This document shows, one piece after another, positions 1 to 64,000 of a stretch of DNA of 64,000 bases. Position numbers and translations under genes: made by a program. The DNA lies in IMG/VR virus record IMGVR_UViG_3300034021_001440, positions 48,419 through 112,418 of that record; one strand, 5' to 3'. Every line of letters begins with the position of its first letter. The first letter of the stretch is position 1. Source of the stretch: a virus. The notes under the pieces were generated by a model. The model was given only the letters and a program-made list of their open reading frames with translations, had not been told where the DNA came from and searched no databases.

Positions 1-1230
1 ATGATTTGTTTGGTTGAGTTTCCCGCACCGGTGCAAGCCCCTCTCGGGCAGGTGCGTGACTATCTGAGGCAGAAAAATAATGTTCAACCAGGAAGTATCC
101 AGGACAAGCGTCTGAACGCGGCCCTGGGCAAACTCTCCAGTGTTCTCAAAGTTGAGGGCCAAGAGGCCCCGTCAAAACGCACGGGTTTGGCAAAGCCAAC
201 GGTTGAGTGGAAACGAGATGAAAAGAGGGCAGAAAGACAAGGCATTCTGTGGAAAGAAGTTCAAGGGTTGAAGAAGCGTCGAAACCTGCTGGGTGAGGCT
301 GAGTTTGAGCGGGAGGCAATGCGTGCCCTTCACAAGGATGCGATGTCACGGGGTCTCCGACTGCCTCGCGCAGAATTGGAAATGATCTTGGATGTTCTTC
401 CAAAAAATGTTCAAACATCTCTCGCAAAGTCTGGAAGAGCAGAAAGTGGTCAGTGGTATAATGGAAAGGATGAAAATGGAAATGTGATCTTCTCTAGAAC
501 CCCAGGCAAGGAAAGAGCTCTCGCTGTGCTCGACATGTGGTTTCGCCAGGGTGGCACAGATGCCTATCAGGGGAGAGGTGGCCGAGTGTGGGCACCACCC
601 GATCTCGACATTGAGCACATGCGCTCACTCTCACAGGGTGGCAGGGACACCCCGTCCAACTGGATCTTGGCACGAGCTGGTGCTCAGCGAGCACGTCAGG
701 CTCAACCTCTTGGCAAGTGGATTGATCGATTGCCGTCTTCCAAAGAGGAATACCAAACATATTTGTCAAACTATGCGAAAGAACGCCGAGCAAAGCAAGC
801 ACGAAAAGCGCGATTGGCTCTGGTTGATCCGAAAAAAATTGGAGACGGGGAACTTTTCAGCAAAGGTGGAAAGACACTGGCAGAAATTTTCCGTGGAGAA
901 AACGGGGGAAGAACCCCTGACACTTTCACAAAAGAGTGGTTGGGGATTGCAAGTTCTGGGGGACGGAAAGGAAACTCCGGGCCTCCCGCACCTTTCGCCA
1001 AAGGACTGGCTCTCATTGCAAAAGCAGAAGGTCTTCCCAAGGCACGGGCAGTTGGAAACACAATGAAGCGAATGTGGAACGATGACTGGAAAGCACAAGG
1101 AAACATAACCAAGCAGCAAGCCTTCAAACAAATGGTGTCCGAAATGGAGAAAAGTTTGACCAGCGAACAATTCAACAACCTTTTCCTGCCCTCAGCGCAA
1201 GCATGGGCCAGAGCCAACGATTTCCTGTAG
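1..1230 (+). CDS. HNH-domain protein, probably 5'-truncated by the window edge; putative virion-associated effector
   Basis: HNH-like signature DAYQG...LDIEHMRSLSQGGRDTPSNWIL. First residues MICLVEFP match the internal MVCLVELP of the kinase at 5479. Confidence 0.65.
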   Translation: MICLVEFPAPVQAPLGQVRDYLRQKNNVQPGSIQDKRLNAALGKLSSVLKVEGQEAPSKRTGLAKPTVEWKRDEKRAERQGILWKEVQGLKKRRNLLGEAEFEREAMRALHKDAMSRGLRLPRAELEMILDVLPKNVQTSLAKSGRAESGQWYNGKDENGNVIFSRTPGKERALAVLDMWFRQGGTDAYQGRGGRVWAPPDLDIEHMRSLSQGGRDTPSNWILARAGAQRARQAQPLGKWIDRLPSSKEEYQTYLSNYAKERRAKQARKARLALVDPKKIGDGELFSKGGKTLAEIFRGENGGRTPDTFTKEWLGIASSGGRKGNSGPPAPFAKGLALIAKAEGLPKARAVGNTMKRMWNDDWKAQGNITKQQAFKQMVSEMEKSLTSEQFNNLFLPSAQAWARANDFL

Positions 1231-1234
1231 GGAC

Positions 1235-1567
1235 ATGAGAAAAGACACGCGTTTTCGTCGCCCTGAGCGGGCAGACATTGAGTCAAAACTTCCCAAGAAA
1301 ATCCTCTCAGACCCTCAAGCACTCGGCGTCTGGAACATGATGCTCCAGTGTGACGACCCTTCAGACGTTTCTCACAAGTATCGATCATACCGAGACAGCG
1401 CACATTGCACTGTGCCTCGAGAGCATTTACGAGCGATGCGAGACACTATGATAACGGCAATGAGGGAAGAAAACAGCAAAGACCCCAAACCAAGAAAAGA
1501 GAGGAAACAAGGAGTTCATTACACTGGTCACAATAACGGTTGGCTACCCCAGAGGAAAGGCGCATGA
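1235..1567 (+). CDS. hypothetical protein (110 aa)
   Basis: ATG 4 nt after the previous stop; ATGA overlap with the next gene. Confidence 0.65.
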   Translation: MRKDTRFRRPERADIESKLPKKILSDPQALGVWNMMLQCDDPSDVSHKYRSYRDSAHCTVPREHLRAMRDTMITAMREENSKDPKPRKERKQGVHYTGHNNGWLPQRKGA

Positions 1568-1917
1568 ACGTCACCAAAGAAATTGAAAGACACCGCCTTC
1601 CCTGCGGAGCGGCAACCATCGCGATCGACGGAGTTTGCCGTCGTCGTTTGAGGGATCACTTTGACGCACTGCTGGACAAGTTGGCCAATGAGGTCAATCC
1701 AGAGGGGGTCGATAAGGATATCCTTGAAATGGAGGAAGATGTCGAGATTCCTGAACCTCCCGCACCGGAAGAGACTCGCGAAGAGAAGAAAAAGCGTTTG
1801 ATCGCTGAAGGGAAGCTGAGAGCAGAAGTGAACAAAGAGGTTGGCAAGTACAAAGAAAAACTGATGGGCAACAGCAAAATGCTGCAGGATATCTCGGGTA
1901 AAATCAAGAAACGGTAA
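1564..1917 (+). CDS. hypothetical charged protein
   Basis: ATG at 1564 overlaps the upstream TGA. Confidence 0.65.
   Translation: MNVTKEIERHRLPCGAATIAIDGVCRRRLRDHFDALLDKLANEVNPEGVDKDILEMEEDVEIPEPPAPEETREEKKKRLIAEGKLRAEVNKEVGKYKEKLMGNSKMLQDISGKIKKR
1896..1903 (+). promoter_or_regulatory. GGGTAAAA putative late promoter
   Basis: Recurring motif, 31 nt before ATG 1927. Confidence 0.55.
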
Positions 1918-1926
1918 TCAACCAAC

Positions 1927-2277
1927 ATGACAAATCGTATTGGTGGCGACTTCAATCAAGACGCCATGGAAGCCTTTCGTGCCGCATATGCTCAACAACT
2001 GAGCACTCCCGATGAGGACGGTGTGGCCAATAACTCTGGTCTTCCGACGAATGTAGTGACAAATACTTCACCCTGGATCGAGCACACTGGGCTGTGGAAA
2101 TACCCCAGTGGCAAAGGTCCGGATGAAGATTTGAAAACTCCATTTGACCCGAATCAGTATCTTTCCGACGTTATCTCTGACGATGATGAGGAAGCCGACA
2201 GCTTGAGTGAAGAAGAAGTCGAGCACCTGATCAATGAAATCACTGGATCTGAGGACGAAGAAGAAGAGGCTGAGTAG
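1927..2277 (+). CDS. acidic hypothetical protein, putative head/internal protein
   Basis: N-terminal leader GGDFNQDAMEAFRAAYAQ resembles those of neighbouring genes; acidic tail. Confidence 0.65.
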   Translation: MTNRIGGDFNQDAMEAFRAAYAQQLSTPDEDGVANNSGLPTNVVTNTSPWIEHTGLWKYPSGKGPDEDLKTPFDPNQYLSDVISDDDEEADSLSEEEVEHLINEITGSEDEEEEAE

Positions 2278-2284
2278 GGTAAAA
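2277..2284 (+). promoter_or_regulatory. GGGTAAAA putative late promoter
   Basis: 33 nt before ATG 2310. Confidence 0.65.
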
Positions 2285-2309
2285 AGCATACATAGCCTGT
2301 GGTCCAATT

Positions 2310-2951
2310 ATGTTCTTCACTGCCCCGAGAGTGATTCCTGAACCTCCCGTTGATGGATTCCCCTCCACCAACCCTCGTCAGGCAGGGTACAACGAGGACA
2401 TCAAACAGCGTCTGGCTGGTAAAGACGAGGAAGGGAAAGAGCGTCTTCTGGATGCCCTGCGCTTTGCGTTTTGGATGAGCCCGAATCTGCCCGGCGTTGA
2501 GCTTCTGGTCAGTTCTGCACCTGTGATTACTCTCCACGACCTGGAGGGTGAGTTTGACATTACCATCAATCACGGAAGCGCCGCCTTTTCCGTTCATGAG
2601 AGTCCCTATGGCGATTCTACTCTGGAGGATCAAAGGGTGGCCCTCGGTCGCAGGTTGCTGAAGAACTGGAACACTTTGATCGCTCATTTGCCCGAAGGTT
2701 TTATTATCTACGGTCCCGACGTTGATCTCAACCACCCCACTTTCCCTGTTCGGGAAAGAGTTTTGCAAGGCTTGGGTTTTGCTCCGGTAGAGGCCAACGG
2801 TGACCGCATGGCGATTGTTCGCGGTGGCCAACTGTCTCCTTTGACTGCTTTTCAGCACCACGAACTGACCGGGGAGGATGGCCCGGCTCATTTGTACAAT
2901 CAGCGTCTCTGCGTCGAAGAGATTGTCTGGGGCAGCAAGGAGGCTGAGTGA
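2310..2951 (+). CDS. hypothetical protein (213 aa)
   Basis: ORF after the promoter motif; TGATG coupling to the next gene. Confidence 0.65.
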   Translation: MFFTAPRVIPEPPVDGFPSTNPRQAGYNEDIKQRLAGKDEEGKERLLDALRFAFWMSPNLPGVELLVSSAPVITLHDLEGEFDITINHGSAAFSVHESPYGDSTLEDQRVALGRRLLKNWNTLIAHLPEGFIIYGPDVDLNHPTFPVRERVLQGLGFAPVEANGDRMAIVRGGQLSPLTAFQHHELTGEDGPAHLYNQRLCVEEIVWGSKEAE

Positions 2952-3661
2952 TGTACGGTTCCAACTTTGATTTCAGTGGTGTTGTTCTTCCCGGCGCTGG
3001 CGGTCAAATCAACGCCAGCAACGCCATCAGTGGCGATCAACTTGCCAAAATGAATAAGACCGGTAAAAAATGGCGTCCCGACGCAGATGGTTTTATGTCC
3101 AACCACAATGAGAACATCCTGAAGATGAACGCCGAGCACCGCGAAAAGCGTGCTGGGCTTGTCAATCGGGACTATAACGAGAACGCTGACGGCAAAGATG
3201 CGATGAAGGAAATCTTCGATCGCAAAAAAGCTCGAATGTCTTCTTTCAAAGAGATGAAGAAGAATGAGTATGGCTTTGCGGAAGGGGACTCGCAAGACTC
3301 AGAGCTTCTGAGCATGCCCCTGCCAGCATTCAAAGACCACACCTGCAAAGGCCCTGGTTGCCCGATCTGCACCAGCCAGAAGTATGCGGAGATGTCATTC
3401 AGAGAGTGGAGCACCGAAAAGCGCAAGGCGCTCAAAGAGGGCAAAGTCAAGGGCGAATTTGCGGGTCCTGACATGAGCTTTCCGATTGCCAGCCCTGTGG
3501 ATGTTGCCGCAGCATGGTCTTCTGTGGGCCGCGCCGCCAATCCTCGGGCCATCATGAAGCGCATCATCTCGATTGCCAAAAAGCATGGCTGGGAGTCGGG
3601 TCTCCCGGAGTCCGTCAAGAAACGTCTGGCAGCTGGTGAATCTGGTTTGCCAACGGAGTGA
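2951..3661 (+). CDS. putative head-associated protein with C-terminal DUF6582-like domain
   Basis: FAGPDMSFPIASPVDVAAAWSSVGRA...KRIISIAKKHG resembles a small basic domain of phage head proteins; FAE and YAE motifs. Confidence 0.5.
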   Translation: MYGSNFDFSGVVLPGAGGQINASNAISGDQLAKMNKTGKKWRPDADGFMSNHNENILKMNAEHREKRAGLVNRDYNENADGKDAMKEIFDRKKARMSSFKEMKKNEYGFAEGDSQDSELLSMPLPAFKDHTCKGPGCPICTSQKYAEMSFREWSTEKRKALKEGKVKGEFAGPDMSFPIASPVDVAAAWSSVGRAANPRAIMKRIISIAKKHGWESGLPESVKKRLAAGESGLPTE

Positions 3662-3664
3662 GCC

Positions 3665-3985
3665 ATGGGGCTTGACATTCTTGGCGTAGTTGCCTCAATT
3701 GCGACTATCATATCCGGACTCGGTTGGGTTCTTGACAGAAACTCCAAAAAGTTTGCGTCAATGCAACAAGCGAGTTCCGACATGCTGACAAACTTTGGTG
3801 CCAAAGTTGAAAGACTCGACCAAACTCTCACCGAGGTTCGTCTCACTCTTCCAGAAAAGTATGTGACGAAAGAAGAGTTATTGATGCACATCCGGGGGGA
3901 AGAAACCTGGCACAATTCGATTGATCGCCGCCTTGACGATATCCGTGACGAACTTTCCTCCCTACGTGAATGGAGACACCGATGA
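3665..3985 (+). CDS. single-TM coiled-coil membrane protein (holin/XhlA-like architecture)
   Basis: N-terminal hydrophobic helix ILGVVASIATIISGLGWVL followed by heptad-like sequence. Confidence 0.55.
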   Translation: MGLDILGVVASIATIISGLGWVLDRNSKKFASMQQASSDMLTNFGAKVERLDQTLTEVRLTLPEKYVTKEELLMHIRGEETWHNSIDRRLDDIRDELSSLREWRHR

Positions 3986-4581
3986 ACTTTGATGACTACG
4001 ACTGGGAACGCCTTGAAGGTCTTGGCTTTGCTGAGGATGCTCGTGAAGAGCTGAAGAAAGCATGTTGGAAAGGCTATGAGGCCATTGGTGTAAAACAAAA
4101 GAATGGGCGCACCGTGCCCAACTGTGTGCCTAAGAAGAAAAAGAAAAGTCTGAGTTCTAATCACGGGGAGCAGTTTGACATCAACAAGCCAAACGACATC
4201 AATGACATGGCCATCGGCAATGCCCTGCCGAAAGTGCCTGCCACCGGCCCTGTGAAAAATCCACAGATGGGTGAGCAAAAGATTCGCATGCCTCGCATGG
4301 AAGAGATCAAAAAAGCCAACGCCAATAATGGGCAACTGGCCATGGCTGCTGCTCCCAACTATGCCGAGACTGAAGACTTCAACGATGCGTTTCATTCCGA
4401 CGAGCCAAATGCCCGGATGATCATCACGCAACTGCGAGTGATGCGAGAAAAGATTGACATCATGCTCGGAATGATGTATCCCGATGACAACTTTGAACCC
4501 TGGGTGGCAACCAAAATTGCCAACGCCGGAGTTGGAGTTGCCAGTGTTGCCGACTATCTTCGCTTTGGGGGAGAAACGTGA
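3982..4581 (+). CDS. hypothetical protein with CWKGY...VPNCVP motif, putative internal head protein
   Basis: ACWKGYEAIGVKQKNGRTVPNCVP is a motif common in cyanomyovirus hypothetical proteins; ATGA overlap. Confidence 0.65.
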   Translation: MNFDDYDWERLEGLGFAEDAREELKKACWKGYEAIGVKQKNGRTVPNCVPKKKKKSLSSNHGEQFDINKPNDINDMAIGNALPKVPATGPVKNPQMGEQKIRMPRMEEIKKANANNGQLAMAAAPNYAETEDFNDAFHSDEPNARMIITQLRVMREKIDIMLGMMYPDDNFEPWVATKIANAGVGVASVADYLRFGGET

Positions 4582-4910
4582 TGTTTGGATCATTTCCTGA
4601 CGATGTGCTTGAGGATTTCTTTCAGAGCTATGCTGAAAGAATCGACAAAGACAAAATGCCTTGCAACAAACCCAAGGCACAAGCGGTGGGTGACTCACTG
4701 ACTGGAAAGTCACATGTAGTCAAGGCATGCGCAAACGGCAAAGAAAAAGTCATTCGCTTTGGGCAGCGCGGTGTGAAAGGGTCACCAAAGAAAGAGGGTG
4801 AGTCCGCAGCATACGCAAGTCGTCGCAAGCGTTTCAAAACTCGGCACGCAAAAAATATTGCCAAAGGCCCCATGAGTGCGGCCTACTGGGCAAATAAAGT
4901 TAAATGGTAA
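4581..4910 (+). CDS. small basic hypothetical protein, putative DNA-binding head protein
   Basis: KVIRFGQRG...RRKRFKTRH...SAAYWANKVKW motif after an acidic leader ending in YAE. Confidence 0.65.
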   Translation: MFGSFPDDVLEDFFQSYAERIDKDKMPCNKPKAQAVGDSLTGKSHVVKACANGKEKVIRFGQRGVKGSPKKEGESAAYASRRKRFKTRHAKNIAKGPMSAAYWANKVKW

Positions 4911-4913
4911 CAA

Positions 4914-4921
4914 GGGTAAAA
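4914..4921 (+). promoter_or_regulatory. GGGTAAAA putative late promoter
   Basis: 35 nt before ATG 4949. Confidence 0.65.
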
Positions 4922-4948
4922 CCCTACATATAATGTCTCTGTCCGGCA

Positions 4949-5473
4949 ATGCGAAAGGACTCCATCAACAATGAAGCCCTTGAAAAGGCTTATCTGATTT
5001 ACAAAGAGCACGGTCACGAAATTGTTGACTATGACTTTTCGCACGCGCCGACCGACTATCAGCGGGGCACCGTGCGTGAGCCAGAGCAGGTCTCTGTCGT
5101 CGAAGGTGCTTTCAAAGAGCTGGTGAACCCTGCCAACGTTTCCAACGGTTTCCGCTATGAAGACCTGAAGAGCAAGGCTGATGCCCTGGATGCTCGTATC
5201 GACGAGCAACAGAACAAGCTGCGTGTGTGTCGCCTGCGCGGAAACTTCCAAGAGTTTCACAGGTGTATGCAAGAAATGCAAGATATGATCAAAGAGAAAG
5301 AGCGCCTTGACGCCAAAATGGCTGTCGCCGCTCCGGGTGGAAACGCCGGTCAAAAGCAAATGGATGACTATAATCGCACCTACGATCAAAACGATAACTA
5401 CTCTGAAATAACCAGCATTGCAGATCGCATCGCTGCCCTCGAAGAGCAAATCAAGGCATACATGGAGGGGTGA
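4949..5473 (+). CDS. coiled-coil hypothetical protein
   Basis: ORF after the promoter motif; heptad patterns. Confidence 0.65.
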   Translation: MRKDSINNEALEKAYLIYKEHGHEIVDYDFSHAPTDYQRGTVREPEQVSVVEGAFKELVNPANVSNGFRYEDLKSKADALDARIDEQQNKLRVCRLRGNFQEFHRCMQEMQDMIKEKERLDAKMAVAAPGGNAGQKQMDDYNRTYDQNDNYSEITSIADRIAALEEQIKAYMEG

Positions 5474-5478
5474 TCCCC

Positions 5479-6732
5479 ATGCTGTCACGCCAACCTACTG
5501 CTTCCGACATTCGATCTGCCAAAAGCCGTGCCACAGGGGGAGGACGGAAACGTTGCCGCCGTGGAAAGAATTGTTCCGCCGCTTGCATTCAAGCAAGCAT
5601 GGTGTGCCTTGTTGAACTGCCAGAGTCCGCAGGTGTCAATCTTTCGAGGGCTTCGTCGTTCTTGAGCAAACGCGCACCGAGCTTGCCGAGCAGTATGAAG
5701 AGGGAACTTGCCGGGCTCGGTGGTGGTCCCACGGATGTATTGGACGTCAAAGCAAAAACAGTTGAAAGAAAAACAGAAGGCAAGCCGCCGTGGTCAGCCA
5801 CAGGAAATACCAAGTGGGCACGAGAGGATGCCGAAGACTTTGACTCTGCCTTGGTCGCAAAGGGCAAGACAGAGCCGCTGCGAAGAGTGGGAGATAAATC
5901 TTATGACAAGTGGGATGATAGCTATGGGAGCGGTGCTTCAAAGGTTGGGGAAGGATCTTATGGAGCCGTCATTCGCAACAAAGACGGCACATATGTGAAG
6001 AGAGGAGCCATCTCTGACACCGAGGCCGAGTTGATTGAGCGGGTGGGGAGAGCAGATATCGGCCCTCGCCTGAAGGCAGCAGACATTGACGGAAAACACG
6101 ACTGGCACGACGAAAAATTTGTAGACGTGCGTGAAGGCCGCATCGCAATGACTGGTGTTCCCGGCAAGCCAATTGGTGACACTGCCTTTCCGGATACAAA
6201 GCTGGGAGGGAGAAATGCCGCTGATGTGTATTGGGGTGCCCTTGGCAATTTACACCGGCTCGGTATTGCCCATAATGATGCGCACATTGATAACATCCTT
6301 GTGGACGACAAGGGCAAAGGGCGCTGGGTGGACTTGGGACTGGCACAGGCTAATCCAAAAGCAGCCTTTCTAGAAGCCTTTGGAACTTTTACACCGGCAA
6401 ACAAGTCGGGAGGGTCCAACTGGAAAGAAGGAAATTGGCAAACTTCTCGATGGCGAGCAACCGGAGTTGAAGACTATTTCAAACGAAATGACTTTGGAAG
6501 AGGAAAAGAGTTTCTTCAAGACGGAAAGTATAAAGAATTTCGTACAGTCGTTGAGAACCAGCCGAAAGTTCTAAACAAACTGAGAACTATGGGTTTCTCT
6601 GTTTCTGAAATTGACCAACTCATTAGAACTCCCATTCGCTCCACTCCGGAGACTTTTCAACAAGGCCCTTGGGCAAAAATGACAGACACCCAAGCCAAAG
6701 AACTCATCAACATTTTCTACGATGGCATCTAA
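5479..6732 (+). CDS. protein kinase-like enzyme with N-terminal Cys4 motif
   Basis: G-loop VGEGSYG, Lys in YVKRG, catalytic loop HNDAHIDNIL, DLG motif; N-terminal CRRGKNCSAACIQASMVC. Start may be GTG 5470. Confidence 0.8.
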   Translation: MLSRQPTASDIRSAKSRATGGGRKRCRRGKNCSAACIQASMVCLVELPESAGVNLSRASSFLSKRAPSLPSSMKRELAGLGGGPTDVLDVKAKTVERKTEGKPPWSATGNTKWAREDAEDFDSALVAKGKTEPLRRVGDKSYDKWDDSYGSGASKVGEGSYGAVIRNKDGTYVKRGAISDTEAELIERVGRADIGPRLKAADIDGKHDWHDEKFVDVREGRIAMTGVPGKPIGDTAFPDTKLGGRNAADVYWGALGNLHRLGIAHNDAHIDNILVDDKGKGRWVDLGLAQANPKAAFLEAFGTFTPANKSGGSNWKEGNWQTSRWRATGVEDYFKRNDFGRGKEFLQDGKYKEFRTVVENQPKVLNKLRTMGFSVSEIDQLIRTPIRSTPETFQQGPWAKMTDTQAKELINIFYDGI

Positions 6733-6889
6733 AAAAGACGACAAAGACTATGGGATTTTGATGGCTCAGTACAAGAACTTGAGAACCAAAGACCCGGAGA
6801 ACGCAATAAAATACCTTGAAGGCGCAATGAAGTTGCGAGAGCAAGGAAACGTGAGTGAAGATGCTGTGATAGGGTCTGCGTATCTGTAG
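6722..6889 (+). CDS. 55-aa small protein overlapping the kinase stop (not in the ORF track)
   Basis: Manual translation MASKKDDKDYGILMAQYKNLRTKDPENAIKYLEGAMKLREQGNVSEDAVIGSAYL; fills the gap up to the next promoter. Confidence 0.65.
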   Translation: MASKKDDKDYGILMAQYKNLRTKDPENAIKYLEGAMKLREQGNVSEDAVIGSAYL

Positions 6890-6890
6890 C

Positions 6891-6898
6891 GGGTAAAG
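6891..6898 (+). promoter_or_regulatory. GGGTAAAG putative late promoter
   Basis: 56 nt before ATG 6947. Confidence 0.55.
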
Positions 6899-6946
6899 TT
6901 ATGGAAAGCGTGTCTTCACACGCGCACAACTTTGCTCTTCAGCACG

Positions 6947-9900
6947 ATGGCAGCGACCAAGATTATTCTCAAGCGATCCTCCCTTCCCGGAAAGCGCCCC
7001 AATACCAATAACCTGGAAGCGGGGGAAATCGCCCTCAACACAAACGCGAACGAACCCGGTCTGTTTTTTGAAGTCACAGACGGGCAAATCGTCAAAGCTG
7101 GTCCGACTGCCTATCTGCCTGACGCCCCGACAGTTTCTCCAGCGCGAGGAGAACTGTGGGTTGACACCGACACAAAGTCCCTGAGTATTGGCACTCCCAC
7201 AAACGAGTGGCAAAAAGTTGCTGCCCCGTTTCTGGGTGGCACTGCTGCCCTGACTGTTTTTGTTGCGCCCGATTTTCCGGAAGCCACTGATTCCTTGGCC
7301 AATGACGGTCAGTCCGTGCCGTTCGTGACAATCAACCGTGCCATTCTTGAGGTCACCAAGAAGATCATTCTCGACGCCAACAATGGCTTGAGCAGCGGCA
7401 ACAACCGCTATCTGATTGTTCTGGCTCCCAGTTCGCACTGTGTGGTCAATGGCCCTGGCGCAACTCTGGGTGAGTTCACAGCCAACTTTGATAGCCCTTA
7501 TACAGAAGTCACTCAACAGGCCCTTCAACAGTTCAACGTTCCCACAGTTGGTGGTCTAATTCTGCCTCGTGGTGTGTCCATCATCGGCATGGACCTCAAG
7601 AAAAGCGAGGTTCATCCAGTGTATGTGCCAAAATACACCCACCCTGCTTTCCCGATCAACTATAAGCAAACTTCGACTGGGCCGGTCTACCAGAACCAGC
7701 CCCTGTCCAGCATCTTCCGATGGTCGGGCAACACCTATGTCAGCAACTTCAACTGCTTTGACAAACTCACTGAGCGAGTGGTGAACTCCGTTCGTGTTGA
7801 CGAGACGACGGGCGTGGCCATCTTCAGCAGCCCCCGCCCTCACGGTCTGAACTTCAACGATTTCGTTCAAGTCACATATTCCAACATCGCCGACCAGGCC
7901 GGAGCAACTTTTGCCAACGGCGCATACTATGCCAATCCAGTCAACTCGTTTGAGTTTCAGCTTTCTCTCAATAACTGGGAGACTCTGGGCACCACCGGGG
8001 TATTGGCATCAACCCTGCCAACCTCGTTCACTCTGCCCGTCAGCAACGGCAAGGTGAAACTTCAGGTTGATAACATTTATCCATACTACATTCCCTCGGA
8101 CGGTGTTTCCTACGAGTTGTCGAACTACTCTCACCACCGTCTGAGTGTTTTCAAGAACTGCTCTCTCCAAGATCTCAACGATTTCTACATCAAAGTTCAA
8201 CTTGCTTTCCCAACTCTGTTCGGTGGCTCGGTTGACAAGAATGTGGCAACTGCTCCCGAGTATCAGATTGTTGCCGAGGCGCAAACTCTGTATCCCCAGA
8301 ACATCCTGTCAAACAGCGCCTCAAACTCTTCCCCCTACGAGAACCAAGTCAATCACCGTTCCAACTATGGGATGGCAAACGTTGACGCAGACGGGGAAAT
8401 TGTCAGCGGCTTCAAGTCAATCATCGTCAATTCTTCCACGGCGGTCATACTTCAGAAAGACCCTTGTGCTTATGAAGTCTATGCCGACTCGGATCAGATC
8501 TGGCGCACTCTGACGACGACTGCGCAGTCCCGGATGCCTCTGGATACTCCGATCTGGTCAGTTCCCACAGATTTTCAGCTGGAGATTTTGAACGAAGCGT
8601 CCATTCCCAACATTCGTTATTATTACACAACCCTGCTGGTGACCTCGGGCCAAAGCACCGGCCTGACTGACATCGATAACGATTTCCGTCACTTTGGTTT
8701 CCGAATTCGCGGTGCTGGCGCCTACATGCAGGCACAGTCCACCTACACAATCGGTGCTGCCATTGGTTGCTGGGCAATGGGTGGTGCCTTGATGAACCTC
8801 ACCAGCGCAACTTCAAACTTCGGTTCCATTGCGTTTCAGGCCGAAGGTTTTGCCGGCATCGGCACCCTGGGTGGAGCAACTCAGGTGGGTCAAGGCTTCC
8901 TGCAATCTGGCATTGTTCGCCCTCTCGCTCTGACTGAGCCCCAGGTTGTTTCAGACTTCCAGAAGAAAATTCTTCCTCTCGGAAGCCGAGTGGTTCACAT
9001 TGGCGACGATCCGACGAATGCCGAAGTGACCCTGATTTATCTACGTCAAGCATTTGATCCCGCAAGCATTCTGCCGTTCTCTCTCAAGCCGGGGAGTGCT
9101 GTGTTCCTGGGTGACGCCACATGCACATACGTTGCCTATTTTGTGGACAACGGAGAGCCCACCTGTATTCTATCTGAGTCCAACCCTGCTGTCAACCCAT
9201 ACGCCCCTGGCGGTGCCATTCTGCGCGTCAGAAAGTCTGACTCCAACCTGCCCTCGGGAGGGGTGTCAGAAACTAGCTTCCCATACATTCGCCGTTTCAT
9301 TGACCCTCGCGCAGACACGGAAAAGTGCTACGGATTCTACGTGGAGTCCACCAACCCTGGCTCTCAAGCTCCGCAAACGGGAGCAGTGCTGCGCCTCAAC
9401 CAGGTGGGCAAAGATCTGTCGACGACCATTAAGCGCAACTACCAGTTTGACCCTGGGCAGTTTGGTGGAATTGCACAGACTTTCACCGTTGACCAAGTTG
9501 AGACCGTTCAGTATAACTTCTCCCTCAACTATAACAACAAGGTTTCCGACTCGGCACAGTCCACAGCTTATGCGGTGTATGCGTCGTTGAGTGACAACTC
9601 GGGACCTTGGATTCAGTCGTATCCTGTGAATGGGGTTCAGGTTCCTTTCAACACTCAGGAAGGAAACTACATCACCAACAACTACCGCAACTATTACGCA
9701 GCAGAGAATAACCTCTGGTCTGCTTTGTACTACTCGACAACTTTCAACCCCGAGAACGGGCCGACGAAAGTGTCTCCCAACAAGGCAGACTCACCGTTTG
9801 TGCCTGCGGCCATTCTGGATCGCCAGGAAAACATTCGGGATGCCTGGCAGGGATACGTTCCTGATCCGTACTACTCCTACTACATCAGCGGTGTTCCTGC

Positions 9901-11878
9901 TGAGTACAACGCAGATATGACCTATCTACGTGGCACGGTTATTCCCCTCAAGGAGTTTTTCTCAGAGTACGTTGTTGACCAGGATAACGGCTCCGAAAGT
10001 CTTGGCATCATCTTCCACCGAGTTCCTGTGGAAGGCGCCGATACTGTCACGACCTCGGCTTCAGTTGCGGTTCAAACCGCACAAGTCATGACGACTCCGT
10101 TTGTGACGAATCCAACGTTTGGCCGTCCCGAGATCATTCGTTTCAATGCGTTGAAAGTCTCGCAGCTTGAGAACCCGAAGAACGGTATCTCCGTAATTCA
10201 AGTCACGAACGGACTCATCGGAGGACCGATTGAGTACATGCGAGTGATCGGACTTTCCTCGAACGTTATCACGGCAGTTCGCAACTACTACCCCGAATAC
10301 GCCCAGGGTACTCTCCCTACGACGTGGCCTTCCGGTACAAAAATTACTCCTTGCGTGAGCACCGGGTATCCCGAACCCTCAGTCTATGACCCGGACTGGG
10401 CAACCACCAAGAACACAGTTCTTCGCTACTACGAAGTGATGGGCTTCGCTCGTTCCCTGGTGGCTCCTTTCCTGATTCCCCAGTATGCTGGGGAGCGAGT
10501 CCTGTACAATGCTACACTGCCTCTGGCTCCAATAAACGGGTACGCAAACACAGCAGCTCCGTGGCCTGTGGAGTTCAACAACCCTTCAACCATTCTGGCA
10601 AACAATCACACCTGGACTTTTGTAGGATATTTCGACTATTCGCGTGGTTTGCCCAAGTATCAAACAAACGAACTCTCCCGGAAACTGGCAGCTGATTATC
10701 AGACTTATGGAACGTGGGGTGGCAAAATCACTTGCTTTGGTGCCGGGGAAAGCGGCGCTCTGGTTGTCTCTGGCGACTTCCGCGAGTCTGCCACACTGAA
10801 CTATTTCCAGAACAACACTCCGCTTCAGAACTTCAACGATCGCGTTGTCTACGCTTCGCCGACTCCGATCGACTATCCCGCCCCGGTGCTGGTCTACTCC
10901 GTCGACGATCTCACCCCACAGTTCACTGGTGTCTACAATCCTTCAACAGGTCAAGTCACCGGTCAAACTTCGTTCGAACTCAAGCGCGGCGGATACCGAA
11001 TCCCCGCATCCCAACTCTCCAACTTTGGTGTTTTGGTGTTCCTGGGCGGTGTTGCTCAGCTCCCCGTGACTGCCTACACAATCAACGGTAGTGAAATCAT
11101 CTTCACTGAGCCTCCCCTGGTTGGCACAGCTTGCGACATTCGTGTCATCACGACGGACGACCAAAACAAAACTCTGGAAGTCGTTCCCTTCGCCATCGGC
11201 GCACCTTTCAACGGTTCAAACGTCGATTTCCCCTTGACTCCGGACTTGGAGGGATTGACAAACGGCAACTCCCTGGTGTTCCTTGGTGGCGTTCTTCAGG
11301 ACCCTCTCGGCCCTCCCACACAGACCGACTTTGCCTACACTGTTGTCAATGGCACTGGTGGTGGTTTGTCAATCTCGTTCATTGGTGCTGCCCCGCAAAA
11401 AGGCACAACCATTGACGTTCGCGGTGTTCTTTCCGGCAACATCTATCGTACAGCCGGTGTGCCGATCGTGTTTATGTCGTCCACGGACGAAATCTCCGAC
11501 AAGTTTGACGGAGCTCGGACTGCGTTCCCGCTGGCGATTGATGGCGTTTCTCTAGATGCCTTCAAAGTCAATTCCGAGAACATGCTCGTGAACCTGGGCG
11601 GTGTGATGCAGATTCCCATCGCCAACGCTGCAAGTTCTCAGCTGGGTCTGGCATACAGCGTCGGTGTGAATCCGTCCTCCCAAGTTCTGGAAATCACTTT
11701 CGCCGTTCCCCCAACTTTCGGCACGACTTGCAACATTCGCGTTCTGTCTCAGGATGAGTTCATCACTTGCCCGTTGCCTGAGCTGTTGATCAACCAGAAC
11801 CTGAAAGCAGGTCCTGGCGTTGAAACTTCGATCGACGGAGAGCTGATTGGTCTGGATGAAGGTCTCATTGGCGGGTAA
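6947..11878 (+). CDS. large tail/baseplate fibre structural protein (about 1640 aa)
   Basis: Mtd_N-like N-terminus KIILKRSSLPGKRP...GEIALNT; three C-terminal repeats with V(F/N)LGGVxQ typical of cyanophage virion proteins. Confidence 0.7.
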   Translation: MAATKIILKRSSLPGKRPNTNNLEAGEIALNTNANEPGLFFEVTDGQIVKAGPTAYLPDAPTVSPARGELWVDTDTKSLSIGTPTNEWQKVAAPFLGGTAALTVFVAPDFPEATDSLANDGQSVPFVTINRAILEVTKKIILDANNGLSSGNNRYLIVLAPSSHCVVNGPGATLGEFTANFDSPYTEVTQQALQQFNVPTVGGLILPRGVSIIGMDLKKSEVHPVYVPKYTHPAFPINYKQTSTGPVYQNQPLSSIFRWSGNTYVSNFNCFDKLTERVVNSVRVDETTGVAIFSSPRPHGLNFNDFVQVTYSNIADQAGATFANGAYYANPVNSFEFQLSLNNWETLGTTGVLASTLPTSFTLPVSNGKVKLQVDNIYPYYIPSDGVSYELSNYSHHRLSVFKNCSLQDLNDFYIKVQLAFPTLFGGSVDKNVATAPEYQIVAEAQTLYPQNILSNSASNSSPYENQVNHRSNYGMANVDADGEIVSGFKSIIVNSSTAVILQKDPCAYEVYADSDQIWRTLTTTAQSRMPLDTPIWSVPTDFQLEILNEASIPNIRYYYTTLLVTSGQSTGLTDIDNDFRHFGFRIRGAGAYMQAQSTYTIGAAIGCWAMGGALMNLTSATSNFGSIAFQAEGFAGIGTLGGATQVGQGFLQSGIVRPLALTEPQVVSDFQKKILPLGSRVVHIGDDPTNAEVTLIYLRQAFDPASILPFSLKPGSAVFLGDATCTYVAYFVDNGEPTCILSESNPAVNPYAPGGAILRVRKSDSNLPSGGVSETSFPYIRRFIDPRADTEKCYGFYVESTNPGSQAPQTGAVLRLNQVGKDLSTTIKRNYQFDPGQFGGIAQTFTVDQVETVQYNFSLNYNNKVSDSAQSTAYAVYASLSDNSGPWIQSYPVNGVQVPFNTQEGNYITNNYRNYYAAENNLWSALYYSTTFNPENGPTKVSPNKADSPFVPAAILDRQENIRDAWQGYVPDPYYSYYISGVPAEYNADMTYLRGTVIPLKEFFSEYVVDQDNGSESLGIIFHRVPVEGADTVTTSASVAVQTAQVMTTPFVTNPTFGRPEIIRFNALKVSQLENPKNGISVIQVTNGLIGGPIEYMRVIGLSSNVITAVRNYYPEYAQGTLPTTWPSGTKITPCVSTGYPEPSVYDPDWATTKNTVLRYYEVMGFARSLVAPFLIPQYAGERVLYNATLPLAPINGYANTAAPWPVEFNNPSTILANNHTWTFVGYFDYSRGLPKYQTNELSRKLAADYQTYGTWGGKITCFGAGESGALVVSGDFRESATLNYFQNNTPLQNFNDRVVYASPTPIDYPAPVLVYSVDDLTPQFTGVYNPSTGQVTGQTSFELKRGGYRIPASQLSNFGVLVFLGGVAQLPVTAYTINGSEIIFTEPPLVGTACDIRVITTDDQNKTLEVVPFAIGAPFNGSNVDFPLTPDLEGLTNGNSLVFLGGVLQDPLGPPTQTDFAYTVVNGTGGGLSISFIGAAPQKGTTIDVRGVLSGNIYRTAGVPIVFMSSTDEISDKFDGARTAFPLAIDGVSLDAFKVNSENMLVNLGGVMQIPIANAASSQLGLAYSVGVNPSSQVLEITFAVPPTFGTTCNIRVLSQDEFITCPLPELLINQNLKAGPGVETSIDGELIGLDEGLIGG

Positions 11879-11880
11879 AA
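11873..11880 (+). promoter_or_regulatory. GGGTAAAA putative late promoter containing the upstream stop codon
   Basis: 54 nt before ATG 11927. Confidence 0.6.
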
Positions 11881-11926
11881 AAGTATAGGTCCGAAAAACG
11901 GATATCACTCTGACATCTAGTCACCA

Positions 11927-12415
11927 ATGGCTACCACAAAGGTTACACCGATTCAACTACTGCGGTCGATTGTCCTCAACAAACGTCCTGATCCAACAAA
12001 ACTTCTGCCAGGGCAGCCCGCTGTAAATACAAATATCGCACAGCCTGGACTCTTTTTCGCCGATAACAGCGGGGCCACCCTCTTCAAAGTTGGTCCCTGC
12101 GCTGTCGGAGGCACTGCTCCCAACGCCGGAGCAACCGGTCCTGGCTCAGGAAACACTCTGGGCGAGCTTTGGTTGGACACTGGTTCAACTCCTGCTCACC
12201 CTGGTCCAACCCTCAAGGTTTGGGATGGTCTACAGTGGATCAATTGTCTTCCTTACACTTACGCAAACGCCATCGTCGCTGACACTGCTCCGACCATCAG
12301 CGATCACATTCCCGGAACTCTGTGGTGGAACTCCACAACGGGTCTGATGTACATTCTGTACAATGATGGTAACTCCATTCAGTGGACACAAGTTTCTTCT
12401 AGCACCGTTTCTTAA
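11927..12415 (+). CDS. small tail fibre adaptor-like protein
   Basis: N-terminus paralogous to 6947 (KRP...NTN...PGLFF...K.GP...GELW.DT); GTLWWNS motif. Confidence 0.6.
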   Translation: MATTKVTPIQLLRSIVLNKRPDPTKLLPGQPAVNTNIAQPGLFFADNSGATLFKVGPCAVGGTAPNAGATGPGSGNTLGELWLDTGSTPAHPGPTLKVWDGLQWINCLPYTYANAIVADTAPTISDHIPGTLWWNSTTGLMYILYNDGNSIQWTQVSSSTVS

Positions 12416-12424
12416 TGCAGTAAG

Positions 12425-14731
12425 ATGGCCAATCCAGACAATTTTAATCCTCTTGTTCCTATTCCCAACGGCCCGATTCCTGACATCCCGGAAGTTTGGA
12501 CCTTCAAACCCTCCGGTGGAAACGCTGGTGGGCCCCCTGCGTTCATTATGGGGAATGGATTTACCGTTACCGGAAATCCGTTTCTTGTCACCATTTCTCA
12601 ACTTCCCCCGCCGATTGTCGGCACTGTAACCAGGGTTACTGCTGGCACTGGACTGGTTTCCCTGCCTGTCACAGGTGTCCGAGTCTCGGGCAGCTTTGCC
12701 CTGGCTCCCGCCCCCTCAACACTGACTCCGGGTGCATACAAGTATGCCAACCTAACGGTGGATGAGTTTGGCCACGTTGATGCCGCTTCCACCGGAAACC
12801 AGCCGCTCCTTGGCGGTCTGGGTCTCTTCCCCATTTCGGTCACTGGTGCTCCTCCGACCCTGAACGTTTCTATCGGCGCTGGCTCAACCCTTCAACTGGG
12901 TGCAGTCCAACTGGTTGACGATTTGGTTTCCCCCGACAGCACCAAGGCTCTGACGGCAAATCAAGGATATATTCTCAATAACGACCTCAATAGCATTCCA
13001 ATCGATCCGGTCAACGGTCAGTACTATGCTGGCTCGTTCAACCCGACGAACGGACTGCTTCAAAGCGTTTCCTCCCTCGGCTCAGCAAACGGCTTTGTGC
13101 TCGGTCAGTTTTTGCCCGCGCCTGGTAGCCTCAGTGTTGAAGGTTTCGTAATCGCAACTGGCACTGCTTCGTACAACCCTCCCGGTGGTGGTGGTCCCTA
13201 CAATGTTCAACCCGGCGACGAGTTCTACTGCGGAAACACTTCCTGGCTTTACATTCCCAAGGCATTCCGTTATAATTACGCAACGGACACGACCGCAGGC
13301 ATCGTAAAACTGGCAAAGCAAAGTGACGTTCGTCCTTTCACGAACAACACCCTCGTTTGCACACCGTATTCCCTGGCCAACCTGATTGCCACCAACACAG
13401 AAGTTGGCTGGATTCTGTTGTCCACCGATGCTGAGTGCCGCGCTCTGCTCACTCCGTCCAAGGCTGTCACTCCGGCAAACCTTTCGGCCACGCCCGCAAC
13501 GTTGTTCGATCGCGGTATCGTTCAGCTCAATAACAGCACGACTTCAACCTCAACTACTGAAGCGGCTACAGTCCAAGCCATCAACTCGGTCTACAATGCT
13601 GCGATTCTGAAGTCTCAGATTGTTGCTGTTGGTGACCTCATCTCAGCTTCTGCTGCCGCAACTCCTGTAACTGTGAGCCGTGGCACCAACCGATATGCGC
13701 TCACTGCCGATGATCAAGCCGTCGGCGGAATGTCCTGGGAAGCCATCAGCCCTCCCCAAACCTGCCCGGTTGGCACCATTTTCTGGTTCCCGAGCACCAA
13801 CCTCTCAAAACTGCCAACCGACTGGGCATACTGTGACGGTGCGTCGGCGAACTCCGCTGCTGAAACTTCTCCCGGTGTGGCAAACCCCTACCGCGATCTG
13901 TTCAATGTGATTGGATACACATATGGCGGTAGCGGTGCAACCTTCAACCTCCCCGACCTGCGCGGCAAATTTGTTCGCGGTTGGAGTGGTGCTGGTGGCA
14001 CTGCAGGTGCTATTGACGCCCCTCGCACTTTTGGAAGCACTCAACTTTCAAGTGTAATCTCACACACACACCAGTTTACTGGTCTTGGTCACAGTCACAA
14101 TCCCATCTCAATCGTTGACCCTGGACACAACCACAGTGCAAGAACTGCGACCGTGATTGGACCCAATCGAGGATATTATGGCAACAAGGACACTGGACCG
14201 GACCTGATGAGTGATGGAGTTGACGTGACCGGCGTTACAATGGTTCTTGCCGATTTTGATCCTGCCGTCCTGTCAACTCCTCCAACCGTCTATAAGCAAA
14301 CTCTCACAAACACGGCACCGGTCCCAACCGACGAGACTCGTCCCGTAAACTTCTCTCTGGTCCCCATCATTCGTTATACCTACGGTTCAACTCCTCCGAT
14401 TCCGAATCCAAACCCCTACTTCTACTACGTGTCGGTTTCTCCGACTTCGATGGGAGCAAGTGCCACTGCAACAGTGACGGTTCTCACAGCCAACGTTGCC
14501 CGTGGAACCACGCTCTACTGGGAACTCGGTGGCCCTGGCGTCGATGCCAGCTTGTTCAACCCTGCGACTCTGACTGGCAGTGTGACAATTGGATACAACA
14601 ACGTTGCAAGTTTCGCTGTGACGGCTGCCGCGTCGCTTCCCACTCCGCCCTACAGCGTGGAAATCAAGATTTACAGCGACTCCGCTCGCCTGAATCAAGT
14701 GGGCAACACCGCCTACCTCACTCTTACCTGA
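12425..14731 (+). CDS. tail fibre protein with tail collar domain
   Basis: PVGTIFWF...WAYCDG...FNLPDLRGKFVRG collar motif, HxH repeats, AT...GIVQL repeats. Confidence 0.8.
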   Translation: MANPDNFNPLVPIPNGPIPDIPEVWTFKPSGGNAGGPPAFIMGNGFTVTGNPFLVTISQLPPPIVGTVTRVTAGTGLVSLPVTGVRVSGSFALAPAPSTLTPGAYKYANLTVDEFGHVDAASTGNQPLLGGLGLFPISVTGAPPTLNVSIGAGSTLQLGAVQLVDDLVSPDSTKALTANQGYILNNDLNSIPIDPVNGQYYAGSFNPTNGLLQSVSSLGSANGFVLGQFLPAPGSLSVEGFVIATGTASYNPPGGGGPYNVQPGDEFYCGNTSWLYIPKAFRYNYATDTTAGIVKLAKQSDVRPFTNNTLVCTPYSLANLIATNTEVGWILLSTDAECRALLTPSKAVTPANLSATPATLFDRGIVQLNNSTTSTSTTEAATVQAINSVYNAAILKSQIVAVGDLISASAAATPVTVSRGTNRYALTADDQAVGGMSWEAISPPQTCPVGTIFWFPSTNLSKLPTDWAYCDGASANSAAETSPGVANPYRDLFNVIGYTYGGSGATFNLPDLRGKFVRGWSGAGGTAGAIDAPRTFGSTQLSSVISHTHQFTGLGHSHNPISIVDPGHNHSARTATVIGPNRGYYGNKDTGPDLMSDGVDVTGVTMVLADFDPAVLSTPPTVYKQTLTNTAPVPTDETRPVNFSLVPIIRYTYGSTPPIPNPNPYFYYVSVSPTSMGASATATVTVLTANVARGTTLYWELGGPGVDASLFNPATLTGSVTIGYNNVASFAVTAAASLPTPPYSVEIKIYSDSARLNQVGNTAYLTLT

Positions 14732-14735
14732 TGCC

Positions 14736-14743
14736 GGGTAAAA
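14736..14743 (+). promoter_or_regulatory. GGGTAAAA putative late promoter
   Basis: 42 nt before ATG 14778. Confidence 0.65.
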
Positions 14744-14777
14744 CTCACCAACGACGAACAATCCTTAGCGTGTAGAA

Positions 14778-16739
14778 ATGGCTCCTATCAATCCTTCTCC
14801 CAACATCATTCCCAACCAGCCCATCCCAAACAACCCGTTCTACTCACCCGTTATTTGGCAGTTTTACACTCCGAACGGCACTCTGACTCTGGGCAGCGGT
14901 TTCCTGGTGGATCCCGCCACAATGATCGTCCAGAACGCCCCTGGACCCAACCCTCCTGGCACGGTGACCTCGATCACCGCCACTCCTGGTGGCGGCCTGG
15001 CCACGGTGCCCTCTGGTGGCATCACCTCCACTGGCTCCATCGGTCTGGCCCCCGTGGGCGGCTCCCTGGTGGCAGGTTCCTACACCTACTCCTCGGTGAC
15101 GGTAGACGCCTTTGGCCGAATCACCAACATTGCAGACGGCATCATTCCGGTGCAAAACGTCACCGGTTCTGCCCCGATTGTGGTGACTGGTGCTGCTCCT
15201 TCGGTCACCGTGAGCATTACGGCTGCCACCACGACCGCCCCTGGTGCGGTTCAACTGTGTGACAACCTGGTCACCCCTGCCAGCGATCTGGCTCTGACGG
15301 CGAATCAAGGATATATTCTCAATCTTCAAGTTGCTGGTCTGGCTGCCACTGCCGCCAACCAATTCCTGGCTGGCACCCTGAACACCAGCACCACGCTGAT
15401 GGCTTCGGTGACTGCCGCTGGAACCACTGCCGGTTTCTCCGTTGGCGCTGCTCTGCCCGCTCCCGCTGCTGGCAACGCTGGCGCTGTGGTCTATGTGACC
15501 CAAACTGCCTCCTACACCCCTCCCGGTGGCGGTGGCCCCTATAGCACCGTGCCTGGCGACGAGTTCATCAGCGACGGCACCACCTGGATCTGGATTGCCT
15601 CTGGTTTCCGCCCCACCTATGCCACCACCACGGTTGCTGGTATCGTTGAGCTGGCAACTCCTGCTGAAGTCACTCCTCTGGCCAACAACACCCTGGCCGT
15701 CACTCCGTTCTCGCTCTCGACAACGATTGCGTCGACGACCCAGCTTGGTTTTGCCGAACTGGCAACCGACGCTGAGACTCTGGCCCTGACTTCGACGTCG
15801 GTTGTTGTGACTCCCAGCAACCTGAATGCTCTGCAGTCCACAACCTCCCAGCGTGGTATCGTTCAGCTGAACGACGATTTCACCTCCACTTCGGTGACCC
15901 AAGCTGCGACCCCGAATGCGGTCAAGAAAGTCAACGATCTGATCATTCCGAAGACCATTCTGGCTGCCAAGGGCGACCTGATTGTTGGTGCTGCTCCTGC
16001 CACTCCTGCCATTCTGCCTGTAGGCACGAACGGCTCGATTCTGACGGTTGACGACACCAAACCCCTGGGCGTCGACTGGAACGTGCCTGACGCTGTGGCC
16101 ACGGTTCCCGTGGGTGCGATCACCTGGTTCACTTCGAACGTGGCTGCGAACCTGCCCGTGGGCTGGCTGATTTGCGACGGTGGATCTTATTCCAACGTTA
16201 TTGAAATTGCGCCCGGTATTCCCAACCCCTACTACGATCTCTTTGACCTGATTGGAAACACCTTCGGTGGCACTCTGACCACCTTCCAAGTGCCCGATCT
16301 GCGCGGTCTATTCGTTCGTGGTTTGAATAATGCTGGAGGTACCCCTGCCGCTTACGATCCCGGTCGTGCGTTTGCCTCTGTGCAGACCTCGGCGGTGCAG
16401 ACTCACACTCACACCCTGCCCAGCCTGTCTCACGACCATACGGTGACGGTTACTGACCTTGGCCATAACCACTCTGCGGCTTCTGCGACGGTGGTTGGTG
16501 GAAGTCCTGGCTACTATCCCGGTAACAACAACTTCGGCGACAACACACCCGTGGGAGGTTCAGGTCCTGGACAGCTTGGAAATGGCAAGGCGTTGACGAA
16601 CATTACTGCCTCCTCGGCCACCAGTCTTTCTGGAACCTACACCACCCTGATCAACACAGCTCCGACTCCAACCGACGAATCCCGACCCGTCAATATTGCG
16701 CTCTTGCCGATTATCAAATACTCCTCACTTTACGACTGA
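14778..16739 (+). CDS. tail fibre protein with tail collar domain (paralogue of 12425)
   Basis: PVGAITWF...GWLICDG...FQVPDLRGLFVRG...ESRPVNIALLPIIKY. Confidence 0.8.
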   Translation: MAPINPSPNIIPNQPIPNNPFYSPVIWQFYTPNGTLTLGSGFLVDPATMIVQNAPGPNPPGTVTSITATPGGGLATVPSGGITSTGSIGLAPVGGSLVAGSYTYSSVTVDAFGRITNIADGIIPVQNVTGSAPIVVTGAAPSVTVSITAATTTAPGAVQLCDNLVTPASDLALTANQGYILNLQVAGLAATAANQFLAGTLNTSTTLMASVTAAGTTAGFSVGAALPAPAAGNAGAVVYVTQTASYTPPGGGGPYSTVPGDEFISDGTTWIWIASGFRPTYATTTVAGIVELATPAEVTPLANNTLAVTPFSLSTTIASTTQLGFAELATDAETLALTSTSVVVTPSNLNALQSTTSQRGIVQLNDDFTSTSVTQAATPNAVKKVNDLIIPKTILAAKGDLIVGAAPATPAILPVGTNGSILTVDDTKPLGVDWNVPDAVATVPVGAITWFTSNVAANLPVGWLICDGGSYSNVIEIAPGIPNPYYDLFDLIGNTFGGTLTTFQVPDLRGLFVRGLNNAGGTPAAYDPGRAFASVQTSAVQTHTHTLPSLSHDHTVTVTDLGHNHSAASATVVGGSPGYYPGNNNFGDNTPVGGSGPGQLGNGKALTNITASSATSLSGTYTTLINTAPTPTDESRPVNIALLPIIKYSSLYD

Positions 16740-16743
16740 TGAC

Positions 16744-16770
16744 AAGGGACCTTCGGGTCCCTTTTCTTTT
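16744..16770 (+). terminator. intrinsic terminator
   Basis: AAGGGACC-TTCG-GGTCCCTT plus T-tract; cUUCGg loop. Confidence 0.85.
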
Positions 16771-16772
16771 GC

Positions 16773-16780
16773 GGGTAAAA
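16773..16780 (+). promoter_or_regulatory. GGGTAAAA putative late promoter
   Basis: Directly after the terminator, 33 nt before ATG 16806. Confidence 0.7.
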
Positions 16781-16805
16781 CCAGGTATCCCGACAGTTGC
16801 GTTTC

Positions 16806-19800
16806 ATGGCGGTCCCGAATCCCCCATTCAACCCAAACAACCGCATTCCAAACGACCCTTTCAACTCTATTAATGTTCCTACCTTTAATACAAGTTTTGG
16901 CCCCATGATCATTGGGTCTGGACTCAGTATTTCCGGTATCGGGAATCCTCAGACTCTTTCCGCTACTGGTGGCGGTGGTGGAGCGGTCAATCAGGTTCTT
17001 GGCGGTGTGGGCATCTCGACGTCCCCATCAACTGGAACCGTATATGTCAATAACACCGGGGTCACCTCGCTGACGGCTGGCTCCGGTATTGCCATTTCTG
17101 CTAGCACTGGCGCCATCACAATCAGTGCTTCGGGTGTTGGCACTGGCACCGTGACCTCCGTTGCTACAGGCACTGGCCTGACCGGCGGTCCGATTATCGC
17201 CAGTGGCACCATCTCTCTGGCAAATACTGCAGTATCCCCTGGCACATATAACTATTCTACCATCACCGTCGATGCTCAGGGTCGTCTGACTGCTGCTTCC
17301 AGTGGTGCTGCTCCCGTAACAAATATTGCGACTGGAACTGGGCTCACTGGCGGTCCGATCACAACCACTGGGACCATCGCTCTTGCCAACACCTCCGTTA
17401 CGGCGGGCAGCTACACCAATGCCAACATCGTCGTTGACGCGCAGGGTCGTATCACCTCTGCCTCAAACGGAACAGCTTGCACTGGCACCGTCACTTCTGT
17501 GGCAACTGGCACAGGGCTGACCGGTGGGACAATCACCACTGCGGGAACGATTGCCCTGGCAGACACTGCTGTGTCCCCCGGTACTTACAACTTTGCAACT
17601 ATAACCGTCGACCAACAAGGTCGTCTCACTGCTGCTTCGACTGGAACTCCTCCAACTCCCGGAAGCACCACGGTTACTTCCCCGATTACTAATAGCGGTA
17701 CTGCCCTCAACCCGAACATTGGTATTCAAACAGCAACCACAGGTCAGCTCGGTGCGGTTCAAGTCGGCAGCAATATTGATGTTTCCTCTGGCGTCATCAG
17801 TGTTGCCTCTACCGTAGGTGTTGCGACTGCGGTTAGCAACCTCGGTGTGACAACAATCACTGACAACGTAACCTCTACCTCTTGCAACAGTGCCCTGTCT
17901 GCGAACCAGGGACGGGCTCTGCAACAGCAGATTAACTCCCTCCTGGTGACAGGGACGGTCGAACTCGCTGGTACCATTGATGGTAGCACAGGTTTTGTTG
18001 CAACAACAACCTCACTGGGGTCTAGCAAAGGCTACACCGTTGGTGCCGTTCTGCCCGCTGCATCCGCAACCACTGTCAACAGCTACGTCATTGTAACAAC
18101 TCCTGGAACAATGACACCTCCTGGCGGTGTTTCCACTGCCGTAACTCGTGGTGACTGGTGGCTGGTGACCCAGTCTTCCCCTGGCGTCTACGTCTGGAGC
18201 TACCTGAACGTTGGTTTCGACCCTCCGATGGCCAGCACAACGACCGCTGGTCTCGTTGAGCTTGCCACGGATGCCGAGACACAAGCGGGCACGAGTGCCT
18301 CTTTGGCAGTCACCCCGGCTGGCGCCTGCGCAACTTATATTCCTTTCACTCAACTGACTGCCAAAGGCGCTCTGATCTCTGCCAGCGGTGCAAACACTGC
18401 TCTGACTGTGACGGTTGGTTCAGATGGTCAGGTTCTGACTGCTTGTTCTGCCTCCCCGAGCGGACTGTGCTGGACTGCTTCTTCGGTTCCCGCCATTCCT
18501 TGCGCTTGCATCACTGCCAAAGGTGATCTGATAACGGGCACTGCGGCAAACACACCCATTGCCCTCCCTGTGGGAACCAATGGACAGATTCTCTATGCGG
18601 ACTCCGCCTGCAGCACGGGGCTGACGTGGGGAACTGCTCCCATCACTTGCCTCGCGTTTGATGCCAAAGGTGACCTTCTGACTGGTTTTGGCCCTGACTC
18701 TTATGGCATTCTGGGCGTTGGCAGCAACGGCTGCGTGCTCGTTGCGTGCTCAGCTTGTGCCCAAGGAATGTGCTGGGGTCGTGGCGTCAACTCTGCCACC
18801 CCGACTTGCGAAGGTATTGTATACGGTTGCACACTGGCAACCGCAACTGCCCTTGGCTGCAACGCTCTGACCACCGGCACCGGTGCCAATAGCGTGGCCA
18901 TTGGTACTCTGGCACTGACCAACAGTGGCGCGGGTACTGACAACGTTGCTGTTGGTTATGCCTCGCTTTGCTGCAACACGACCGGCTCTTGCAACACCGT
19001 TGTCGGCTCTTGTGCCAACTGCCTTGCTACAGCCACAACCGGAAACACTGCTGTTGGTACCAAAGTTCTGAGCTGCAACAACACCGGAAATAACAACACT
19101 GCCGTTGGCTCTCTTGCGCTTCGCGATAATGCTTCGGGCTCCTACAACACCAGCGTTGGCTGGGCCGCTGGATTCAACCTCACCTCTGGCTGCTATAACC
19201 TGGCCCTTGGCATCAACACCTGTCTTCCCAACCCCGCAGGAAACTGCCAGCTGGCCATTGGTTTTGGCAGCGGCACCAACTGGCTGACCGGTGACAGCAG
19301 CAAGCACATTCAACCTGGTGCTGGCATTCGCGACTGTGCCGGTTGTCTCGGTTGCGCTGGACAGTTCCTGTGCTCCACTGGCACTGCCATTCAGTGGGTG
19401 ACTGGTGTGGGTGACACTCCTGTTGGCACCGTAAACTGGTTCGGTGCTGCGACTGCCCCTGTTGGCTGGCTTGTTGCTGACGGTCGTGCCGTGAGCCGCA
19501 CCGCTTATGCTGCCCTCTACGCTGTGATCGGTACCACCTACGGTACTGGTGATGGCACTTCCACGTTCAACCTGCCCGACCTGCGTGCTGTGTTCATCCG
19601 TGGCGTTGATAACGCTGGCGGCACTGCTCGCGGCGTTGACCCAGGTCGTGCGTTCGGTAGTTTGCAGGCGAACTCCGTTCAGTCTCACTGCCACCAAGTG
19701 CAAGTTATCGCGGGTGGTGCTGGTCGCCCTGAGTGGTTGTTCCCCAACAACGCTTGCCCCATTGGAGCCGGATATCCGGCGCCCACTGGTGGTGCCGTCC

Positions 19801-20999
19801 GATCCGCTGGTTTCACAGACCTCACCGGTGGCACGGAAACACGCCCCCTCAACATGGCGCTGTTGCCTTGCATCAAGTACGAAATCACGGTTGCTCCGAC
19901 CACTCCGTCTGCCTGCGGCATCCCCTGCGCCTGCGTGACGGGCAAAGGTGCCATCATCGTGGGAAGCGCCCCGAACACCCCGACCGCTCTGCCCGTCGGT
20001 TTCAACTGTCAGATTCTGGTTGCAAATAGCAACTGTGCGCAGGGTCTGGCCTGGGCGAACCCGCCTGGTGTGAACTATCAGCAGTGTGCGGCTCCTGCCT
20101 TCACAACACCCGTCAACAGCCTCTGTCAGATCGCTGCCATCTCGATCAACACCTTGGGCAACCCTGTGCAGGTCAATGCCTATGGCGATGCCTATAGCAG
20201 CGGGTCCAACTGGTTTGGTTGCGTCTTCATTCGCCGTTGCGGTTCTCCCAACTCGGACTCCCGTTCGTCTTGGCTGGAAAACAATGCGGGCAACATCAAC
20301 GAAGCCTTTGCCCTCTCCGTTATTGACAACCCTCCCGCTGGCACCTATTGCTACGCCCTCATGATGTGCGTCCCGAGTGGATCCGGGGGCAACATCATCG
20401 CTGGCGAAGCCGGTGGTCCGGTTCTCAACGCTGTGGAACTCGGTTCTGCCTGCTACACCAACGCCATTCCTTGCACCGCCATCACCGCCAAAGGCGACCT
20501 GATTGCCGGTGTGGGTATCAACTCCCCCACCGCTCTGCCCGTTGGCAGCTGTGGTGCGGTTCTTCGCCCCAACCCTGCCTGTGCCACTGGCCTGCAGTGG
20601 TGTGAAGTCGGCAAGACTGCCAGCGGCGTTGTCAGCACTGTCAACGTTGCGAACCAGTGGGTCACGATCGATGACATGCAGTTTGGTTTCTGGAACGGAT
20701 TCAAGAGCTTCGTTATGAGGTTGGCACCGGGCTGCGCTTATAGTCTTGGTGCAACTTGGACCAGCTGCTATATTGGCGACGGTGGTGGATTTGGTTCCAC
20801 ATACTATCGAGATCAGACCCTGGTCGCCGGTACTTGGCGATTCATCTGGTGCGACCTGAACTACAGTCAGCACGGCCCGACTCAAAACGCAACCATCTGC
20901 CTGCTTGGCCCCGCTGGCGCCACTCGCATGTATCAGTTCATGGGCATGGTCAGTTCAGCTTACTGCTGCAACCCCATCTCCGTCACTCGCGTCCTCTGA
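16806..20999 (+). CDS. Cys-rich long tail fibre with NTAVG beta-roll repeats and collar domain
   Basis: GTVTSVATGTGLTGGPI and TVDAQGR repeats, NTAVG repeats, FNLPDLRAVFIRG. Confidence 0.8.
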   Translation: MAVPNPPFNPNNRIPNDPFNSINVPTFNTSFGPMIIGSGLSISGIGNPQTLSATGGGGGAVNQVLGGVGISTSPSTGTVYVNNTGVTSLTAGSGIAISASTGAITISASGVGTGTVTSVATGTGLTGGPIIASGTISLANTAVSPGTYNYSTITVDAQGRLTAASSGAAPVTNIATGTGLTGGPITTTGTIALANTSVTAGSYTNANIVVDAQGRITSASNGTACTGTVTSVATGTGLTGGTITTAGTIALADTAVSPGTYNFATITVDQQGRLTAASTGTPPTPGSTTVTSPITNSGTALNPNIGIQTATTGQLGAVQVGSNIDVSSGVISVASTVGVATAVSNLGVTTITDNVTSTSCNSALSANQGRALQQQINSLLVTGTVELAGTIDGSTGFVATTTSLGSSKGYTVGAVLPAASATTVNSYVIVTTPGTMTPPGGVSTAVTRGDWWLVTQSSPGVYVWSYLNVGFDPPMASTTTAGLVELATDAETQAGTSASLAVTPAGACATYIPFTQLTAKGALISASGANTALTVTVGSDGQVLTACSASPSGLCWTASSVPAIPCACITAKGDLITGTAANTPIALPVGTNGQILYADSACSTGLTWGTAPITCLAFDAKGDLLTGFGPDSYGILGVGSNGCVLVACSACAQGMCWGRGVNSATPTCEGIVYGCTLATATALGCNALTTGTGANSVAIGTLALTNSGAGTDNVAVGYASLCCNTTGSCNTVVGSCANCLATATTGNTAVGTKVLSCNNTGNNNTAVGSLALRDNASGSYNTSVGWAAGFNLTSGCYNLALGINTCLPNPAGNCQLAIGFGSGTNWLTGDSSKHIQPGAGIRDCAGCLGCAGQFLCSTGTAIQWVTGVGDTPVGTVNWFGAATAPVGWLVADGRAVSRTAYAALYAVIGTTYGTGDGTSTFNLPDLRAVFIRGVDNAGGTARGVDPGRAFGSLQANSVQSHCHQVQVIAGGAGRPEWLFPNNACPIGAGYPAPTGGAVRSAGFTDLTGGTETRPLNMALLPCIKYEITVAPTTPSACGIPCACVTGKGAIIVGSAPNTPTALPVGFNCQILVANSNCAQGLAWANPPGVNYQQCAAPAFTTPVNSLCQIAAISINTLGNPVQVNAYGDAYSSGSNWFGCVFIRRCGSPNSDSRSSWLENNAGNINEAFALSVIDNPPAGTYCYALMMCVPSGSGGNIIAGEAGGPVLNAVELGSACYTNAIPCTAITAKGDLIAGVGINSPTALPVGSCGAVLRPNPACATGLQWCEVGKTASGVVSTVNVANQWVTIDDMQFGFWNGFKSFVMRLAPGCAYSLGATWTSCYIGDGGGFGSTYYRDQTLVAGTWRFIWCDLNYSQHGPTQNATICLLGPAGATRMYQFMGMVSSAYCCNPISVTRVL

Positions 21000-21008
21000 C
21001 CTGGCAAC

Positions 21009-21016
21009 GGGTAAAA
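21009..21016 (+). promoter_or_regulatory. GGGTAAAA putative late promoter
   Basis: 35 nt before ATG 21044. Confidence 0.65.
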
Positions 21017-21043
21017 ATAAACACATCACTCTTGTAGAAAGCA

Positions 21044-23410
21044 ATGGGTTTGTCGACTCCCTTTAATCCCAACTCCCCCATTCCAAACAACCCATTTTAC
21101 GCTCCGCAGTTTTCCACTATCAACTCCAGCATCGGTCCGCTGATCCTTGGCACCGGTCTGAACATTTCGGCAGTTGGAAACCCTCCCACTCTGAGCACCA
21201 GCGGGGGAGGGGGCGGCGGATCCGTTTCGCAAATCATCGCTGGCACCGGCATTAGTGTGTCCCCCTCGGGCGGTACCGGCAACGTCATTGTCAATAACAC
21301 CGGCGTTCTCAGCCTCGTGGCTGGCACGGGCATTTCCGTGTCGTCTGTGGGCGGTGTCTACACCGTGAACGCCACAGGTGGCGCTGGTACTGTCACCCTG
21401 ATCAACTCTGGCTCCGGTCTGACCGGTGGCCCGATCACCACAAGCGGCACTCTGGCTCTGAACTACGCCTGTGTGGTTGACCCCACCGACTTTACTGGCA
21501 AAGGTGCTATCCTTGCTGGTACCGGTGTGGGCACATACAGTGCTCTGGCTGTTGGCGCAAACGGTCTGGTTCTGACTGCTTGTTCGACCGCTGCCAACGG
21601 CGTTTGCTGGGCTTCGGCAAGCGCGAACGACATTCCCTGCTCCGCGATTACTGCCAAAGGTGCCCTGATTACTGGCACCGGCCCTTCCACCCTGTTCTCT
21701 CTGGGCGTGGGCACCAACGGCCAAGTCCTGACTGCCTGCTCGGCTTGTGGCCCTGGCATGTACTGGACCAACCCGACCGCAGTTGTTCCTGACGCCACCC
21801 CGTCCGTTGAGGGCATCGTCTACGGCATCACCGACGCTGTCACAACATTCAACGTGGGTCTGGGCTCGGACGTTCTGGCTGCTGGTCCGGCGACTGGGCC
21901 TGGCAACGTTGCCATTGGTACTCAGGCTGGATACAATGTCACTTCGGGTCAGCAAAATAACCTCATCGGTGCTGGTGCTGGTTGCGCCATCACCTCTGGT
22001 AATGCGAACAATTTCCTCGGATTCCTGGCTGGTGGTGCTGTAACGACTGGTTCCCAGAATGTTCTGCTGGGCAACAGTGCAGGCAGCTCTTATACAACCG
22101 AACAGGGCAACGTCATCATCGGTGGCAACGCTGGCGTGGCTGGTGTCTGCAACCAAATCCTTCTGTCGGACGGCATCGGCACCCTGCGTCTTCAACTCAA
22201 CCAGTGCGGCGCTATCTCTCCGGACGGTACCACCTACGGTACTGCCGGTCAGGTCCTGTGCTCGGGTGGTCCAAACACCACCTGGGGTTGGACCTCTAGT
22301 TCCACCTCTGAAGCTACCTCCGTCGCTGCTGGCATCATCAAGGGTTGCACCGACAACACCCTTTGTAACTCCTTCTTCGGTTGCTGTGCTGGTCCTGGTC
22401 CCCTCTCTACAGGTGCTTGCAACACTGCTCTGGGATATCGGGCAGGTGCTGCTATCTCGACTGGTAATGTAAACACCATTGTCGGATTTGGGGCTGGTTG
22501 TACCATTAGCAGCGGTAACTGGAACGTCATCATGGGCCATAGTGCCGGTGACTCCATTACATCGGGTGGTTGCAACATTGCCATCGGTGGTGCTGCTGGT
22601 GCATCCATTACCACCACCTGCGAGAACGTTCTGATTGGTGACCTTGCAGGCACTTCTCTGACCGGTCTTCAAAACGTTGGTGTGGGAACACAAGCACTTT
22701 GTGCCGTTGGTGCTGCAAATGCCAACACTGCTCTGGGTCACAACGCGGGTAGCAGAATCACAATTGGTAACTGCAACGTTGCCGTGGGCTATCTTGCCCT
22801 GGGCTCGCCGATAACGACCATCACCGGCAACAACAACGTGTCTGTTGGCGCTGGTAGTTTCAACAGCTTGACCTCCGGTAGTGCCAACATCTCGATTGGT
22901 AATGGAAACAATAACCCTCTGACAACCGGTGGTTGCAACATCAGCATTGGCTCGACTAATGGCCTGCCAGCTGCAAACACCTGCTACACAACCATCATCG
23001 GAAACGGCATCGTTGCCACGCAAAGTTGCCAGGTGATTATTGGATGGGTGACCGGTGGAACTTGTGCCTCCTTTGTCAACGGCTCGCTCAACTGGACCGT
23101 GAGCTCTGATGCTCGAATGAAGGATAAGGTCGAAGACTTCACCGAGGGTCTTGAACTTATTGAAAAACTTCAACCCCGGAGCTATAACTTCATCGGCGGT
23201 TGCGAAGAGGGTGACGAAGGCGTTCCTGCTTTCGGCCTCATCGCTCAAGAAGTGGCTGAAGCCATTGCCGGAACCAGTGCTGAGGGTCGCGGTCTGATTG
23301 GTGGAACGGAAGAAAACGGATACGGAATTACTTATCCTCAGCTTATCATTCCTCTGATCAACGCTGTCAAGGAATTGTCGGCCCGAGTGAAAGAACTCGA
23401 GTCCAAATGA
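21044..23410 (+). CDS. Cys-rich tail fibre with C-terminal intramolecular chaperone (peptidase S74) domain
   Basis: NxAIG repeats; SSDARMK autocleavage motif, FGLIAQEV, LINAVKELSARV. Confidence 0.8.
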   Translation: MGLSTPFNPNSPIPNNPFYAPQFSTINSSIGPLILGTGLNISAVGNPPTLSTSGGGGGGSVSQIIAGTGISVSPSGGTGNVIVNNTGVLSLVAGTGISVSSVGGVYTVNATGGAGTVTLINSGSGLTGGPITTSGTLALNYACVVDPTDFTGKGAILAGTGVGTYSALAVGANGLVLTACSTAANGVCWASASANDIPCSAITAKGALITGTGPSTLFSLGVGTNGQVLTACSACGPGMYWTNPTAVVPDATPSVEGIVYGITDAVTTFNVGLGSDVLAAGPATGPGNVAIGTQAGYNVTSGQQNNLIGAGAGCAITSGNANNFLGFLAGGAVTTGSQNVLLGNSAGSSYTTEQGNVIIGGNAGVAGVCNQILLSDGIGTLRLQLNQCGAISPDGTTYGTAGQVLCSGGPNTTWGWTSSSTSEATSVAAGIIKGCTDNTLCNSFFGCCAGPGPLSTGACNTALGYRAGAAISTGNVNTIVGFGAGCTISSGNWNVIMGHSAGDSITSGGCNIAIGGAAGASITTTCENVLIGDLAGTSLTGLQNVGVGTQALCAVGAANANTALGHNAGSRITIGNCNVAVGYLALGSPITTITGNNNVSVGAGSFNSLTSGSANISIGNGNNNPLTTGGCNISIGSTNGLPAANTCYTTIIGNGIVATQSCQVIIGWVTGGTCASFVNGSLNWTVSSDARMKDKVEDFTEGLELIEKLQPRSYNFIGGCEEGDEGVPAFGLIAQEVAEAIAGTSAEGRGLIGGTEENGYGITYPQLIIPLINAVKELSARVKELESK

Positions 23411-23434
23411 GTTGAATAAAACTTGAACGCACAC

Positions 23435-23458
23435 GGGGACCTTCGGGTCCCCATTTTT
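23435..23458 (+). terminator. intrinsic terminator
   Basis: GGGGACC-TTCG-GGTCCCC followed by ATTTTT; core identical to the 16744 terminator. Confidence 0.8.
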
Positions 23459-23464
23459 GTTGCC

Positions 23465-23472
23465 GGGTAAAA
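23465..23472 (+). promoter_or_regulatory. GGGTAAAA putative late promoter
   Basis: 33 nt before ATG 23498. Confidence 0.7.
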
Positions 23473-23497
23473 GTGTTTATCTAGACGTTTGCCAGCA

Positions 23498-26400
23498 ATG
23501 GGATTGCCGACGCCCCCCTTTAATCCAAACACCCCAATCCCAAACAATCCCTTCCAGAGCCCTCAAACATACACTGTCAATGGTCTAAGTGGCCCCACGA
23601 TTGTTGGTGATGGTCTATATGTTGACTATGCCAATCTATCAATCAATTCCTCCGGCTCCCTAATCACTGGCATCATTGCCGGTTTGGGCATCAGTGTTTC
23701 AAGCACGGTTGGCAATATCACAGTCAGCAACACTGGTGTTCTCAGCCTGAACGCTGGACCTGGTATCAGCATTTCCGGGTCTACAGGAAACATCACAATT
23801 AGTTCCACAGGTAGCGGCAGCGGCACGGTCACTAGCATCACTGCGAGTACAGGACTTACTGGTGGAACCATTACCACAAGTGGGACTATAGCACTGGCAA
23901 ACACTACGGTGAACGCTGGCAGCTACACTTTTGCTTCGTTTACGGTAGATCCGCAAGGTCGTCTAACCGCAGCAAGCAATGGTTCCGTACCCACTGCAAC
24001 TCCTACGACCTTAGGGTTGACTTTTGCAGGACCTGGTGACCTTATTACAGGTAATAGCTCTACCGGATATTGCGCTCTAAGTTCAATACCATCAGTAACA
24101 ATTTCAGAACGCAACACAGCGTTAGGTGTGCTGGCTCTCAGACTTCTCACCAATGCCGTGGATAACACAGCAGTTGGTTACTCGGCTCTTAACTCGAACC
24201 TCATAGGGAGTTACAACACCGTTATTGGTTCCAATGCTGGTTTTAGCGTAACTGGATCAAAAAACGTTGTTATCGGTGCCTACGTCAATCCTGCGAACGT
24301 CGCAGGGAACTGTCAACTTGCTATTGGACCTTCTGGTGGTTTCTGTTGGCTCACAGGTAACAGCACTCTAGCTATTAAACCAGGCGCCGGAATCATTGAC
24401 TGCGCCGGTTCCTGCGGAACCGCTGGTCAGGTTCTGATGAGCAACGGCTCGAACGCCATTTGCTGGGGGACTGTGGCTGCAGGCAGCGGCATTCCTTGTG
24501 CTTGCATCACAGCCAAAGGCGCTCTTGTCACAGGCACCGCTGCCTCAACTCCGGTTGGTCTTACCGTTGGAACCGACGGTCAAGTTCTGACAGCCTGTGC
24601 AGCTTGCACGACAGGTTTGACTTGGGCTGCCGGTGGTGGCGGTGGAAGTGGCACAGTGACCGACATCACTGCTGGCACCGGACTTACGGGCGGCACAATC
24701 ACAACGTCTGGAACCGTCGCTCTTGACACCGCCTGCGTTATTCCGCCTACGGCTTTCACACAGAAAGGCGAAATGCTAATTGGTACAGGAGCTGGTACGT
24801 ATACTGTGGTGGCCCCGGGAACACCCGGTCAGTACCTTACTTACACCAGTCCAAAAGTCGGTTGCAATGCCATATGGACGGACCCGGTGGGGGTTGCAAC
24901 ACCTGGTGATCTTGGTTTGGGTTACGGTTTCTACGACACCTCCACCTCTCCCAATAGCATGGCCGCAGGGCAAGGTTCCTTAGGCAACCTTATTGGAGGA
25001 GATAGTAATACGGCCCTGGGTTTTCAAGCTCTTGTAAACTTAAGCACCGGGTCTCGAAATATTGGTCTTGGGTTCTGTGCCGGAAGTGGCCTAACTACTG
25101 AGACAGACAACGTCTTAATTGGATCTTCAGCAGGTAACTTTGACACTCTCACTCAAACAGTAGCTATCGGCTCTTATGCGGGAACAAAAGCAACAAATAG
25201 CGTCTTCATCGGTTACTGTGCGATTCAGTTCGGTCTCAGAAGCTGCAATTCCGTCGTAATCGGCGCCAATGCACTAAACGACAACGCATACACAGGTTGT
25301 CAGCTTGTTGCTATCGGACCTAACGTTTCTATACCTGCTTTCAACACCAGCTGCCAACTTGCTATTGGTTTCTCTGCCACTGACAATTGGCTCACCGGTG
25401 ACCCCACCAAAGCCATCAAACCCGGTGCTGGTATTATCGACTGTGCCGGTTCCTGCGGAACCGCTGGTCAGGTTCTCTCTTCAACGGGAACGAACAATAT
25501 CCTGTGGGCTTCTGGCGCTGCTGCTGCTGCTGCAACTCCGAATAGTTTGGGCACTATTTACGGATGTACTACTACCACATCCAACTCTTTTCTCGGGTAC
25601 CGTGCTGGAACCTCTCAAACCGACAACTGCCGAGCTACCTTGGTGGGGAGAGATGCTGGATTCCTTTTAACGACGGGTGACGGTAACACCGGTGTAGGTA
25701 GCACCGCATTGTGTAGCGTAGTGACGGGTTGCTTTAACACCGCCGTCGGTGACAGAGCAATGCAACGTGCCGGATCGGTAGCTCAAGCAAATACCGCGCT
25801 CGGAGTAGTTGCTCTTGAGGATGTTACAGGTGCTTATAACGTAGCTCTGGGTGTTGAGGCTGGTCTCCAGCTCCTTGCTGGAAACTGCAACGTGTTTTTA
25901 GGTGCCGTTGCCGCCCGAGACAATACATCGGGTAACAGAAATGTTGTTATTGGCCCAAATACCACCACCTCTACCTTAACGGTTAGCTGCGAGCTTGTTA
26001 TCGGGTATAACGCAGGTCAAAACTGGTTGACGGGTGATAGCACCAAAGCCATCAAACCCGGTGCTGGTATTATCGACTGTACAGGTTCCTGTGGTACTGC
26101 GGGTCAAGCTTTGCTGAGTGACGGTGCTAACGCAGTTTGCTGGGGATCCGTAAGTGCTGCTAAAGCCTGCCCGACGACACTCGGAACGGTGTATGGATAC
26201 GTGGGCACAAACGTTAAAACCGATGCCAGCATAGGTATCGGCCTATGTTCCATGGTGTCGTCCACTCCAACGAACACCCCAACCAACGCAGCATTGGGTT
26301 TTGGCACTCTTTGTTCTCTGACTACCGGCGGCGGTAACGTCGCAATGGGTTGGCGCGCTCTCGTTACGATGACGACTGGTAGTGGAAACACTGTGGTCGG

Positions 26401-27208
26401 TGCTCAGGCTGGTACCGCAGCGAGCGGGACTGAAAACGCGTTTGTAGGGAGTCAGTCAGGGTGTCAGGTAGCGGGCAACCAAAACTCATTTTTTGGAATA
26501 TGCTCAGGAGCCACTCAAGTCAGCGGCGACAGCAACGTGGCAATCGGTTTTCGCACCGCACTGGCTAGCACCACCGGAAGCTGCCAACTTGCCATCGGTT
26601 TCTCTGACACTGAGAATTGGCTGACTGGTGACAGCACCAAGGCCATTAAACCCGGCGCTGGAATCATTGACAGCACTAACGTGTGTGGCACGGCAAACCA
26701 AGTTCTGGTCTCCACAGGCGCCAACGCAATTCAATGGAAATCAGTCAACTCGGCACTGGCCGTGCCGAACTACGGTTCATTCAACAGTACAACCACGCAG
26801 ACTGTCGGTACCATCAACGTCGGACAACCTATTACACTCAGCACAGTCTCAGCCACTGGCTTCTCAATCGTTGGAGGAAGCCAAATCACAGCAGCCTCAG
26901 CTGGCACATACAACATCCAAATCTCCCTTCAAATAATCTCCACGAGTGGTGGTGGTGGCCTCGTCGAAGTCTGGTTTGTTAAAAATGGCACGGCTATCAC
27001 TAACTCAAACACTCGTTACTCGGTCAAAAACGCCAACGAGGAGGAAGTGGCCGCACTCAACCTCGTCGAGACTCTCACTGCTGGTCAAAACATTCAAGTC
27101 TACTGGGCCAGCGACAACGTCAATATGACCTTGGCAACACTTACAAGCACCATGGGTGGCCCCGCCATTCCGTCAGCCATTGTGACTGTCGTTCCGGTTG
27201 GAGCCTAA
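23498..27208 (+). CDS. Cys-rich tail fibre with four internal repeat modules and a C1q/TNF-like C-terminal domain
   Basis: Four copies of C(Q/E)L(A/V)IG...WLTG...AIKPGAGIID; C-terminal YGSFNSTTTQ...AGTYNIQISLQ. Confidence 0.75.
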   Translation: MGLPTPPFNPNTPIPNNPFQSPQTYTVNGLSGPTIVGDGLYVDYANLSINSSGSLITGIIAGLGISVSSTVGNITVSNTGVLSLNAGPGISISGSTGNITISSTGSGSGTVTSITASTGLTGGTITTSGTIALANTTVNAGSYTFASFTVDPQGRLTAASNGSVPTATPTTLGLTFAGPGDLITGNSSTGYCALSSIPSVTISERNTALGVLALRLLTNAVDNTAVGYSALNSNLIGSYNTVIGSNAGFSVTGSKNVVIGAYVNPANVAGNCQLAIGPSGGFCWLTGNSTLAIKPGAGIIDCAGSCGTAGQVLMSNGSNAICWGTVAAGSGIPCACITAKGALVTGTAASTPVGLTVGTDGQVLTACAACTTGLTWAAGGGGGSGTVTDITAGTGLTGGTITTSGTVALDTACVIPPTAFTQKGEMLIGTGAGTYTVVAPGTPGQYLTYTSPKVGCNAIWTDPVGVATPGDLGLGYGFYDTSTSPNSMAAGQGSLGNLIGGDSNTALGFQALVNLSTGSRNIGLGFCAGSGLTTETDNVLIGSSAGNFDTLTQTVAIGSYAGTKATNSVFIGYCAIQFGLRSCNSVVIGANALNDNAYTGCQLVAIGPNVSIPAFNTSCQLAIGFSATDNWLTGDPTKAIKPGAGIIDCAGSCGTAGQVLSSTGTNNILWASGAAAAAATPNSLGTIYGCTTTTSNSFLGYRAGTSQTDNCRATLVGRDAGFLLTTGDGNTGVGSTALCSVVTGCFNTAVGDRAMQRAGSVAQANTALGVVALEDVTGAYNVALGVEAGLQLLAGNCNVFLGAVAARDNTSGNRNVVIGPNTTTSTLTVSCELVIGYNAGQNWLTGDSTKAIKPGAGIIDCTGSCGTAGQALLSDGANAVCWGSVSAAKACPTTLGTVYGYVGTNVKTDASIGIGLCSMVSSTPTNTPTNAALGFGTLCSLTTGGGNVAMGWRALVTMTTGSGNTVVGAQAGTAASGTENAFVGSQSGCQVAGNQNSFFGICSGATQVSGDSNVAIGFRTALASTTGSCQLAIGFSDTENWLTGDSTKAIKPGAGIIDSTNVCGTANQVLVSTGANAIQWKSVNSALAVPNYGSFNSTTTQTVGTINVGQPITLSTVSATGFSIVGGSQITAASAGTYNIQISLQIISTSGGGGLVEVWFVKNGTAITNSNTRYSVKNANEEEVAALNLVETLTAGQNIQVYWASDNVNMTLATLTSTMGGPAIPSAIVTVVPVGA
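25405..26080 (+). repeat. exact 40-nt direct repeat (25405-25444 and 26041-26080) within the fibre gene
   Basis: CACCAAAGCCATCAAACCCGGTGCTGGTATTATCGACTGT occurs twice. A 32-nt exact repeat also links 24404-24435 and 25445-25476. Confidence 0.85.
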
Positions 27209-27209
27209 C

Positions 27210-27217
27210 GGGTAAAA
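27210..27217 (+). promoter_or_regulatory. GGGTAAAA putative late promoter
   Basis: 34 nt before ATG 27244. Confidence 0.65.
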
Positions 27218-27243
27218 CCAACTAACAGAACTTTCCAGTAGCG

Positions 27244-28680
27244 ATGACGGTAACCAGTGTACTTACGGGGGTGGGGCTCACAGGTGGTCCGATTACATCA
27301 ACCGGCACCATCAGTTTGCTTCCCCCTGTTGGAGGAAACATCGGCGGCGTAAAACCAGGCGCAAACGTTATTATCGCCTCAGACGGCACAATCAGCGTTG
27401 CCCCTCCCAACCCTGGCACCATCACTGGCGTCTCGGTTGGCGGGGGCTTGGTTGGCGGGGGCACCACTGGCACCGTGACCGTGGCGGTGAACTTTGCCTC
27501 TCCCGCTGAAGTTGCCGCAGGCATTGTCAACTATAAGGCAATCGCCCCGAGCTCCCTGTCTGCGAAGCAAGGCAGCCTCACCGAGTCAGGCTTCGTCCAG
27601 CTTTCAGACGCTTATGCCTCTGTCGACTCCACTCGGGCGGCAACACCCACCGGCGTCAAGGCAGTCTATGACATTGCCACGGCGGCACTGCCGAAGTCCG
27701 GCGGCACGATGACTGGTGTCATCAACTTTGCTGCTGGGCAAACTTTCCCTGGCACGGCTTTCCCGATTGCCACCCCGTTGTCTCTGGGTGTTATCAAAGT
27801 TGGCTCTGGCTTGAGTGTCAACGGCTCGGGTCTGGTCACCACCGTCAACAATGGCACCGTGACTGCCATCACCCCTGGCCCTGGCCTGGGTGCTCCGGCA
27901 ACCGGCAACGTGATCACCAATACCGGCACCATTCGCCTGCTGCCCCCGACCACTGACGGTCTCACCCTGGGCGGTGTGAAAGCGGGTGACAACATCAACA
28001 TTGCCAACGACGGCACCATCAGCGCAGAAGGGTTCCTTCTCACGAACAACCCGTATGCCTATAACAGCTACATCTTCCCGCCTCCTGCGGTTCCTTCGGC
28101 TGCTCCTGGCCTCAACGGTTCTTTCTTGCGTTTGAAAAATCGCGTCACTGGTGAAGTGGAGTGGGCAACGAACAATGGCATCACTTCGATCACAGCAGGC
28201 ACGGGTCTGACCGGAGGCACAATCACCTCCACAGGGACAATCGGTCTGGCAACCACAACCGTGATTCCTGGCACGTATGGCGCCACCGGGCTGATCTCCA
28301 CTTTCACCGTGGATTCCCTGGGTCGCGTCGTTGATGCTGGTGAGGCCAATCCTTATGCCCCGTTCCAAATTGCGACGCAAAGTGCTCCTCCCAACCTTGT
28401 GCTGGACTTTGCAGACAACAACCTGAACTGGACCTGGACGATGCTTGCCAACACGGTGATGCAAGCTCCGCAAAATGCCCAGAGTGGTCAGCGTGGAAGC
28501 ATTTTGATCATTCAGAATCCCACCGTGCCCAAGGTGCTCACCTGGCAGGCCAACTGGAAATGGGCCAATGCAACTCCCGTGATGATCACTGCGGTGGCAA
28601 GTGCTCGTGATATGTTTGAGTTTGTTGTGATTGACTCAACGAACATTCTTATCACTAACGTCATCAAAAACTACGGCTGA
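27244..28680 (+). CDS. tail fibre-like protein (Cys-free)
   Basis: GLTGGPITSTGTI, GGVK.G.N..I..DGTIS and ALPKSGGTMTG repeats. Confidence 0.75.
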   Translation: MTVTSVLTGVGLTGGPITSTGTISLLPPVGGNIGGVKPGANVIIASDGTISVAPPNPGTITGVSVGGGLVGGGTTGTVTVAVNFASPAEVAAGIVNYKAIAPSSLSAKQGSLTESGFVQLSDAYASVDSTRAATPTGVKAVYDIATAALPKSGGTMTGVINFAAGQTFPGTAFPIATPLSLGVIKVGSGLSVNGSGLVTTVNNGTVTAITPGPGLGAPATGNVITNTGTIRLLPPTTDGLTLGGVKAGDNINIANDGTISAEGFLLTNNPYAYNSYIFPPPAVPSAAPGLNGSFLRLKNRVTGEVEWATNNGITSITAGTGLTGGTITSTGTIGLATTTVIPGTYGATGLISTFTVDSLGRVVDAGEANPYAPFQIATQSAPPNLVLDFADNNLNWTWTMLANTVMQAPQNAQSGQRGSILIIQNPTVPKVLTWQANWKWANATPVMITAVASARDMFEFVVIDSTNILITNVIKNYG

Positions 28681-28708
28681 TTTACTCTCCCTCCCACTCC
28701 GCTAAACT
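28680..28708 (+). promoter_or_regulatory. early-type promoter ATTTAC-N17-TAAACT
   Basis: Same pattern as seven other promoters in the metabolic region. Confidence 0.55.
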
Positions 28709-28742
28709 GATAGCGGTATACCACCCCAACCTTTACCTACCA

Positions 28743-29675
28743 ATGGCAGATAAAAAATACTGCATCTTCCAAATTCAAGGCGGACTTGGAAAGCACGTTG
28801 CAGCGACGGCAGTCGCCCAAGTCATCAAGAAGGCTCACCCGGATCGCGAACTGATTGTCGTATGCGCCTGGCCTGAACTCTGGACGAGTCTCCCATTTGT
28901 TTATCGCGTATTTCCTCTGGGAAATACTCAGTATTTTTACGAAGAATATGTGGAAGGCAAGGACTCCCTGATCTTTGCCCAGGAGCCATACTTCACCACC
29001 ACCCACATTAACAAGACTCATCGCCTGGTTGAAACCTGGTGCATGATCTATGGTCTGAAGTATGACGGTGAGCAACCGGTTCTGAAAATCAACCCCGAGC
29101 AGCGCAAGACCATTCGCAACTTCTATGAACCGAAGTTCGAAGGCAAGCCGCTGATGCTCATCCATACGAACGGCGGTCTGTTTCAGAACGAGCGTCCCTT
29201 CTGCTGGAGTCGGGATATGCCCATCGAAGTGGCACAAAAAGTCTTCAACCACTTCAAGAAAAGTCACACCGTGATGCAAATCACCCGCCCTGCTTCGCCG
29301 CAGATTGAGGGTGCTTTCATTCGCAACGAGCCTCTCTCCAACACGGAACTGGCTGGTTTGGTGGAGTTTTCTGACAAGCGCCTCCTGATTGACTCTTCGC
29401 TTCAGCACATGGCTGCTGCGTTCGGGCTGCCTTCCACCGTGCTCTGGAATGCCACTTCGTCTGTGATCTTTGGTCACGCGATGCACGACAACATTCAAGC
29501 CAAAGAAAAGCCGCAGAAGTCTCTGCCTGGAAGCTATCTCTTTGACTATCAGTTTGATGCCAACGAGAATGAGTTTCCGTATGAGGACGACGACCTCAAA
29601 AATCTCTACGACCTTGACCGCATCATTGCGTCGCTGGAAAAGCAAACCAATGAGGTGAAGAAGGGTTTCGCATGA
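28743..29675 (+). CDS. glycosyltransferase (GT-B fold, GT9/heptosyltransferase-like)
   Basis: GGLGKHV N-terminal motif; IDSSLQHMAAAFGLPSTVLW matches the GT9-type DS..HxAAA...P pattern. Confidence 0.7.
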   Translation: MADKKYCIFQIQGGLGKHVAATAVAQVIKKAHPDRELIVVCAWPELWTSLPFVYRVFPLGNTQYFYEEYVEGKDSLIFAQEPYFTTTHINKTHRLVETWCMIYGLKYDGEQPVLKINPEQRKTIRNFYEPKFEGKPLMLIHTNGGLFQNERPFCWSRDMPIEVAQKVFNHFKKSHTVMQITRPASPQIEGAFIRNEPLSNTELAGLVEFSDKRLLIDSSLQHMAAAFGLPSTVLWNATSSVIFGHAMHDNIQAKEKPQKSLPGSYLFDYQFDANENEFPYEDDDLKNLYDLDRIIASLEKQTNEVKKGFA

Positions 29676-30466
29676 ACCGCTTCGTGTTTCTTGCTGGGCT
29701 GCCTCGCACAGGTTCCACTGTGCTTGGCGCCCTTTTGAATCAGCACCCGTTTCTGTATCCAACGGAGACGTCGATGGTTCACCGCCACATTCACGAAGTT
29801 TCAAACTTTTTTGTAGGAGAGTATCCTCTCTACGACACGAACGACCCCAACTCACCCCTGTGGGGAATCGTGAGAGGTATTCTGCAAGGGGCGTATGAAC
29901 ACGTCAAGGGGAAAGTAGTCATTGAGAAAAGCAGGGGGTGGTCGTGGGAAATCGACATCCTGAGAAAGGCTTTGGGGGAGCCACCCAAGTTCGTCGCCAC
30001 TGTGCGGTCCATTCCCGAAATTATCTCTTCTTTCATCCTCCTGGCCAATAAAATTGGCGATGACTCAAAGATTCATACACAGTTGAGGGAGACAGGTTAT
30101 CCCATAACCACCTGGAACCTGTCGCACTTCATCTGGGAAAAGTACATCGATGCTGACTGGCAAGGTTTCCGTCAAGCATACGAAACAAACACTGACTTGT
30201 TTCACCTGATTGAGTACGACGACCTTGTGCAAAAACCTGAGGAAGTTCTCAATAATTTTTATTCTTTTATTGAGGTGCCTCCCATTAAAGTTCACACGGA
30301 CTCCCTTGTGCGCGGTGCCGTCGAAAATGACGATGCCTTTGGGTTGCCAGGACTGCACGACATCCGCTCAGACTTGTCTCGCACTTCTCCCCCCGCACTT
30401 GAAGTTCTCGGAGAAGAGTGCTACAACTTTTGGGAGGCTCAGCGCCTGGAATTTTGGCGAGGGTAA
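29672..30466 (+). CDS. PAPS-dependent sulfotransferase
   Basis: 5'-PSB loop GLPRTGST, EKSRGW, VRSIPEIISS (3'-PB), IEYDDLV..PEE. Confidence 0.85.
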   Translation: MNRFVFLAGLPRTGSTVLGALLNQHPFLYPTETSMVHRHIHEVSNFFVGEYPLYDTNDPNSPLWGIVRGILQGAYEHVKGKVVIEKSRGWSWEIDILRKALGEPPKFVATVRSIPEIISSFILLANKIGDDSKIHTQLRETGYPITTWNLSHFIWEKYIDADWQGFRQAYETNTDLFHLIEYDDLVQKPEEVLNNFYSFIEVPPIKVHTDSLVRGAVENDDAFGLPGLHDIRSDLSRTSPPALEVLGEECYNFWEAQRLEFWRG

Positions 30467-30468
30467 AA
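30461..30468 (+). promoter_or_regulatory. GGGTAAAA putative late promoter containing the upstream stop codon
   Basis: 30 nt before ATG 30491. Confidence 0.65.
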
Positions 30469-30490
30469 TCTAAAAAAGATTGTCACATCA

Positions 30491-30985
30491 ATGGCTGCGC
30501 TCAATTTCCCAACCTCACCAACACCGGGTCAGCTGTATCCAAGTCCAGCAATCTCTGGTGTGTCGCAATACCAGTGGGACAACACTGCTGGTGTGTGGAA
30601 CACCGTTGCCACTTTCGTGAAGCTCAATAATCAAAGTGCGTACAACAGTTATGTTTGGCCAGTCGCAGACGGTCTGGCTGGGCAGCAACTGGAAACGGAC
30701 GGTTCCGGGAATCTGTACTGGGATGCCGCTTCGAATCCGACCTTCTTCTATCTGCAACTGGACAGTTCAGTTCCGTTCGACGGAATTCAAACAATTTTCA
30801 CCCTCATCGATCCTGCCACACTCAACGCCTACTCCCCGACGCCAAACTCCAACATCGAGGTTTTCCTCGGCGGTGTTCCTCAGCAGTTTGGCACAGCCTA
30901 CACCGTGGCTGGTTCGACAATTACCTTCACCAACCCGCCCATCGCAGGCACTTCGTTCTTTGCGACAACCGTCATTCAAGGGTAA
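30491..30985 (+). CDS. small virion structural/adaptor protein
   Basis: LNFPTSPTPGQLYP N-terminus, AYNSYVWP module, and a VFLGGVPQ repeat shared with 6947. Confidence 0.65.
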   Translation: MAALNFPTSPTPGQLYPSPAISGVSQYQWDNTAGVWNTVATFVKLNNQSAYNSYVWPVADGLAGQQLETDGSGNLYWDAASNPTFFYLQLDSSVPFDGIQTIFTLIDPATLNAYSPTPNSNIEVFLGGVPQQFGTAYTVAGSTITFTNPPIAGTSFFATTVIQG

Positions 30986-30987
30986 AA
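30980..30987 (+). promoter_or_regulatory. GGGTAAAA putative late promoter containing the upstream stop codon
   Basis: 36 nt before ATG 31016. Confidence 0.65.
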
Positions 30988-31015
30988 GCAGTCAAGTGTA
31001 ACTGACGAATTAACT

Positions 31016-34000
31016 ATGGCGTTAACTCGCGCTCAACTACTGATGGGAAATTGCGCACAGGGATGCGTACTTCCTGGTCAGGTTCAAGGCGTAAAACAAG
31101 GCGCTGGTGTTTGTATCGCTAACGACGGTACAATCTCTTTCTTTGCTGGAACTTCCACAGGCGTAGTCAAAACCAATAATCCTACGGCTTTCAATAGCTA
31201 CATCTGGCCCAATGCCGACGGCATCGCTGGCTCTCAGCTGACGACTGACGGCCTGGGCAACCTCGCCTGGGGTCCTGCTCCGGGCGACCTCTTCATCAAA
31301 CTGCAACCGACTTCCACCCAGACTGGCGCGTTTGCGAACATCACCGGTCAGGCTGGCTGCGTGGCGATGACTTTCATCGCGGCGCCGAATCAGTTTGCGA
31401 TTCAAACCTGCGACGGTGACGCAAGCCTCTTCGGTGTGACCGCTGGCCGTGGTTCCGGTTGCGTGGCGACCAACACTGCTTTCGGTGCTTGCAGCCTCTT
31501 TACAAATACGACTGGAAACAGCAACACAGCCATCGGCTACAAAACGCTGTGCTCCAACCAGGTCGGCAACTGCAACACTGCAATCGGCTTCTGCTCCCTT
31601 GTTTCCAACTCGGCAGGATGCCTCAACACTGCGGTCGGCTATCAGAGTCAGACCTTCACTTCGACCGGAAACTGCAACACTTCGATCGGTTTCTGCTCAC
31701 TCTACAATAACACCAACGGCGGTTGCAACACTGCCGTCGGTAATGAAACTCTTTATTGCAACACCAGCGGTCTGTGCAACATCGCCGTCGGCCCTCGTGC
31801 TCTGTACTGCAATGTGAGCGGCTGCTGCAACATTGCTGCTGGCCTGTGCGCTCTGCAAAATAATACCACAGGATGCAGCAACCTGGCGATTGGTGCCTTT
31901 GCTTCCAACTGCAACACGATTGCCTGCTTCAACTTTGCCATCGGCGACTGTGCCCTGTTCAACAACCAAACGGTTGGTTGCAACATGGCGATCGGCTGCA
32001 AGGCGATGTTCTGCACGACCATCGGTACTCGCAACCTGGCCATCGGTACTTGCTCGCAGTATAACACCACAACCGGTTGCTATAACACGACCCTCGGTCA
32101 CTGCTCGATTGGACGCGGTGTGAACGCTGGCTGCTGCAACGTGGCTGTTGGCTTCTGCTCTCTGTTTGAAAACACAGCCGGTCTGTGCAACATTGCCATC
32201 GGTCAAGAGACCATGGCCTGCAACACCTCCGGTTGCTGCAACATTGGCGTGGGTGCCTTTGCCCTCCGCTCGAACTCTTCTGGCTGCTGCAACATCGGTA
32301 TCGGTTCACAGGCTCTGTGCTGCCTGACCACCGGTAGCTGCAACGTCGGCGTGGGAACTTTTGCCCTCTGCGGCAACACCGCTGGTCTGTCCAACACTGC
32401 TGTTGGCGACAGTGCAATGCAGAATAACAACACCGGTTGCTTCAACGCGGCTGTTGGTTCTGACTCCCTGTGCTGCATTGTGAGCGGTTGCTATAACACC
32501 GCTGCTGGCTCTTGCTCGATGGTCAATACCACGGTTGGAGCTTCCAACGTGGGTGTTGGTTTCCGTGCAATGGAGGCCAATCAGGACGGTTCTTGCAACG
32601 TGGCTGTTGGTCAGTGTGCTCTGGGAGCTTCTTCGACAGCTGACTGCAACGTTGTTCTGGGCTTCGAGGCTGCAGCGGATAACTGCGGAAATCGCAACGT
32701 TGTGATTGGCCATCAGTCCGGCTTCAACGGTGGTGGCAATCCTTCGGACAACGTCATCGTCGGTGCTCTTGCTGGCTGCAGCATGACGACTGCCTGCTGT
32801 GTGACCCTCGTCGGTGCGTGCGCTGGACAGACCATTACAAACGGTGACTTCAACACTCACATCGGTGCCCTGGCTGGTTTTGGAACCAACTACACTGGCG
32901 TCTGCAACTCTTCGCTTGGTTTGCGTTCTCTCTGCGCACTGACCACTGGCGCCTGCAACACTGCCGTTGGTGCGGATGCAATGTGCTCGGCAACGAGCGG
33001 TTGCCTCAACGTGGCAGTGGGTAATCAGAGCCTGCAAAGTTTGGTCTCAGCCTGTGGAAACACTGCACTGGGTCAAACGGCAATGCAAAATGCCGTCAGC
33101 GGCTGCTTCAACGTTGCCGTCGGTACTTGCTCGCTGATCAACAATGCTTCCGGTTGCTACAACACCGTTGTTGGTGTGGAAGCTGGCGGTGCTGGCGGTG
33201 CAAGTTTCTCTTGCGCTACATTCGTTGGTTTCAACGCTGGCGTTGCGGCCACCACAGCTCAGCTGGCGACGGCGGTTGGTTGGTGCTCCGCTGCCAACTT
33301 GAGCACTGGAAATTGCAACACTGCTGTTGGTGCTTGCAGCATCTTCAACCTGAGCACCGGTTGCTTTAATACAGCGGTTGGGAACAACGCCGGGGTTAGC
33401 CTTACCACGGGTGGGTGCAACACTGCTATTGGTTTCAACGCTCTTTGCAGTGCTGCGAGCACAGACGCAAACACCGCTGTTGGTTGGTGTTCAGCAGCCT
33501 CTCTGACGACCTGGCCAAACACTGCTGTGGGCTTCAGGTCCCTGACCACAATGGCCACGGGACAATACAACACGGCAATTGGCACCGGGTCTTTGCGTGA
33601 CTTGGCTTCTGGTGTCAACAACACCGCCGTGGGTGATGGGGCTGGTAAGTGTCTTGCCTCTGGTTCGTGCAACACTCTTATTGGCTCAAACACCGGGCAG
33701 CTTGCTGGTTCGAGCTTCAACAATGCCACTCTCGTAGGTAATGGGGCCGGAGCTAATCTTTCGACAGCGCCTCTGGCAACTGCTGTTGGTTTCTGTGCTG
33801 CTCAAGCTCTTAGTACTGGACTCTACAACACTGCCGTGGGTGGTTGTGCCTTGTTCAGTCTCACATCCGGTAATCTCAACACCGCAGTGGGCATGAACGC
33901 CGGTAAAAACATGACCACGGGGTGCTACAACACTGCGTTTGGTCAGGGAGCCCTGAGAGACGTAACAACGGCCAACCAGAACACAGGTTTTGGAACCGGG

Positions 34001-34960
34001 GCTCTTCGTCAACAAACCGGGGGATGCAACACTGCAGTGGGTGCCAGCTCCGGTCAAGGTCAACCGGGATCCACTGGTGCTTGTAACACCACTGTTGGTT
34101 ACTTTGCCGGTTCCTGCATCACGACTGCCACTGGTGTCTCAGCCATGGGATGGTGCGCCGCCTGTTCTGTTTCTACAGGACTGAACGCAACGGTTTTTGG
34201 ATCTGAAGCTGGATGCACTCTCTCAACTGGTATCAACAACACTCTAATTGGCCAACGCGCTGGTTGCGCAATAACCACAGGAGCCAGTAACACTGCGGTT
34301 GGTCAAGCCGCTGGTAAAGAAGGTATAGGAGGAACAAACAACGTTTTGATGGGAGACAACTCCGGTCGTTGTATGACGGGCGGTAACTTCAACTCCGTAC
34401 TTGGGTCTCAAGCCTTTAATGGTGCAACTGGTTCTACGCCTAACAACCTGGGTCAGTTCAACACGGCCCTTGGCTATCAGGCCATGGGTATCTTCACGGG
34501 TGGGAATAACAACATTGCCATCGGTTATGCATCTGGCTATACTTTCTGCAACCTGGCGGGCCTCAACAACCAGATTGTGATGGGTAATGCCTCACATACC
34601 AATGCCTTCATTCAAGTCGCATGGACGGTTGTTTCCGACGAGCGCAAGAAAAAGATCAAAGGACCCGTGGCTCTCGGCCTGGACTTTGTCAAAAACCTTG
34701 AACCCATCGAATACCAGTTTATCGACGAAGAGACTCAAGAGATCAAAGACGAGACATACCGTTATGGTTTCTCAGCTCAAAAGGTTCGTGCCCAGGAAGT
34801 TGACCCTGAGCATCCGGTGATTGTGGGTGGCTCGGATGAAAAAGGTTGGAATCTTACCACCGACTACATGTTGCCGCCTCTGGTCAATGCCATTCAAGAG
34901 CTCTCTGCTCAAGTTGAAGAATTGAAAGCAAAACTTGCTGCCCTCGAGGGTAAAAATTAG
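31016..34960 (+). CDS. very Cys-rich beta-roll tail fibre with C-terminal S74 chaperone
   Basis: Dozens of roughly 17-aa CNTAVG repeats; VSDERKK, YGFSAQ, LVNAIQELSAQV. Confidence 0.8.
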   Translation: MALTRAQLLMGNCAQGCVLPGQVQGVKQGAGVCIANDGTISFFAGTSTGVVKTNNPTAFNSYIWPNADGIAGSQLTTDGLGNLAWGPAPGDLFIKLQPTSTQTGAFANITGQAGCVAMTFIAAPNQFAIQTCDGDASLFGVTAGRGSGCVATNTAFGACSLFTNTTGNSNTAIGYKTLCSNQVGNCNTAIGFCSLVSNSAGCLNTAVGYQSQTFTSTGNCNTSIGFCSLYNNTNGGCNTAVGNETLYCNTSGLCNIAVGPRALYCNVSGCCNIAAGLCALQNNTTGCSNLAIGAFASNCNTIACFNFAIGDCALFNNQTVGCNMAIGCKAMFCTTIGTRNLAIGTCSQYNTTTGCYNTTLGHCSIGRGVNAGCCNVAVGFCSLFENTAGLCNIAIGQETMACNTSGCCNIGVGAFALRSNSSGCCNIGIGSQALCCLTTGSCNVGVGTFALCGNTAGLSNTAVGDSAMQNNNTGCFNAAVGSDSLCCIVSGCYNTAAGSCSMVNTTVGASNVGVGFRAMEANQDGSCNVAVGQCALGASSTADCNVVLGFEAAADNCGNRNVVIGHQSGFNGGGNPSDNVIVGALAGCSMTTACCVTLVGACAGQTITNGDFNTHIGALAGFGTNYTGVCNSSLGLRSLCALTTGACNTAVGADAMCSATSGCLNVAVGNQSLQSLVSACGNTALGQTAMQNAVSGCFNVAVGTCSLINNASGCYNTVVGVEAGGAGGASFSCATFVGFNAGVAATTAQLATAVGWCSAANLSTGNCNTAVGACSIFNLSTGCFNTAVGNNAGVSLTTGGCNTAIGFNALCSAASTDANTAVGWCSAASLTTWPNTAVGFRSLTTMATGQYNTAIGTGSLRDLASGVNNTAVGDGAGKCLASGSCNTLIGSNTGQLAGSSFNNATLVGNGAGANLSTAPLATAVGFCAAQALSTGLYNTAVGGCALFSLTSGNLNTAVGMNAGKNMTTGCYNTAFGQGALRDVTTANQNTGFGTGALRQQTGGCNTAVGASSGQGQPGSTGACNTTVGYFAGSCITTATGVSAMGWCAACSVSTGLNATVFGSEAGCTLSTGINNTLIGQRAGCAITTGASNTAVGQAAGKEGIGGTNNVLMGDNSGRCMTGGNFNSVLGSQAFNGATGSTPNNLGQFNTALGYQAMGIFTGGNNNIAIGYASGYTFCNLAGLNNQIVMGNASHTNAFIQVAWTVVSDERKKKIKGPVALGLDFVKNLEPIEYQFIDEETQEIKDETYRYGFSAQKVRAQEVDPEHPVIVGGSDEKGWNLTTDYMLPPLVNAIQELSAQVEELKAKLAALEGKN
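34948..34955 (+). promoter_or_regulatory. GGGTAAAA putative late promoter
   Basis: 31 nt before ATG 34979. Confidence 0.55.
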
Positions 34961-34978
34961 CCATAAAGGATGCACACA

Positions 34979-35257
34979 ATGACACAAGCTCAATTTGATC
35001 CCTGGTCTCCCGAAAATCGCCAAAAAGCTGCCGATCGTGTTCTTGACTCAATTCAAGTTTTAGAAGATCTGCAAAAAGGTTGGAGCCCTGACCTTTCTAG
35101 TTCGCCCGAGGATCAGGCAGAAATGAAAAAGCAAGTCTATGACGCAAACCTCCAGTTCCTCAAAAACACCCTCAAAGAACCCTACTACGAAGGTTTCCTG
35201 GATACGAAGCGCGTTGAGGACGCTATTGCTGCTGCTGAAGCTGCCGAGATTTCTTGA
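34979..35257 (+). CDS. small acidic helical protein, possible fibre assembly partner
   Basis: AAGGA ribosome-binding site; follows a fibre gene; function inferred from position only. Confidence 0.55.
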   Translation: MTQAQFDPWSPENRQKAADRVLDSIQVLEDLQKGWSPDLSSSPEDQAEMKKQVYDANLQFLKNTLKEPYYEGFLDTKRVEDAIAAAEAAEIS

Positions 35258-35279
35258 GTTTCTCCAAAACATAATCAAA

Positions 35280-37982
35280 ATGGCAACGCCCACCACCCCA
35301 ACCGACGGGACCATTTATCCTCCCAAACCCATTCCTGGCCAGAATCAGTATCGCTATGATGCTGCCACGGCCACCTGGGTTCCCATCGTCCCCAGTCAGA
35401 CGGTCACTCCTGGCACTTATGGTTCTTCCACAAGTGTCGGGAGATTCACTGTTGACACATCGGGGGCGATTTATTTTGCTGAGGATTTGCCCATTCCCAT
35501 TTCCTCCACGCAAACACAGGGTTTGGTTCAGCTCGTTGACAATACCTCAACGAACGATAGCACCAAAGCCCTGACAGCGGCAGCTGGTTATCAGCTTCAG
35601 CAGGAGCTGGATGCAAAAGCCGATGGCACTGTCAAACGGGTGAATACCGGCCTCGGTCTCACCGGCGGGCCAATCACGGTGACTGGCACCGTCAGTATGA
35701 CAGAAACAGGGGTCACCCCTGGGTCATACACTCTGGCAAGCATCACTGTGGATTCCACAGGGCGAATCACCACGGCATCAAGTGGCACCCCTGGAATCAC
35801 AGGAATCGTCGCTGGAACAGGGCTCTCGGGTGGAGGCACCTCGGGAACAATCACTCTGAACAACACCGGAGTTCTGTCTCTGACGGCAGGGTCTGGAATC
35901 AGTCTTGACGCAAGCACGGGCAACATCACAATCGCCACCACGGGTGCCGGCACTGGCACAGTGACCCAGGTGAATACTGGAACTGGCCTGACAGGTGGTC
36001 CAATCACCACGTCGGGAACTATTTCTCTGGCGGCAACGGGGGCAACCGCAGGAAGTTATACAAACGCAAACATCACGATTGACGCTTTCGGTCGCATCTC
36101 GAGTGCCTCGAATGGAACCAATGGCACCGTGACTTCAGTCGGCACCGGCCCTGGTTTGACAGGTGGGCCGATCACCACAATTGGCACAGTCCAGTTGGCA
36201 ACTTCTGGTGTTTCCGCAGGCAACTACACCAGCGCCAACATCACAGTTGACACCTTTGGCAGAATCACTGCGGCAGCCAATGGCCCCGGTGGCACCATCA
36301 CGCAAGTTATCGCTGGCACAGGTCTTTCCGGTGGCGGTTCATCCGGCGCTGTGACTCTCAATAACACTGGCGTGCTTTCACTGGCTGCCAGCACAGGAAT
36401 CAGTGTGTCTGGAAGCACAGGCAACATCACCATCGGCAACACGGGGGTGACTTCTGCTGTGGCTGGCACAGGAATTTCTGTCAACGCAGCAACGGGTGCA
36501 GTCACTTTCACCAACACTGGCGTGACTTCTCTGACTGCTGGCACGGGGGTGACGCTCTCGGGATCAACCGGTGGTATCACAATCTCCTCGACTGGACTCG
36601 GTGGCACGGTGACCTCGGTCACTGCGGGGTCTGGTTTGGCCACGACTCCTGCCGCAGGCATCACCACAAGTGGCTCAGTCTCGATTGCCACCGGGGGCAT
36701 CGTCAACTCGATGGTTTCCAACACCGCTGCAATTGCTGCCACGAAACTATCGTTCACACAAACTGGCACCGGTGCAGTCACAGAAACTGTTCAAGCAAAG
36801 CTCGAAGAAATGATTTCTGTGTATGACTTTGGCGCAACGGGCGACGGCGTCACCAACGACACAACTGCGGTTCAGAACGCGATCAACGAGGCTTCGGCCC
36901 GTGGCGGTGGCACGGTGGTGTTTCCTTCGGGCACCTTTGCCTGCACCCAACTGAACGTTCCTTCTGATGTGACACTGTTTGGGTTGGGGGGAGTTATCAA
37001 AACTTTCGGCACAATTGGATACCAGATTCGACTCGCAGCCAATGCAACGAACGTCGGTGTTCTGAACATAGAATTCTCAAGCCCTGGTCTCGACCCAGCC
37101 GCCGGAGGGGGCAACTCTGCCGTCATTAACTCAAACGGAATAAACACAAATTGCCGTTTCGAAAACAATTCTTTCCTGAACATTCCTACGAATCTTGGGC
37201 AAAGAATGAGCGCGATTCTTGGAGACTGGGATGCCTGCCGTGTGGCTTTCAACTATTGTGCGCAGTGTGGTGGAGACATTTACAACTTCAACTCGGGCTA
37301 TAATGTTGTTGTCGGAAACATTGCCTTGAATGGTGGCGACGGTGGCATCGCGTTCAACAACGGAGCGTATGGTGAAATCGTTGGAAACAGAATCTATAAG
37401 TGTAGCCTGGGAATTGGGTCAGGTCCACAAGGAACAACCGCCAATAACTTCAACTTCTTCACAATTTCAGGAAACACGATCGACTCTTGCGACTACGGAA
37501 TCAACATGGGGTGGTTTGCCTTTGCTGGTCGTGAAGGCCCAACGAATGTTTCCATCACCGGCAACACGATCACACGTTGCAAAAACTTTGCGATTTCTTA
37601 CAACGGAAATAGCACCGTGGCAGGCGTGGCCAAATACATTGACATTGTTGGAAATGTTTTCGGATTCATGGGAACTGCTGACTACGATGGGACAACAAAC
37701 CCGAACGCTGACGGTGTAGTTTTGGACTATTGCAGCGAAGCAAACTGCAGCGATAACATTTTTCACGACATTCCAAATCGGGGCATTCGCTCTGTGGGTT
37801 CTGAAGGAGTCACTGTCACTTCAAACACTTTCCGCAACATAACCGGCACTGCGGTTTTCTTTGACCCTGGAAGCACACGTTTCATCATCTCCCTGAACCA
37901 AATCAAGGCAGCTGGCACAGGCATCAACACAGGTGCGGGTTCTACCAACTTCATCAACCTCAATAACCTCGTGACACCCTAA
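35280..37982 (+). CDS. tailspike with pectate-lyase-like right-handed beta-helix (putative depolymerase)
   Basis: TVQAKLEEMISVYDFGATGDGVTNDTTAVQNAIN...GGGTVVFPSGTF followed by IxGN parallel beta-helix repeats. Confidence 0.8.
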   Translation: MATPTTPTDGTIYPPKPIPGQNQYRYDAATATWVPIVPSQTVTPGTYGSSTSVGRFTVDTSGAIYFAEDLPIPISSTQTQGLVQLVDNTSTNDSTKALTAAAGYQLQQELDAKADGTVKRVNTGLGLTGGPITVTGTVSMTETGVTPGSYTLASITVDSTGRITTASSGTPGITGIVAGTGLSGGGTSGTITLNNTGVLSLTAGSGISLDASTGNITIATTGAGTGTVTQVNTGTGLTGGPITTSGTISLAATGATAGSYTNANITIDAFGRISSASNGTNGTVTSVGTGPGLTGGPITTIGTVQLATSGVSAGNYTSANITVDTFGRITAAANGPGGTITQVIAGTGLSGGGSSGAVTLNNTGVLSLAASTGISVSGSTGNITIGNTGVTSAVAGTGISVNAATGAVTFTNTGVTSLTAGTGVTLSGSTGGITISSTGLGGTVTSVTAGSGLATTPAAGITTSGSVSIATGGIVNSMVSNTAAIAATKLSFTQTGTGAVTETVQAKLEEMISVYDFGATGDGVTNDTTAVQNAINEASARGGGTVVFPSGTFACTQLNVPSDVTLFGLGGVIKTFGTIGYQIRLAANATNVGVLNIEFSSPGLDPAAGGGNSAVINSNGINTNCRFENNSFLNIPTNLGQRMSAILGDWDACRVAFNYCAQCGGDIYNFNSGYNVVVGNIALNGGDGGIAFNNGAYGEIVGNRIYKCSLGIGSGPQGTTANNFNFFTISGNTIDSCDYGINMGWFAFAGREGPTNVSITGNTITRCKNFAISYNGNSTVAGVAKYIDIVGNVFGFMGTADYDGTTNPNADGVVLDYCSEANCSDNIFHDIPNRGIRSVGSEGVTVTSNTFRNITGTAVFFDPGSTRFIISLNQIKAAGTGINTGAGSTNFINLNNLVTP

Positions 37983-37984
37983 CC

Positions 37985-37992
37985 GGGTAAAA
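37985..37992 (+). promoter_or_regulatory. GGGTAAAA putative late promoter
   Basis: 36 nt before GTG 38021. Confidence 0.65.
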
Positions 37993-38020
37993 CCTATTAT
38001 AATCGATAAACGAAAGCGCA

Positions 38021-40297
38021 GTGGCACTGTTATCTTTTCCATCACCTGCTGTCAACGGTCAACTGTACCCTGCGACGCCTGTTGCTGGGCAAAATCAATA
38101 TCAGTGGGAGACGGCAACCAACACATGGAGACTGCTCGGGGCAGCAACCGGTGTGATTCCGGGAGTGTATGGTGACGTCAATAACATTCCGCAGATTACT
38201 GTTGATGCCACGGGGCGCATCACAGTTGCCACAAATATTGCCATCGGTGCCAACTATGTAAAGACAAACAATACAAGCGCGTACAATAATTACGTTTGGC
38301 CCAATGCCGATGGCGGTGCCTCTGATATTCTGACAACGGACGGTTCGGGCAACCTGGCCTGGCAAAGTTTCCCGTTCACCAACTATTGGCAACTGATCGG
38401 TTCGACTCTGCTGCCTGCCACGCCTGGGCAAACCCTGGCCATCACAGACTCTGGCTCCAACTTCACATTTGTCACAGACCCAGCCACAAAAGAAACAGAG
38501 TTTCTTGACGGCACGACTGCCGTTGTTGTGACTCCGAATGCGGCGGGAGTTTCCACGATTGCCGTGTCTGGGGCAGGTTCCCTTGCTCAACCGCTTGGTC
38601 TTTTGGGCTCTGACTTCAGCGTCTCTGCCTATGGAAACTCATATCTCAACACTCCGTCCAATCTCACTTTCACACAGTCACTCTTCAGTGTCAGCACTCC
38701 GATCTCAACCGACGCTGCCCTGACGGTCAACGCTGGCACAGCCAATAGCTTCTCCACTCCGCCCTCACGCGGAACCAGCGGTCAAATCCTGGTCACCAAC
38801 GGTGACGGAACCACATCGTGGGTCACCAACCCTGAGCAAGGATGGTGGGCTCGCTCTGGCAGCAACCTCTATCCCGAGAACAACGGTGACAACGTACAGA
38901 TTCGAAGCCTGGCAAATATTCCTGTCATTGAGCTCAACTCGGACGGCACTGCCTCTTTCATCAAAGGCAATCAAAGTCTTTTCATCACACCTCAGGACAT
39001 CACCGGCAACGTTGAACTGAAAGTTATCAACCTGCCGGGAGCGGGAAGTCTCAACGTTGACGCCAACTCTGTAAACCTGCGTGCTTTTGGTGGAGCCTAC
39101 ACCAACCCGCCAACGCAGTTCCTTCTCAATCACACACAAGGCATCACATTTGACGCCGACATCTCTGGCACCCGTCGCAATCTTTTGACGGCAAACCTGG
39201 ACGGGGACTTTGAAGTTGGATACAATATTGACTTCGGCGCTCCTGCTTTGTCGGTTGATGGCTTGCTCGGAAACACTCGCGTCGGTGGTATTCTGACGGT
39301 CAACAACGGTGTTGGCCCTGGACCCACCCCTGGTCCGAACTCATACGCCTTCCCCAACAACCGTGGCATCGCTGGCTACGTGCTGATGACAAACGCAGAC
39401 GGCTCCACAAAGTGGGAGAACGTGGCACTGTTGAGTGGTTACTGGACGCAATCGCTTTCTGGTCTGGACTTGTATCCGACACAGGCTGGACAGAACGTGT
39501 TCATTCGTGACTCTGCAAGCAACAATGCGATTGAGCTTTTTGCTGCTGGTTACATTGTTGCCTACGGCGGTGACGTCAATGATCCAACTTATGCGGTGGC
39601 CAACAACGGCACCGGCATGTACGGCACGAACAGTGAGCTGGACTTTGCCGTCAATGGTCTGCAAGTTGCGAAGATCGACCAGAATTATTTCTACAGCTAC
39701 GGTGAAATCCAGATGGAAGGGGTGGCAACCAACCCCGGCACCACAGCTGTGTTTGAAAATGACAACGCTGCCCTGCGTTTCGTTGCCAGCTCTGACCCCC
39801 TCGTTCTCAAGAACATCGAGTTTGAAATCGGTGAGAACATTCAGGCGGGTTTCTTCAACAACACCGGAGACTTTGCCGTTGTTCAGGGCAACGCCTCGGT
39901 CGGTTCGGCAAACATTGTCACATACATTGACTCAACCACTCTGGCAGTCGGCAGCGCCAGTGCCAACCAAGGCGGCCTCTTCAAATACGTCTCGGCGTTC
40001 AATGGTGGCGACGGCGTTGAAACATACCAGGACGAAGCCACTGGCGACTGGAACCTGAGAATGGATCACACGGCAACTCCGGTTGTCACAGTCAATGCCA
40101 CTGACATCAACCTGGACACAAACCTGGATGTTGCCGGAGACACCACTCTCAATGGCAATCTGTTCTATCCTGCACCGACTGTTCCTCCTGCCTCTGCTTC
40201 ACCTGGCACACCGGGACAGATTGCGTGGGATGCCAACTATATTTATGTTTGCGTTGCTCTGAATACTTGGAAGCGTTCGCCGCTGGCCACCTGGTAA
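38021..40297 (+). CDS. tail fibre-like structural protein
   Basis: LSFPSPAVNGQLYP N-terminus; repeated G..L.T..DG...W knots; C-terminal GTPGQIAWDANYIYVCVALNTWKR motif. Confidence 0.75.
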   Translation: MALLSFPSPAVNGQLYPATPVAGQNQYQWETATNTWRLLGAATGVIPGVYGDVNNIPQITVDATGRITVATNIAIGANYVKTNNTSAYNNYVWPNADGGASDILTTDGSGNLAWQSFPFTNYWQLIGSTLLPATPGQTLAITDSGSNFTFVTDPATKETEFLDGTTAVVVTPNAAGVSTIAVSGAGSLAQPLGLLGSDFSVSAYGNSYLNTPSNLTFTQSLFSVSTPISTDAALTVNAGTANSFSTPPSRGTSGQILVTNGDGTTSWVTNPEQGWWARSGSNLYPENNGDNVQIRSLANIPVIELNSDGTASFIKGNQSLFITPQDITGNVELKVINLPGAGSLNVDANSVNLRAFGGAYTNPPTQFLLNHTQGITFDADISGTRRNLLTANLDGDFEVGYNIDFGAPALSVDGLLGNTRVGGILTVNNGVGPGPTPGPNSYAFPNNRGIAGYVLMTNADGSTKWENVALLSGYWTQSLSGLDLYPTQAGQNVFIRDSASNNAIELFAAGYIVAYGGDVNDPTYAVANNGTGMYGTNSELDFAVNGLQVAKIDQNYFYSYGEIQMEGVATNPGTTAVFENDNAALRFVASSDPLVLKNIEFEIGENIQAGFFNNTGDFAVVQGNASVGSANIVTYIDSTTLAVGSASANQGGLFKYVSAFNGGDGVETYQDEATGDWNLRMDHTATPVVTVNATDINLDTNLDVAGDTTLNGNLFYPAPTVPPASASPGTPGQIAWDANYIYVCVALNTWKRSPLATW

Positions 40298-41050
40298 TCA
40301 GAAGTCCAGCGACAAGTCTTCGGGGTCTTCGGCAGCGAATGACCCAATCAACTCTAGGGGAGTGACATAACCGTCGCTCCCTTTTGATCTATTTGCCGTG
40401 GCACACACCATCGCGTACCGTGCGTGATCTCTGTGAAAATCTTGCCATTCTTCCCAGAGTTCGCTGTCTTTGAATCTTTTCTTTGTGGGCGGACCACACA
40501 GTGTCAGATCTGTGTATTGCAACTCCAACGAACTGATAAACCGGTCGGCAATTTCTGAAAAAGTCATACCAACGTGGTCAATGTCCGTGCGCATACCTTT
40601 GCGAATCTTGAGTCCCGACAAAGGACAGAGAATCGGCAACTCCACGCCTTTGCGATACTCCTGAAGCTGTTCCAGAATGCCACCCCTCATCGCTGCCTTG
40701 ACGGCATTGTAATGTTTCTCTTCTGGCGTGGCCGAGGTTACGATTCGCTTGACGGGATATAATTCATCAATAAGTTTTGCTTTGCCAATCGGTTGCCGTG
40801 TGCTCCCGCGCTCCAACGAAAGCATCTTCACTCGGCGCCCAGCAGCAGTGTCCAGATATCTCAACCTCACCTGCACTTCAGAGTCAGAAGCCATCTTGCC
40901 CCAACGCTCCGTCAGTCGACAGGATCTCAGTACAAACTCTGCCGGCTCTCCAATTATCAAGCTGTTTGCACGGTGGTTGTTGATGATGCGGGAAAGTTTC
41001 GAAGAATAGTCAGTCTTCGTCAGTCCAAAAGTTTCGCGGCCAAGTGTCAT
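40298..41050 (-). CDS. putative HNH/His-Me finger nuclease-like protein
   Basis: CPLSG...TDIDH...VCATANRSKG; ATG 41050 lies 32 nt after a minus-strand GGGTAAA. Confidence 0.55.
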   Translation of the reverse strand: MTLGRETFGLTKTDYSSKLSRIINNHRANSLIIGEPAEFVLRSCRLTERWGKMASDSEVQVRLRYLDTAAGRRVKMLSLERGSTRQPIGKAKLIDELYPVKRIVTSATPEEKHYNAVKAAMRGGILEQLQEYRKGVELPILCPLSGLKIRKGMRTDIDHVGMTFSEIADRFISSLELQYTDLTLCGPPTKKRFKDSELWEEWQDFHRDHARYAMVCATANRSKGSDGYVTPLELIGSFAAEDPEDLSLDF

Positions 41051-41075
41051 GGGTGCCGTGTTGTGTCTATGAAAA

Positions 41076-41082
41076 TTTACCC
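41076..41082 (-). promoter_or_regulatory. GGGTAAA putative late promoter on the minus strand
   Basis: Reads TTTACCC on the + strand, 32 nt from ATG 41050. Confidence 0.55.
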
Positions 41083-41110
41083 GTTTACCGACGGCGGCGG
41101 GAGCTATACT
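41083..41110 (+). promoter_or_regulatory. early-type promoter GTTTAC-N16-TATACT
   Basis: Recurring pattern. Confidence 0.6.
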
Positions 41111-41136
41111 GCAAAGAGACATGAGGTGTCCACGAT

Positions 41137-41490
41137 GTGACCACAATCATTCGCAGGCGCGAAGACTTGCGTTTGCTTCAAGGAACAGAGGTGCTCGTGT
41201 CTGGGCGCTTGAAAGAGTATCGCCGCCACGAAAAGCGACGGGACCTTGATACGCTGCTCCTTGTAAACCTAATCGTTACTCCGATCCCACTCGGTGAGTC
41301 GATCTTTTTGAGTCATCTGTGGTTCTTGCGACGACAGTTTCGAAAGATTGGAAAAGTGCCAGAGCAAAGCCAAAGGATACAGTTTATTGGAGAAGTGTAC
41401 TCTTATCGACGTCTCGGAGGTAAGAGCATCGACCGAGGGCTTTTCAACACCACCGACTTCGGTATCAAACCTCTACGCTATGAAGATTAA
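41137..41490 (+). CDS. hypothetical basic protein
   Basis: GTG start after GAGGT; ORF downstream of the promoter. Confidence 0.6.
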   Translation: MTTIIRRREDLRLLQGTEVLVSGRLKEYRRHEKRRDLDTLLLVNLIVTPIPLGESIFLSHLWFLRRQFRKIGKVPEQSQRIQFIGEVYSYRRLGGKSIDRGLFNTTDFGIKPLRYED

Positions 41491-41686
41491 CATAACCAAC
41501 CGGTTCACCGCCCAAGGCACCGAGTTCTATGAGTGGGATCTCTGGGACGGTCCAGCCGACAGCTCCGACCATGCTCACGGTTATGCCACCGACCTTGTGC
41601 ATGCTTTTTCAAAAATTCTTGAGTGGCGCGAACGAATTGCAAACGACTATGCCGACCTCTTCACTGACACAGAACAAGCTGGCTGA
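41480..41686 (+). CDS. small hypothetical protein
   Basis: MKINITNRF...; overlaps both neighbours and fills the gap. Confidence 0.55.
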   Translation: MKINITNRFTAQGTEFYEWDLWDGPADSSDHAHGYATDLVHAFSKILEWRERIANDYADLFTDTEQAG

Positions 41687-42278
41687 ATACAAAACCAATG
41701 CAAAGCAGTGGGCTCAGGAGCGACTTGCCGATGAGAACACCGTCATTATTGACATTGAAAGCACGGGCTTGCTTCACCAGGACCCGGACACGGAGATCGT
41801 TCAAATTTGTATTCTGAACGTTCACTCTCGTCCTCTTTTCAGCATGATGCTGAAACCTTCGCAACCAATGAAGGAGGAAGTGATTGCCATTCACAAAATC
41901 AGCAATGAGCAAATCTTTAATCAGCCTCTGTTCCCGCAAGTTGCAAAGATTATTGCTTTCACTCTGAAGGACAAACACGTCGTGTCCTGGAATATGGACT
42001 TTGACTGGAAGCTCCTGATGCACATGTTCAAAAAGTATGAGCAGGAAACTCCAAAGATTGCCGGGGCCTCCTGCGCGATGGATCGTTATTCCGAGTGGTC
42101 GGGTGAGTGGTCGTCGAAAAAAGATGGCTTCAAATGGCAACGCCTCCCCAACTTTCTCGGCGAAGAGTCGCACGACGCCATCAACGATTGCCGCAATGCT
42201 TTGAAAGCAATGCAAAAAATGGCAGGGTTGTTCAACGAAGAGCAACTCACTGCATCAGACATTGACTTGGATTTCTGA
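41649..42278 (+). CDS. DEDDh 3'-5' exonuclease (DnaQ/epsilon-like)
   Basis: IIDIESTGL, WNMDFD and HDAINDC motifs. Confidence 0.85.
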   Translation: MPTSSLTQNKLAEYKTNAKQWAQERLADENTVIIDIESTGLLHQDPDTEIVQICILNVHSRPLFSMMLKPSQPMKEEVIAIHKISNEQIFNQPLFPQVAKIIAFTLKDKHVVSWNMDFDWKLLMHMFKKYEQETPKIAGASCAMDRYSEWSGEWSSKKDGFKWQRLPNFLGEESHDAINDCRNALKAMQKMAGLFNEEQLTASDIDLDF

Positions 42279-42290
42279 TGTGGGTATAAC
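42262..42290 (+). promoter_or_regulatory. sigma70-like promoter TTGACT-N17-TATAAC for the homing endonuclease
   Basis: Near-consensus hexamers with 17-nt spacing. Confidence 0.5.
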
Positions 42291-42310
42291 TTTGTAAATG
42301 CTGACGGTCG

Positions 42311-42919
42311 ATGAAAAAACACTTCTATGTTTATTATTCCTATGAGGAGTGGGGTAGAGGATACATCGGCCGCCGCGAATGTATTTGTTTGCCCGAGGAG
42401 GACACCAAATACTTTGGGTCTTTCAGGGACAAATCTTTTCAACCCACGAGCAAAATAATCCTCGCCACTTTCAACACACGAGAAGAAATGTGTCAGGCAG
42501 AAGTTGATTTGCATCTACTATTTCGAGTTGATGAAAATCCTCACTTTGCAAACAAAGCACGACAAACCTCCAACAAATTCTGTATGGATATGCAAGGAGA
42601 AAAAAATCCCAACTTTGGGAATAGGTGGAAGTGGACGGAGGAACAAAGGAGAGCGAGAAGCCAACTCTGTAAAGGAAGAAAAGGCACACCTCACTCCGAA
42701 AATACAAAAGAAAAAATTCGACAAACTCGAAAAGCAAAAAATTGTGGCATTGGAAATCAAAACGCACGGGGGAATTCATTCTCTCTCACCGATGAACAAA
42801 AAGAAAATAGGCGAAGAGCAGCCCTGGCACGGCCCATCCTTGAGTGCCCCGTGTGCGGAAGGGAGTGCAAAGGCACTGCCGGCGTCGCCAACCATTTGAG
42901 AAGCCACGGAGACTTTTGA
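42311..42919 (+). mobile_element. free-standing GIY-YIG homing endonuclease (Seg-like) with NUMOD3-like repeats
   Basis: FYVYYS...GYIGRR...YFGS; GEKNPNFG, HSENTKEKIR; C-terminal CPVC zinc finger; A-rich composition. Confidence 0.8.
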
Positions 42920-42948
42920 GTTTACTTCTCTGGCAAAAACACTAAACT
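42920..42948 (+). promoter_or_regulatory. early-type promoter GTTTAC-N17-TAAACT
   Basis: Recurring pattern. Confidence 0.6.
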
Positions 42949-42970
42949 GTTATTGAATCTACCTAGACCG

Positions 42971-43357
42971 ATGATCACTTTTGGCACGTATCGCCTGACC
43001 TACACTCCCCCCGAAGAGACTTTTGGCTCTGTGGAGTCGACAGTTGATATGTCAATCTCCTCCGAAGCAGACCTGAACGATATGCTCGGCTTCTTCGAGG
43101 ATTTTCTCCGGGCCACCGGATACCAACTTGGCAACTCTATTCTGCAACTGGAAGAGCCGCCTGCTCTCAACAATTCGAACCAAGATTTCTGGGAAGACGA
43201 CGGGGTCTCGCTCGTTGGCAATCCTTGGACCGCAACCCTTGGAAACTACGGCAAGAGTGACCAGGGTATTGTCTTCACTGGCACACGTCTTCCCGGTGGT
43301 GATGATCACCTGTCGTTCCGCTCCTGCTTTGGCTCTGACGTTGTCACCTTCAGCTGA
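42971..43357 (+). CDS. hypothetical protein
   Basis: LNDMLGFFEDFLRATGY motif of small myovirus ORFs; TGATG coupling to thyX. Confidence 0.6.
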   Translation: MITFGTYRLTYTPPEETFGSVESTVDMSISSEADLNDMLGFFEDFLRATGYQLGNSILQLEEPPALNNSNQDFWEDDGVSLVGNPWTATLGNYGKSDQGIVFTGTRLPGGDDHLSFRSCFGSDVVTFS

Positions 43358-44142
43358 TGAAAAATACCTCTCCCTGGTTTATTGAAGGGTCGTCCAAAGC
43401 TCGGATGGTCTGGGTCACCCCAGACGCCGAAGAGCACATTGCCTACATTGCTCGCGTCAGCAATCCGAAAAACCAAGAGAACGAAAAGTTTGAAGGACTG
43501 CTGAAGTATTGCATCAAGCACGGCCACGTTTCCGTCTTCGAGCAAGCAGCAATGTGCGTGGAGATTGTCACTCCGCTTGCGATTGCCACCCAGTTGCTGA
43601 GGCACCGTTCCTTCTGCTTTCAGCAGTTTTCGATGCGATACAGCAGCAACGAAGAACTGAAAGAGTTGCTCGGTGACTTTGGGAATCTGTATTACGTTCC
43701 TGAGGAAGCTCGTCTCCAAGACACAAAGAATCGTCAGAATAGCATCTTCGCAGAGGACGCCCAGCTCGACGACGCAATGCAGAACACAATGCTTTCTGCC
43801 TACAACATCGCAGACCTTTGTTACAATGATCTCCTTGAACGTGGCATCGCAAAAGAAATCGCAAGGTTCGTACTTCCGCAGGGTGGTTTTACTCGCTTGT
43901 ACGTTACAGGTAGCTGTCGCAGCTGGATGCATTATCTTGGGGTCCGTGATGACGAAGGTGTTGTTCAGTGGGAACACGTCGAACTCGCCCGTGCCATCCG
44001 GCCAATCTTCGCCACGCAGTTCCCAACCGTGAACCGTGCCTTCTTCAATCGCGATCGAAACCCGCTGGAGGTGGAGAATGAAGAGTTGAAGGCTGAGGTT
44101 GCTTTTCTGAGAGCACTTCAAAGGGAAAAGAACAATGGATAA
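43357..44142 (+). CDS. thyX: flavin-dependent thymidylate synthase
   Basis: GHVSVFEQ, QLLRHRSFCFQQFSMRY (RHRx7SxR), KEIARFVLP, QWEH. Confidence 0.92.
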   Translation: MKNTSPWFIEGSSKARMVWVTPDAEEHIAYIARVSNPKNQENEKFEGLLKYCIKHGHVSVFEQAAMCVEIVTPLAIATQLLRHRSFCFQQFSMRYSSNEELKELLGDFGNLYYVPEEARLQDTKNRQNSIFAEDAQLDDAMQNTMLSAYNIADLCYNDLLERGIAKEIARFVLPQGGFTRLYVTGSCRSWMHYLGVRDDEGVVQWEHVELARAIRPIFATQFPTVNRAFFNRDRNPLEVENEELKAEVAFLRALQREKNNG

Positions 44143-44758
44143 AGTTCGAGGTTTCGACCAGTTTCTCTACACTTTTGACGTTCCGTTTCGCATTCTGAAT
44201 ACTGCTCAACAGATTGCTTTTTCTCTTGACTATCACGAAAATCACTACAACCTCACTTCGAAAGTTGAAGACTCAATTGGTTTGCCAGAGATGGCAATCG
44301 TGCGAGAGTGGATCGACGAACAGCTGGAGGAACTGCGTCAGGAAGAACGGTTCGAGTGTGACTCAGTCAAGACTTGCATCGAGTGGTTCAACAAGTCTTT
44401 TCCAGGAATGTGGCATCACGCACACACTCACGACAACTCTTTCCTGAGTGGCCTGATCTACCTGACTGAGTCCAACGCAGAGACCTGGTTCAGTATTCCC
44501 AGCATCTGGAGCAAAGAGTACACGATGCTGAATCTGAGTCCTGCAAATAAAGGTCTCACGTTTCTAAAGTATCCTACAACTGTGGGGAAGATGATTGTCT
44601 TTCCTTCGAGTTTACTTCACAGTGTATCTGAACATAATAATCCAGAGCCCCGTTTCTCATTGGCATTCAATGCCTTTCCGTCGGGACTCGTCGGAAGCAG
44701 GTCGGAAACGCACCATCGCCGTTTCATGCACGTTACCGTTAATCAGACTACCCTTTAA
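44135..44758 (+). CDS. putative 2OG-Fe(II) oxygenase (TIGR02466-like)
   Basis: HAHTHDNSFLSGLIYL...FPSSLLHSV...RFSLAFN. Confidence 0.8.
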   Translation: MDKVRGFDQFLYTFDVPFRILNTAQQIAFSLDYHENHYNLTSKVEDSIGLPEMAIVREWIDEQLEELRQEERFECDSVKTCIEWFNKSFPGMWHHAHTHDNSFLSGLIYLTESNAETWFSIPSIWSKEYTMLNLSPANKGLTFLKYPTTVGKMIVFPSSLLHSVSEHNNPEPRFSLAFNAFPSGLVGSRSETHHRRFMHVTVNQTTL

Positions 44759-44982
44759 TGACTTCCACTCTTACAAAGCAGCTCGTCCACGCCTACTGGC
44801 ACATTCTCGAGGACTTCCCTTCGAAAGACGGTGAATACGTTGTTGTGTTTGCGACTGACGAGGGCACCTTTGGCTACCCAGATGTCTGGGAGTTTACTGC
44901 CCGCGATGGGTGGCAACCGCTCTTCGGACTGAGTCACGAGGACCAACCCACTCACTGGTGTAACTTGCCAATGCCCAAATGA
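44758..44982 (+). CDS. DUF551-like small protein
   Basis: W....DFP..DGEY.V...PTHWCNLPMP pattern. Confidence 0.55.
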   Translation: MTSTLTKQLVHAYWHILEDFPSKDGEYVVVFATDEGTFGYPDVWEFTARDGWQPLFGLSHEDQPTHWCNLPMPK

Positions 44983-45950
44983 CTGATAGACCGAAACTAG
45001 AGAGCGCCTTTACTCTCGACCACAATCCATCGCCCTTAGTGGTAGTTGACTTTCACGTTTACCTTCACGACGTCAAGCGATGGTTTGAGGATAAGATTGA
45101 AGGCTCCTTTAGTGAAGAGGTCGAAGATAAACTCATCAAGGGGGCGTGGGCACTGAAGGTCAATCGCGGACCTGACATGCTCCCTCGTCATTCCCACCGC
45201 ATTCTTGTCGTTGCCGACTCTCGTTTCCAGGACACAGGAAACTACTGGCGCGACAAGTTCATGAAAGAATCACAAGAAGTTCAAGAGGCTTGGAGCAACT
45301 ATGCTGAGAAAGAGGGCAAAGACCTTGCTGAGTTACCTACGCATTACAAGGGAACGCGAACTGAAAAGGATGCCACCTTTTGGCGAGTATTTGACATTGG
45401 GTGGGAGTATGTCAACGCCTACTTCCCGGTTTTCTCTCAGGAAGGTTACGAGGCAGACGACATTGCGGGCGCTATCTATCGCATCAGTCGGGATAACCTT
45501 GGCGACGGCATTGCTCATAAAAGGCAAATCCTCCTCTCGACGCTAGACCGCGACTGGTCTCAACTTGTAGATGAAGAGCACCGTGTCTATTTCGCCAACT
45601 CCAGAGTACCGTTCCCTTCGGAAAAAATACAAGAGAGACTTGTGGGTAACCAGGGCGTCATCGAGCATACTGCTCATCGCATGGGTTTTGAACTCGATCA
45701 CCCTAAGAACCTCGCTGACTGGAAAGTCAAGCACGGGGACATGGGGGATAATCTTCCTCCAGGTAGTCCTAAGTGTTTGTTTGATCTTTGCGAGGCAAAC
45801 CCTCATTACACTATTGAAAAAGCGGCACCGTGGTACGTGGAGTTGGTAGAGTGTATGAATGATCCCGCGTCGAACATTCGTGACGACCACTTTGAGCAGA
45901 CTCTTAGACAGTTTGCCAAGATTTGCCTAGAGGCCCCAGTCAAACTCTAG
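44979..45950 (+). CDS. 5'-3' exonuclease / flap endonuclease (T4 RNase H-like)
   Basis: YKGTR, YEADDIAG, DRDWSQL and GDMGDNLP motifs. Confidence 0.85.
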   Translation: MTDRPKLESAFTLDHNPSPLVVVDFHVYLHDVKRWFEDKIEGSFSEEVEDKLIKGAWALKVNRGPDMLPRHSHRILVVADSRFQDTGNYWRDKFMKESQEVQEAWSNYAEKEGKDLAELPTHYKGTRTEKDATFWRVFDIGWEYVNAYFPVFSQEGYEADDIAGAIYRISRDNLGDGIAHKRQILLSTLDRDWSQLVDEEHRVYFANSRVPFPSEKIQERLVGNQGVIEHTAHRMGFELDHPKNLADWKVKHGDMGDNLPPGSPKCLFDLCEANPHYTIEKAAPWYVELVECMNDPASNIRDDHFEQTLRQFAKICLEAPVKL

Positions 45951-45951
45951 C

Positions 45952-45959
45952 GGGTAAAA
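45952..45959 (+). promoter_or_regulatory. GGGTAAAA putative late promoter
   Basis: 31 nt before ATG 45983. Confidence 0.65.
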
Positions 45960-45982
45960 CCATTTAGATTGACCGAGAAAGA

Positions 45983-46630
45983 ATGGCTGATGCAGCCTAT
46001 CAAGCAAAATACCTGGCGACTGCAAGGCTTCTTTGGGACGCTTCTCACGGCGTTCCGGAGGATATTCCTTCGGACTATTGTGAGTATCTTGAGCATGAGT
46101 ATGTTGATGGGGATATCTCTTTGGTTCCTCTTCTCCCTAAACTTGACTATACGGAGCACCTAGAAGACTGGGAAGTTGACGAAGCCATCGAGATGCTTGG
46201 CAAAGTCAAACCCGAAGACTGGCCCGACATTGCGGACATTGAGAGTATCTCCGCCGAGGCGCTGTTGCAAGATGAAGGCGAATATGACTTCGTTGAAGAC
46301 AACCTGAGCACTGCTGAGAAGACAGAGAGAGTTCTTGCGTCGGCAATCTCTTCCGTCTTCGGTGCTCCCGTCTCTGAAGTTCGCAGCGAAAAAGGATATT
46401 TCCCCAATCCCAAAAACCATTTCCTTCTGGAAGATGACGGTACGTTTGCTGGAACGTTTTCCCACGAAGGCAAAAAGTACTTGTTTGAAATCTTTCCTGA
46501 CGAGCAGGGTTGGACAGTGACATACCGAATGCACTGGAAAGACCTCAACGATTTGCCCGCCGTGGCAGACCAAGACAACGAGAAGAAAAATGACTACACA
46601 CGGCACGTTCGTAATCGTGGTTGGAGGTAG
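45983..46630 (+). CDS. acidic hypothetical protein (late)
   Basis: ORF after the late motif. Confidence 0.65.
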   Translation: MADAAYQAKYLATARLLWDASHGVPEDIPSDYCEYLEHEYVDGDISLVPLLPKLDYTEHLEDWEVDEAIEMLGKVKPEDWPDIADIESISAEALLQDEGEYDFVEDNLSTAEKTERVLASAISSVFGAPVSEVRSEKGYFPNPKNHFLLEDDGTFAGTFSHEGKKYLFEIFPDEQGWTVTYRMHWKDLNDLPAVADQDNEKKNDYTRHVRNRGWR

Positions 46631-46632
46631 AG

Positions 46633-48129
46633 ATGGCAGCTTTCTTTGAAGGAGGTCCGATTCCTCTTCTTGGCGTCACACCTCAGGTCTTGTCAAATGT
46701 TGTTGGTCAAGGGCTGACTCAAATTGCTGCGGATCAAGTCAGCACTCTGGTTGGAGAGGTTTTTCAAGGTTCGGGTCAGTCTTTTCTGGCTGGACCCGGT
46801 CAGACGCTCCTCAGCAATGCCGCAAACAATATTCTCAACATCGGATTGAGTTCTGCTCTAGGTCAAGAGATCAGTGGTGTCTCTGGCCTCGATCTGACCA
46901 ACGGCCAACAGTTTTTGGCAAGTGTAATCACTCCGGACATTACTTCTACAATATCAGCTAACATTAATGACTCAATCGCTACAGCGTTAGAGAGTGCAGG
47001 GCCCTTTGGACCGGTGCTTTCAAGCGTACTGTCAAACGTCGGAGATGAAGTCGGCGGTGCAATAAATGGTTTTTTTGGCATAGGTGGTGGTGGTGGTGAC
47101 GGTGGTGAAGCAGCCGGTGAGGCACCGGGAACCAATCGACGTTTTCCGGGAGCCACCTCAGACGATCCTCCGGCAAATTATGGAGGAAACGCATACACAC
47201 TTGGCCCCTCAGGCGGCGACGTCACCTTCTCGTTGCAACCTGCCAATCAAGGACCTCAGCTGCAAGGGTTGGGCGAACTATCCAACCCCAAAACTCAAAC
47301 AGCGTTCAGCAATCTTAGTTACACTGGGACTCCGCCAAGCTTCGCCGGAGTGACATATGACGCAGAGAATCTGGCCAAGATCAGCAGCATGGGATCTCTA
47401 ACGTCAAGCAACAGTGTGGATCTCAGCTCATACTGGACAAACCCAACCACTGACGGCAGTTTCTCCAAAGAGACCTTCAGTGCTCAGCAAGCCCAAGGTT
47501 GGTCATTCATTTGCGCTCCTGAAGACATTAGCTGGGACCTGGCCAATGCGTCCAGCCGCGTCGATATCTTCGGAACCAACAACCCTCCGATTGTGGCGGG
47601 GACCAAGGGAATGAGAGATCTTTCGATCGGAAATGCTCTGGTGGAGGGCTTCACCAGGGGAGTGCAAATTGAAGACAAGGTTCGAGCACTCGAAGAGTTG
47701 TTGAAATACAACGCCAACACCTCCGACGGTTTCGTCAGCGTGCCCGTGTATGAGTTTCGAGCAAATGACAAGGCCTATGGATCTTCCTCGACTGAGCAAG
47801 GATACTTCATTATCAAGGACATCAAAGTAAAAGAAGACATGCGCGATTTGTCGGGTAATGCTACTCGCGCCCATGTTGACATTTCCTTGACACAGGTCCC
47901 TGCTTATCAGGTCAATAGTGGTCGAGACCAAGCAAGCAAGGTGACTACGGGAGCGAAGTCTGCTTTCATTACCTTGAACAAAAATGCAGTCAATGCCCAA
48001 GCAAACGGCAAAGGAGAAAGAAGCGGTCCGGCTGTTCCTAAAAACCAGAAGGCTGCTACCGGTAATCCTGGTCGCGGTGCTGGTGGTGGCTTAGACGCCC
48101 AAGCCATACCTAGTTTGACGAGACCATAG
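46633..48129 (+). CDS. putative tail tube initiator/baseplate protein (gpU / CIS tube-like C-terminal domain)
   Basis: WSFICAPEDISW...YFIIKDIKVKEDMRDLSGNATRAHVDISLTQ; adjacent to the tape measure gene; GGAGGT RBS. Confidence 0.5.
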   Translation: MAAFFEGGPIPLLGVTPQVLSNVVGQGLTQIAADQVSTLVGEVFQGSGQSFLAGPGQTLLSNAANNILNIGLSSALGQEISGVSGLDLTNGQQFLASVITPDITSTISANINDSIATALESAGPFGPVLSSVLSNVGDEVGGAINGFFGIGGGGGDGGEAAGEAPGTNRRFPGATSDDPPANYGGNAYTLGPSGGDVTFSLQPANQGPQLQGLGELSNPKTQTAFSNLSYTGTPPSFAGVTYDAENLAKISSMGSLTSSNSVDLSSYWTNPTTDGSFSKETFSAQQAQGWSFICAPEDISWDLANASSRVDIFGTNNPPIVAGTKGMRDLSIGNALVEGFTRGVQIEDKVRALEELLKYNANTSDGFVSVPVYEFRANDKAYGSSSTEQGYFIIKDIKVKEDMRDLSGNATRAHVDISLTQVPAYQVNSGRDQASKVTTGAKSAFITLNKNAVNAQANGKGERSGPAVPKNQKAATGNPGRGAGGGLDAQAIPSLTRP

Positions 48130-48132
48130 GGC

Positions 48133-48140
48133 GGGTAAAA
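48133..48140 (+). promoter_or_regulatory. GGGTAAAA putative late promoter
   Basis: 35 nt before ATG 48168. Confidence 0.65.
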
Positions 48141-48167
48141 CCTGAATAGAAGAGAACAGACATCCGG

Positions 48168-51100
48168 ATGGCTGACCCTAGAACTTTTACACTGATTGGC
48201 GAGTTCCAGGACGGGATTACTCCGGCTCTTGAAGGCATAAATAGTACGCTGAATCGGTTACAGTCCAACATGCGAATGATGTCCTCTCGACAGGGGGGCC
48301 TCAAAGACGTAACACTGTCAATTGGAAAATTAATATCTGCACATAGACATCTCAAAAATTCTGTCAAAGAGTTGAGAGAAGAGATGGAAGAGTCTCTCTC
48401 AACGTTGAGAATGTACAGAAATGAGATGGGCAAAGCCAATCGTGCCCATCACGCGATTGCTCGCACGGGATCTCGTGCGGCACAAAGCGAAGCAAAACAC
48501 TGGCAGTCAACTCGCAAAGACTTAGACGGGTACGTGTCCGGACTAAGGGAGCTTGGACGCGGGACTCGTCAAATTCGAGTTGCTAGCGGCATGGGCCGCA
48601 TGAGTGGAGTAATAGGTGAAAGTCGCCGTGGCCCTGGCCGTCCTCCTGGAGGAGGTCCTCCTCGAGGTCCTGGACCCGGTCCCGTCATGGGGGGAGGAGA
48701 AAACTTTCACATGGGTGCCTTTGCCTTTGGGATGACGTTAGGACAAGGTATCTCTCAACCGGTTACCACAGCCATCATGACCGGTTTTCAACTGGGGGTT
48801 GGCTTAATGGTAAAGCCTTTTCAGTACTTTGCGGAGAATCTTCAAGAAAGAATTCAAGACGAGATGTCCGACCTGAAGGCAGCGGGGGGTTTCTTCTCCT
48901 TGTCTCGGGATCAGAAGCCGGAAGATAGGCTGGTAAAAAACTTTGACGAAGCAGTTGAATTCACAAAGTCAAACAATCGTTTGTTAGACAGATTTGCGGC
49001 GTCCCTGCCCGGATCGACACAAGACTATATTGAGGTTTCAAAGCGAATTAGCGACAGCATCGCTAGAACTGTGGTACGAGATCGGGCCGGAACCTTCAAA
49101 CTAGCTCAGCAAATCTACGAGTCAGACAGCACATTCCAGAAAGCTGGACTAAAGGGTCCGATGACCCAGCAAAAAGCTGTTCAAATTCTCTTGGCTGACT
49201 TGACGAAGTCAACTGTGCTGGCGGGACAGGGCGGACGGGCCGGAACAGGCGGTCCAATGGGGGCCTATGGGTTGCCTCAACTGACGGAGAGGATGCTTGG
49301 AGAAGATCAGGTATCAATGGGCAAGTTCCAAAGGTACTCTGCTATCTTCAGTGACCCGATGATTATGGATGCCCTGGCAAGGGAAATTCCAAAAATCAAC
49401 GCTACAGCTGCAAACTCTGCTGATCGTATTGAAGCGATTCGCAAGATGTATGAGCGCGTTTTGCCAAAAGAATTGGTGGAACGTTATCGCCGTACTATGG
49501 CCGGACTGATTGAAACATTCAATACGGCCATTTTTGGAAAGGAGTCCGGCATCTTTGGTCTGGGTAGGCCCCTCAAAGGAATTTCCAAAAAGATGAACGA
49601 GTTCGGGCAGTACGTGTCGCGAACCGGGAAGGCAGTCTCTGACGCCTCGTTGGCAATGGAAGTTGATCTGCCTTTGTACGATATTTTCAAAGACGCCGTT
49701 ACCAACCTTGGTCAAGTACTTGCCCCGATTGTCGAAAATCTAAGCATCCTCTATGACCCATTCCAGTCAATAGCTGAGGTGCTTGAGAAAGCACGTAGAG
49801 TTACTGGGGAAGTGTTACGCACGTTCAACTACTATTTGAAAGGTTTTGAAGAGTTTGCCAAAAACACCTTCTCGCCTTTACAGATGGTTCAGTTCAATGA
49901 AACTGGCGGAGCAAGACTTCGAGCGACTGTTCTGGCAATCGGAAACTTGTTCCGAGCATTAGGGGTTCTGTCTAACACTGACTTCAAAGGTCTAGTTACA
50001 CAACTGAAAGATCCAAAAGCAAATGTAGGAAATATTATAACCGACCAGATTACAAAGTTCTTTGACTCCGAAGCAGCTACAAAGTTGGGTGAGTTTGTTG
50101 GAAAACTCCTGGGAACTGTGCTAACCGAAGTTGCAAAGGTAACCGGCTTCATTTCCAAGAGAATCGGTCCCGGTAGATTGGGGGCAGGCATCGCTACCGG
50201 GTTCAACGCAGCAGGTGGACCTCTTGCCTTCAAAAACATTTTCAAAGACGTGTTCGAACTTTTGTTCAAGGCGATTGGCGCATTTTTGAAAGTCCTCCCG
50301 ACGCAGGCATACCTGCTGGCTGGGGCTGCGATCCTCATTCCAGCGGCAATTGCTGGCCTGGCCATGAGTTTTTCTCAGTTTATATCTAAGATGATACGCG
50401 GGGTGGCAACGCGGTGTTTTAGCGGTAGAGCCGCTGCTGCAGCTGCGCAACAGGCTTCTTGTGGGGCCATGGGAGCAGGGTTTGGGGGAGCAGGTGGTGC
50501 TGGCCGCCGCCGAGGTCGTGGTGGCAATATGTTCATCACGGAGAGGGGACAACGTATAGCTAGAAGAAAAAGTCAAACGCCATACGCCGGCCCAATTGGC
50601 CCCGTACCCGGACACACTTTTTATAGAGGGAAAAGAACAGCCTACATGCAACCTGGTTTGACGGCTACGGGAGGGGCCCAAAGGATGGGACTTCAGGCGA
50701 GAAATCTTCTTGGTCTCGCTCAGGGAAGAAGTCTTATTCGACAACGTGGACGGGTTGGTGACTTGGCGCGAACCGGTGCAAGAGCAGGACGGTTCGTTCC
50801 TGGCGGTGCTTTGGCTTTCGGAGCTATTGATGCAGGTCTAAGGATGGCGAGTGGCCAAGACGCAGGACGAGCAATCGGCGGTGCGGCTGCTTCCACAATT
50901 GGGGCCACTCTCGGGGGCATACTGGGACAAGCTCTCATTCCTGTTCCTGGGTTGGGCGCTGCTTTAGGAACTATAGCGGGTGGATTCCTGGGAGACAAAG
51001 TCTTCTCCACGTTAATGCCTGCTTCCACCGCACAAGAGCAAGCCGCCAAATTGCAAATGGAAGCGGCAAATGCCCAGTTGCGTGCAGCCGAGCAAGGTCA

Positions 51101-52007
51101 ACTGGCGGCTGCCTACGGTCTTGACTTAGGCTATAGTTACGGTGAAATTGCAGAAATCACCAAACGATTCCAGTATATGGGGTACGGGCAAAACCCACAG
51201 GTCCAGGCCTTAATCAAAGAGTACGCACAAAGAAATGTTGCTCAAGAAAAACTCAAACAAGCCGACGCTGCAATTGCTGCAAAAATCGCGGAGCTCAACC
51301 GTTACAACATTACGGATCCTGCAGAACGAGCTAAAGAGTTAGCTCCCCTTGAGGCAAACGCAAGGCGGCTAGCAACCGTCCTCGCCAAAGAACAAGCGGA
51401 CTTGGACGCTGCCTTCAAGAAGTTGCCCGAAAAAATTGAGCTCGCGTTGAGAAAAAATGCCGAAAAAGTCTCGTTTCAAAAAGTCGTAGACGTTTTAGCC
51501 GAACAAGCTCGCCGAGCCGGTGAGATCATGGCATACAATGCTCGAATAGGGGCAGCCATGGGCGGTGGTAGAGGTGGTAACAATGCTCCCGTGTCAGACC
51601 AAGAAGCGGCATCGACAAAGTCTTACGGAAAATACTATAGCGGTAATAACAGCTGGAGGGGAAGTCTATCCAAGGCCCTTTCTTCAGAAGCGAAGCATAA
51701 ACCACCAGGGTCAGACATCGTCATTGCCAACTCCTCAGAAACAGTCATCCCCGCCGCAGGTGGATACGGTATGAAGGAGTTCATACGAACAATGCGCACG
51801 GGGTTTGCAAACTTGGGTGCATATGATGTGTCTGTCGCATCCTTGAGAGCATCAAATCGTCCCTCAAGCAGCACTCCAGTCACACTCAATAACAGCATCA
51901 CCATCACTCAACAACCCGGCCAAGACAGTGAAGAATTGGCTGCGGTCGTGCTACAGTATCTTGGCAACTGGGTGTCCGACGCCCGAGCTGCTAGCATCTT
52001 CGTATAA
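48168..52007 (+). CDS. tail tape measure protein
   Basis: 1279 aa, helical and Ala/Gly-rich, GATLGGILGQALIPVPGLGAALG glycine zipper, typical C-terminal NNSITITQ. Confidence 0.75.
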   Translation: MADPRTFTLIGEFQDGITPALEGINSTLNRLQSNMRMMSSRQGGLKDVTLSIGKLISAHRHLKNSVKELREEMEESLSTLRMYRNEMGKANRAHHAIARTGSRAAQSEAKHWQSTRKDLDGYVSGLRELGRGTRQIRVASGMGRMSGVIGESRRGPGRPPGGGPPRGPGPGPVMGGGENFHMGAFAFGMTLGQGISQPVTTAIMTGFQLGVGLMVKPFQYFAENLQERIQDEMSDLKAAGGFFSLSRDQKPEDRLVKNFDEAVEFTKSNNRLLDRFAASLPGSTQDYIEVSKRISDSIARTVVRDRAGTFKLAQQIYESDSTFQKAGLKGPMTQQKAVQILLADLTKSTVLAGQGGRAGTGGPMGAYGLPQLTERMLGEDQVSMGKFQRYSAIFSDPMIMDALAREIPKINATAANSADRIEAIRKMYERVLPKELVERYRRTMAGLIETFNTAIFGKESGIFGLGRPLKGISKKMNEFGQYVSRTGKAVSDASLAMEVDLPLYDIFKDAVTNLGQVLAPIVENLSILYDPFQSIAEVLEKARRVTGEVLRTFNYYLKGFEEFAKNTFSPLQMVQFNETGGARLRATVLAIGNLFRALGVLSNTDFKGLVTQLKDPKANVGNIITDQITKFFDSEAATKLGEFVGKLLGTVLTEVAKVTGFISKRIGPGRLGAGIATGFNAAGGPLAFKNIFKDVFELLFKAIGAFLKVLPTQAYLLAGAAILIPAAIAGLAMSFSQFISKMIRGVATRCFSGRAAAAAAQQASCGAMGAGFGGAGGAGRRRGRGGNMFITERGQRIARRKSQTPYAGPIGPVPGHTFYRGKRTAYMQPGLTATGGAQRMGLQARNLLGLAQGRSLIRQRGRVGDLARTGARAGRFVPGGALAFGAIDAGLRMASGQDAGRAIGGAAASTIGATLGGILGQALIPVPGLGAALGTIAGGFLGDKVFSTLMPASTAQEQAAKLQMEAANAQLRAAEQGQLAAAYGLDLGYSYGEIAEITKRFQYMGYGQNPQVQALIKEYAQRNVAQEKLKQADAAIAAKIAELNRYNITDPAERAKELAPLEANARRLATVLAKEQADLDAAFKKLPEKIELALRKNAEKVSFQKVVDVLAEQARRAGEIMAYNARIGAAMGGGRGGNNAPVSDQEAASTKSYGKYYSGNNSWRGSLSKALSSEAKHKPPGSDIVIANSSETVIPAAGGYGMKEFIRTMRTGFANLGAYDVSVASLRASNRPSSSTPVTLNNSITITQQPGQDSEELAAVVLQYLGNWVSDARAASIFV

Positions 52008-52010
52008 ACC

Positions 52011-53432
52011 ATGGCAAATCTCATTCAAGCGCGAGTCCGCGTTGCTTGGGGCAAAATCAATCTTACAAGCTACGATGGAGATCTCGACTTTCCACAAGGT
52101 GCCCCCCTCGTCTACGATGTGGAAGTCAGCCTGCAGGCAGAGACGGAAGGCCCCACTGCGACAATGAAGTGGGATCCAACCGGAAAAGGTATGGCAGTGT
52201 ATGAGAGTTTTCTCAATAACCCTGACCTAATGGCAACGCAAATTGTCATTGAATACTTTTATCCTGATGGCAAACGGTTGCCTCTATTTTTTGTGTGGAC
52301 TGGTCAGCAGATTATGTACGGAAATGACATGACAGTCACCGTAAAGATGCAGTCTGAGCTAGCAGGTTTAATCAACGCTAACTTGCGCAACATTGCGAAA
52401 GCAGACACCTCCCCCAAAGGCGTTAGTGCCATTCAGTTATTGGAAAACTCCCAAAAACAGTTTGGCTTGGAGAGTATACAAGGACTCATACGATTCAATG
52501 AGTCTGCCGAAGCCGACATGGCCAGAGCTAAAATATCTACAAACTACTCCATTGACACCACACTTGGTGCACAAATTTCTCAGATTGCTCAACAAACTGG
52601 AAACATGGCATACGCCAATAGCATCGGGTCAGCGAACATTGTTATATTTCCTCCGTTTAGTTATGACAAAAAAGTCACGGTACTAAACGGTGTCACTGAC
52701 ATTCCAAAGAAAGGTGTCCCAGACCCCACAAAGCGTTATGGCTACCTTTTAGGACCAGGTCTCATAACCTCTCTAACTCGTAGCACGGAGTGGAAACCAC
52801 CACAACAAACTAATCAAAATACACCAAGCTCTCAAAAGAAAGCACAACCTTCCCGTGATCAGTATGGCCGCTATACTAGAAGAGCCCCATCCCAACCTCA
52901 AAACGCAACCGCTCGTACTCTGACTCCAACAGGTGCTCCCGTCGGTGTGGCAAATGGTCGTTCTACCCCAGGCATTGGTAATAAGGACAATCCAGATCAA
53001 GTGCCAAAACAAAACGCCTTGAATGAGGAAAAATCGGCAACTCTATCGATGACTACCTTCTTAGTTCCAGCACTAATGGGAATTAAACCCCACGACATCT
53101 TGTACATTCCCTCCTTCAAGGGTGACTATGTCGAGGACTGGATTGTTCAGAGTGTGGACTACAATCAAAGCGACGGTAAAGTTGAAATTGGAATTCAAGC
53201 GAGTCGAGTGTATGGTTCAGGTGCTGCGATGAATGAGAAAGAAGCAGCAAAGTTTCTCAAGTTTGCGAAGACCAACGGTCTTGTTGGAGCAAACTGGTCA
53301 CTGGAAGCATGGGATCGCTATGCCTGGATGTCAGAGAGCCCCATCGCTTCCCCAACGTCCGCACCAACTGCGGCAGAAAGAGCGTTCTTCAACCCGACGT
53401 TGCCCCAGGCCAGCCCAAACTTGGCCTTCTAA
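52011..53432 (+). CDS. putative baseplate hub protein (gpD/gp27-like)
   Basis: Follows the tape measure gene; C-terminal ATLS...GIKPHDILYI...DWIVQSVDY pattern. Confidence 0.5.
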   Translation: MANLIQARVRVAWGKINLTSYDGDLDFPQGAPLVYDVEVSLQAETEGPTATMKWDPTGKGMAVYESFLNNPDLMATQIVIEYFYPDGKRLPLFFVWTGQQIMYGNDMTVTVKMQSELAGLINANLRNIAKADTSPKGVSAIQLLENSQKQFGLESIQGLIRFNESAEADMARAKISTNYSIDTTLGAQISQIAQQTGNMAYANSIGSANIVIFPPFSYDKKVTVLNGVTDIPKKGVPDPTKRYGYLLGPGLITSLTRSTEWKPPQQTNQNTPSSQKKAQPSRDQYGRYTRRAPSQPQNATARTLTPTGAPVGVANGRSTPGIGNKDNPDQVPKQNALNEEKSATLSMTTFLVPALMGIKPHDILYIPSFKGDYVEDWIVQSVDYNQSDGKVEIGIQASRVYGSGAAMNEKEAAKFLKFAKTNGLVGANWSLEAWDRYAWMSESPIASPTSAPTAAERAFFNPTLPQASPNLAF

Positions 53433-53435
53433 GCA

Positions 53436-53463
53436 GTTTACTCTAGTTCGAACCGGGTATAAT
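53436..53463 (+). promoter_or_regulatory. early-type promoter GTTTAC-N16-TATAAT
   Basis: Recurring pattern with a perfect -10. Confidence 0.7.
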
Positions 53464-53530
53464 ACTTGTGTCAGGCGCCCTGGAATAGGCCAGGGAGTCG
53501 CGCTTGACTTTCCCAAAGTTCTAACTTATC

Positions 53531-54505
53531 ATGGCTGTATCAACTTACAAGATTTCACCTGCTCTCGATGATCGTAATCGTGCCAGGTTGGAGTCAAAAA
53601 CCTACACTCGCGCTTACACTGACATTCCCAACCGTGCCCTCCCTGAGACTTATCAGAAGGGTCTTGGCGCTATCTTCACCGCTCTGACGGGCGAAGACTT
53701 CGAAGGTGAGGGTTCGACCTTTACCGTCCGCGCTGATGCCAACGGTATCTTCAAGCGTCTCTATTCCCCGACTGTGTTCTCCACTGAGGAGAAAGGTCTG
53801 GTGATTCGCTGGGGTGATCGCGATATCCCCCTGCAAATGAGCCCTGGCAAAATCACTGTTGCCGGTGCTGGAAAGGGAACCAAATTTGCTTTCAAAGAGG
53901 AAACCATCGGTAAATACACCGAGCCTGTGCTGTCCGTGTCGGTAACGGCTGACGGCACCCTCTACACCCTGCCTATTCCGATTCGGTCGGCAGACTACGA
54001 AGACAAGGTGTCGGCTGACCTCCTTGATCTTCTTCTGGACGAGAACCCCGAAGCTATTGCCGAAAAAGTGCAAGTCGCTTCCGATCTCTCCAAGCGTGGT
54101 GAAAGTGCCAACACTGGTGAGCGTCTGCAAGGACCCTTCGTCAAGGTTGCCCATCTGCCGATTGGTGACTACACTGTGACCACCTATCGTGTCAAGGAAG
54201 GGGGCCAATACGGCACCGACTACTTCCTGCAAGTCAAGGTGACCGAGGCTTTCACTGCTCCCGTTCGTCAACAAGTAGATGGCGAATGGCTGGACGTTGA
54301 GACTGAAGTTTCTGACTGGGCTATCGTCAAGCCCAACAACGCGCTCAAAAAGACCCTGGCTGCCGAGCCGGTGATTGATCGCGATAACCCCGCTACACTT
54401 CGTGTCATCGAACACGGGGAGTACAACGGGTTCCCAACTGCGAAGGTCGCACTGAAGTGCACCGCCTTCGCTGAAGATCCGGAGTCATTCGCACTGGATT
54501 TCTAA
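53531..54505 (+). CDS. replication-associated protein, possibly ssDNA-binding
   Basis: Beta-rich, acidic/aromatic C-terminus EDPESFALDF, own promoter and terminator, next to the helicase; function is inference. Confidence 0.45.
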   Translation: MAVSTYKISPALDDRNRARLESKTYTRAYTDIPNRALPETYQKGLGAIFTALTGEDFEGEGSTFTVRADANGIFKRLYSPTVFSTEEKGLVIRWGDRDIPLQMSPGKITVAGAGKGTKFAFKEETIGKYTEPVLSVSVTADGTLYTLPIPIRSADYEDKVSADLLDLLLDENPEAIAEKVQVASDLSKRGESANTGERLQGPFVKVAHLPIGDYTVTTYRVKEGGQYGTDYFLQVKVTEAFTAPVRQQVDGEWLDVETEVSDWAIVKPNNALKKTLAAEPVIDRDNPATLRVIEHGEYNGFPTAKVALKCTAFAEDPESFALDF

Positions 54506-54528
54506 TTCGTCTGTTACACACTTTCGTC

Positions 54529-54559
54529 GGGGGCTGGGCTTTACGCTCGGCCCCTTTTT
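54529..54559 (+). terminator. intrinsic terminator overlapping the next promoter
   Basis: GGGGGCTGGGC-TTTAC-GCTCGGCCCC-TTTTT. Confidence 0.75.
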
Positions 54560-54567
54560 GCTATAAT
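54539..54567 (+). promoter_or_regulatory. early-type promoter CTTTAC-N17-TATAAT
   Basis: Recurring pattern. Confidence 0.6.
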
Positions 54568-54595
54568 TCAACGGAAACCACTGCCTAAACCACCT

Positions 54596-56581
54596 ATGCC
54601 CGATCCTTTTTCCGGTAGCACTGGAACCACCAAGCAAGAGGTGGATATCCTTGGAAAAGTCAACGATCGAAAGAAAGCACGCACGTTCAAATCGTCAAAG
54701 AAAGAAAAAGAAGACTCCAAAACTCCGGTTCTCGTTACAGAACTCTACAAAGCTGGTGTAGCCCTTCTCGAACAACGGGGGTTCACAATCGAGCTGGACG
54801 AGACTGGGGACCACGTCAATCATCGCATTCTCCGTCCTGCGGAGCCGCCAATGGTGAAGGGGATTCGTTATCCTCACACCTTCAATCCTCTACAAGATAT
54901 ATCCTCTGACCTCGACTTTGAAATGATCGAGGCAGCTTTTCACCCAGACATTTGTGAAGAAAAAGTCCGAGAGTTCTGGACTCCGCTGTTTCGACCCAAA
55001 GCTGGCGACAGTGATCTTCAAAGTTTCACGGAACGTCTTCTCAAGATGAAGAAGATCAACCAAAGTAAAACAATTCACCAAACACTAAACTATGGACACA
55101 CGTTTGATCCGGCTGGCCGCTGGGGTGGCGAGGTTGTGCTTAACCCTCGCATCTGGGTTCCTGACCGGGATTGGTTTGACCCTGCGCTTCGTGAGGTTGA
55201 GTTTAGCGATGTTTTCACCATCTTCCCTGAAGCCGAGCAAGAAATGCTCCGACTCATTCTCGGAAGAGTTGGGGTTGGCAGAAGCAACCACTTACCCCCA
55301 GGCAGAACAGAACCAGTCGATCACACTGCTCGAATGGCCGGTGTCATCGTGGGGAAAGACGCTGGTCTCGGAAAGTCAACTCTGTTCAACGGACTCACCG
55401 CAGCTTTGCAACGATGCGGGTTTATCACCCACACCTTCAAGTCTACGGAGGATCGTTTCGGACTTAAAGCAGCAGCCCTCAGCGACATCGCCTACAAAGA
55501 CGACACGAGCCTCGCGAGCCTCAAAAAGTTCCTCGCAGCCGAGGAAACCAAAATCCTCATCACCAATGGACTTTTCCAAGTAGAGGAGAAGTTTCAAAAT
55601 GCCGAACAGATTTGGCCGAAAACCGTTATCCTGGTAAACTCCAATGACTGGAACAGCAAATTCGCCTACGACCTTGACCCCGGAATCATCGACCGAATCA
55701 AAATCATCTCAACCTACCGGGAATATGAGGTTGCGAAGAACCGAGACTGTCTGGAGGGAAGCGTGTCGGAGGGTTCTCCTGATCTTCGTCCGAGAGCGCA
55801 CATCCCGTATCTCGCGAATAAGCTCGGGGTCAGTCAAGAGGCACTGTATCTTTGGTGTCTCCGACTCGCGACAGACCGCTTCTGGCACATCATTACGGAC
55901 ACTCGCGATCCATCAATTAACCGGCTCCAGGTCGAGGTCCGGTACTGGACTACACGCCAGCGCATTCGCTTCAAGGCTGATGTCACGCAGGCGCTTGTCA
56001 ATGGTATGGCATTCGCATGGATGTTGCGGACAGGCGACTCGGAGATCCCGGAGCTCACGCCGGAAATGCTCCAAGAGTGTTTAGATCACTTCTACTTCCT
56101 TGGCGTGGATCCTTCTGGGCTTCAGCTAATGAACAAAATGAAGCGTCAGTGGGAGATTGCGGGGAGACCGTCTACGCATTACTACCAAGGCTTTCGGGAA
56201 ATTCGCTGGGAGTCTATCAAGAAAGCTGTCACATACTTTGAACAGTTCGGTCGCAACCCTGGCAATAACACCACCAGTGAGGTCATCAAAGACATCATGG
56301 AAAAACTCGTGATGCGCGATGGTTTCAAGATCGGTGGCAGTGCCAACTATGTGATTGAAAACTGGGAGAACATGCGACACGCCAGCGAAGAGTTGAAGGA
56401 GGAGGGGAGTGCTTTGGTTGAGGGTCTGGACCAAAGAGATCTGGATCGACTGCTGGATGTCAACGTGAGGTGCTACGACAAGTGGATCGAAAACAAACAG
56501 TATTCTCCCGACCGTGCTGAGAAGTTTCGGAGCACGGCCCGTGAGAAACTCTTCAAGCTCAACGAAAAGGAAGGGGTATAA
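54596..56581 (+). CDS. superfamily 3 (D5-like) helicase / P-loop NTPase
   Basis: Walker A GKDAGLGKST, Walker B IAYKDD, motif C ILVNSN, arginine finger IIDRI. Confidence 0.7.
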   Translation: MPDPFSGSTGTTKQEVDILGKVNDRKKARTFKSSKKEKEDSKTPVLVTELYKAGVALLEQRGFTIELDETGDHVNHRILRPAEPPMVKGIRYPHTFNPLQDISSDLDFEMIEAAFHPDICEEKVREFWTPLFRPKAGDSDLQSFTERLLKMKKINQSKTIHQTLNYGHTFDPAGRWGGEVVLNPRIWVPDRDWFDPALREVEFSDVFTIFPEAEQEMLRLILGRVGVGRSNHLPPGRTEPVDHTARMAGVIVGKDAGLGKSTLFNGLTAALQRCGFITHTFKSTEDRFGLKAAALSDIAYKDDTSLASLKKFLAAEETKILITNGLFQVEEKFQNAEQIWPKTVILVNSNDWNSKFAYDLDPGIIDRIKIISTYREYEVAKNRDCLEGSVSEGSPDLRPRAHIPYLANKLGVSQEALYLWCLRLATDRFWHIITDTRDPSINRLQVEVRYWTTRQRIRFKADVTQALVNGMAFAWMLRTGDSEIPELTPEMLQECLDHFYFLGVDPSGLQLMNKMKRQWEIAGRPSTHYYQGFREIRWESIKKAVTYFEQFGRNPGNNTTSEVIKDIMEKLVMRDGFKIGGSANYVIENWENMRHASEELKEEGSALVEGLDQRDLDRLLDVNVRCYDKWIENKQYSPDRAEKFRSTAREKLFKLNEKEGV

Positions 56582-56586
56582 GTACG

Positions 56587-56964
56587 ATGCAGACTACTAT
56601 GCCCGACGAAACTGTGGACGCATTCGCATACGAGTGCCAGAAACAAACTCGATTGAAAGAGCAGCTTGAAGCTGAAGGATTCACATGCATTGATGATCCG
56701 GCAGGCATCTACGACAAGATCGGCACTGTTCAAGAGATTGAAACTTTCTGTCAACTCTATACTCCCCGCTTGCTTTGCAAGCTCTACGCCAAAGGAACCG
56801 AAGATCTGGAACACTCGTTCTATCTCGTTCCCCTCTGGCAAATCATTAAGTTCAACTACGTGATTCCAACACCGGGGGAATACTTTACATCGAAATACGT
56901 TGTGGGTATTCGCCGCGTGGGAGAAAATGCGTTTGTGCCCAGCCTTCGTCTGCCTTTGACATAA
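56587..56964 (+). CDS. hypothetical protein
   Basis: Tightly packed ORF. Confidence 0.6.
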   Translation: MQTTMPDETVDAFAYECQKQTRLKEQLEAEGFTCIDDPAGIYDKIGTVQEIETFCQLYTPRLLCKLYAKGTEDLEHSFYLVPLWQIIKFNYVIPTPGEYFTSKYVVGIRRVGENAFVPSLRLPLT

Positions 56965-56965
56965 A

Positions 56966-57460
56966 ATGGACGAGTTCCTCAGCAGCAGCCACGGTGTTCC
57001 GGATGCCCCTACGCCGATCAGCAGCGCGGGTACACCCACTCAAAGCTATCGCAACGCTGCTGGGGACTTTGACCTGAAAAATAAATACGGTTCTCGCAAG
57101 GTGAAGTCAAGGAAAGACTCTGACCAACCAAAAGAAGGCGACGAGCCGATGCGTGATGGAACCCTCCCCAAATACAATGAGGGTCCGTTGGCAACTGGTG
57201 GCACAGAAAAAGATGATGCCACAAAGCGTTATTTCGGGGACTTTTCCATCGAAGCAAAGCGCAATGTGATGGATCTTCTGAAGACCCACCCCATGTTCGA
57301 CCAAAAAGGCAACATGCGGATGGGCCGAGTGCAAAATAACACTCGCGAAGTTATGCCTCACGACCAAACGAAAACCGTCGAGAATGGCGGTTATCTGATT
57401 CGCCAAGACCAACCACAGGCATCTCAAAAAAGCTATGGCACCAAAAATCACGGATCCTAA
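56966..57460 (+). CDS. hypothetical hydrophilic protein
   Basis: Tightly packed ORF. Confidence 0.6.
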   Translation: MDEFLSSSHGVPDAPTPISSAGTPTQSYRNAAGDFDLKNKYGSRKVKSRKDSDQPKEGDEPMRDGTLPKYNEGPLATGGTEKDDATKRYFGDFSIEAKRNVMDLLKTHPMFDQKGNMRMGRVQNNTREVMPHDQTKTVENGGYLIRQDQPQASQKSYGTKNHGS

Positions 57461-57947
57461 CACTTTCCTACAAAACCTTGTTTCCAAGCGCGGCAAAAGC
57501 GATCTCTATGGCGTCTATCTGACGGGTGTCAATGTCATCGCAGAAGCCACCGAAGACTATGGATACCCTGTCTCTACTGACACTGCAGAGCGGGAACTTT
57601 CCTGTTTGATCTCCCGAGAAGAGCAAGACTGGAACCGCCTCCTTGTCGAGACTCGCAGAGACGAAGACCAGCTCATCTTCCCCATTTCATTTATTCGTGG
57701 GCACGAACCCTACACTGTGTTTTTCGCAAACGAAGGGCACGAAATGTCGTGTATGGTGTTCATTCCCACACTTGTTGTTTCAGAATTCGTAACAGAGGTT
57801 ACGTTTTTTCAGCACCTGCTTCGGTTTGTGGCCCGGTTCGCGGGTAAAACACCCACAACCATCCGCTTCACCTTGGGCGCCGTGTCCATTGAGTGGGAGG
57901 ATATGGTGAACCACGGGTACGCCGAAGAGGTGGAGGTGGGCTGGTAG
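57435..57947 (+). CDS. hypothetical protein
   Basis: ORF ends at the next promoter. Confidence 0.6.
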   Translation: MAPKITDPNTFLQNLVSKRGKSDLYGVYLTGVNVIAEATEDYGYPVSTDTAERELSCLISREEQDWNRLLVETRRDEDQLIFPISFIRGHEPYTVFFANEGHEMSCMVFIPTLVVSEFVTEVTFFQHLLRFVARFAGKTPTTIRFTLGAVSIEWEDMVNHGYAEEVEVGW

Positions 57948-57975
57948 TTTACGCAGCCCCCCGAGCTCCTATACT
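57947..57975 (+). promoter_or_regulatory. early-type promoter GTTTAC-N17-TATACT
   Basis: Recurring pattern. Confidence 0.65.
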
Positions 57976-57996
57976 ACTCGTGGTCTAAAACACACA

Positions 57997-58326
57997 ATGA
58001 ACCTAAACGACTATCAAAAAGCAGCCCTGGACACCGCAATGTATCCAAACAAGGGGTGCAATTTCACCTATCCCGCTCTGGGACTGGCAGGTGAAGCCGG
58101 TGAAGTTGCTGACAAACTGAAGAAGGTTATTCGTGACAACAACGGTGACCTGACACAGGGCGTTCGCGATGCCGTGGCAAAAGAGATCGGTGATGTGCTT
58201 TGGTACGTTGCGGTTCTTGCCTACGAGATGGGTTACGATCTCAGTGACATCGCTCAAATGAACGTTGACAAACTCGCCTCTCGCAAAGCGCGTGGTGTCA
58301 TCACGGGTTCAGGAGACAACCGATGA
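57997..58326 (+). CDS. mazG: MazG-like NTP pyrophosphohydrolase
   Basis: LGLAGEAGEVADKLKK...KEIGDVLWY...NVDKLASR. Confidence 0.85.
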   Translation: MNLNDYQKAALDTAMYPNKGCNFTYPALGLAGEAGEVADKLKKVIRDNNGDLTQGVRDAVAKEIGDVLWYVAVLAYEMGYDLSDIAQMNVDKLASRKARGVITGSGDNR

Positions 58327-58583
58327 TTGCGTCTGAAGTTACTTTTGACAAGATGCGCATCGTCGCTCGAAACAATCCCGAGCTTGGTATTCCCGTCAGC
58401 TACATGCAAGTTGAGTACGGACTCAAAGAACTAGAAGCATGCTGGGACGGTTTTGTGGATACCTCCGACACTTACGGCCAAGAGTTCACCTCTCGTAAAC
58501 AAGTTTGCCTTGAATTCTCAAATGCACTCAACGACTACCTCGAGTTCCTCGGCGAATCTGTTTCTGTCAAAGTGGGATCGTAG
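58323..58583 (+). CDS. hypothetical protein
   Basis: ATGA overlap with mazG. Confidence 0.55.
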   Translation: MIASEVTFDKMRIVARNNPELGIPVSYMQVEYGLKELEACWDGFVDTSDTYGQEFTSRKQVCLEFSNALNDYLEFLGESVSVKVGS

Positions 58584-59151
58584 GTTTATTCGCATTGCCG
58601 AGGAGGTTCGCCTCTGGAGCAAAGACCCTGGTACAAAAGTCGGATGTGTTCTTGTGAACGACCGTCGCATTCTTTCAACGGGATACAACGGTTTTCCACA
58701 CTTGGTCGAAGACAGTATTGAGAGGTATATTGACAGGGAATACAAACTCAGCGTAACGGTTCATGCTGAGAAAAACGCTATCCTTAATGCAGCGAAAAAC
58801 GGTACAAAGGTAGAGGGTTCTACCCTGTACGTGACATTTCCACCGTGTTCACAATGCGCTTCGGCAGTCATTCAAGCGGGTGTTGCAAAAGTGGTTTGCC
58901 CCAATCCGACACTGGCGCCGGAAAGATGGAGAGAAAACTTCCTTGCAGCAAACGAACTTTTTTATGAGGCAGGCGTTAAGGTTCTTTATTATTCGAGCTT
59001 TGACTTATGTCTAACAGAAACTGCCCCGTCTGCGGAGCCCACTGGGTTGACGGACAGCTCTACTGGAGCACAGGGAAACCCGGAAAGGACGTTGACCTCA
59101 ACGCTCTCGTATGCCGGAGACTACCTCCCGAAAAGGCTGACCGATGCGTGA
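58522..59151 (+). CDS. dCMP deaminase
   Basis: WDRRF, SKDPGTKVGC, TGYNG, HAEKNAI, PPCSQCA; start uncertain. Confidence 0.88.
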   Translation: MHSTTTSSSSANLFLSKWDRRFIRIAEEVRLWSKDPGTKVGCVLVNDRRILSTGYNGFPHLVEDSIERYIDREYKLSVTVHAEKNAILNAAKNGTKVEGSTLYVTFPPCSQCASAVIQAGVAKVVCPNPTLAPERWRENFLAANELFYEAGVKVLYYSSFDLCLTETAPSAEPTGLTDSSTGAQGNPERTLTSTLSYAGDYLPKRLTDA

Positions 59152-59231
59152 ATCCAGCGAAAGGGTCAGAAGGTGGCATCGGGTGGGAAGAGAGAATTAA
59201 AATCTTAGAGCAGGGACTTGACGGACTTTAG
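59007..59231 (+). CDS. small Cys-containing hypothetical protein
   Basis: CPVCGAHW.DGQLYWSTGKPG..DL..LVC...C.NP motif of a cyanophage-type small ORF; overlaps the deaminase tail. Confidence 0.6.
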   Translation: MSNRNCPVCGAHWVDGQLYWSTGKPGKDVDLNALVCRRLPPEKADRCVNPAKGSEGGIGWEERIKILEQGLDGL

Positions 59232-59246
59232 TTCGGTTTTCCGAAC

Positions 59247-59275
59247 TTGCCGTGACCCCCATTTCATTGTATAAT
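59247..59275 (+). promoter_or_regulatory. sigma70-like promoter TTGCCG-N17-TATAAT (extended TG nearby)
   Basis: Upstream of the sigma factor gene. Confidence 0.55.
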
Positions 59276-59296
59276 ATGGAGAGTTACAGAGGATCT

Positions 59297-59887
59297 ATGC
59301 CCACTCCAGACCTGCTTCAGAAAGCGATCAAGGGGGATGCCCGGAGCATCTCGGCGATCGTGCAAAAATACACACCACTTGTTCACAAGATCGTAAACAA
59401 ATATGCCTGGATGTCTCCGGCTCACAGCCGTGATGACCTGGTTCAAGAAGGACTTCTTGGCGTCATCAAAGCCATTGAAACCTTTGAGCCCGAGCGAGGT
59501 ACTCGCTTTATGACCTGGGCGTATCCAAAAATCCGTGGTGCCGTCGCGGGCGTTGCTCGCAAAGAAAAGAAGCACCCCAAATACGCCATCTCTCTTGAGA
59601 TGTCTGACTGGGCAAAAAACCTGGAAGACCCCAATCAATATGAAGTTCGAGACGAGATTCTGGCCAAGATGGTGAAGGATTTGGTCATCGACGGGTGTGG
59701 CTCAACTGACTCCAAGCGTGCGCAGATTGTTTGTGATCGGTTTGGTTTGCTCGGGCACAAAGCCCTCCGTCAAGGGGAAGTGGCAAAGAAGCACGGACTC
59801 ACCAAACAGGCTGTGCAATCCCACCTCGCTCGCTTTCACAAAATCATTCGACAAAAGCACCCTGAACTGGAAATGCTGATCAAATGA
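59297..59887 (+). CDS. phage RNA polymerase sigma factor (sigma70 family, regions 2 and 4)
   Basis: DDLVQEGLLGVIKAIETFEPERGTRFMTWAYPKIRGAV; C-terminal HTH QGEVAKKHGLTKQAVQ. Confidence 0.88.
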   Translation: MPTPDLLQKAIKGDARSISAIVQKYTPLVHKIVNKYAWMSPAHSRDDLVQEGLLGVIKAIETFEPERGTRFMTWAYPKIRGAVAGVARKEKKHPKYAISLEMSDWAKNLEDPNQYEVRDEILAKMVKDLVIDGCGSTDSKRAQIVCDRFGLLGHKALRQGEVAKKHGLTKQAVQSHLARFHKIIRQKHPELEMLIK

Positions 59888-60231
59888 AAACCACGGGTAA
59901 AAATTTTATCGCGACGAAAGTTTTTGACAAGGACTGCGACATCTGCAAACACATGAGTAAGCATGATCGCATCACCTTCGAAGAATTTAATGACATCGCA
60001 TACCAGGAGGTTCTCCTGGATGACGTCATCAACCACGGCAATAACCTAACCAAACTACGAATCTACCAGATTCTAGAAAGGCACGCACTCAACCCAGATT
60101 ACACCATTGATCTGCCAGTCTATGTGCTTCTGACTAAGCAAGGTCAGTACAAAGGGCACCACGTCGGTGCCGCAACCCTCGTAGAACTTCGCGACAAAAT
60201 CAAAGAATGTCTCGAAGACACCCCTGAATAA
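59884..60231 (+). CDS. thioredoxin-fold protein
   Basis: CDIC motif near the N-terminus; cis-Pro-like LPVYVLL. Confidence 0.6.
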   Translation: MKTTGKNFIATKVFDKDCDICKHMSKHDRITFEEFNDIAYQEVLLDDVINHGNNLTKLRIYQILERHALNPDYTIDLPVYVLLTKQGQYKGHHVGAATLVELRDKIKECLEDTPE

Positions 60232-60251
60232 AACGGAGGATTTATGTTCAA

Positions 60252-60578
60252 TTGGGCCATCACATTCTTGTAAGTCTTTACGGCATCACCTTCAATTTAC
60301 TTGATGATCTTGCCGCAATCAAAGACGCATTCGAACGTGCCGTAGAAGCCTGCGGTGCGACAGTTCTGAATCGTTTCTCACATCAGTTTCACCCCCAAGG
60401 CGTCACCATAGTTTACGCTTTGGCAGAGTCACACATCTCCATTCACACGTTTCCGGAAAAAGGATCGTGTGCTGTGGATGTCTACACTTGCGGTGACATG
60501 GACTCAATGAAGGCCATGAAAACCTTAATCGAACATTTCAAACCTATTGAGGTGTCTATTCAGGAGTTTAATCGATGA
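60252..60578 (+). CDS. speD: S-adenosylmethionine decarboxylase proenzyme
   Basis: HQFHPQGVT...LAESHISIHTFPE...DVYTCG; TTG start after GGAGGA. Confidence 0.9.
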   Translation: MGHHILVSLYGITFNLLDDLAAIKDAFERAVEACGATVLNRFSHQFHPQGVTIVYALAESHISIHTFPEKGSCAVDVYTCGDMDSMKAMKTLIEHFKPIEVSIQEFNR

Positions 60579-60736
60579 AAGCGAAAAAACTGGTAAAGAA
60601 AGCTCTGTCAACACCAGAGCTCTACTCGCCTGACGAATTGCTATACTTTCAAATGTGGCTTCGTCAGAAAGAGGCAAAGAAAGTAAGGAAACAGGAACTG
60701 ATTCGGCTCAAACTCGAACAAGCCTACCTCCAGTAG
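60575..60736 (+). CDS. 53-aa basic hypothetical protein (not in the ORF track)
   Basis: MKAKKLVKKALSTPELYSPDELLYFQMWLRQK...; ATGA overlap with speD. Confidence 0.6.
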   Translation: MKAKKLVKKALSTPELYSPDELLYFQMWLRQKEAKKVRKQELIRLKLEQAYLQ

Positions 60737-60764
60737 TTTACAAATTGTTACGGAATTCTATACT
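60736..60764 (+). promoter_or_regulatory. early-type promoter GTTTAC-N17-TATACT with overlapping HLR1-like repeat
   Basis: TTTACAAA-TT-GTTACGGA at 60737-60754. Confidence 0.6.
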
Positions 60765-60787
60765 AGGTCCGTCTACCCTCTATAATA

Positions 60788-60988
60788 ATGACAGTTACCA
60801 CCAACGAAAAAGGCCAACAAAACATGTGGGCCAAAGAGCCCCAGATGTACACTGATCCTAACAAGGACTACTCCGTGACCCATAACGAAAAAGCTGAAAT
60901 GCTAAATGGCCGCCTGGCTATGCTGGGTGTAATCGCAGCTATGGGCTCTTATGCCGTGACGGGTCAACTGATCCCCGGCATCTGGTGA
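60788..60988 (+). CDS. hli: high-light inducible protein
   Basis: AEMLNGRLAMLG chlorophyll-binding motif, TGQLIPGIW, cyanophage-type N-terminus QQNMWAKEP. Confidence 0.93.
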   Translation: MTVTTNEKGQQNMWAKEPQMYTDPNKDYSVTHNEKAEMLNGRLAMLGVIAAMGSYAVTGQLIPGIW

Positions 60989-61077
60989 CTTCCCTTATCT
61001 TCACGGTCACTTCTGTGACCTTCTTTGTGCTTCTCGCACACGCAACCAATGAACTCGGAAAAACCTACTTCGATTGA
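60985..61077 (+). CDS. 30-aa single-TM peptide coupled to hli
   Basis: A GTG overlapping the hli stop gives MTSLIFTVTSVTFFVLLAHATNELGKTYFD. Confidence 0.5.
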   Translation: MTSLIFTVTSVTFFVLLAHATNELGKTYFD

Positions 61078-61360
61078 AATGTGGTGGCCTTCCCCAGAGG
61101 CCTTTAATGATTTGACCGTCGATGAAGCAGAGTACGGTTTCGATCTCTCTGCTCCCGATGGCACCGAGTGTGCCGAATGGCTCTCGTACTGGGCTCAGAA
61201 CGAAGAACACCACAAAGTGTTTCAAGACGAGTTCATCAAAGTCATCATTGACTACGCAAACCAAACACTAGACAAACATGGCGAAAATCAAGACCAGCCT
61301 GACGGGCAAGACGGTAATCGAGTCGAAGCCGAAGAAGAGTGCCCAGGGGTGCTCCCGTAA
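61049..61360 (+). CDS. acidic hypothetical protein
   Basis: ORF in a packed cluster. Confidence 0.5.
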   Translation: MNSEKPTSIEMWWPSPEAFNDLTVDEAEYGFDLSAPDGTECAEWLSYWAQNEEHHKVFQDEFIKVIIDYANQTLDKHGENQDQPDGQDGNRVEAEEECPGVLP

Positions 61361-61424
61361 CACCAATCGGGCTGCCACTCCCACCCGTGCTCGTCAAAAA
61401 CGGTATCGCGGTCAAGGCAAATGA
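61278..61424 (+). CDS. 48-aa basic peptide ending KRYRGQGK
   Basis: MAKIKTSLTGKTVIESKPKKSAQG...KRYRGQGK resembles a conserved cyanophage small basic protein; ATGA overlap with the next gene. Confidence 0.6.
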   Translation: MAKIKTSLTGKTVIESKPKKSAQGCSRNTNRAATPTRARQKRYRGQGK

Positions 61425-61747
61425 TAGTTCAGCTGGACCCACCTCTGCCCCTTGACACGTCAAAAGGACGGGGGTGGGCTCATGCTCTCATTGACTACTC
61501 GCAGGAACATGACCTACTGTGGGTGGTCTTTCTGAATGAAAACGGGGAGTGCTGGACACTGCCCAATTCGGAAGTTCGCATGGTCAGCAACATCTCTCTC
61601 GGACGCTATGGGATTAATCCTCGGAATTGGAATAGCTTCGGCAGTGGGAACGCTGGTGGGCAATCTGATTCTCTTCTCCATTATCGGAGTGATGGCACAA
61701 CGCCAACAGAAGAAACAAGAAAAGGAATTGTTGAAGCTCCAGAATGA
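61421..61747 (+). CDS. conserved phage hypothetical protein
   Basis: QLDPPLPLDTSKGRGWAHALIDYSQEHDLLWVVF motif. Confidence 0.6.
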   Translation: MIVQLDPPLPLDTSKGRGWAHALIDYSQEHDLLWVVFLNENGECWTLPNSEVRMVSNISLGRYGINPRNWNSFGSGNAGGQSDSLLHYRSDGTTPTEETRKGIVEAPE

Positions 61748-61811
61748 CTTTCTGGAAATGAGACAAAAAGAAACCGAACGCATGCGCCGTTACGCCAAGA
61801 TGGAGGGGTGA
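61608..61811 (+). CDS. small membrane protein
   Basis: N-terminal TM helix followed by a charged coiled coil. Confidence 0.55.
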   Translation: MGLILGIGIASAVGTLVGNLILFSIIGVMAQRQQKKQEKELLKLQNDFLEMRQKETERMRRYAKMEG

Positions 61812-61818
61812 CCTACGG

Positions 61819-61847
61819 GTTTACTCCTCCTTTTTGGCGCCTATACT
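61819..61847 (+). promoter_or_regulatory. early-type promoter GTTTAC-N17-TATACT overlapping a terminator-like hairpin (61802-61835)
   Basis: Recurring pattern; GGAGGGGTGACC...GGTTTACTCCTCC-TTTTT. Confidence 0.6.
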
Positions 61848-61870
61848 ATTTTCACCTGTTCCAAACCACC

Positions 61871-62473
61871 GTGAACATCTTCGCTGTAAGCAACAACCCA
61901 GTTATTGCCGCCTGTCAACTCCCCGACAAACTCGTAGTAAAAATGCCTACGGAAAGCATTCAGTTGCTAACTCCGTGGGCTTTTAACACGCATGGGGCCT
62001 ACATCCAGAAACCAGACGGGACCAATTACGGCACCAAGGGGTTCGCACATCACCCCTGTGCAAAATGGCTCTACGAAAGTCCCTCAAATGTTGTCTGGTT
62101 GCTCGAACATGCGCAAGCAATGTCAGAAGAATACACCGCTCGCTATCACAAACAGCACGGTGTGGACTATGCTTTGTTCCAACTAGAGGACCTCATTAAG
62201 TGTCACTATCCTGAAACTGAATCGTTCGACCACACAGAGTTCGTTCAAGCAATGCCGGAAGAGTTCAAAGTTCCTGGTGACGCCGTTACTGCTTACCGCA
62301 ACTACCTCAATGGTTACAAAGGTTATGCTGAGTGGCGTTACAGCGAAAAACCTGGGTGGTGGGATGAAACAAAGCACGAACCAGTGCGTAAACAATACCT
62401 CGCTGAGCGAGAAGCCAAACGTATGAAGAAAAAGAATGTCAATCCGAGAGTACCGGCAACCCTACAAAGTTAA
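61871..62473 (+). CDS. pyrimidine-dimer DNA glycosylase-like (DenV-family) protein
   Basis: MNIFA....P..AA..LPDK.VVKMP.E..QLL, HHPCAKW, QAMP, AYRNY motifs; GTG start. Confidence 0.7.
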   Translation: MNIFAVSNNPVIAACQLPDKLVVKMPTESIQLLTPWAFNTHGAYIQKPDGTNYGTKGFAHHPCAKWLYESPSNVVWLLEHAQAMSEEYTARYHKQHGVDYALFQLEDLIKCHYPETESFDHTEFVQAMPEEFKVPGDAVTAYRNYLNGYKGYAEWRYSEKPGWWDETKHEPVRKQYLAEREAKRMKKKNVNPRVPATLQS

Positions 62474-63410
62474 CGGGAAGTTTGAGTTCCCACAATTTTT
62501 CGAGTCTTATCAAAAGGCTCTGTCGTCAATCTGGCGTCCGCAGGAGGTAAGCTTTGAGTCGGATATCCGAGACTGGCAAAATTCTTCTTCGGACGAGAAG
62601 GAGATTATTGGGGGTATTCTTAGAGGATTCACCCAACTTGAGTGCCATGTTTCTGATCATTGGGCTACCATCCCTACTTGGTTTCCTAAGCACGAGATTG
62701 CTGCTGTGGCTCGCGCATTTAGCCTGAGTGAGATCGTTCACGCGGAAGCGTATAACCTTCTCTCTGACACTCTTGGACTTGACGAGTTTGAGGCATTTCT
62801 CGGTGACCCTGTTGCTCAGCAAAAAATCGGATACTTCCTCGAGAATAGGGGCACTAAGGAATCTCTGGCTGTGTTCAGTGGCGCTGGTGAGGGTGTTTCT
62901 CTTTTCAGTTCTTTCGCTGTTTTACTTAGTCTTAATCTCACCGGTCGTTTCAAGGGTATCGCCCAAATCATCTCTTGGTCAGCACTCGACGAGCAGCAAC
63001 ACTCCGACACCGGAATCGCCCTCTTCCGAGAGTTAATTGCAGAAGATGCGCTTACTTTGGAAGAAACCAGAGGCATCGTTCAAGGATTTGACGTTGTGAT
63101 CGAGAACGAGTTTGCGTTCCTTGAGAAAATCTTTGAGGGTCGTACCCTGAGCACCATTCGCAAGGATGATGTTCGAGAATACATTCTCTATCGGGCTAAC
63201 GACCGATTGGCGCGTCTGGGTGTGCAGAAAGTTTTCAAATACGATGAACCTTCTGCCAACCGCATCAAAGAGTGGTTTCACCCTCTCATGGCTGGTGCCA
63301 CCAGCACTGACTTCTTCGCTCAAAAGGCAGACGGAGCCAACTACATTTCGAAACCGACCCAAGACTTCATGGGCGTCAACCTGCAAACCCTCGACCTCGT
63401 CCTTGTATGA
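62436..63410 (+). CDS. nrdB: class I ribonucleotide reductase beta subunit
   Basis: WRPQEV, SEIVHAEAY, EGVSLFSSF, DEQQH, TDFF...Y. Confidence 0.92.
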   Translation: MSIREYRQPYKVNGKFEFPQFFESYQKALSSIWRPQEVSFESDIRDWQNSSSDEKEIIGGILRGFTQLECHVSDHWATIPTWFPKHEIAAVARAFSLSEIVHAEAYNLLSDTLGLDEFEAFLGDPVAQQKIGYFLENRGTKESLAVFSGAGEGVSLFSSFAVLLSLNLTGRFKGIAQIISWSALDEQQHSDTGIALFRELIAEDALTLEETRGIVQGFDVVIENEFAFLEKIFEGRTLSTIRKDDVREYILYRANDRLARLGVQKVFKYDEPSANRIKEWFHPLMAGATSTDFFAQKADGANYISKPTQDFMGVNLQTLDLVLV

Positions 63411-64000
63411 TCGCTCCGGAATGGCTCTCAGAAGAGGGCATGCACACACTATCAGCAGGTTATCTGCTACCTGAAGAAACTCCTCGGGCAATGTTTGAGC
63501 GAGTAGCTAAAGCTGCGGCAACAATCAATGAAGACCCTTCACTCTTTGACGATCTCTTTACTTGCCTTTGGAATGGGTGGATTGGTCTCGCTAGTCCCGT
63601 TGCTGCTAACTTCGGGACTTCACGGGCACTTCCTATTTCTTGCTACAGCGTTCACCTCAGCGATAGTGTTAGCAGCATTTATTCGCACCTTAAAGAAGTT
63701 GCACAGCTGAGTAAGAACGGTGGTGGAGTCGGCGTTTATTTTGGTGACGTGCGCCCTGCCGGTGCTCCTATTAGTGGAGGCGGAAAGTCGACTGGGGTCG
63801 TTCCGTGGGCGCAACAATACGATCTCGCCGCGAGAGTTGTCTCACAAGGCGGGGTTCGTCGGGGATCCTTTGCCATCTACCTACCGATCGACCACCCGGA
63901 TGTCCCGGAGTTGCTACGTGCTAAAGATCATAGCAAGGGGGATCCGCGCAAGTTCGTTGACAGCAATGTTGCTCTTTCTATCTCTGATGAGTGGATCGAG
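63407..64000 (+). CDS. nrdA: class I ribonucleotide reductase alpha subunit (partial, runs off the window)
   Basis: Manual translation MIAPEWL...ASPVAANFG...LPISCY...SKNGGGVG...RPAGAPI...SQGGVRRGS; ATGA overlap with nrdB. Confidence 0.92.
   Translation, partial: MIAPEWLSEEGMHTLSAGYLLPEETPRAMFERVAKAAATINEDPSLFDDLFTCLWNGWIGLASPVAANFGTSRALPISCYSVHLSDSVSSIYSHLKEVAQLSKNGGGVGVYFGDVRPAGAPISGGGKSTGVVPWAQQYDLAARVVSQGGVRRGSFAIYLPIDHPDVPELLRAKDHSKGDPRKFVDSNVALSISDEWIE

Follow-up and report, generated by a model that had tools for sequence, protein, structure and literature searches.

The block at positions 16806–34960 of the window, the 64,000-nucleotide stretch of viral DNA analysed here, is a tail-fibre supermodule of an uncultured S-CBWM1-like myovirus, in which Cys-rich fibre genes lie on both sides of a glycosyltransferase (GT) gene and a sulfotransferase (ST) gene. 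GT and ST genes next to fibre genes recur in hundreds of aquatic phages, and the fibres concerned are usually enriched in Cys. Because this enzyme-fibre pairing recurs so widely, the virus may modify its own fibres chemically. The best reading is a fibre-decoration cassette resembling that of the glycosyltransferase TibC and its adhesin TibA, linked to thiol-striped fibres, with decoration and stripes functionally coupled; it is plausible, and we put it forward tentatively.

The source virus is uncultured and cyanophage-like. Its large terminase and the one from Synechococcus phage S-CBWM1 share 54% identity, and a megablast search of the region against the phage collection returned zero matches. 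All features of the block described here lie on the plus strand, and genes are named by their start positions. The modular tail fibre 16806 (16806..20999; 1397 aa) combines a Collar domain with phage fibre repeats, and its 54 Cys all lie beyond residue 224. Tail fibre 21044 (21044..23410; 788 aa, 25 Cys) ends in a Peptidase_S74 intramolecular chaperone, and is followed by tail fibre 23498 (23498..27208; 1236 aa, 35 Cys) and by the Cys-free fibre 27244 (27244..28680; 478 aa). The next genes encode a GT9-like GT-B glycosyltransferase (28743..29675; 310 aa) and a PAPS-type sulfotransferase (29672..30466; 264 aa), the start of the ST overlapping the GT stop by 4 nt. A small Cys-free protein (30491..30985; 164 aa), which shares the N-terminal module of fibres 31016 and 38021 (family D8), precedes the beta-helix fibre 31016 (31016..34960; 1314 aa, 87 Cys), which is composed of about 50 coils of 17 residues and an S74 chaperone at residues 1207–1265. 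The chaperone assignments rest on Pfam Peptidase_S74 scores of 39.9 bits in 21044 and 30.6 bits in 31016, above the cut-off of 22.

The initial annotation had described four of the fibres as extremely Cys-rich, and program counts bear this out. Cys accounts for 3.9% of the residues of 16806 (54/1397), 3.2% of 21044 (25/788), 2.8% of 23498 (35/1236) and 6.6% of 31016 (87/1314), against an average of 0.98% over all other ORFs of the 112-kb contig (binomial P 5e-7 to 4e-43). An earlier hand count of about 87 Cys in 31016 was thus exact, and its C-terminal chaperone is Cys-free as stated, the final Cys being residue 1178. The sister fibres said to be almost without Cys contain two (14778), none (27244) and one (38021); fibre 12425 has five, while the ten Cys of fibre 35139 all fall inside residues 600–900. 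The module strings quoted in support were located: IPKTILAAKG, ILTVDDTKPLGVDW and QTHTH in 14778, IPCACITAKG, VLTACSASPSGLCW and QSHCH in 16806, and GCCNIAAGLC in 31016. Within the 17-residue repeat, Cys does stand where residues are otherwise mostly polar, as had been stated: 2271 Cys-poor units from relatives have mainly S, N, Y, T or Q at the corresponding positions (R is also listed). In the other modules, the statement needs correcting, as Cys there also lies opposite V, I, A, L or T of Cys-poor paralogues. An origin of the Cys through a DGR or recent duplication was considered and dropped, as the DNA repeats between modules are merely 60–82% identical.

In fibre 31016, the Cys are confined to variable positions 2/3, 10 and 13/14 of the 17-residue beta-helix coil, and three thiol stripes run along the shaft. 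Other phages place Cys at the same six variable positions, as counted in 992 independent repeat units. Since these positions are variable, and polar or charged in relatives, the Cys probably belong to the surface and not to the core, with side chains that probably face outward. Stacked Cys ladders had been named in the initial annotation as a finding that would refute its interpretation, and along the solenoid the Cys do necessarily stack into ladders. The AF2 model of 31016 (pLDDT 82.7) has one strand per coil and was aligned by VIA-align to parallel beta-helices, among them the Pam1 tailspike (Z 19.2) and the TibC-glycosylated TibA (Z 15.1). Foldseek returned weak LRR/solenoid matches alone (TM about 0.2), and a search of the fibre sequence against the PDB gave no match. 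For a YadA-like head, the proteins of the window had no Pfam match and one homologue contained PF05658 (YadA_head/Hep_Hag); the monomer model of 31016 aligns to the heads of BpaC and UspA1 at 23% and 19% identity, but with high rmsd.

The stripes could serve as ligands for metal ions (Fe, Zn, Cu) or as a fixed disulfide scaffold like that of Cys-stapled beta-helical antifreeze proteins, the enzymes then being irrelevant. In keeping with this, many coils pair a Cys at position 2/3 with one at 10 or 13/14, Cys at 9/10 and Cys at 13/14 exclude each other (P 0.017 in 31016; OR 0.61, P 0.007 in the 992 other units), and sister modules contain HxH metal motifs (QTHTH, QSHCH). However, Cys conservation amounts to 38% at an overall identity of 61%, less than for the average residue, and 411 of the 992 coils from other phages hold a single Cys. 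Fibre 31016 has fewer CxC, CxxC and CxxxC motifs than expected (0 observed vs 5.9 expected, 1 vs 5.5 and 1 vs 5.0, respectively), no strong pair coupling was found between Cys positions in its coils, and its total of 87 Cys is an odd number. CxC, CxxC and CC occur at expectation in the remaining fibres, unlike in a metallothionein-like protein, and the conserved paired Cys found in every coil of a Cys-stapled beta-helix are not seen. Poor conservation of individual Cys, the lack of firm pairing and the lack of a CxC/CxxC excess argue against fixed disulfides or metal sites, and make this explanation very unlikely. The disulfide or metal lattice suggested in the initial annotation is accordingly weakened as a fixed architecture by the fast turnover of Cys positions and by the motif counts, while opportunistic cross-linking could occur. 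Pam3, another cyanophage myovirus with Cys in its tail proteins, uses them to form disulfides that are important for fibre attachment and triggering (PMC9942802). In Pam3, a small number of defined Cys lie at the fibre-wedge joint, whereas the fibres of the window have tens per chain, spread over the shaft at fast-changing positions.

The AF2 model of the GT (pLDDT 86, pTM 0.86) comprises two Rossmann-like lobes, as in the GT-B fold, and Foldseek matches it to 3tov (GT9; E 1e-12, TM 0.60–0.65), WaaF (1psw), WaaC (2gt1/2h1h/6dfe) and TibC (4rap), all at a probability of 1.0. By its predicted fold, the GT is a GT-B enzyme of GT9-like (heptosyltransferase-like) type. Its Pfam Glyco_transf_9 score of 12.5 bits is below the gathering cut-off of 22, with only the C-terminal motif region aligning, and a homologue at locus L046 reaches 16.1 bits against the same cut-off; a search of the GT sequence against the PDB gave only WaaC, at E about 1. 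The GT carries the nucleotide-sugar motif IDSSLQH...LPSTVLW. The ST matches Pfam Sulfotransfer_3 at 50.2 bits (cut-off 27), and it aligns with TPST1/2 in their PAPS loop region through residues 4–34 and with the CurM ST through residues 75–203. Both enzymes had been recognised in the initial annotation, and both identifications stand, that of the GT on a GT9-like GT-B model with no significant Pfam match. Genes of the nucleotide-heptose and PAPS pathways were not found on the half-genome contig, which counts against the decoration reading; a carbamoyltransferase, DUF7936 and a heptose-activation gene are also absent from it.

A comparable arrangement is found in the TibC/AAH systems, in which the gene for a GT9-related GT-B enzyme lies beside that for a long repeat beta-helix adhesin, TibA or AIDA-I (PMC4358343; PDB 4rap, 4q1q). 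These adhesins receive their modification while in the cytoplasm, on small side chains that are exposed along the helix, and the same is proposed here for the phage fibre. TibC and AAH have an N-terminal beta-barrel, a beta-hairpin thumb along with a four-Cys iron finger (PMC4358343). In contrast, the phage GT has 310 residues against about 406, and its model opens with a Rossmann-type strand-helix (strand 6–11, helix 15–31) in place of the beta-barrel. It also has no conserved four-Cys iron finger, as none of its four Cys is an invariant column among 29 homologues, and the structures that it matches best are those of LPS-type GT9 enzymes. The lack of the barrel and the iron finger counts against fibre decoration, as does the usual action of GT9 enzymes on LPS cores. 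The substrate of the phage enzyme would also differ in being a virion fibre, with the ST and, in other phages, a carbamoyltransferase as new partner enzymes.

The predicted transcriptional context groups the GT and ST with a fibre gene. The sequence GGGTAAAA occurs 17 times where 1.7 occurrences are expected, and stands before each fibre gene, but not before the GT or ST. One such box (27210..27217) lies 5′ of 27244 and the following one is at 30461, which places 27244, GT and ST in one unit; no terminator-like site was found between 27244 and the GT. From this arrangement of boxes, the GT and ST are read as part of a late fibre unit behind the Cys-free fibre 27244. An orthologue of 27244 is also found 5′ of the GT in three relatives (L005, L007 and L008), and the conserved operon partner of the GT in this lineage is a fibre with 0–1 Cys.

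Relatives of the GT are found on 282 aquatic viral contigs. An ST is present in 71 of the 80 loci kept from this search and a carbamoyltransferase in most, although these and the following counts overstate independence, since the loci are phylogenetically related. The gene order is ST..GT in 61 loci and GT-ST, as in the window, in eight; 57 of the 61 have a carbamoyltransferase as judged from length and composition, with Pfam confirmation for L046. The nearest upstream fibre at GT loci has a median Cys content of 2.7% (at least 2.5% in 28/52), compared with 0.28% in large downstream proteins, and six GT-negative phages with comparable fibres have 0–1.1%. The initial annotation had asked whether fibre Cys content co-occurs with this GT family across phages, and the answer is positive: the loci usually include an ST, the adjacent fibre is usually Cys-enriched and the GT-negative phages are Cys-poor. 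The association has exceptions, since the nearest fibre has less than 1% Cys in 9 of 52 marine GT loci, and the visible fibres of the GT-positive relatives G003, L004 and L005 are Cys-poor. The persistence of the GT in such relatives counts against a coupling of decoration and stripes. Phage S-CBWM1 has GmhA but lacks the GT. Related-loci searches that started from fibres returned no relatives with 31016 alone as the query, and only five further loci, on incomplete contigs, with the L050 fibre as a control query.

The order of fibre then GT is held in four very different phage groups, one of them represented by a 31.6-kb podovirus, and in the pelagiphages HTVC111P/112P the GT directly follows a fibre, as gp53 (GT) does gp52 (fibre) in HTVC111P. 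The large T4-like cyanophages P-SSM2, S-SM2 and S-SSM7 contain “LPS gene” clusters of unknown role (PMC3037559). P-SSM2 encodes a distant homologue of the GT (PSSM2_307) with a Nol-like carbamoyltransferase and HldE behind it; this group adjoins fibre genes and comes just after two 10%-Cys proteins, 304 and 306. These proteins are 355 aa in length, whereas those of the window are long beta-helix shafts, and the phage of the window belongs to the S-CBWM1-like lineage and has an ST on its contig.

In an alternative explanation, the GT and ST would remodel a glycan of the host envelope (LPS, EPS or a sugar of the S-layer), for example in superinfection block or progeny release. Their location would then reflect a hypervariable island, and fibres in oxic water would be rich in Cys for unrelated reasons. 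The classical GT9 enzymes are LPS core heptosyltransferases, the cyanophage homologues have been presented as LPS gene clusters whose function is unknown (PMC3037559), and free glycans are the substrates of NodU/NolO-type carbamoyltransferases and NoeE-like sulfotransferases. Moreover, the tail apparatus of Pam3 has disulfides in a phage with no GT (PMC9942802). Against action on host glycans, however, are the fibre-then-GT order kept across four phage groups and the position of the GT and ST within a late fibre unit, where neither has its own promoter box. An unrelated trait would also not predict that GT-negative phages with comparable fibres are Cys-poor. This explanation is unlikely.

Under the preferred reading of a fibre-decoration cassette, the GT would act late in infection and in the cytoplasm, transferring a heptose-type sugar to side chains exposed on the folding fibres, much as TibC and AAH act on beta-helix adhesins, and the ST would then sulfate this sugar. 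The acceptor could be Ser, Thr, Asn or Cys itself. The Cys stripes may be under selection as a composition and not as fixed sites, and would supply surface thiol chemistry after release, most simply as irregular disulfide cross-links between coils or chains.

The first of two options in the initial annotation was that the Cys themselves are the acceptors of a (sulfo)glycan coat. On this view, the GT9-like enzyme would attach (sulfo)heptose or hexose to the surface of the fibre through S-links. The enzyme identities agree with this, as does the association of the GT with Cys-rich fibres across lineages, and variable, probably exposed and interchangeable positions are to be expected if the enzyme recognises its acceptor sites on the folded beta-helix. 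Since Cys and Ser are isosteric, a Ser-type enzyme could plausibly accept Cys. TibC modifies Ser, not Thr (PMC4358343). However, the three Cys contexts of the 31016 coil have no common sequon, and Ser is not specifically what Cys replaces at the coil positions. The operon partner with 0–1 Cys, the Cys-poor fibres of GT-positive relatives and the nine loci below 1% Cys also speak against Cys as the acceptor. To our knowledge, the glycocin S-glycosyltransferases (SunS/ThuS type) are the only well-known bacterial Cys S-glycosylation system; these are GT2 enzymes of GT-A fold acting on small peptides, while the phage enzyme is modelled as GT-B and GT9-like. Acceptor thiols are thus improbable, and it is doubtful that a GT9-like enzyme lays thio-linked (S-) heptose on the Cys stripes, with the sugar tailored by the ST and, in other phages, also by a carbamoyltransferase.

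Were Cys S-heptosylation nevertheless true, it would give virion fibres a glycosidase-proof anionic coat, and would be without precedent both as S-glycosylation by a GT-B/GT9 enzyme and as S-glycosylation on a virus particle. So far, discussion of the cyanophage homologues of the GT has treated them solely as “LPS genes” whose function is unknown (PMC3037559). Tail fibres set the host range of a phage and the survival time of its particles in water. If abundant aquatic phages sugar-coat and sulfate thiol-lined fibres, host recognition and particle stability would gain a further layer, as would perhaps the interaction of marine viruses with metals and oxidants.

The window is the final 64 kb of a 112,418-bp IMG/VR viral contig with an estimated completeness of ~51% (CheckV), on which the tail sheath, baseplate wedge, portal and large terminase are all encoded. 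Since the best cultured match of the terminase is Synechococcus phage S-CBWM1 (54% identity), these virion genes place the source, at the sequence level, among uncultured S-CBWM1-like (Aokuangvirus-like) myoviruses, and it is probably a cyanophage. On the plus strand, 6.9 kb to 40.3 kb of the window form a single run of fibre genes, named here by their start coordinates. Recounting confirmed the four Cys-rich fibres of the initial annotation, with 54 Cys in 1397 aa (16806), 25 in 788 (21044), 35 in 1236 (23498) and 87 in 1314 (31016), an excess over the 0.98% average of the remaining contig (binomial P 5e-7 to 4e-43). Fibres 12425, 14778, 27244 and 38021 carry 5, 2, 0 and 1 Cys, respectively. 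Rich and poor fibres are true paralogues with modules in common, as had been proposed, and every peptide string quoted in support was located in the implied fibre. The C-terminal chaperone of 31016 was rightly described as Cys-free, the final Cys being residue 1178 and the S74 chaperone beginning later (1207–1265). Fibre 35139–37982 (947 aa) is intermediate between the Cys-rich and Cys-free paralogues, with 10 Cys, every one inside aa 600–900. An N-terminal fibre module (DNA family D8) is common to 31016 (31016–31300) and 38021 (38021–38320) and also stands alone as a Cys-free 164-aa ORF (30491–30985), perhaps serving as an adaptor or representing a decapitated fibre. Before the window and upstream of the terminase, the same contig (G000:C1, 37168–43689) encodes two proteins, one of 1739 aa with 1.7% Cys (29 residues) and one of 423 aa with 2.8% (12 residues).

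Fibre 31016 consists of ~50 coils of a 17-residue repeat, G-x-x-N-T-A-V-G-x-x-A/S-L-x-x-N-T-T. In its 34 exactly spaced coils, Cys is confined to positions 2, 3, 10, 13 and 14 (and 9 once), and occurs at none of the conserved positions. The Cys-bearing positions are variable in Cys-poor homologues and mostly occupied by S, N, Y, T, Q or R (2271 coils), a pattern from which we infer that they lie at the surface. An AF2 model of aa 150–560 is a beta-solenoid (pLDDT 82.7) with one main strand per coil, T5-A6-V7. VIA-align places this model among single-chain parallel beta-helices, including a Staphylococcus phage Andhra tail protein (Z 20.6), the cyanophage Pam1 tailspike (Z 19.2), TibC-glycosylated TibA (Z 15.1), phi29 gp12 and pertactin; the highest sequence identities (19–23%) are to trimeric-autotransporter heads. 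The repeat family has more than 5000 matches. The 120 best-matching homologues are mostly Cys-poor (median 0.14%), but 12 contain at least 2% Cys, at the same repeat positions as 31016. The Cys-striped repeat is thus not unique to this phage, and in 992 independent coils from fibres of other viral contigs Cys is likewise confined to positions 2, 3, 9, 10, 13 and 14, rarely 16/17.

Between related Cys-rich fibres, Cys conservation is 38% vs 61% overall in pairs of 50–60% identity, and 45% vs 72% at 60–70% identity, a turnover resembling that of other variable surface residues. A single Cys is present in 411 of the 992 coils. Pairwise Cys couplings between repeat positions are weak both in 31016 and in the 992 coils; the sole reproducible one is negative, Cys at positions 9/10 and Cys at 13/14 excluding each other (P 0.017 in 31016; OR 0.61, P 0.007 elsewhere). 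CxC, CxxC and CxxxC motifs were sought in 31016 and found to be depleted. Fast turnover, single-Cys coils and weak coupling argue that a fixed disulfide scaffold is probably not formed. Together with the motif depletion, they suggest that selection favours many thiols on the variable face and not particular sites.

Both enzymes originally placed inside the fibre block were recovered there. The glycosyltransferase (GT, 28743–29675) has only sub-threshold GT9 matches and carries an IDSSLQH...LPSTVLW motif largely kept among its homologues; its AF2 model (pLDDT 86) is of GT-B type, with the GT9 structures 3tov, WaaF and WaaC as best matches and TibC also matched. Going by this model, it would work like a heptosyltransferase. 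TibC possesses a beta-barrel and an iron finger (PMC4358343), whereas the window GT has neither, which rules out membership of the BAHT group. The sulfotransferase (ST, 29672–30466) is a Sulfotransfer_3 protein; among solved structures it is closest to the CurM ST and, in the PAPS loop, to tyrosylprotein sulfotransferases, a similarity that does not fix the acceptor of the predicted enzyme. The GT stop and ST start overlap by 4 nt. A GGGTAAAA box occurs in 17 plus-strand copies between 1896 and 59902, vs 1.7 expected. Ten copies examined (11873, 14736, 16773, 21009, 23465, 27210, 30461, 30980, 34948 and 37985) lie ~25–50 nt upstream of a fibre gene start. Each fibre gene starting at 11927–38021 has a box ahead of it, but GT and ST have none, and a search between 27244 and GT found no terminator-like site; 27244, GT and ST may hence be read as one late-type unit with GGGTAAAA as its putative late promoter.

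A search for GT relatives yielded 282 viral contigs, and the analysis covered the 80 best loci among them. An ST homologue lies within 10 kb in 71 of the 80. The order is ST-(DUF7936)-GT in 61, followed in 57 by a 540–620-aa ORF, a putative carbamoyltransferase (Pfam confirmation for locus L046 only), and the window-type GT-ST in eight. The nearest upstream fibre-like protein (n=52) has a median of 2.7% Cys, with at least 2.5% in 28 and a maximum of 5.3% (95 Cys in 1783 aa); medians are 1.1% for other upstream fibres and 0.28% for large downstream proteins. Comparable fibres of six controls without a detectable GT homologue (S-CBWM1, Methylophilales phage Venkman, Manatee Spring podovirus, roseophage CRP-1, Synechococcus phage S-B05 and a 462-kb uncultured phage) contain 0–1.1%. 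The predicted co-occurrence of GT with fibre Cys is therefore real at the sampling depth used, but the loci are related and the control set is small. Genes for a phosphoheptose isomerase and for a sugar-1-phosphate nucleotidyltransferase are present in S-CBWM1 (L119, 6058–7139), in whose genome no GT homologue was found. Pelagiphage HTVC111P, a 31.6-kb podovirus, has a fibre of the 31016 repeat family (1.5% Cys) with a distant GT homologue directly after it. A 'toxin-activating lysine-acyltransferase' gene directly precedes its tail protein, repeat fibre and GT homologue (L013, 231–6870), and may encode a second fibre-modifying enzyme. In P-SSM2 (L089, NC_006883.2, 20796–23662), the paralogous 355-aa proteins PSSM2_304 and PSSM2_306 have 36 Cys each (10%), with abundant CC and CCC runs. 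Just downstream of this pair comes PSSM2_307, which is a distant homologue of GT, followed by a carbamoyltransferase of Nol type and HldE. Cyanophage GT homologues have been discussed in terms of host envelope glycans (PMC3037559), and modification of these glycans by GT and ST is the main rival explanation, which we consider rather improbable.

In the lineage to which the window belongs, ST is absent from the available sequence of the six nearest GT loci. The conserved gene ahead of GT is a 27244-type fibre with 0–1 Cys, and fibre Cys ranges from at most 0.8% (G003, L004, L005) to 2.8–3.5% (G002, G004). The nearest fibre also has less than 1% Cys at 9 of 52 marine loci. Cys-rich neighbours are therefore no prerequisite for GT. 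Two relatives (L007, 1598–2422; L008, 9073–9951) have an extra 274–292-aa ORF between the 27244-type fibre and GT, with the N-terminus MQPRIYTYK.TFEEIPHWYWGVHKEK, which may be a mobile endonuclease-like gene.

The most economical account, drawn by analogy with TibC and its adhesin TibA, is that GT and ST constitute a fibre-decoration cassette. Its targets would be the beta-helix fibres of the phage itself, modified in the cytoplasm by GT9-type sugar transfer and then by sulfation, as well as by carbamoylation in other phages. Because Cys is isosteric with Ser, the residue used by TibC, it is plausible, if unlikely, that Cys itself takes the sugar. Ser is the only acceptor of TibC (PMC4358343). 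After lysis in oxic water, the simplest outcome for the surface thiols would be irregular disulfide cross-links; cyanophage Pam3 shows that disulfides in the tail are important in this group of phages (PMC9942802). On the same most economical account, the decoration cassette would be evolutionarily coupled to fibres displaying many surface thiols.
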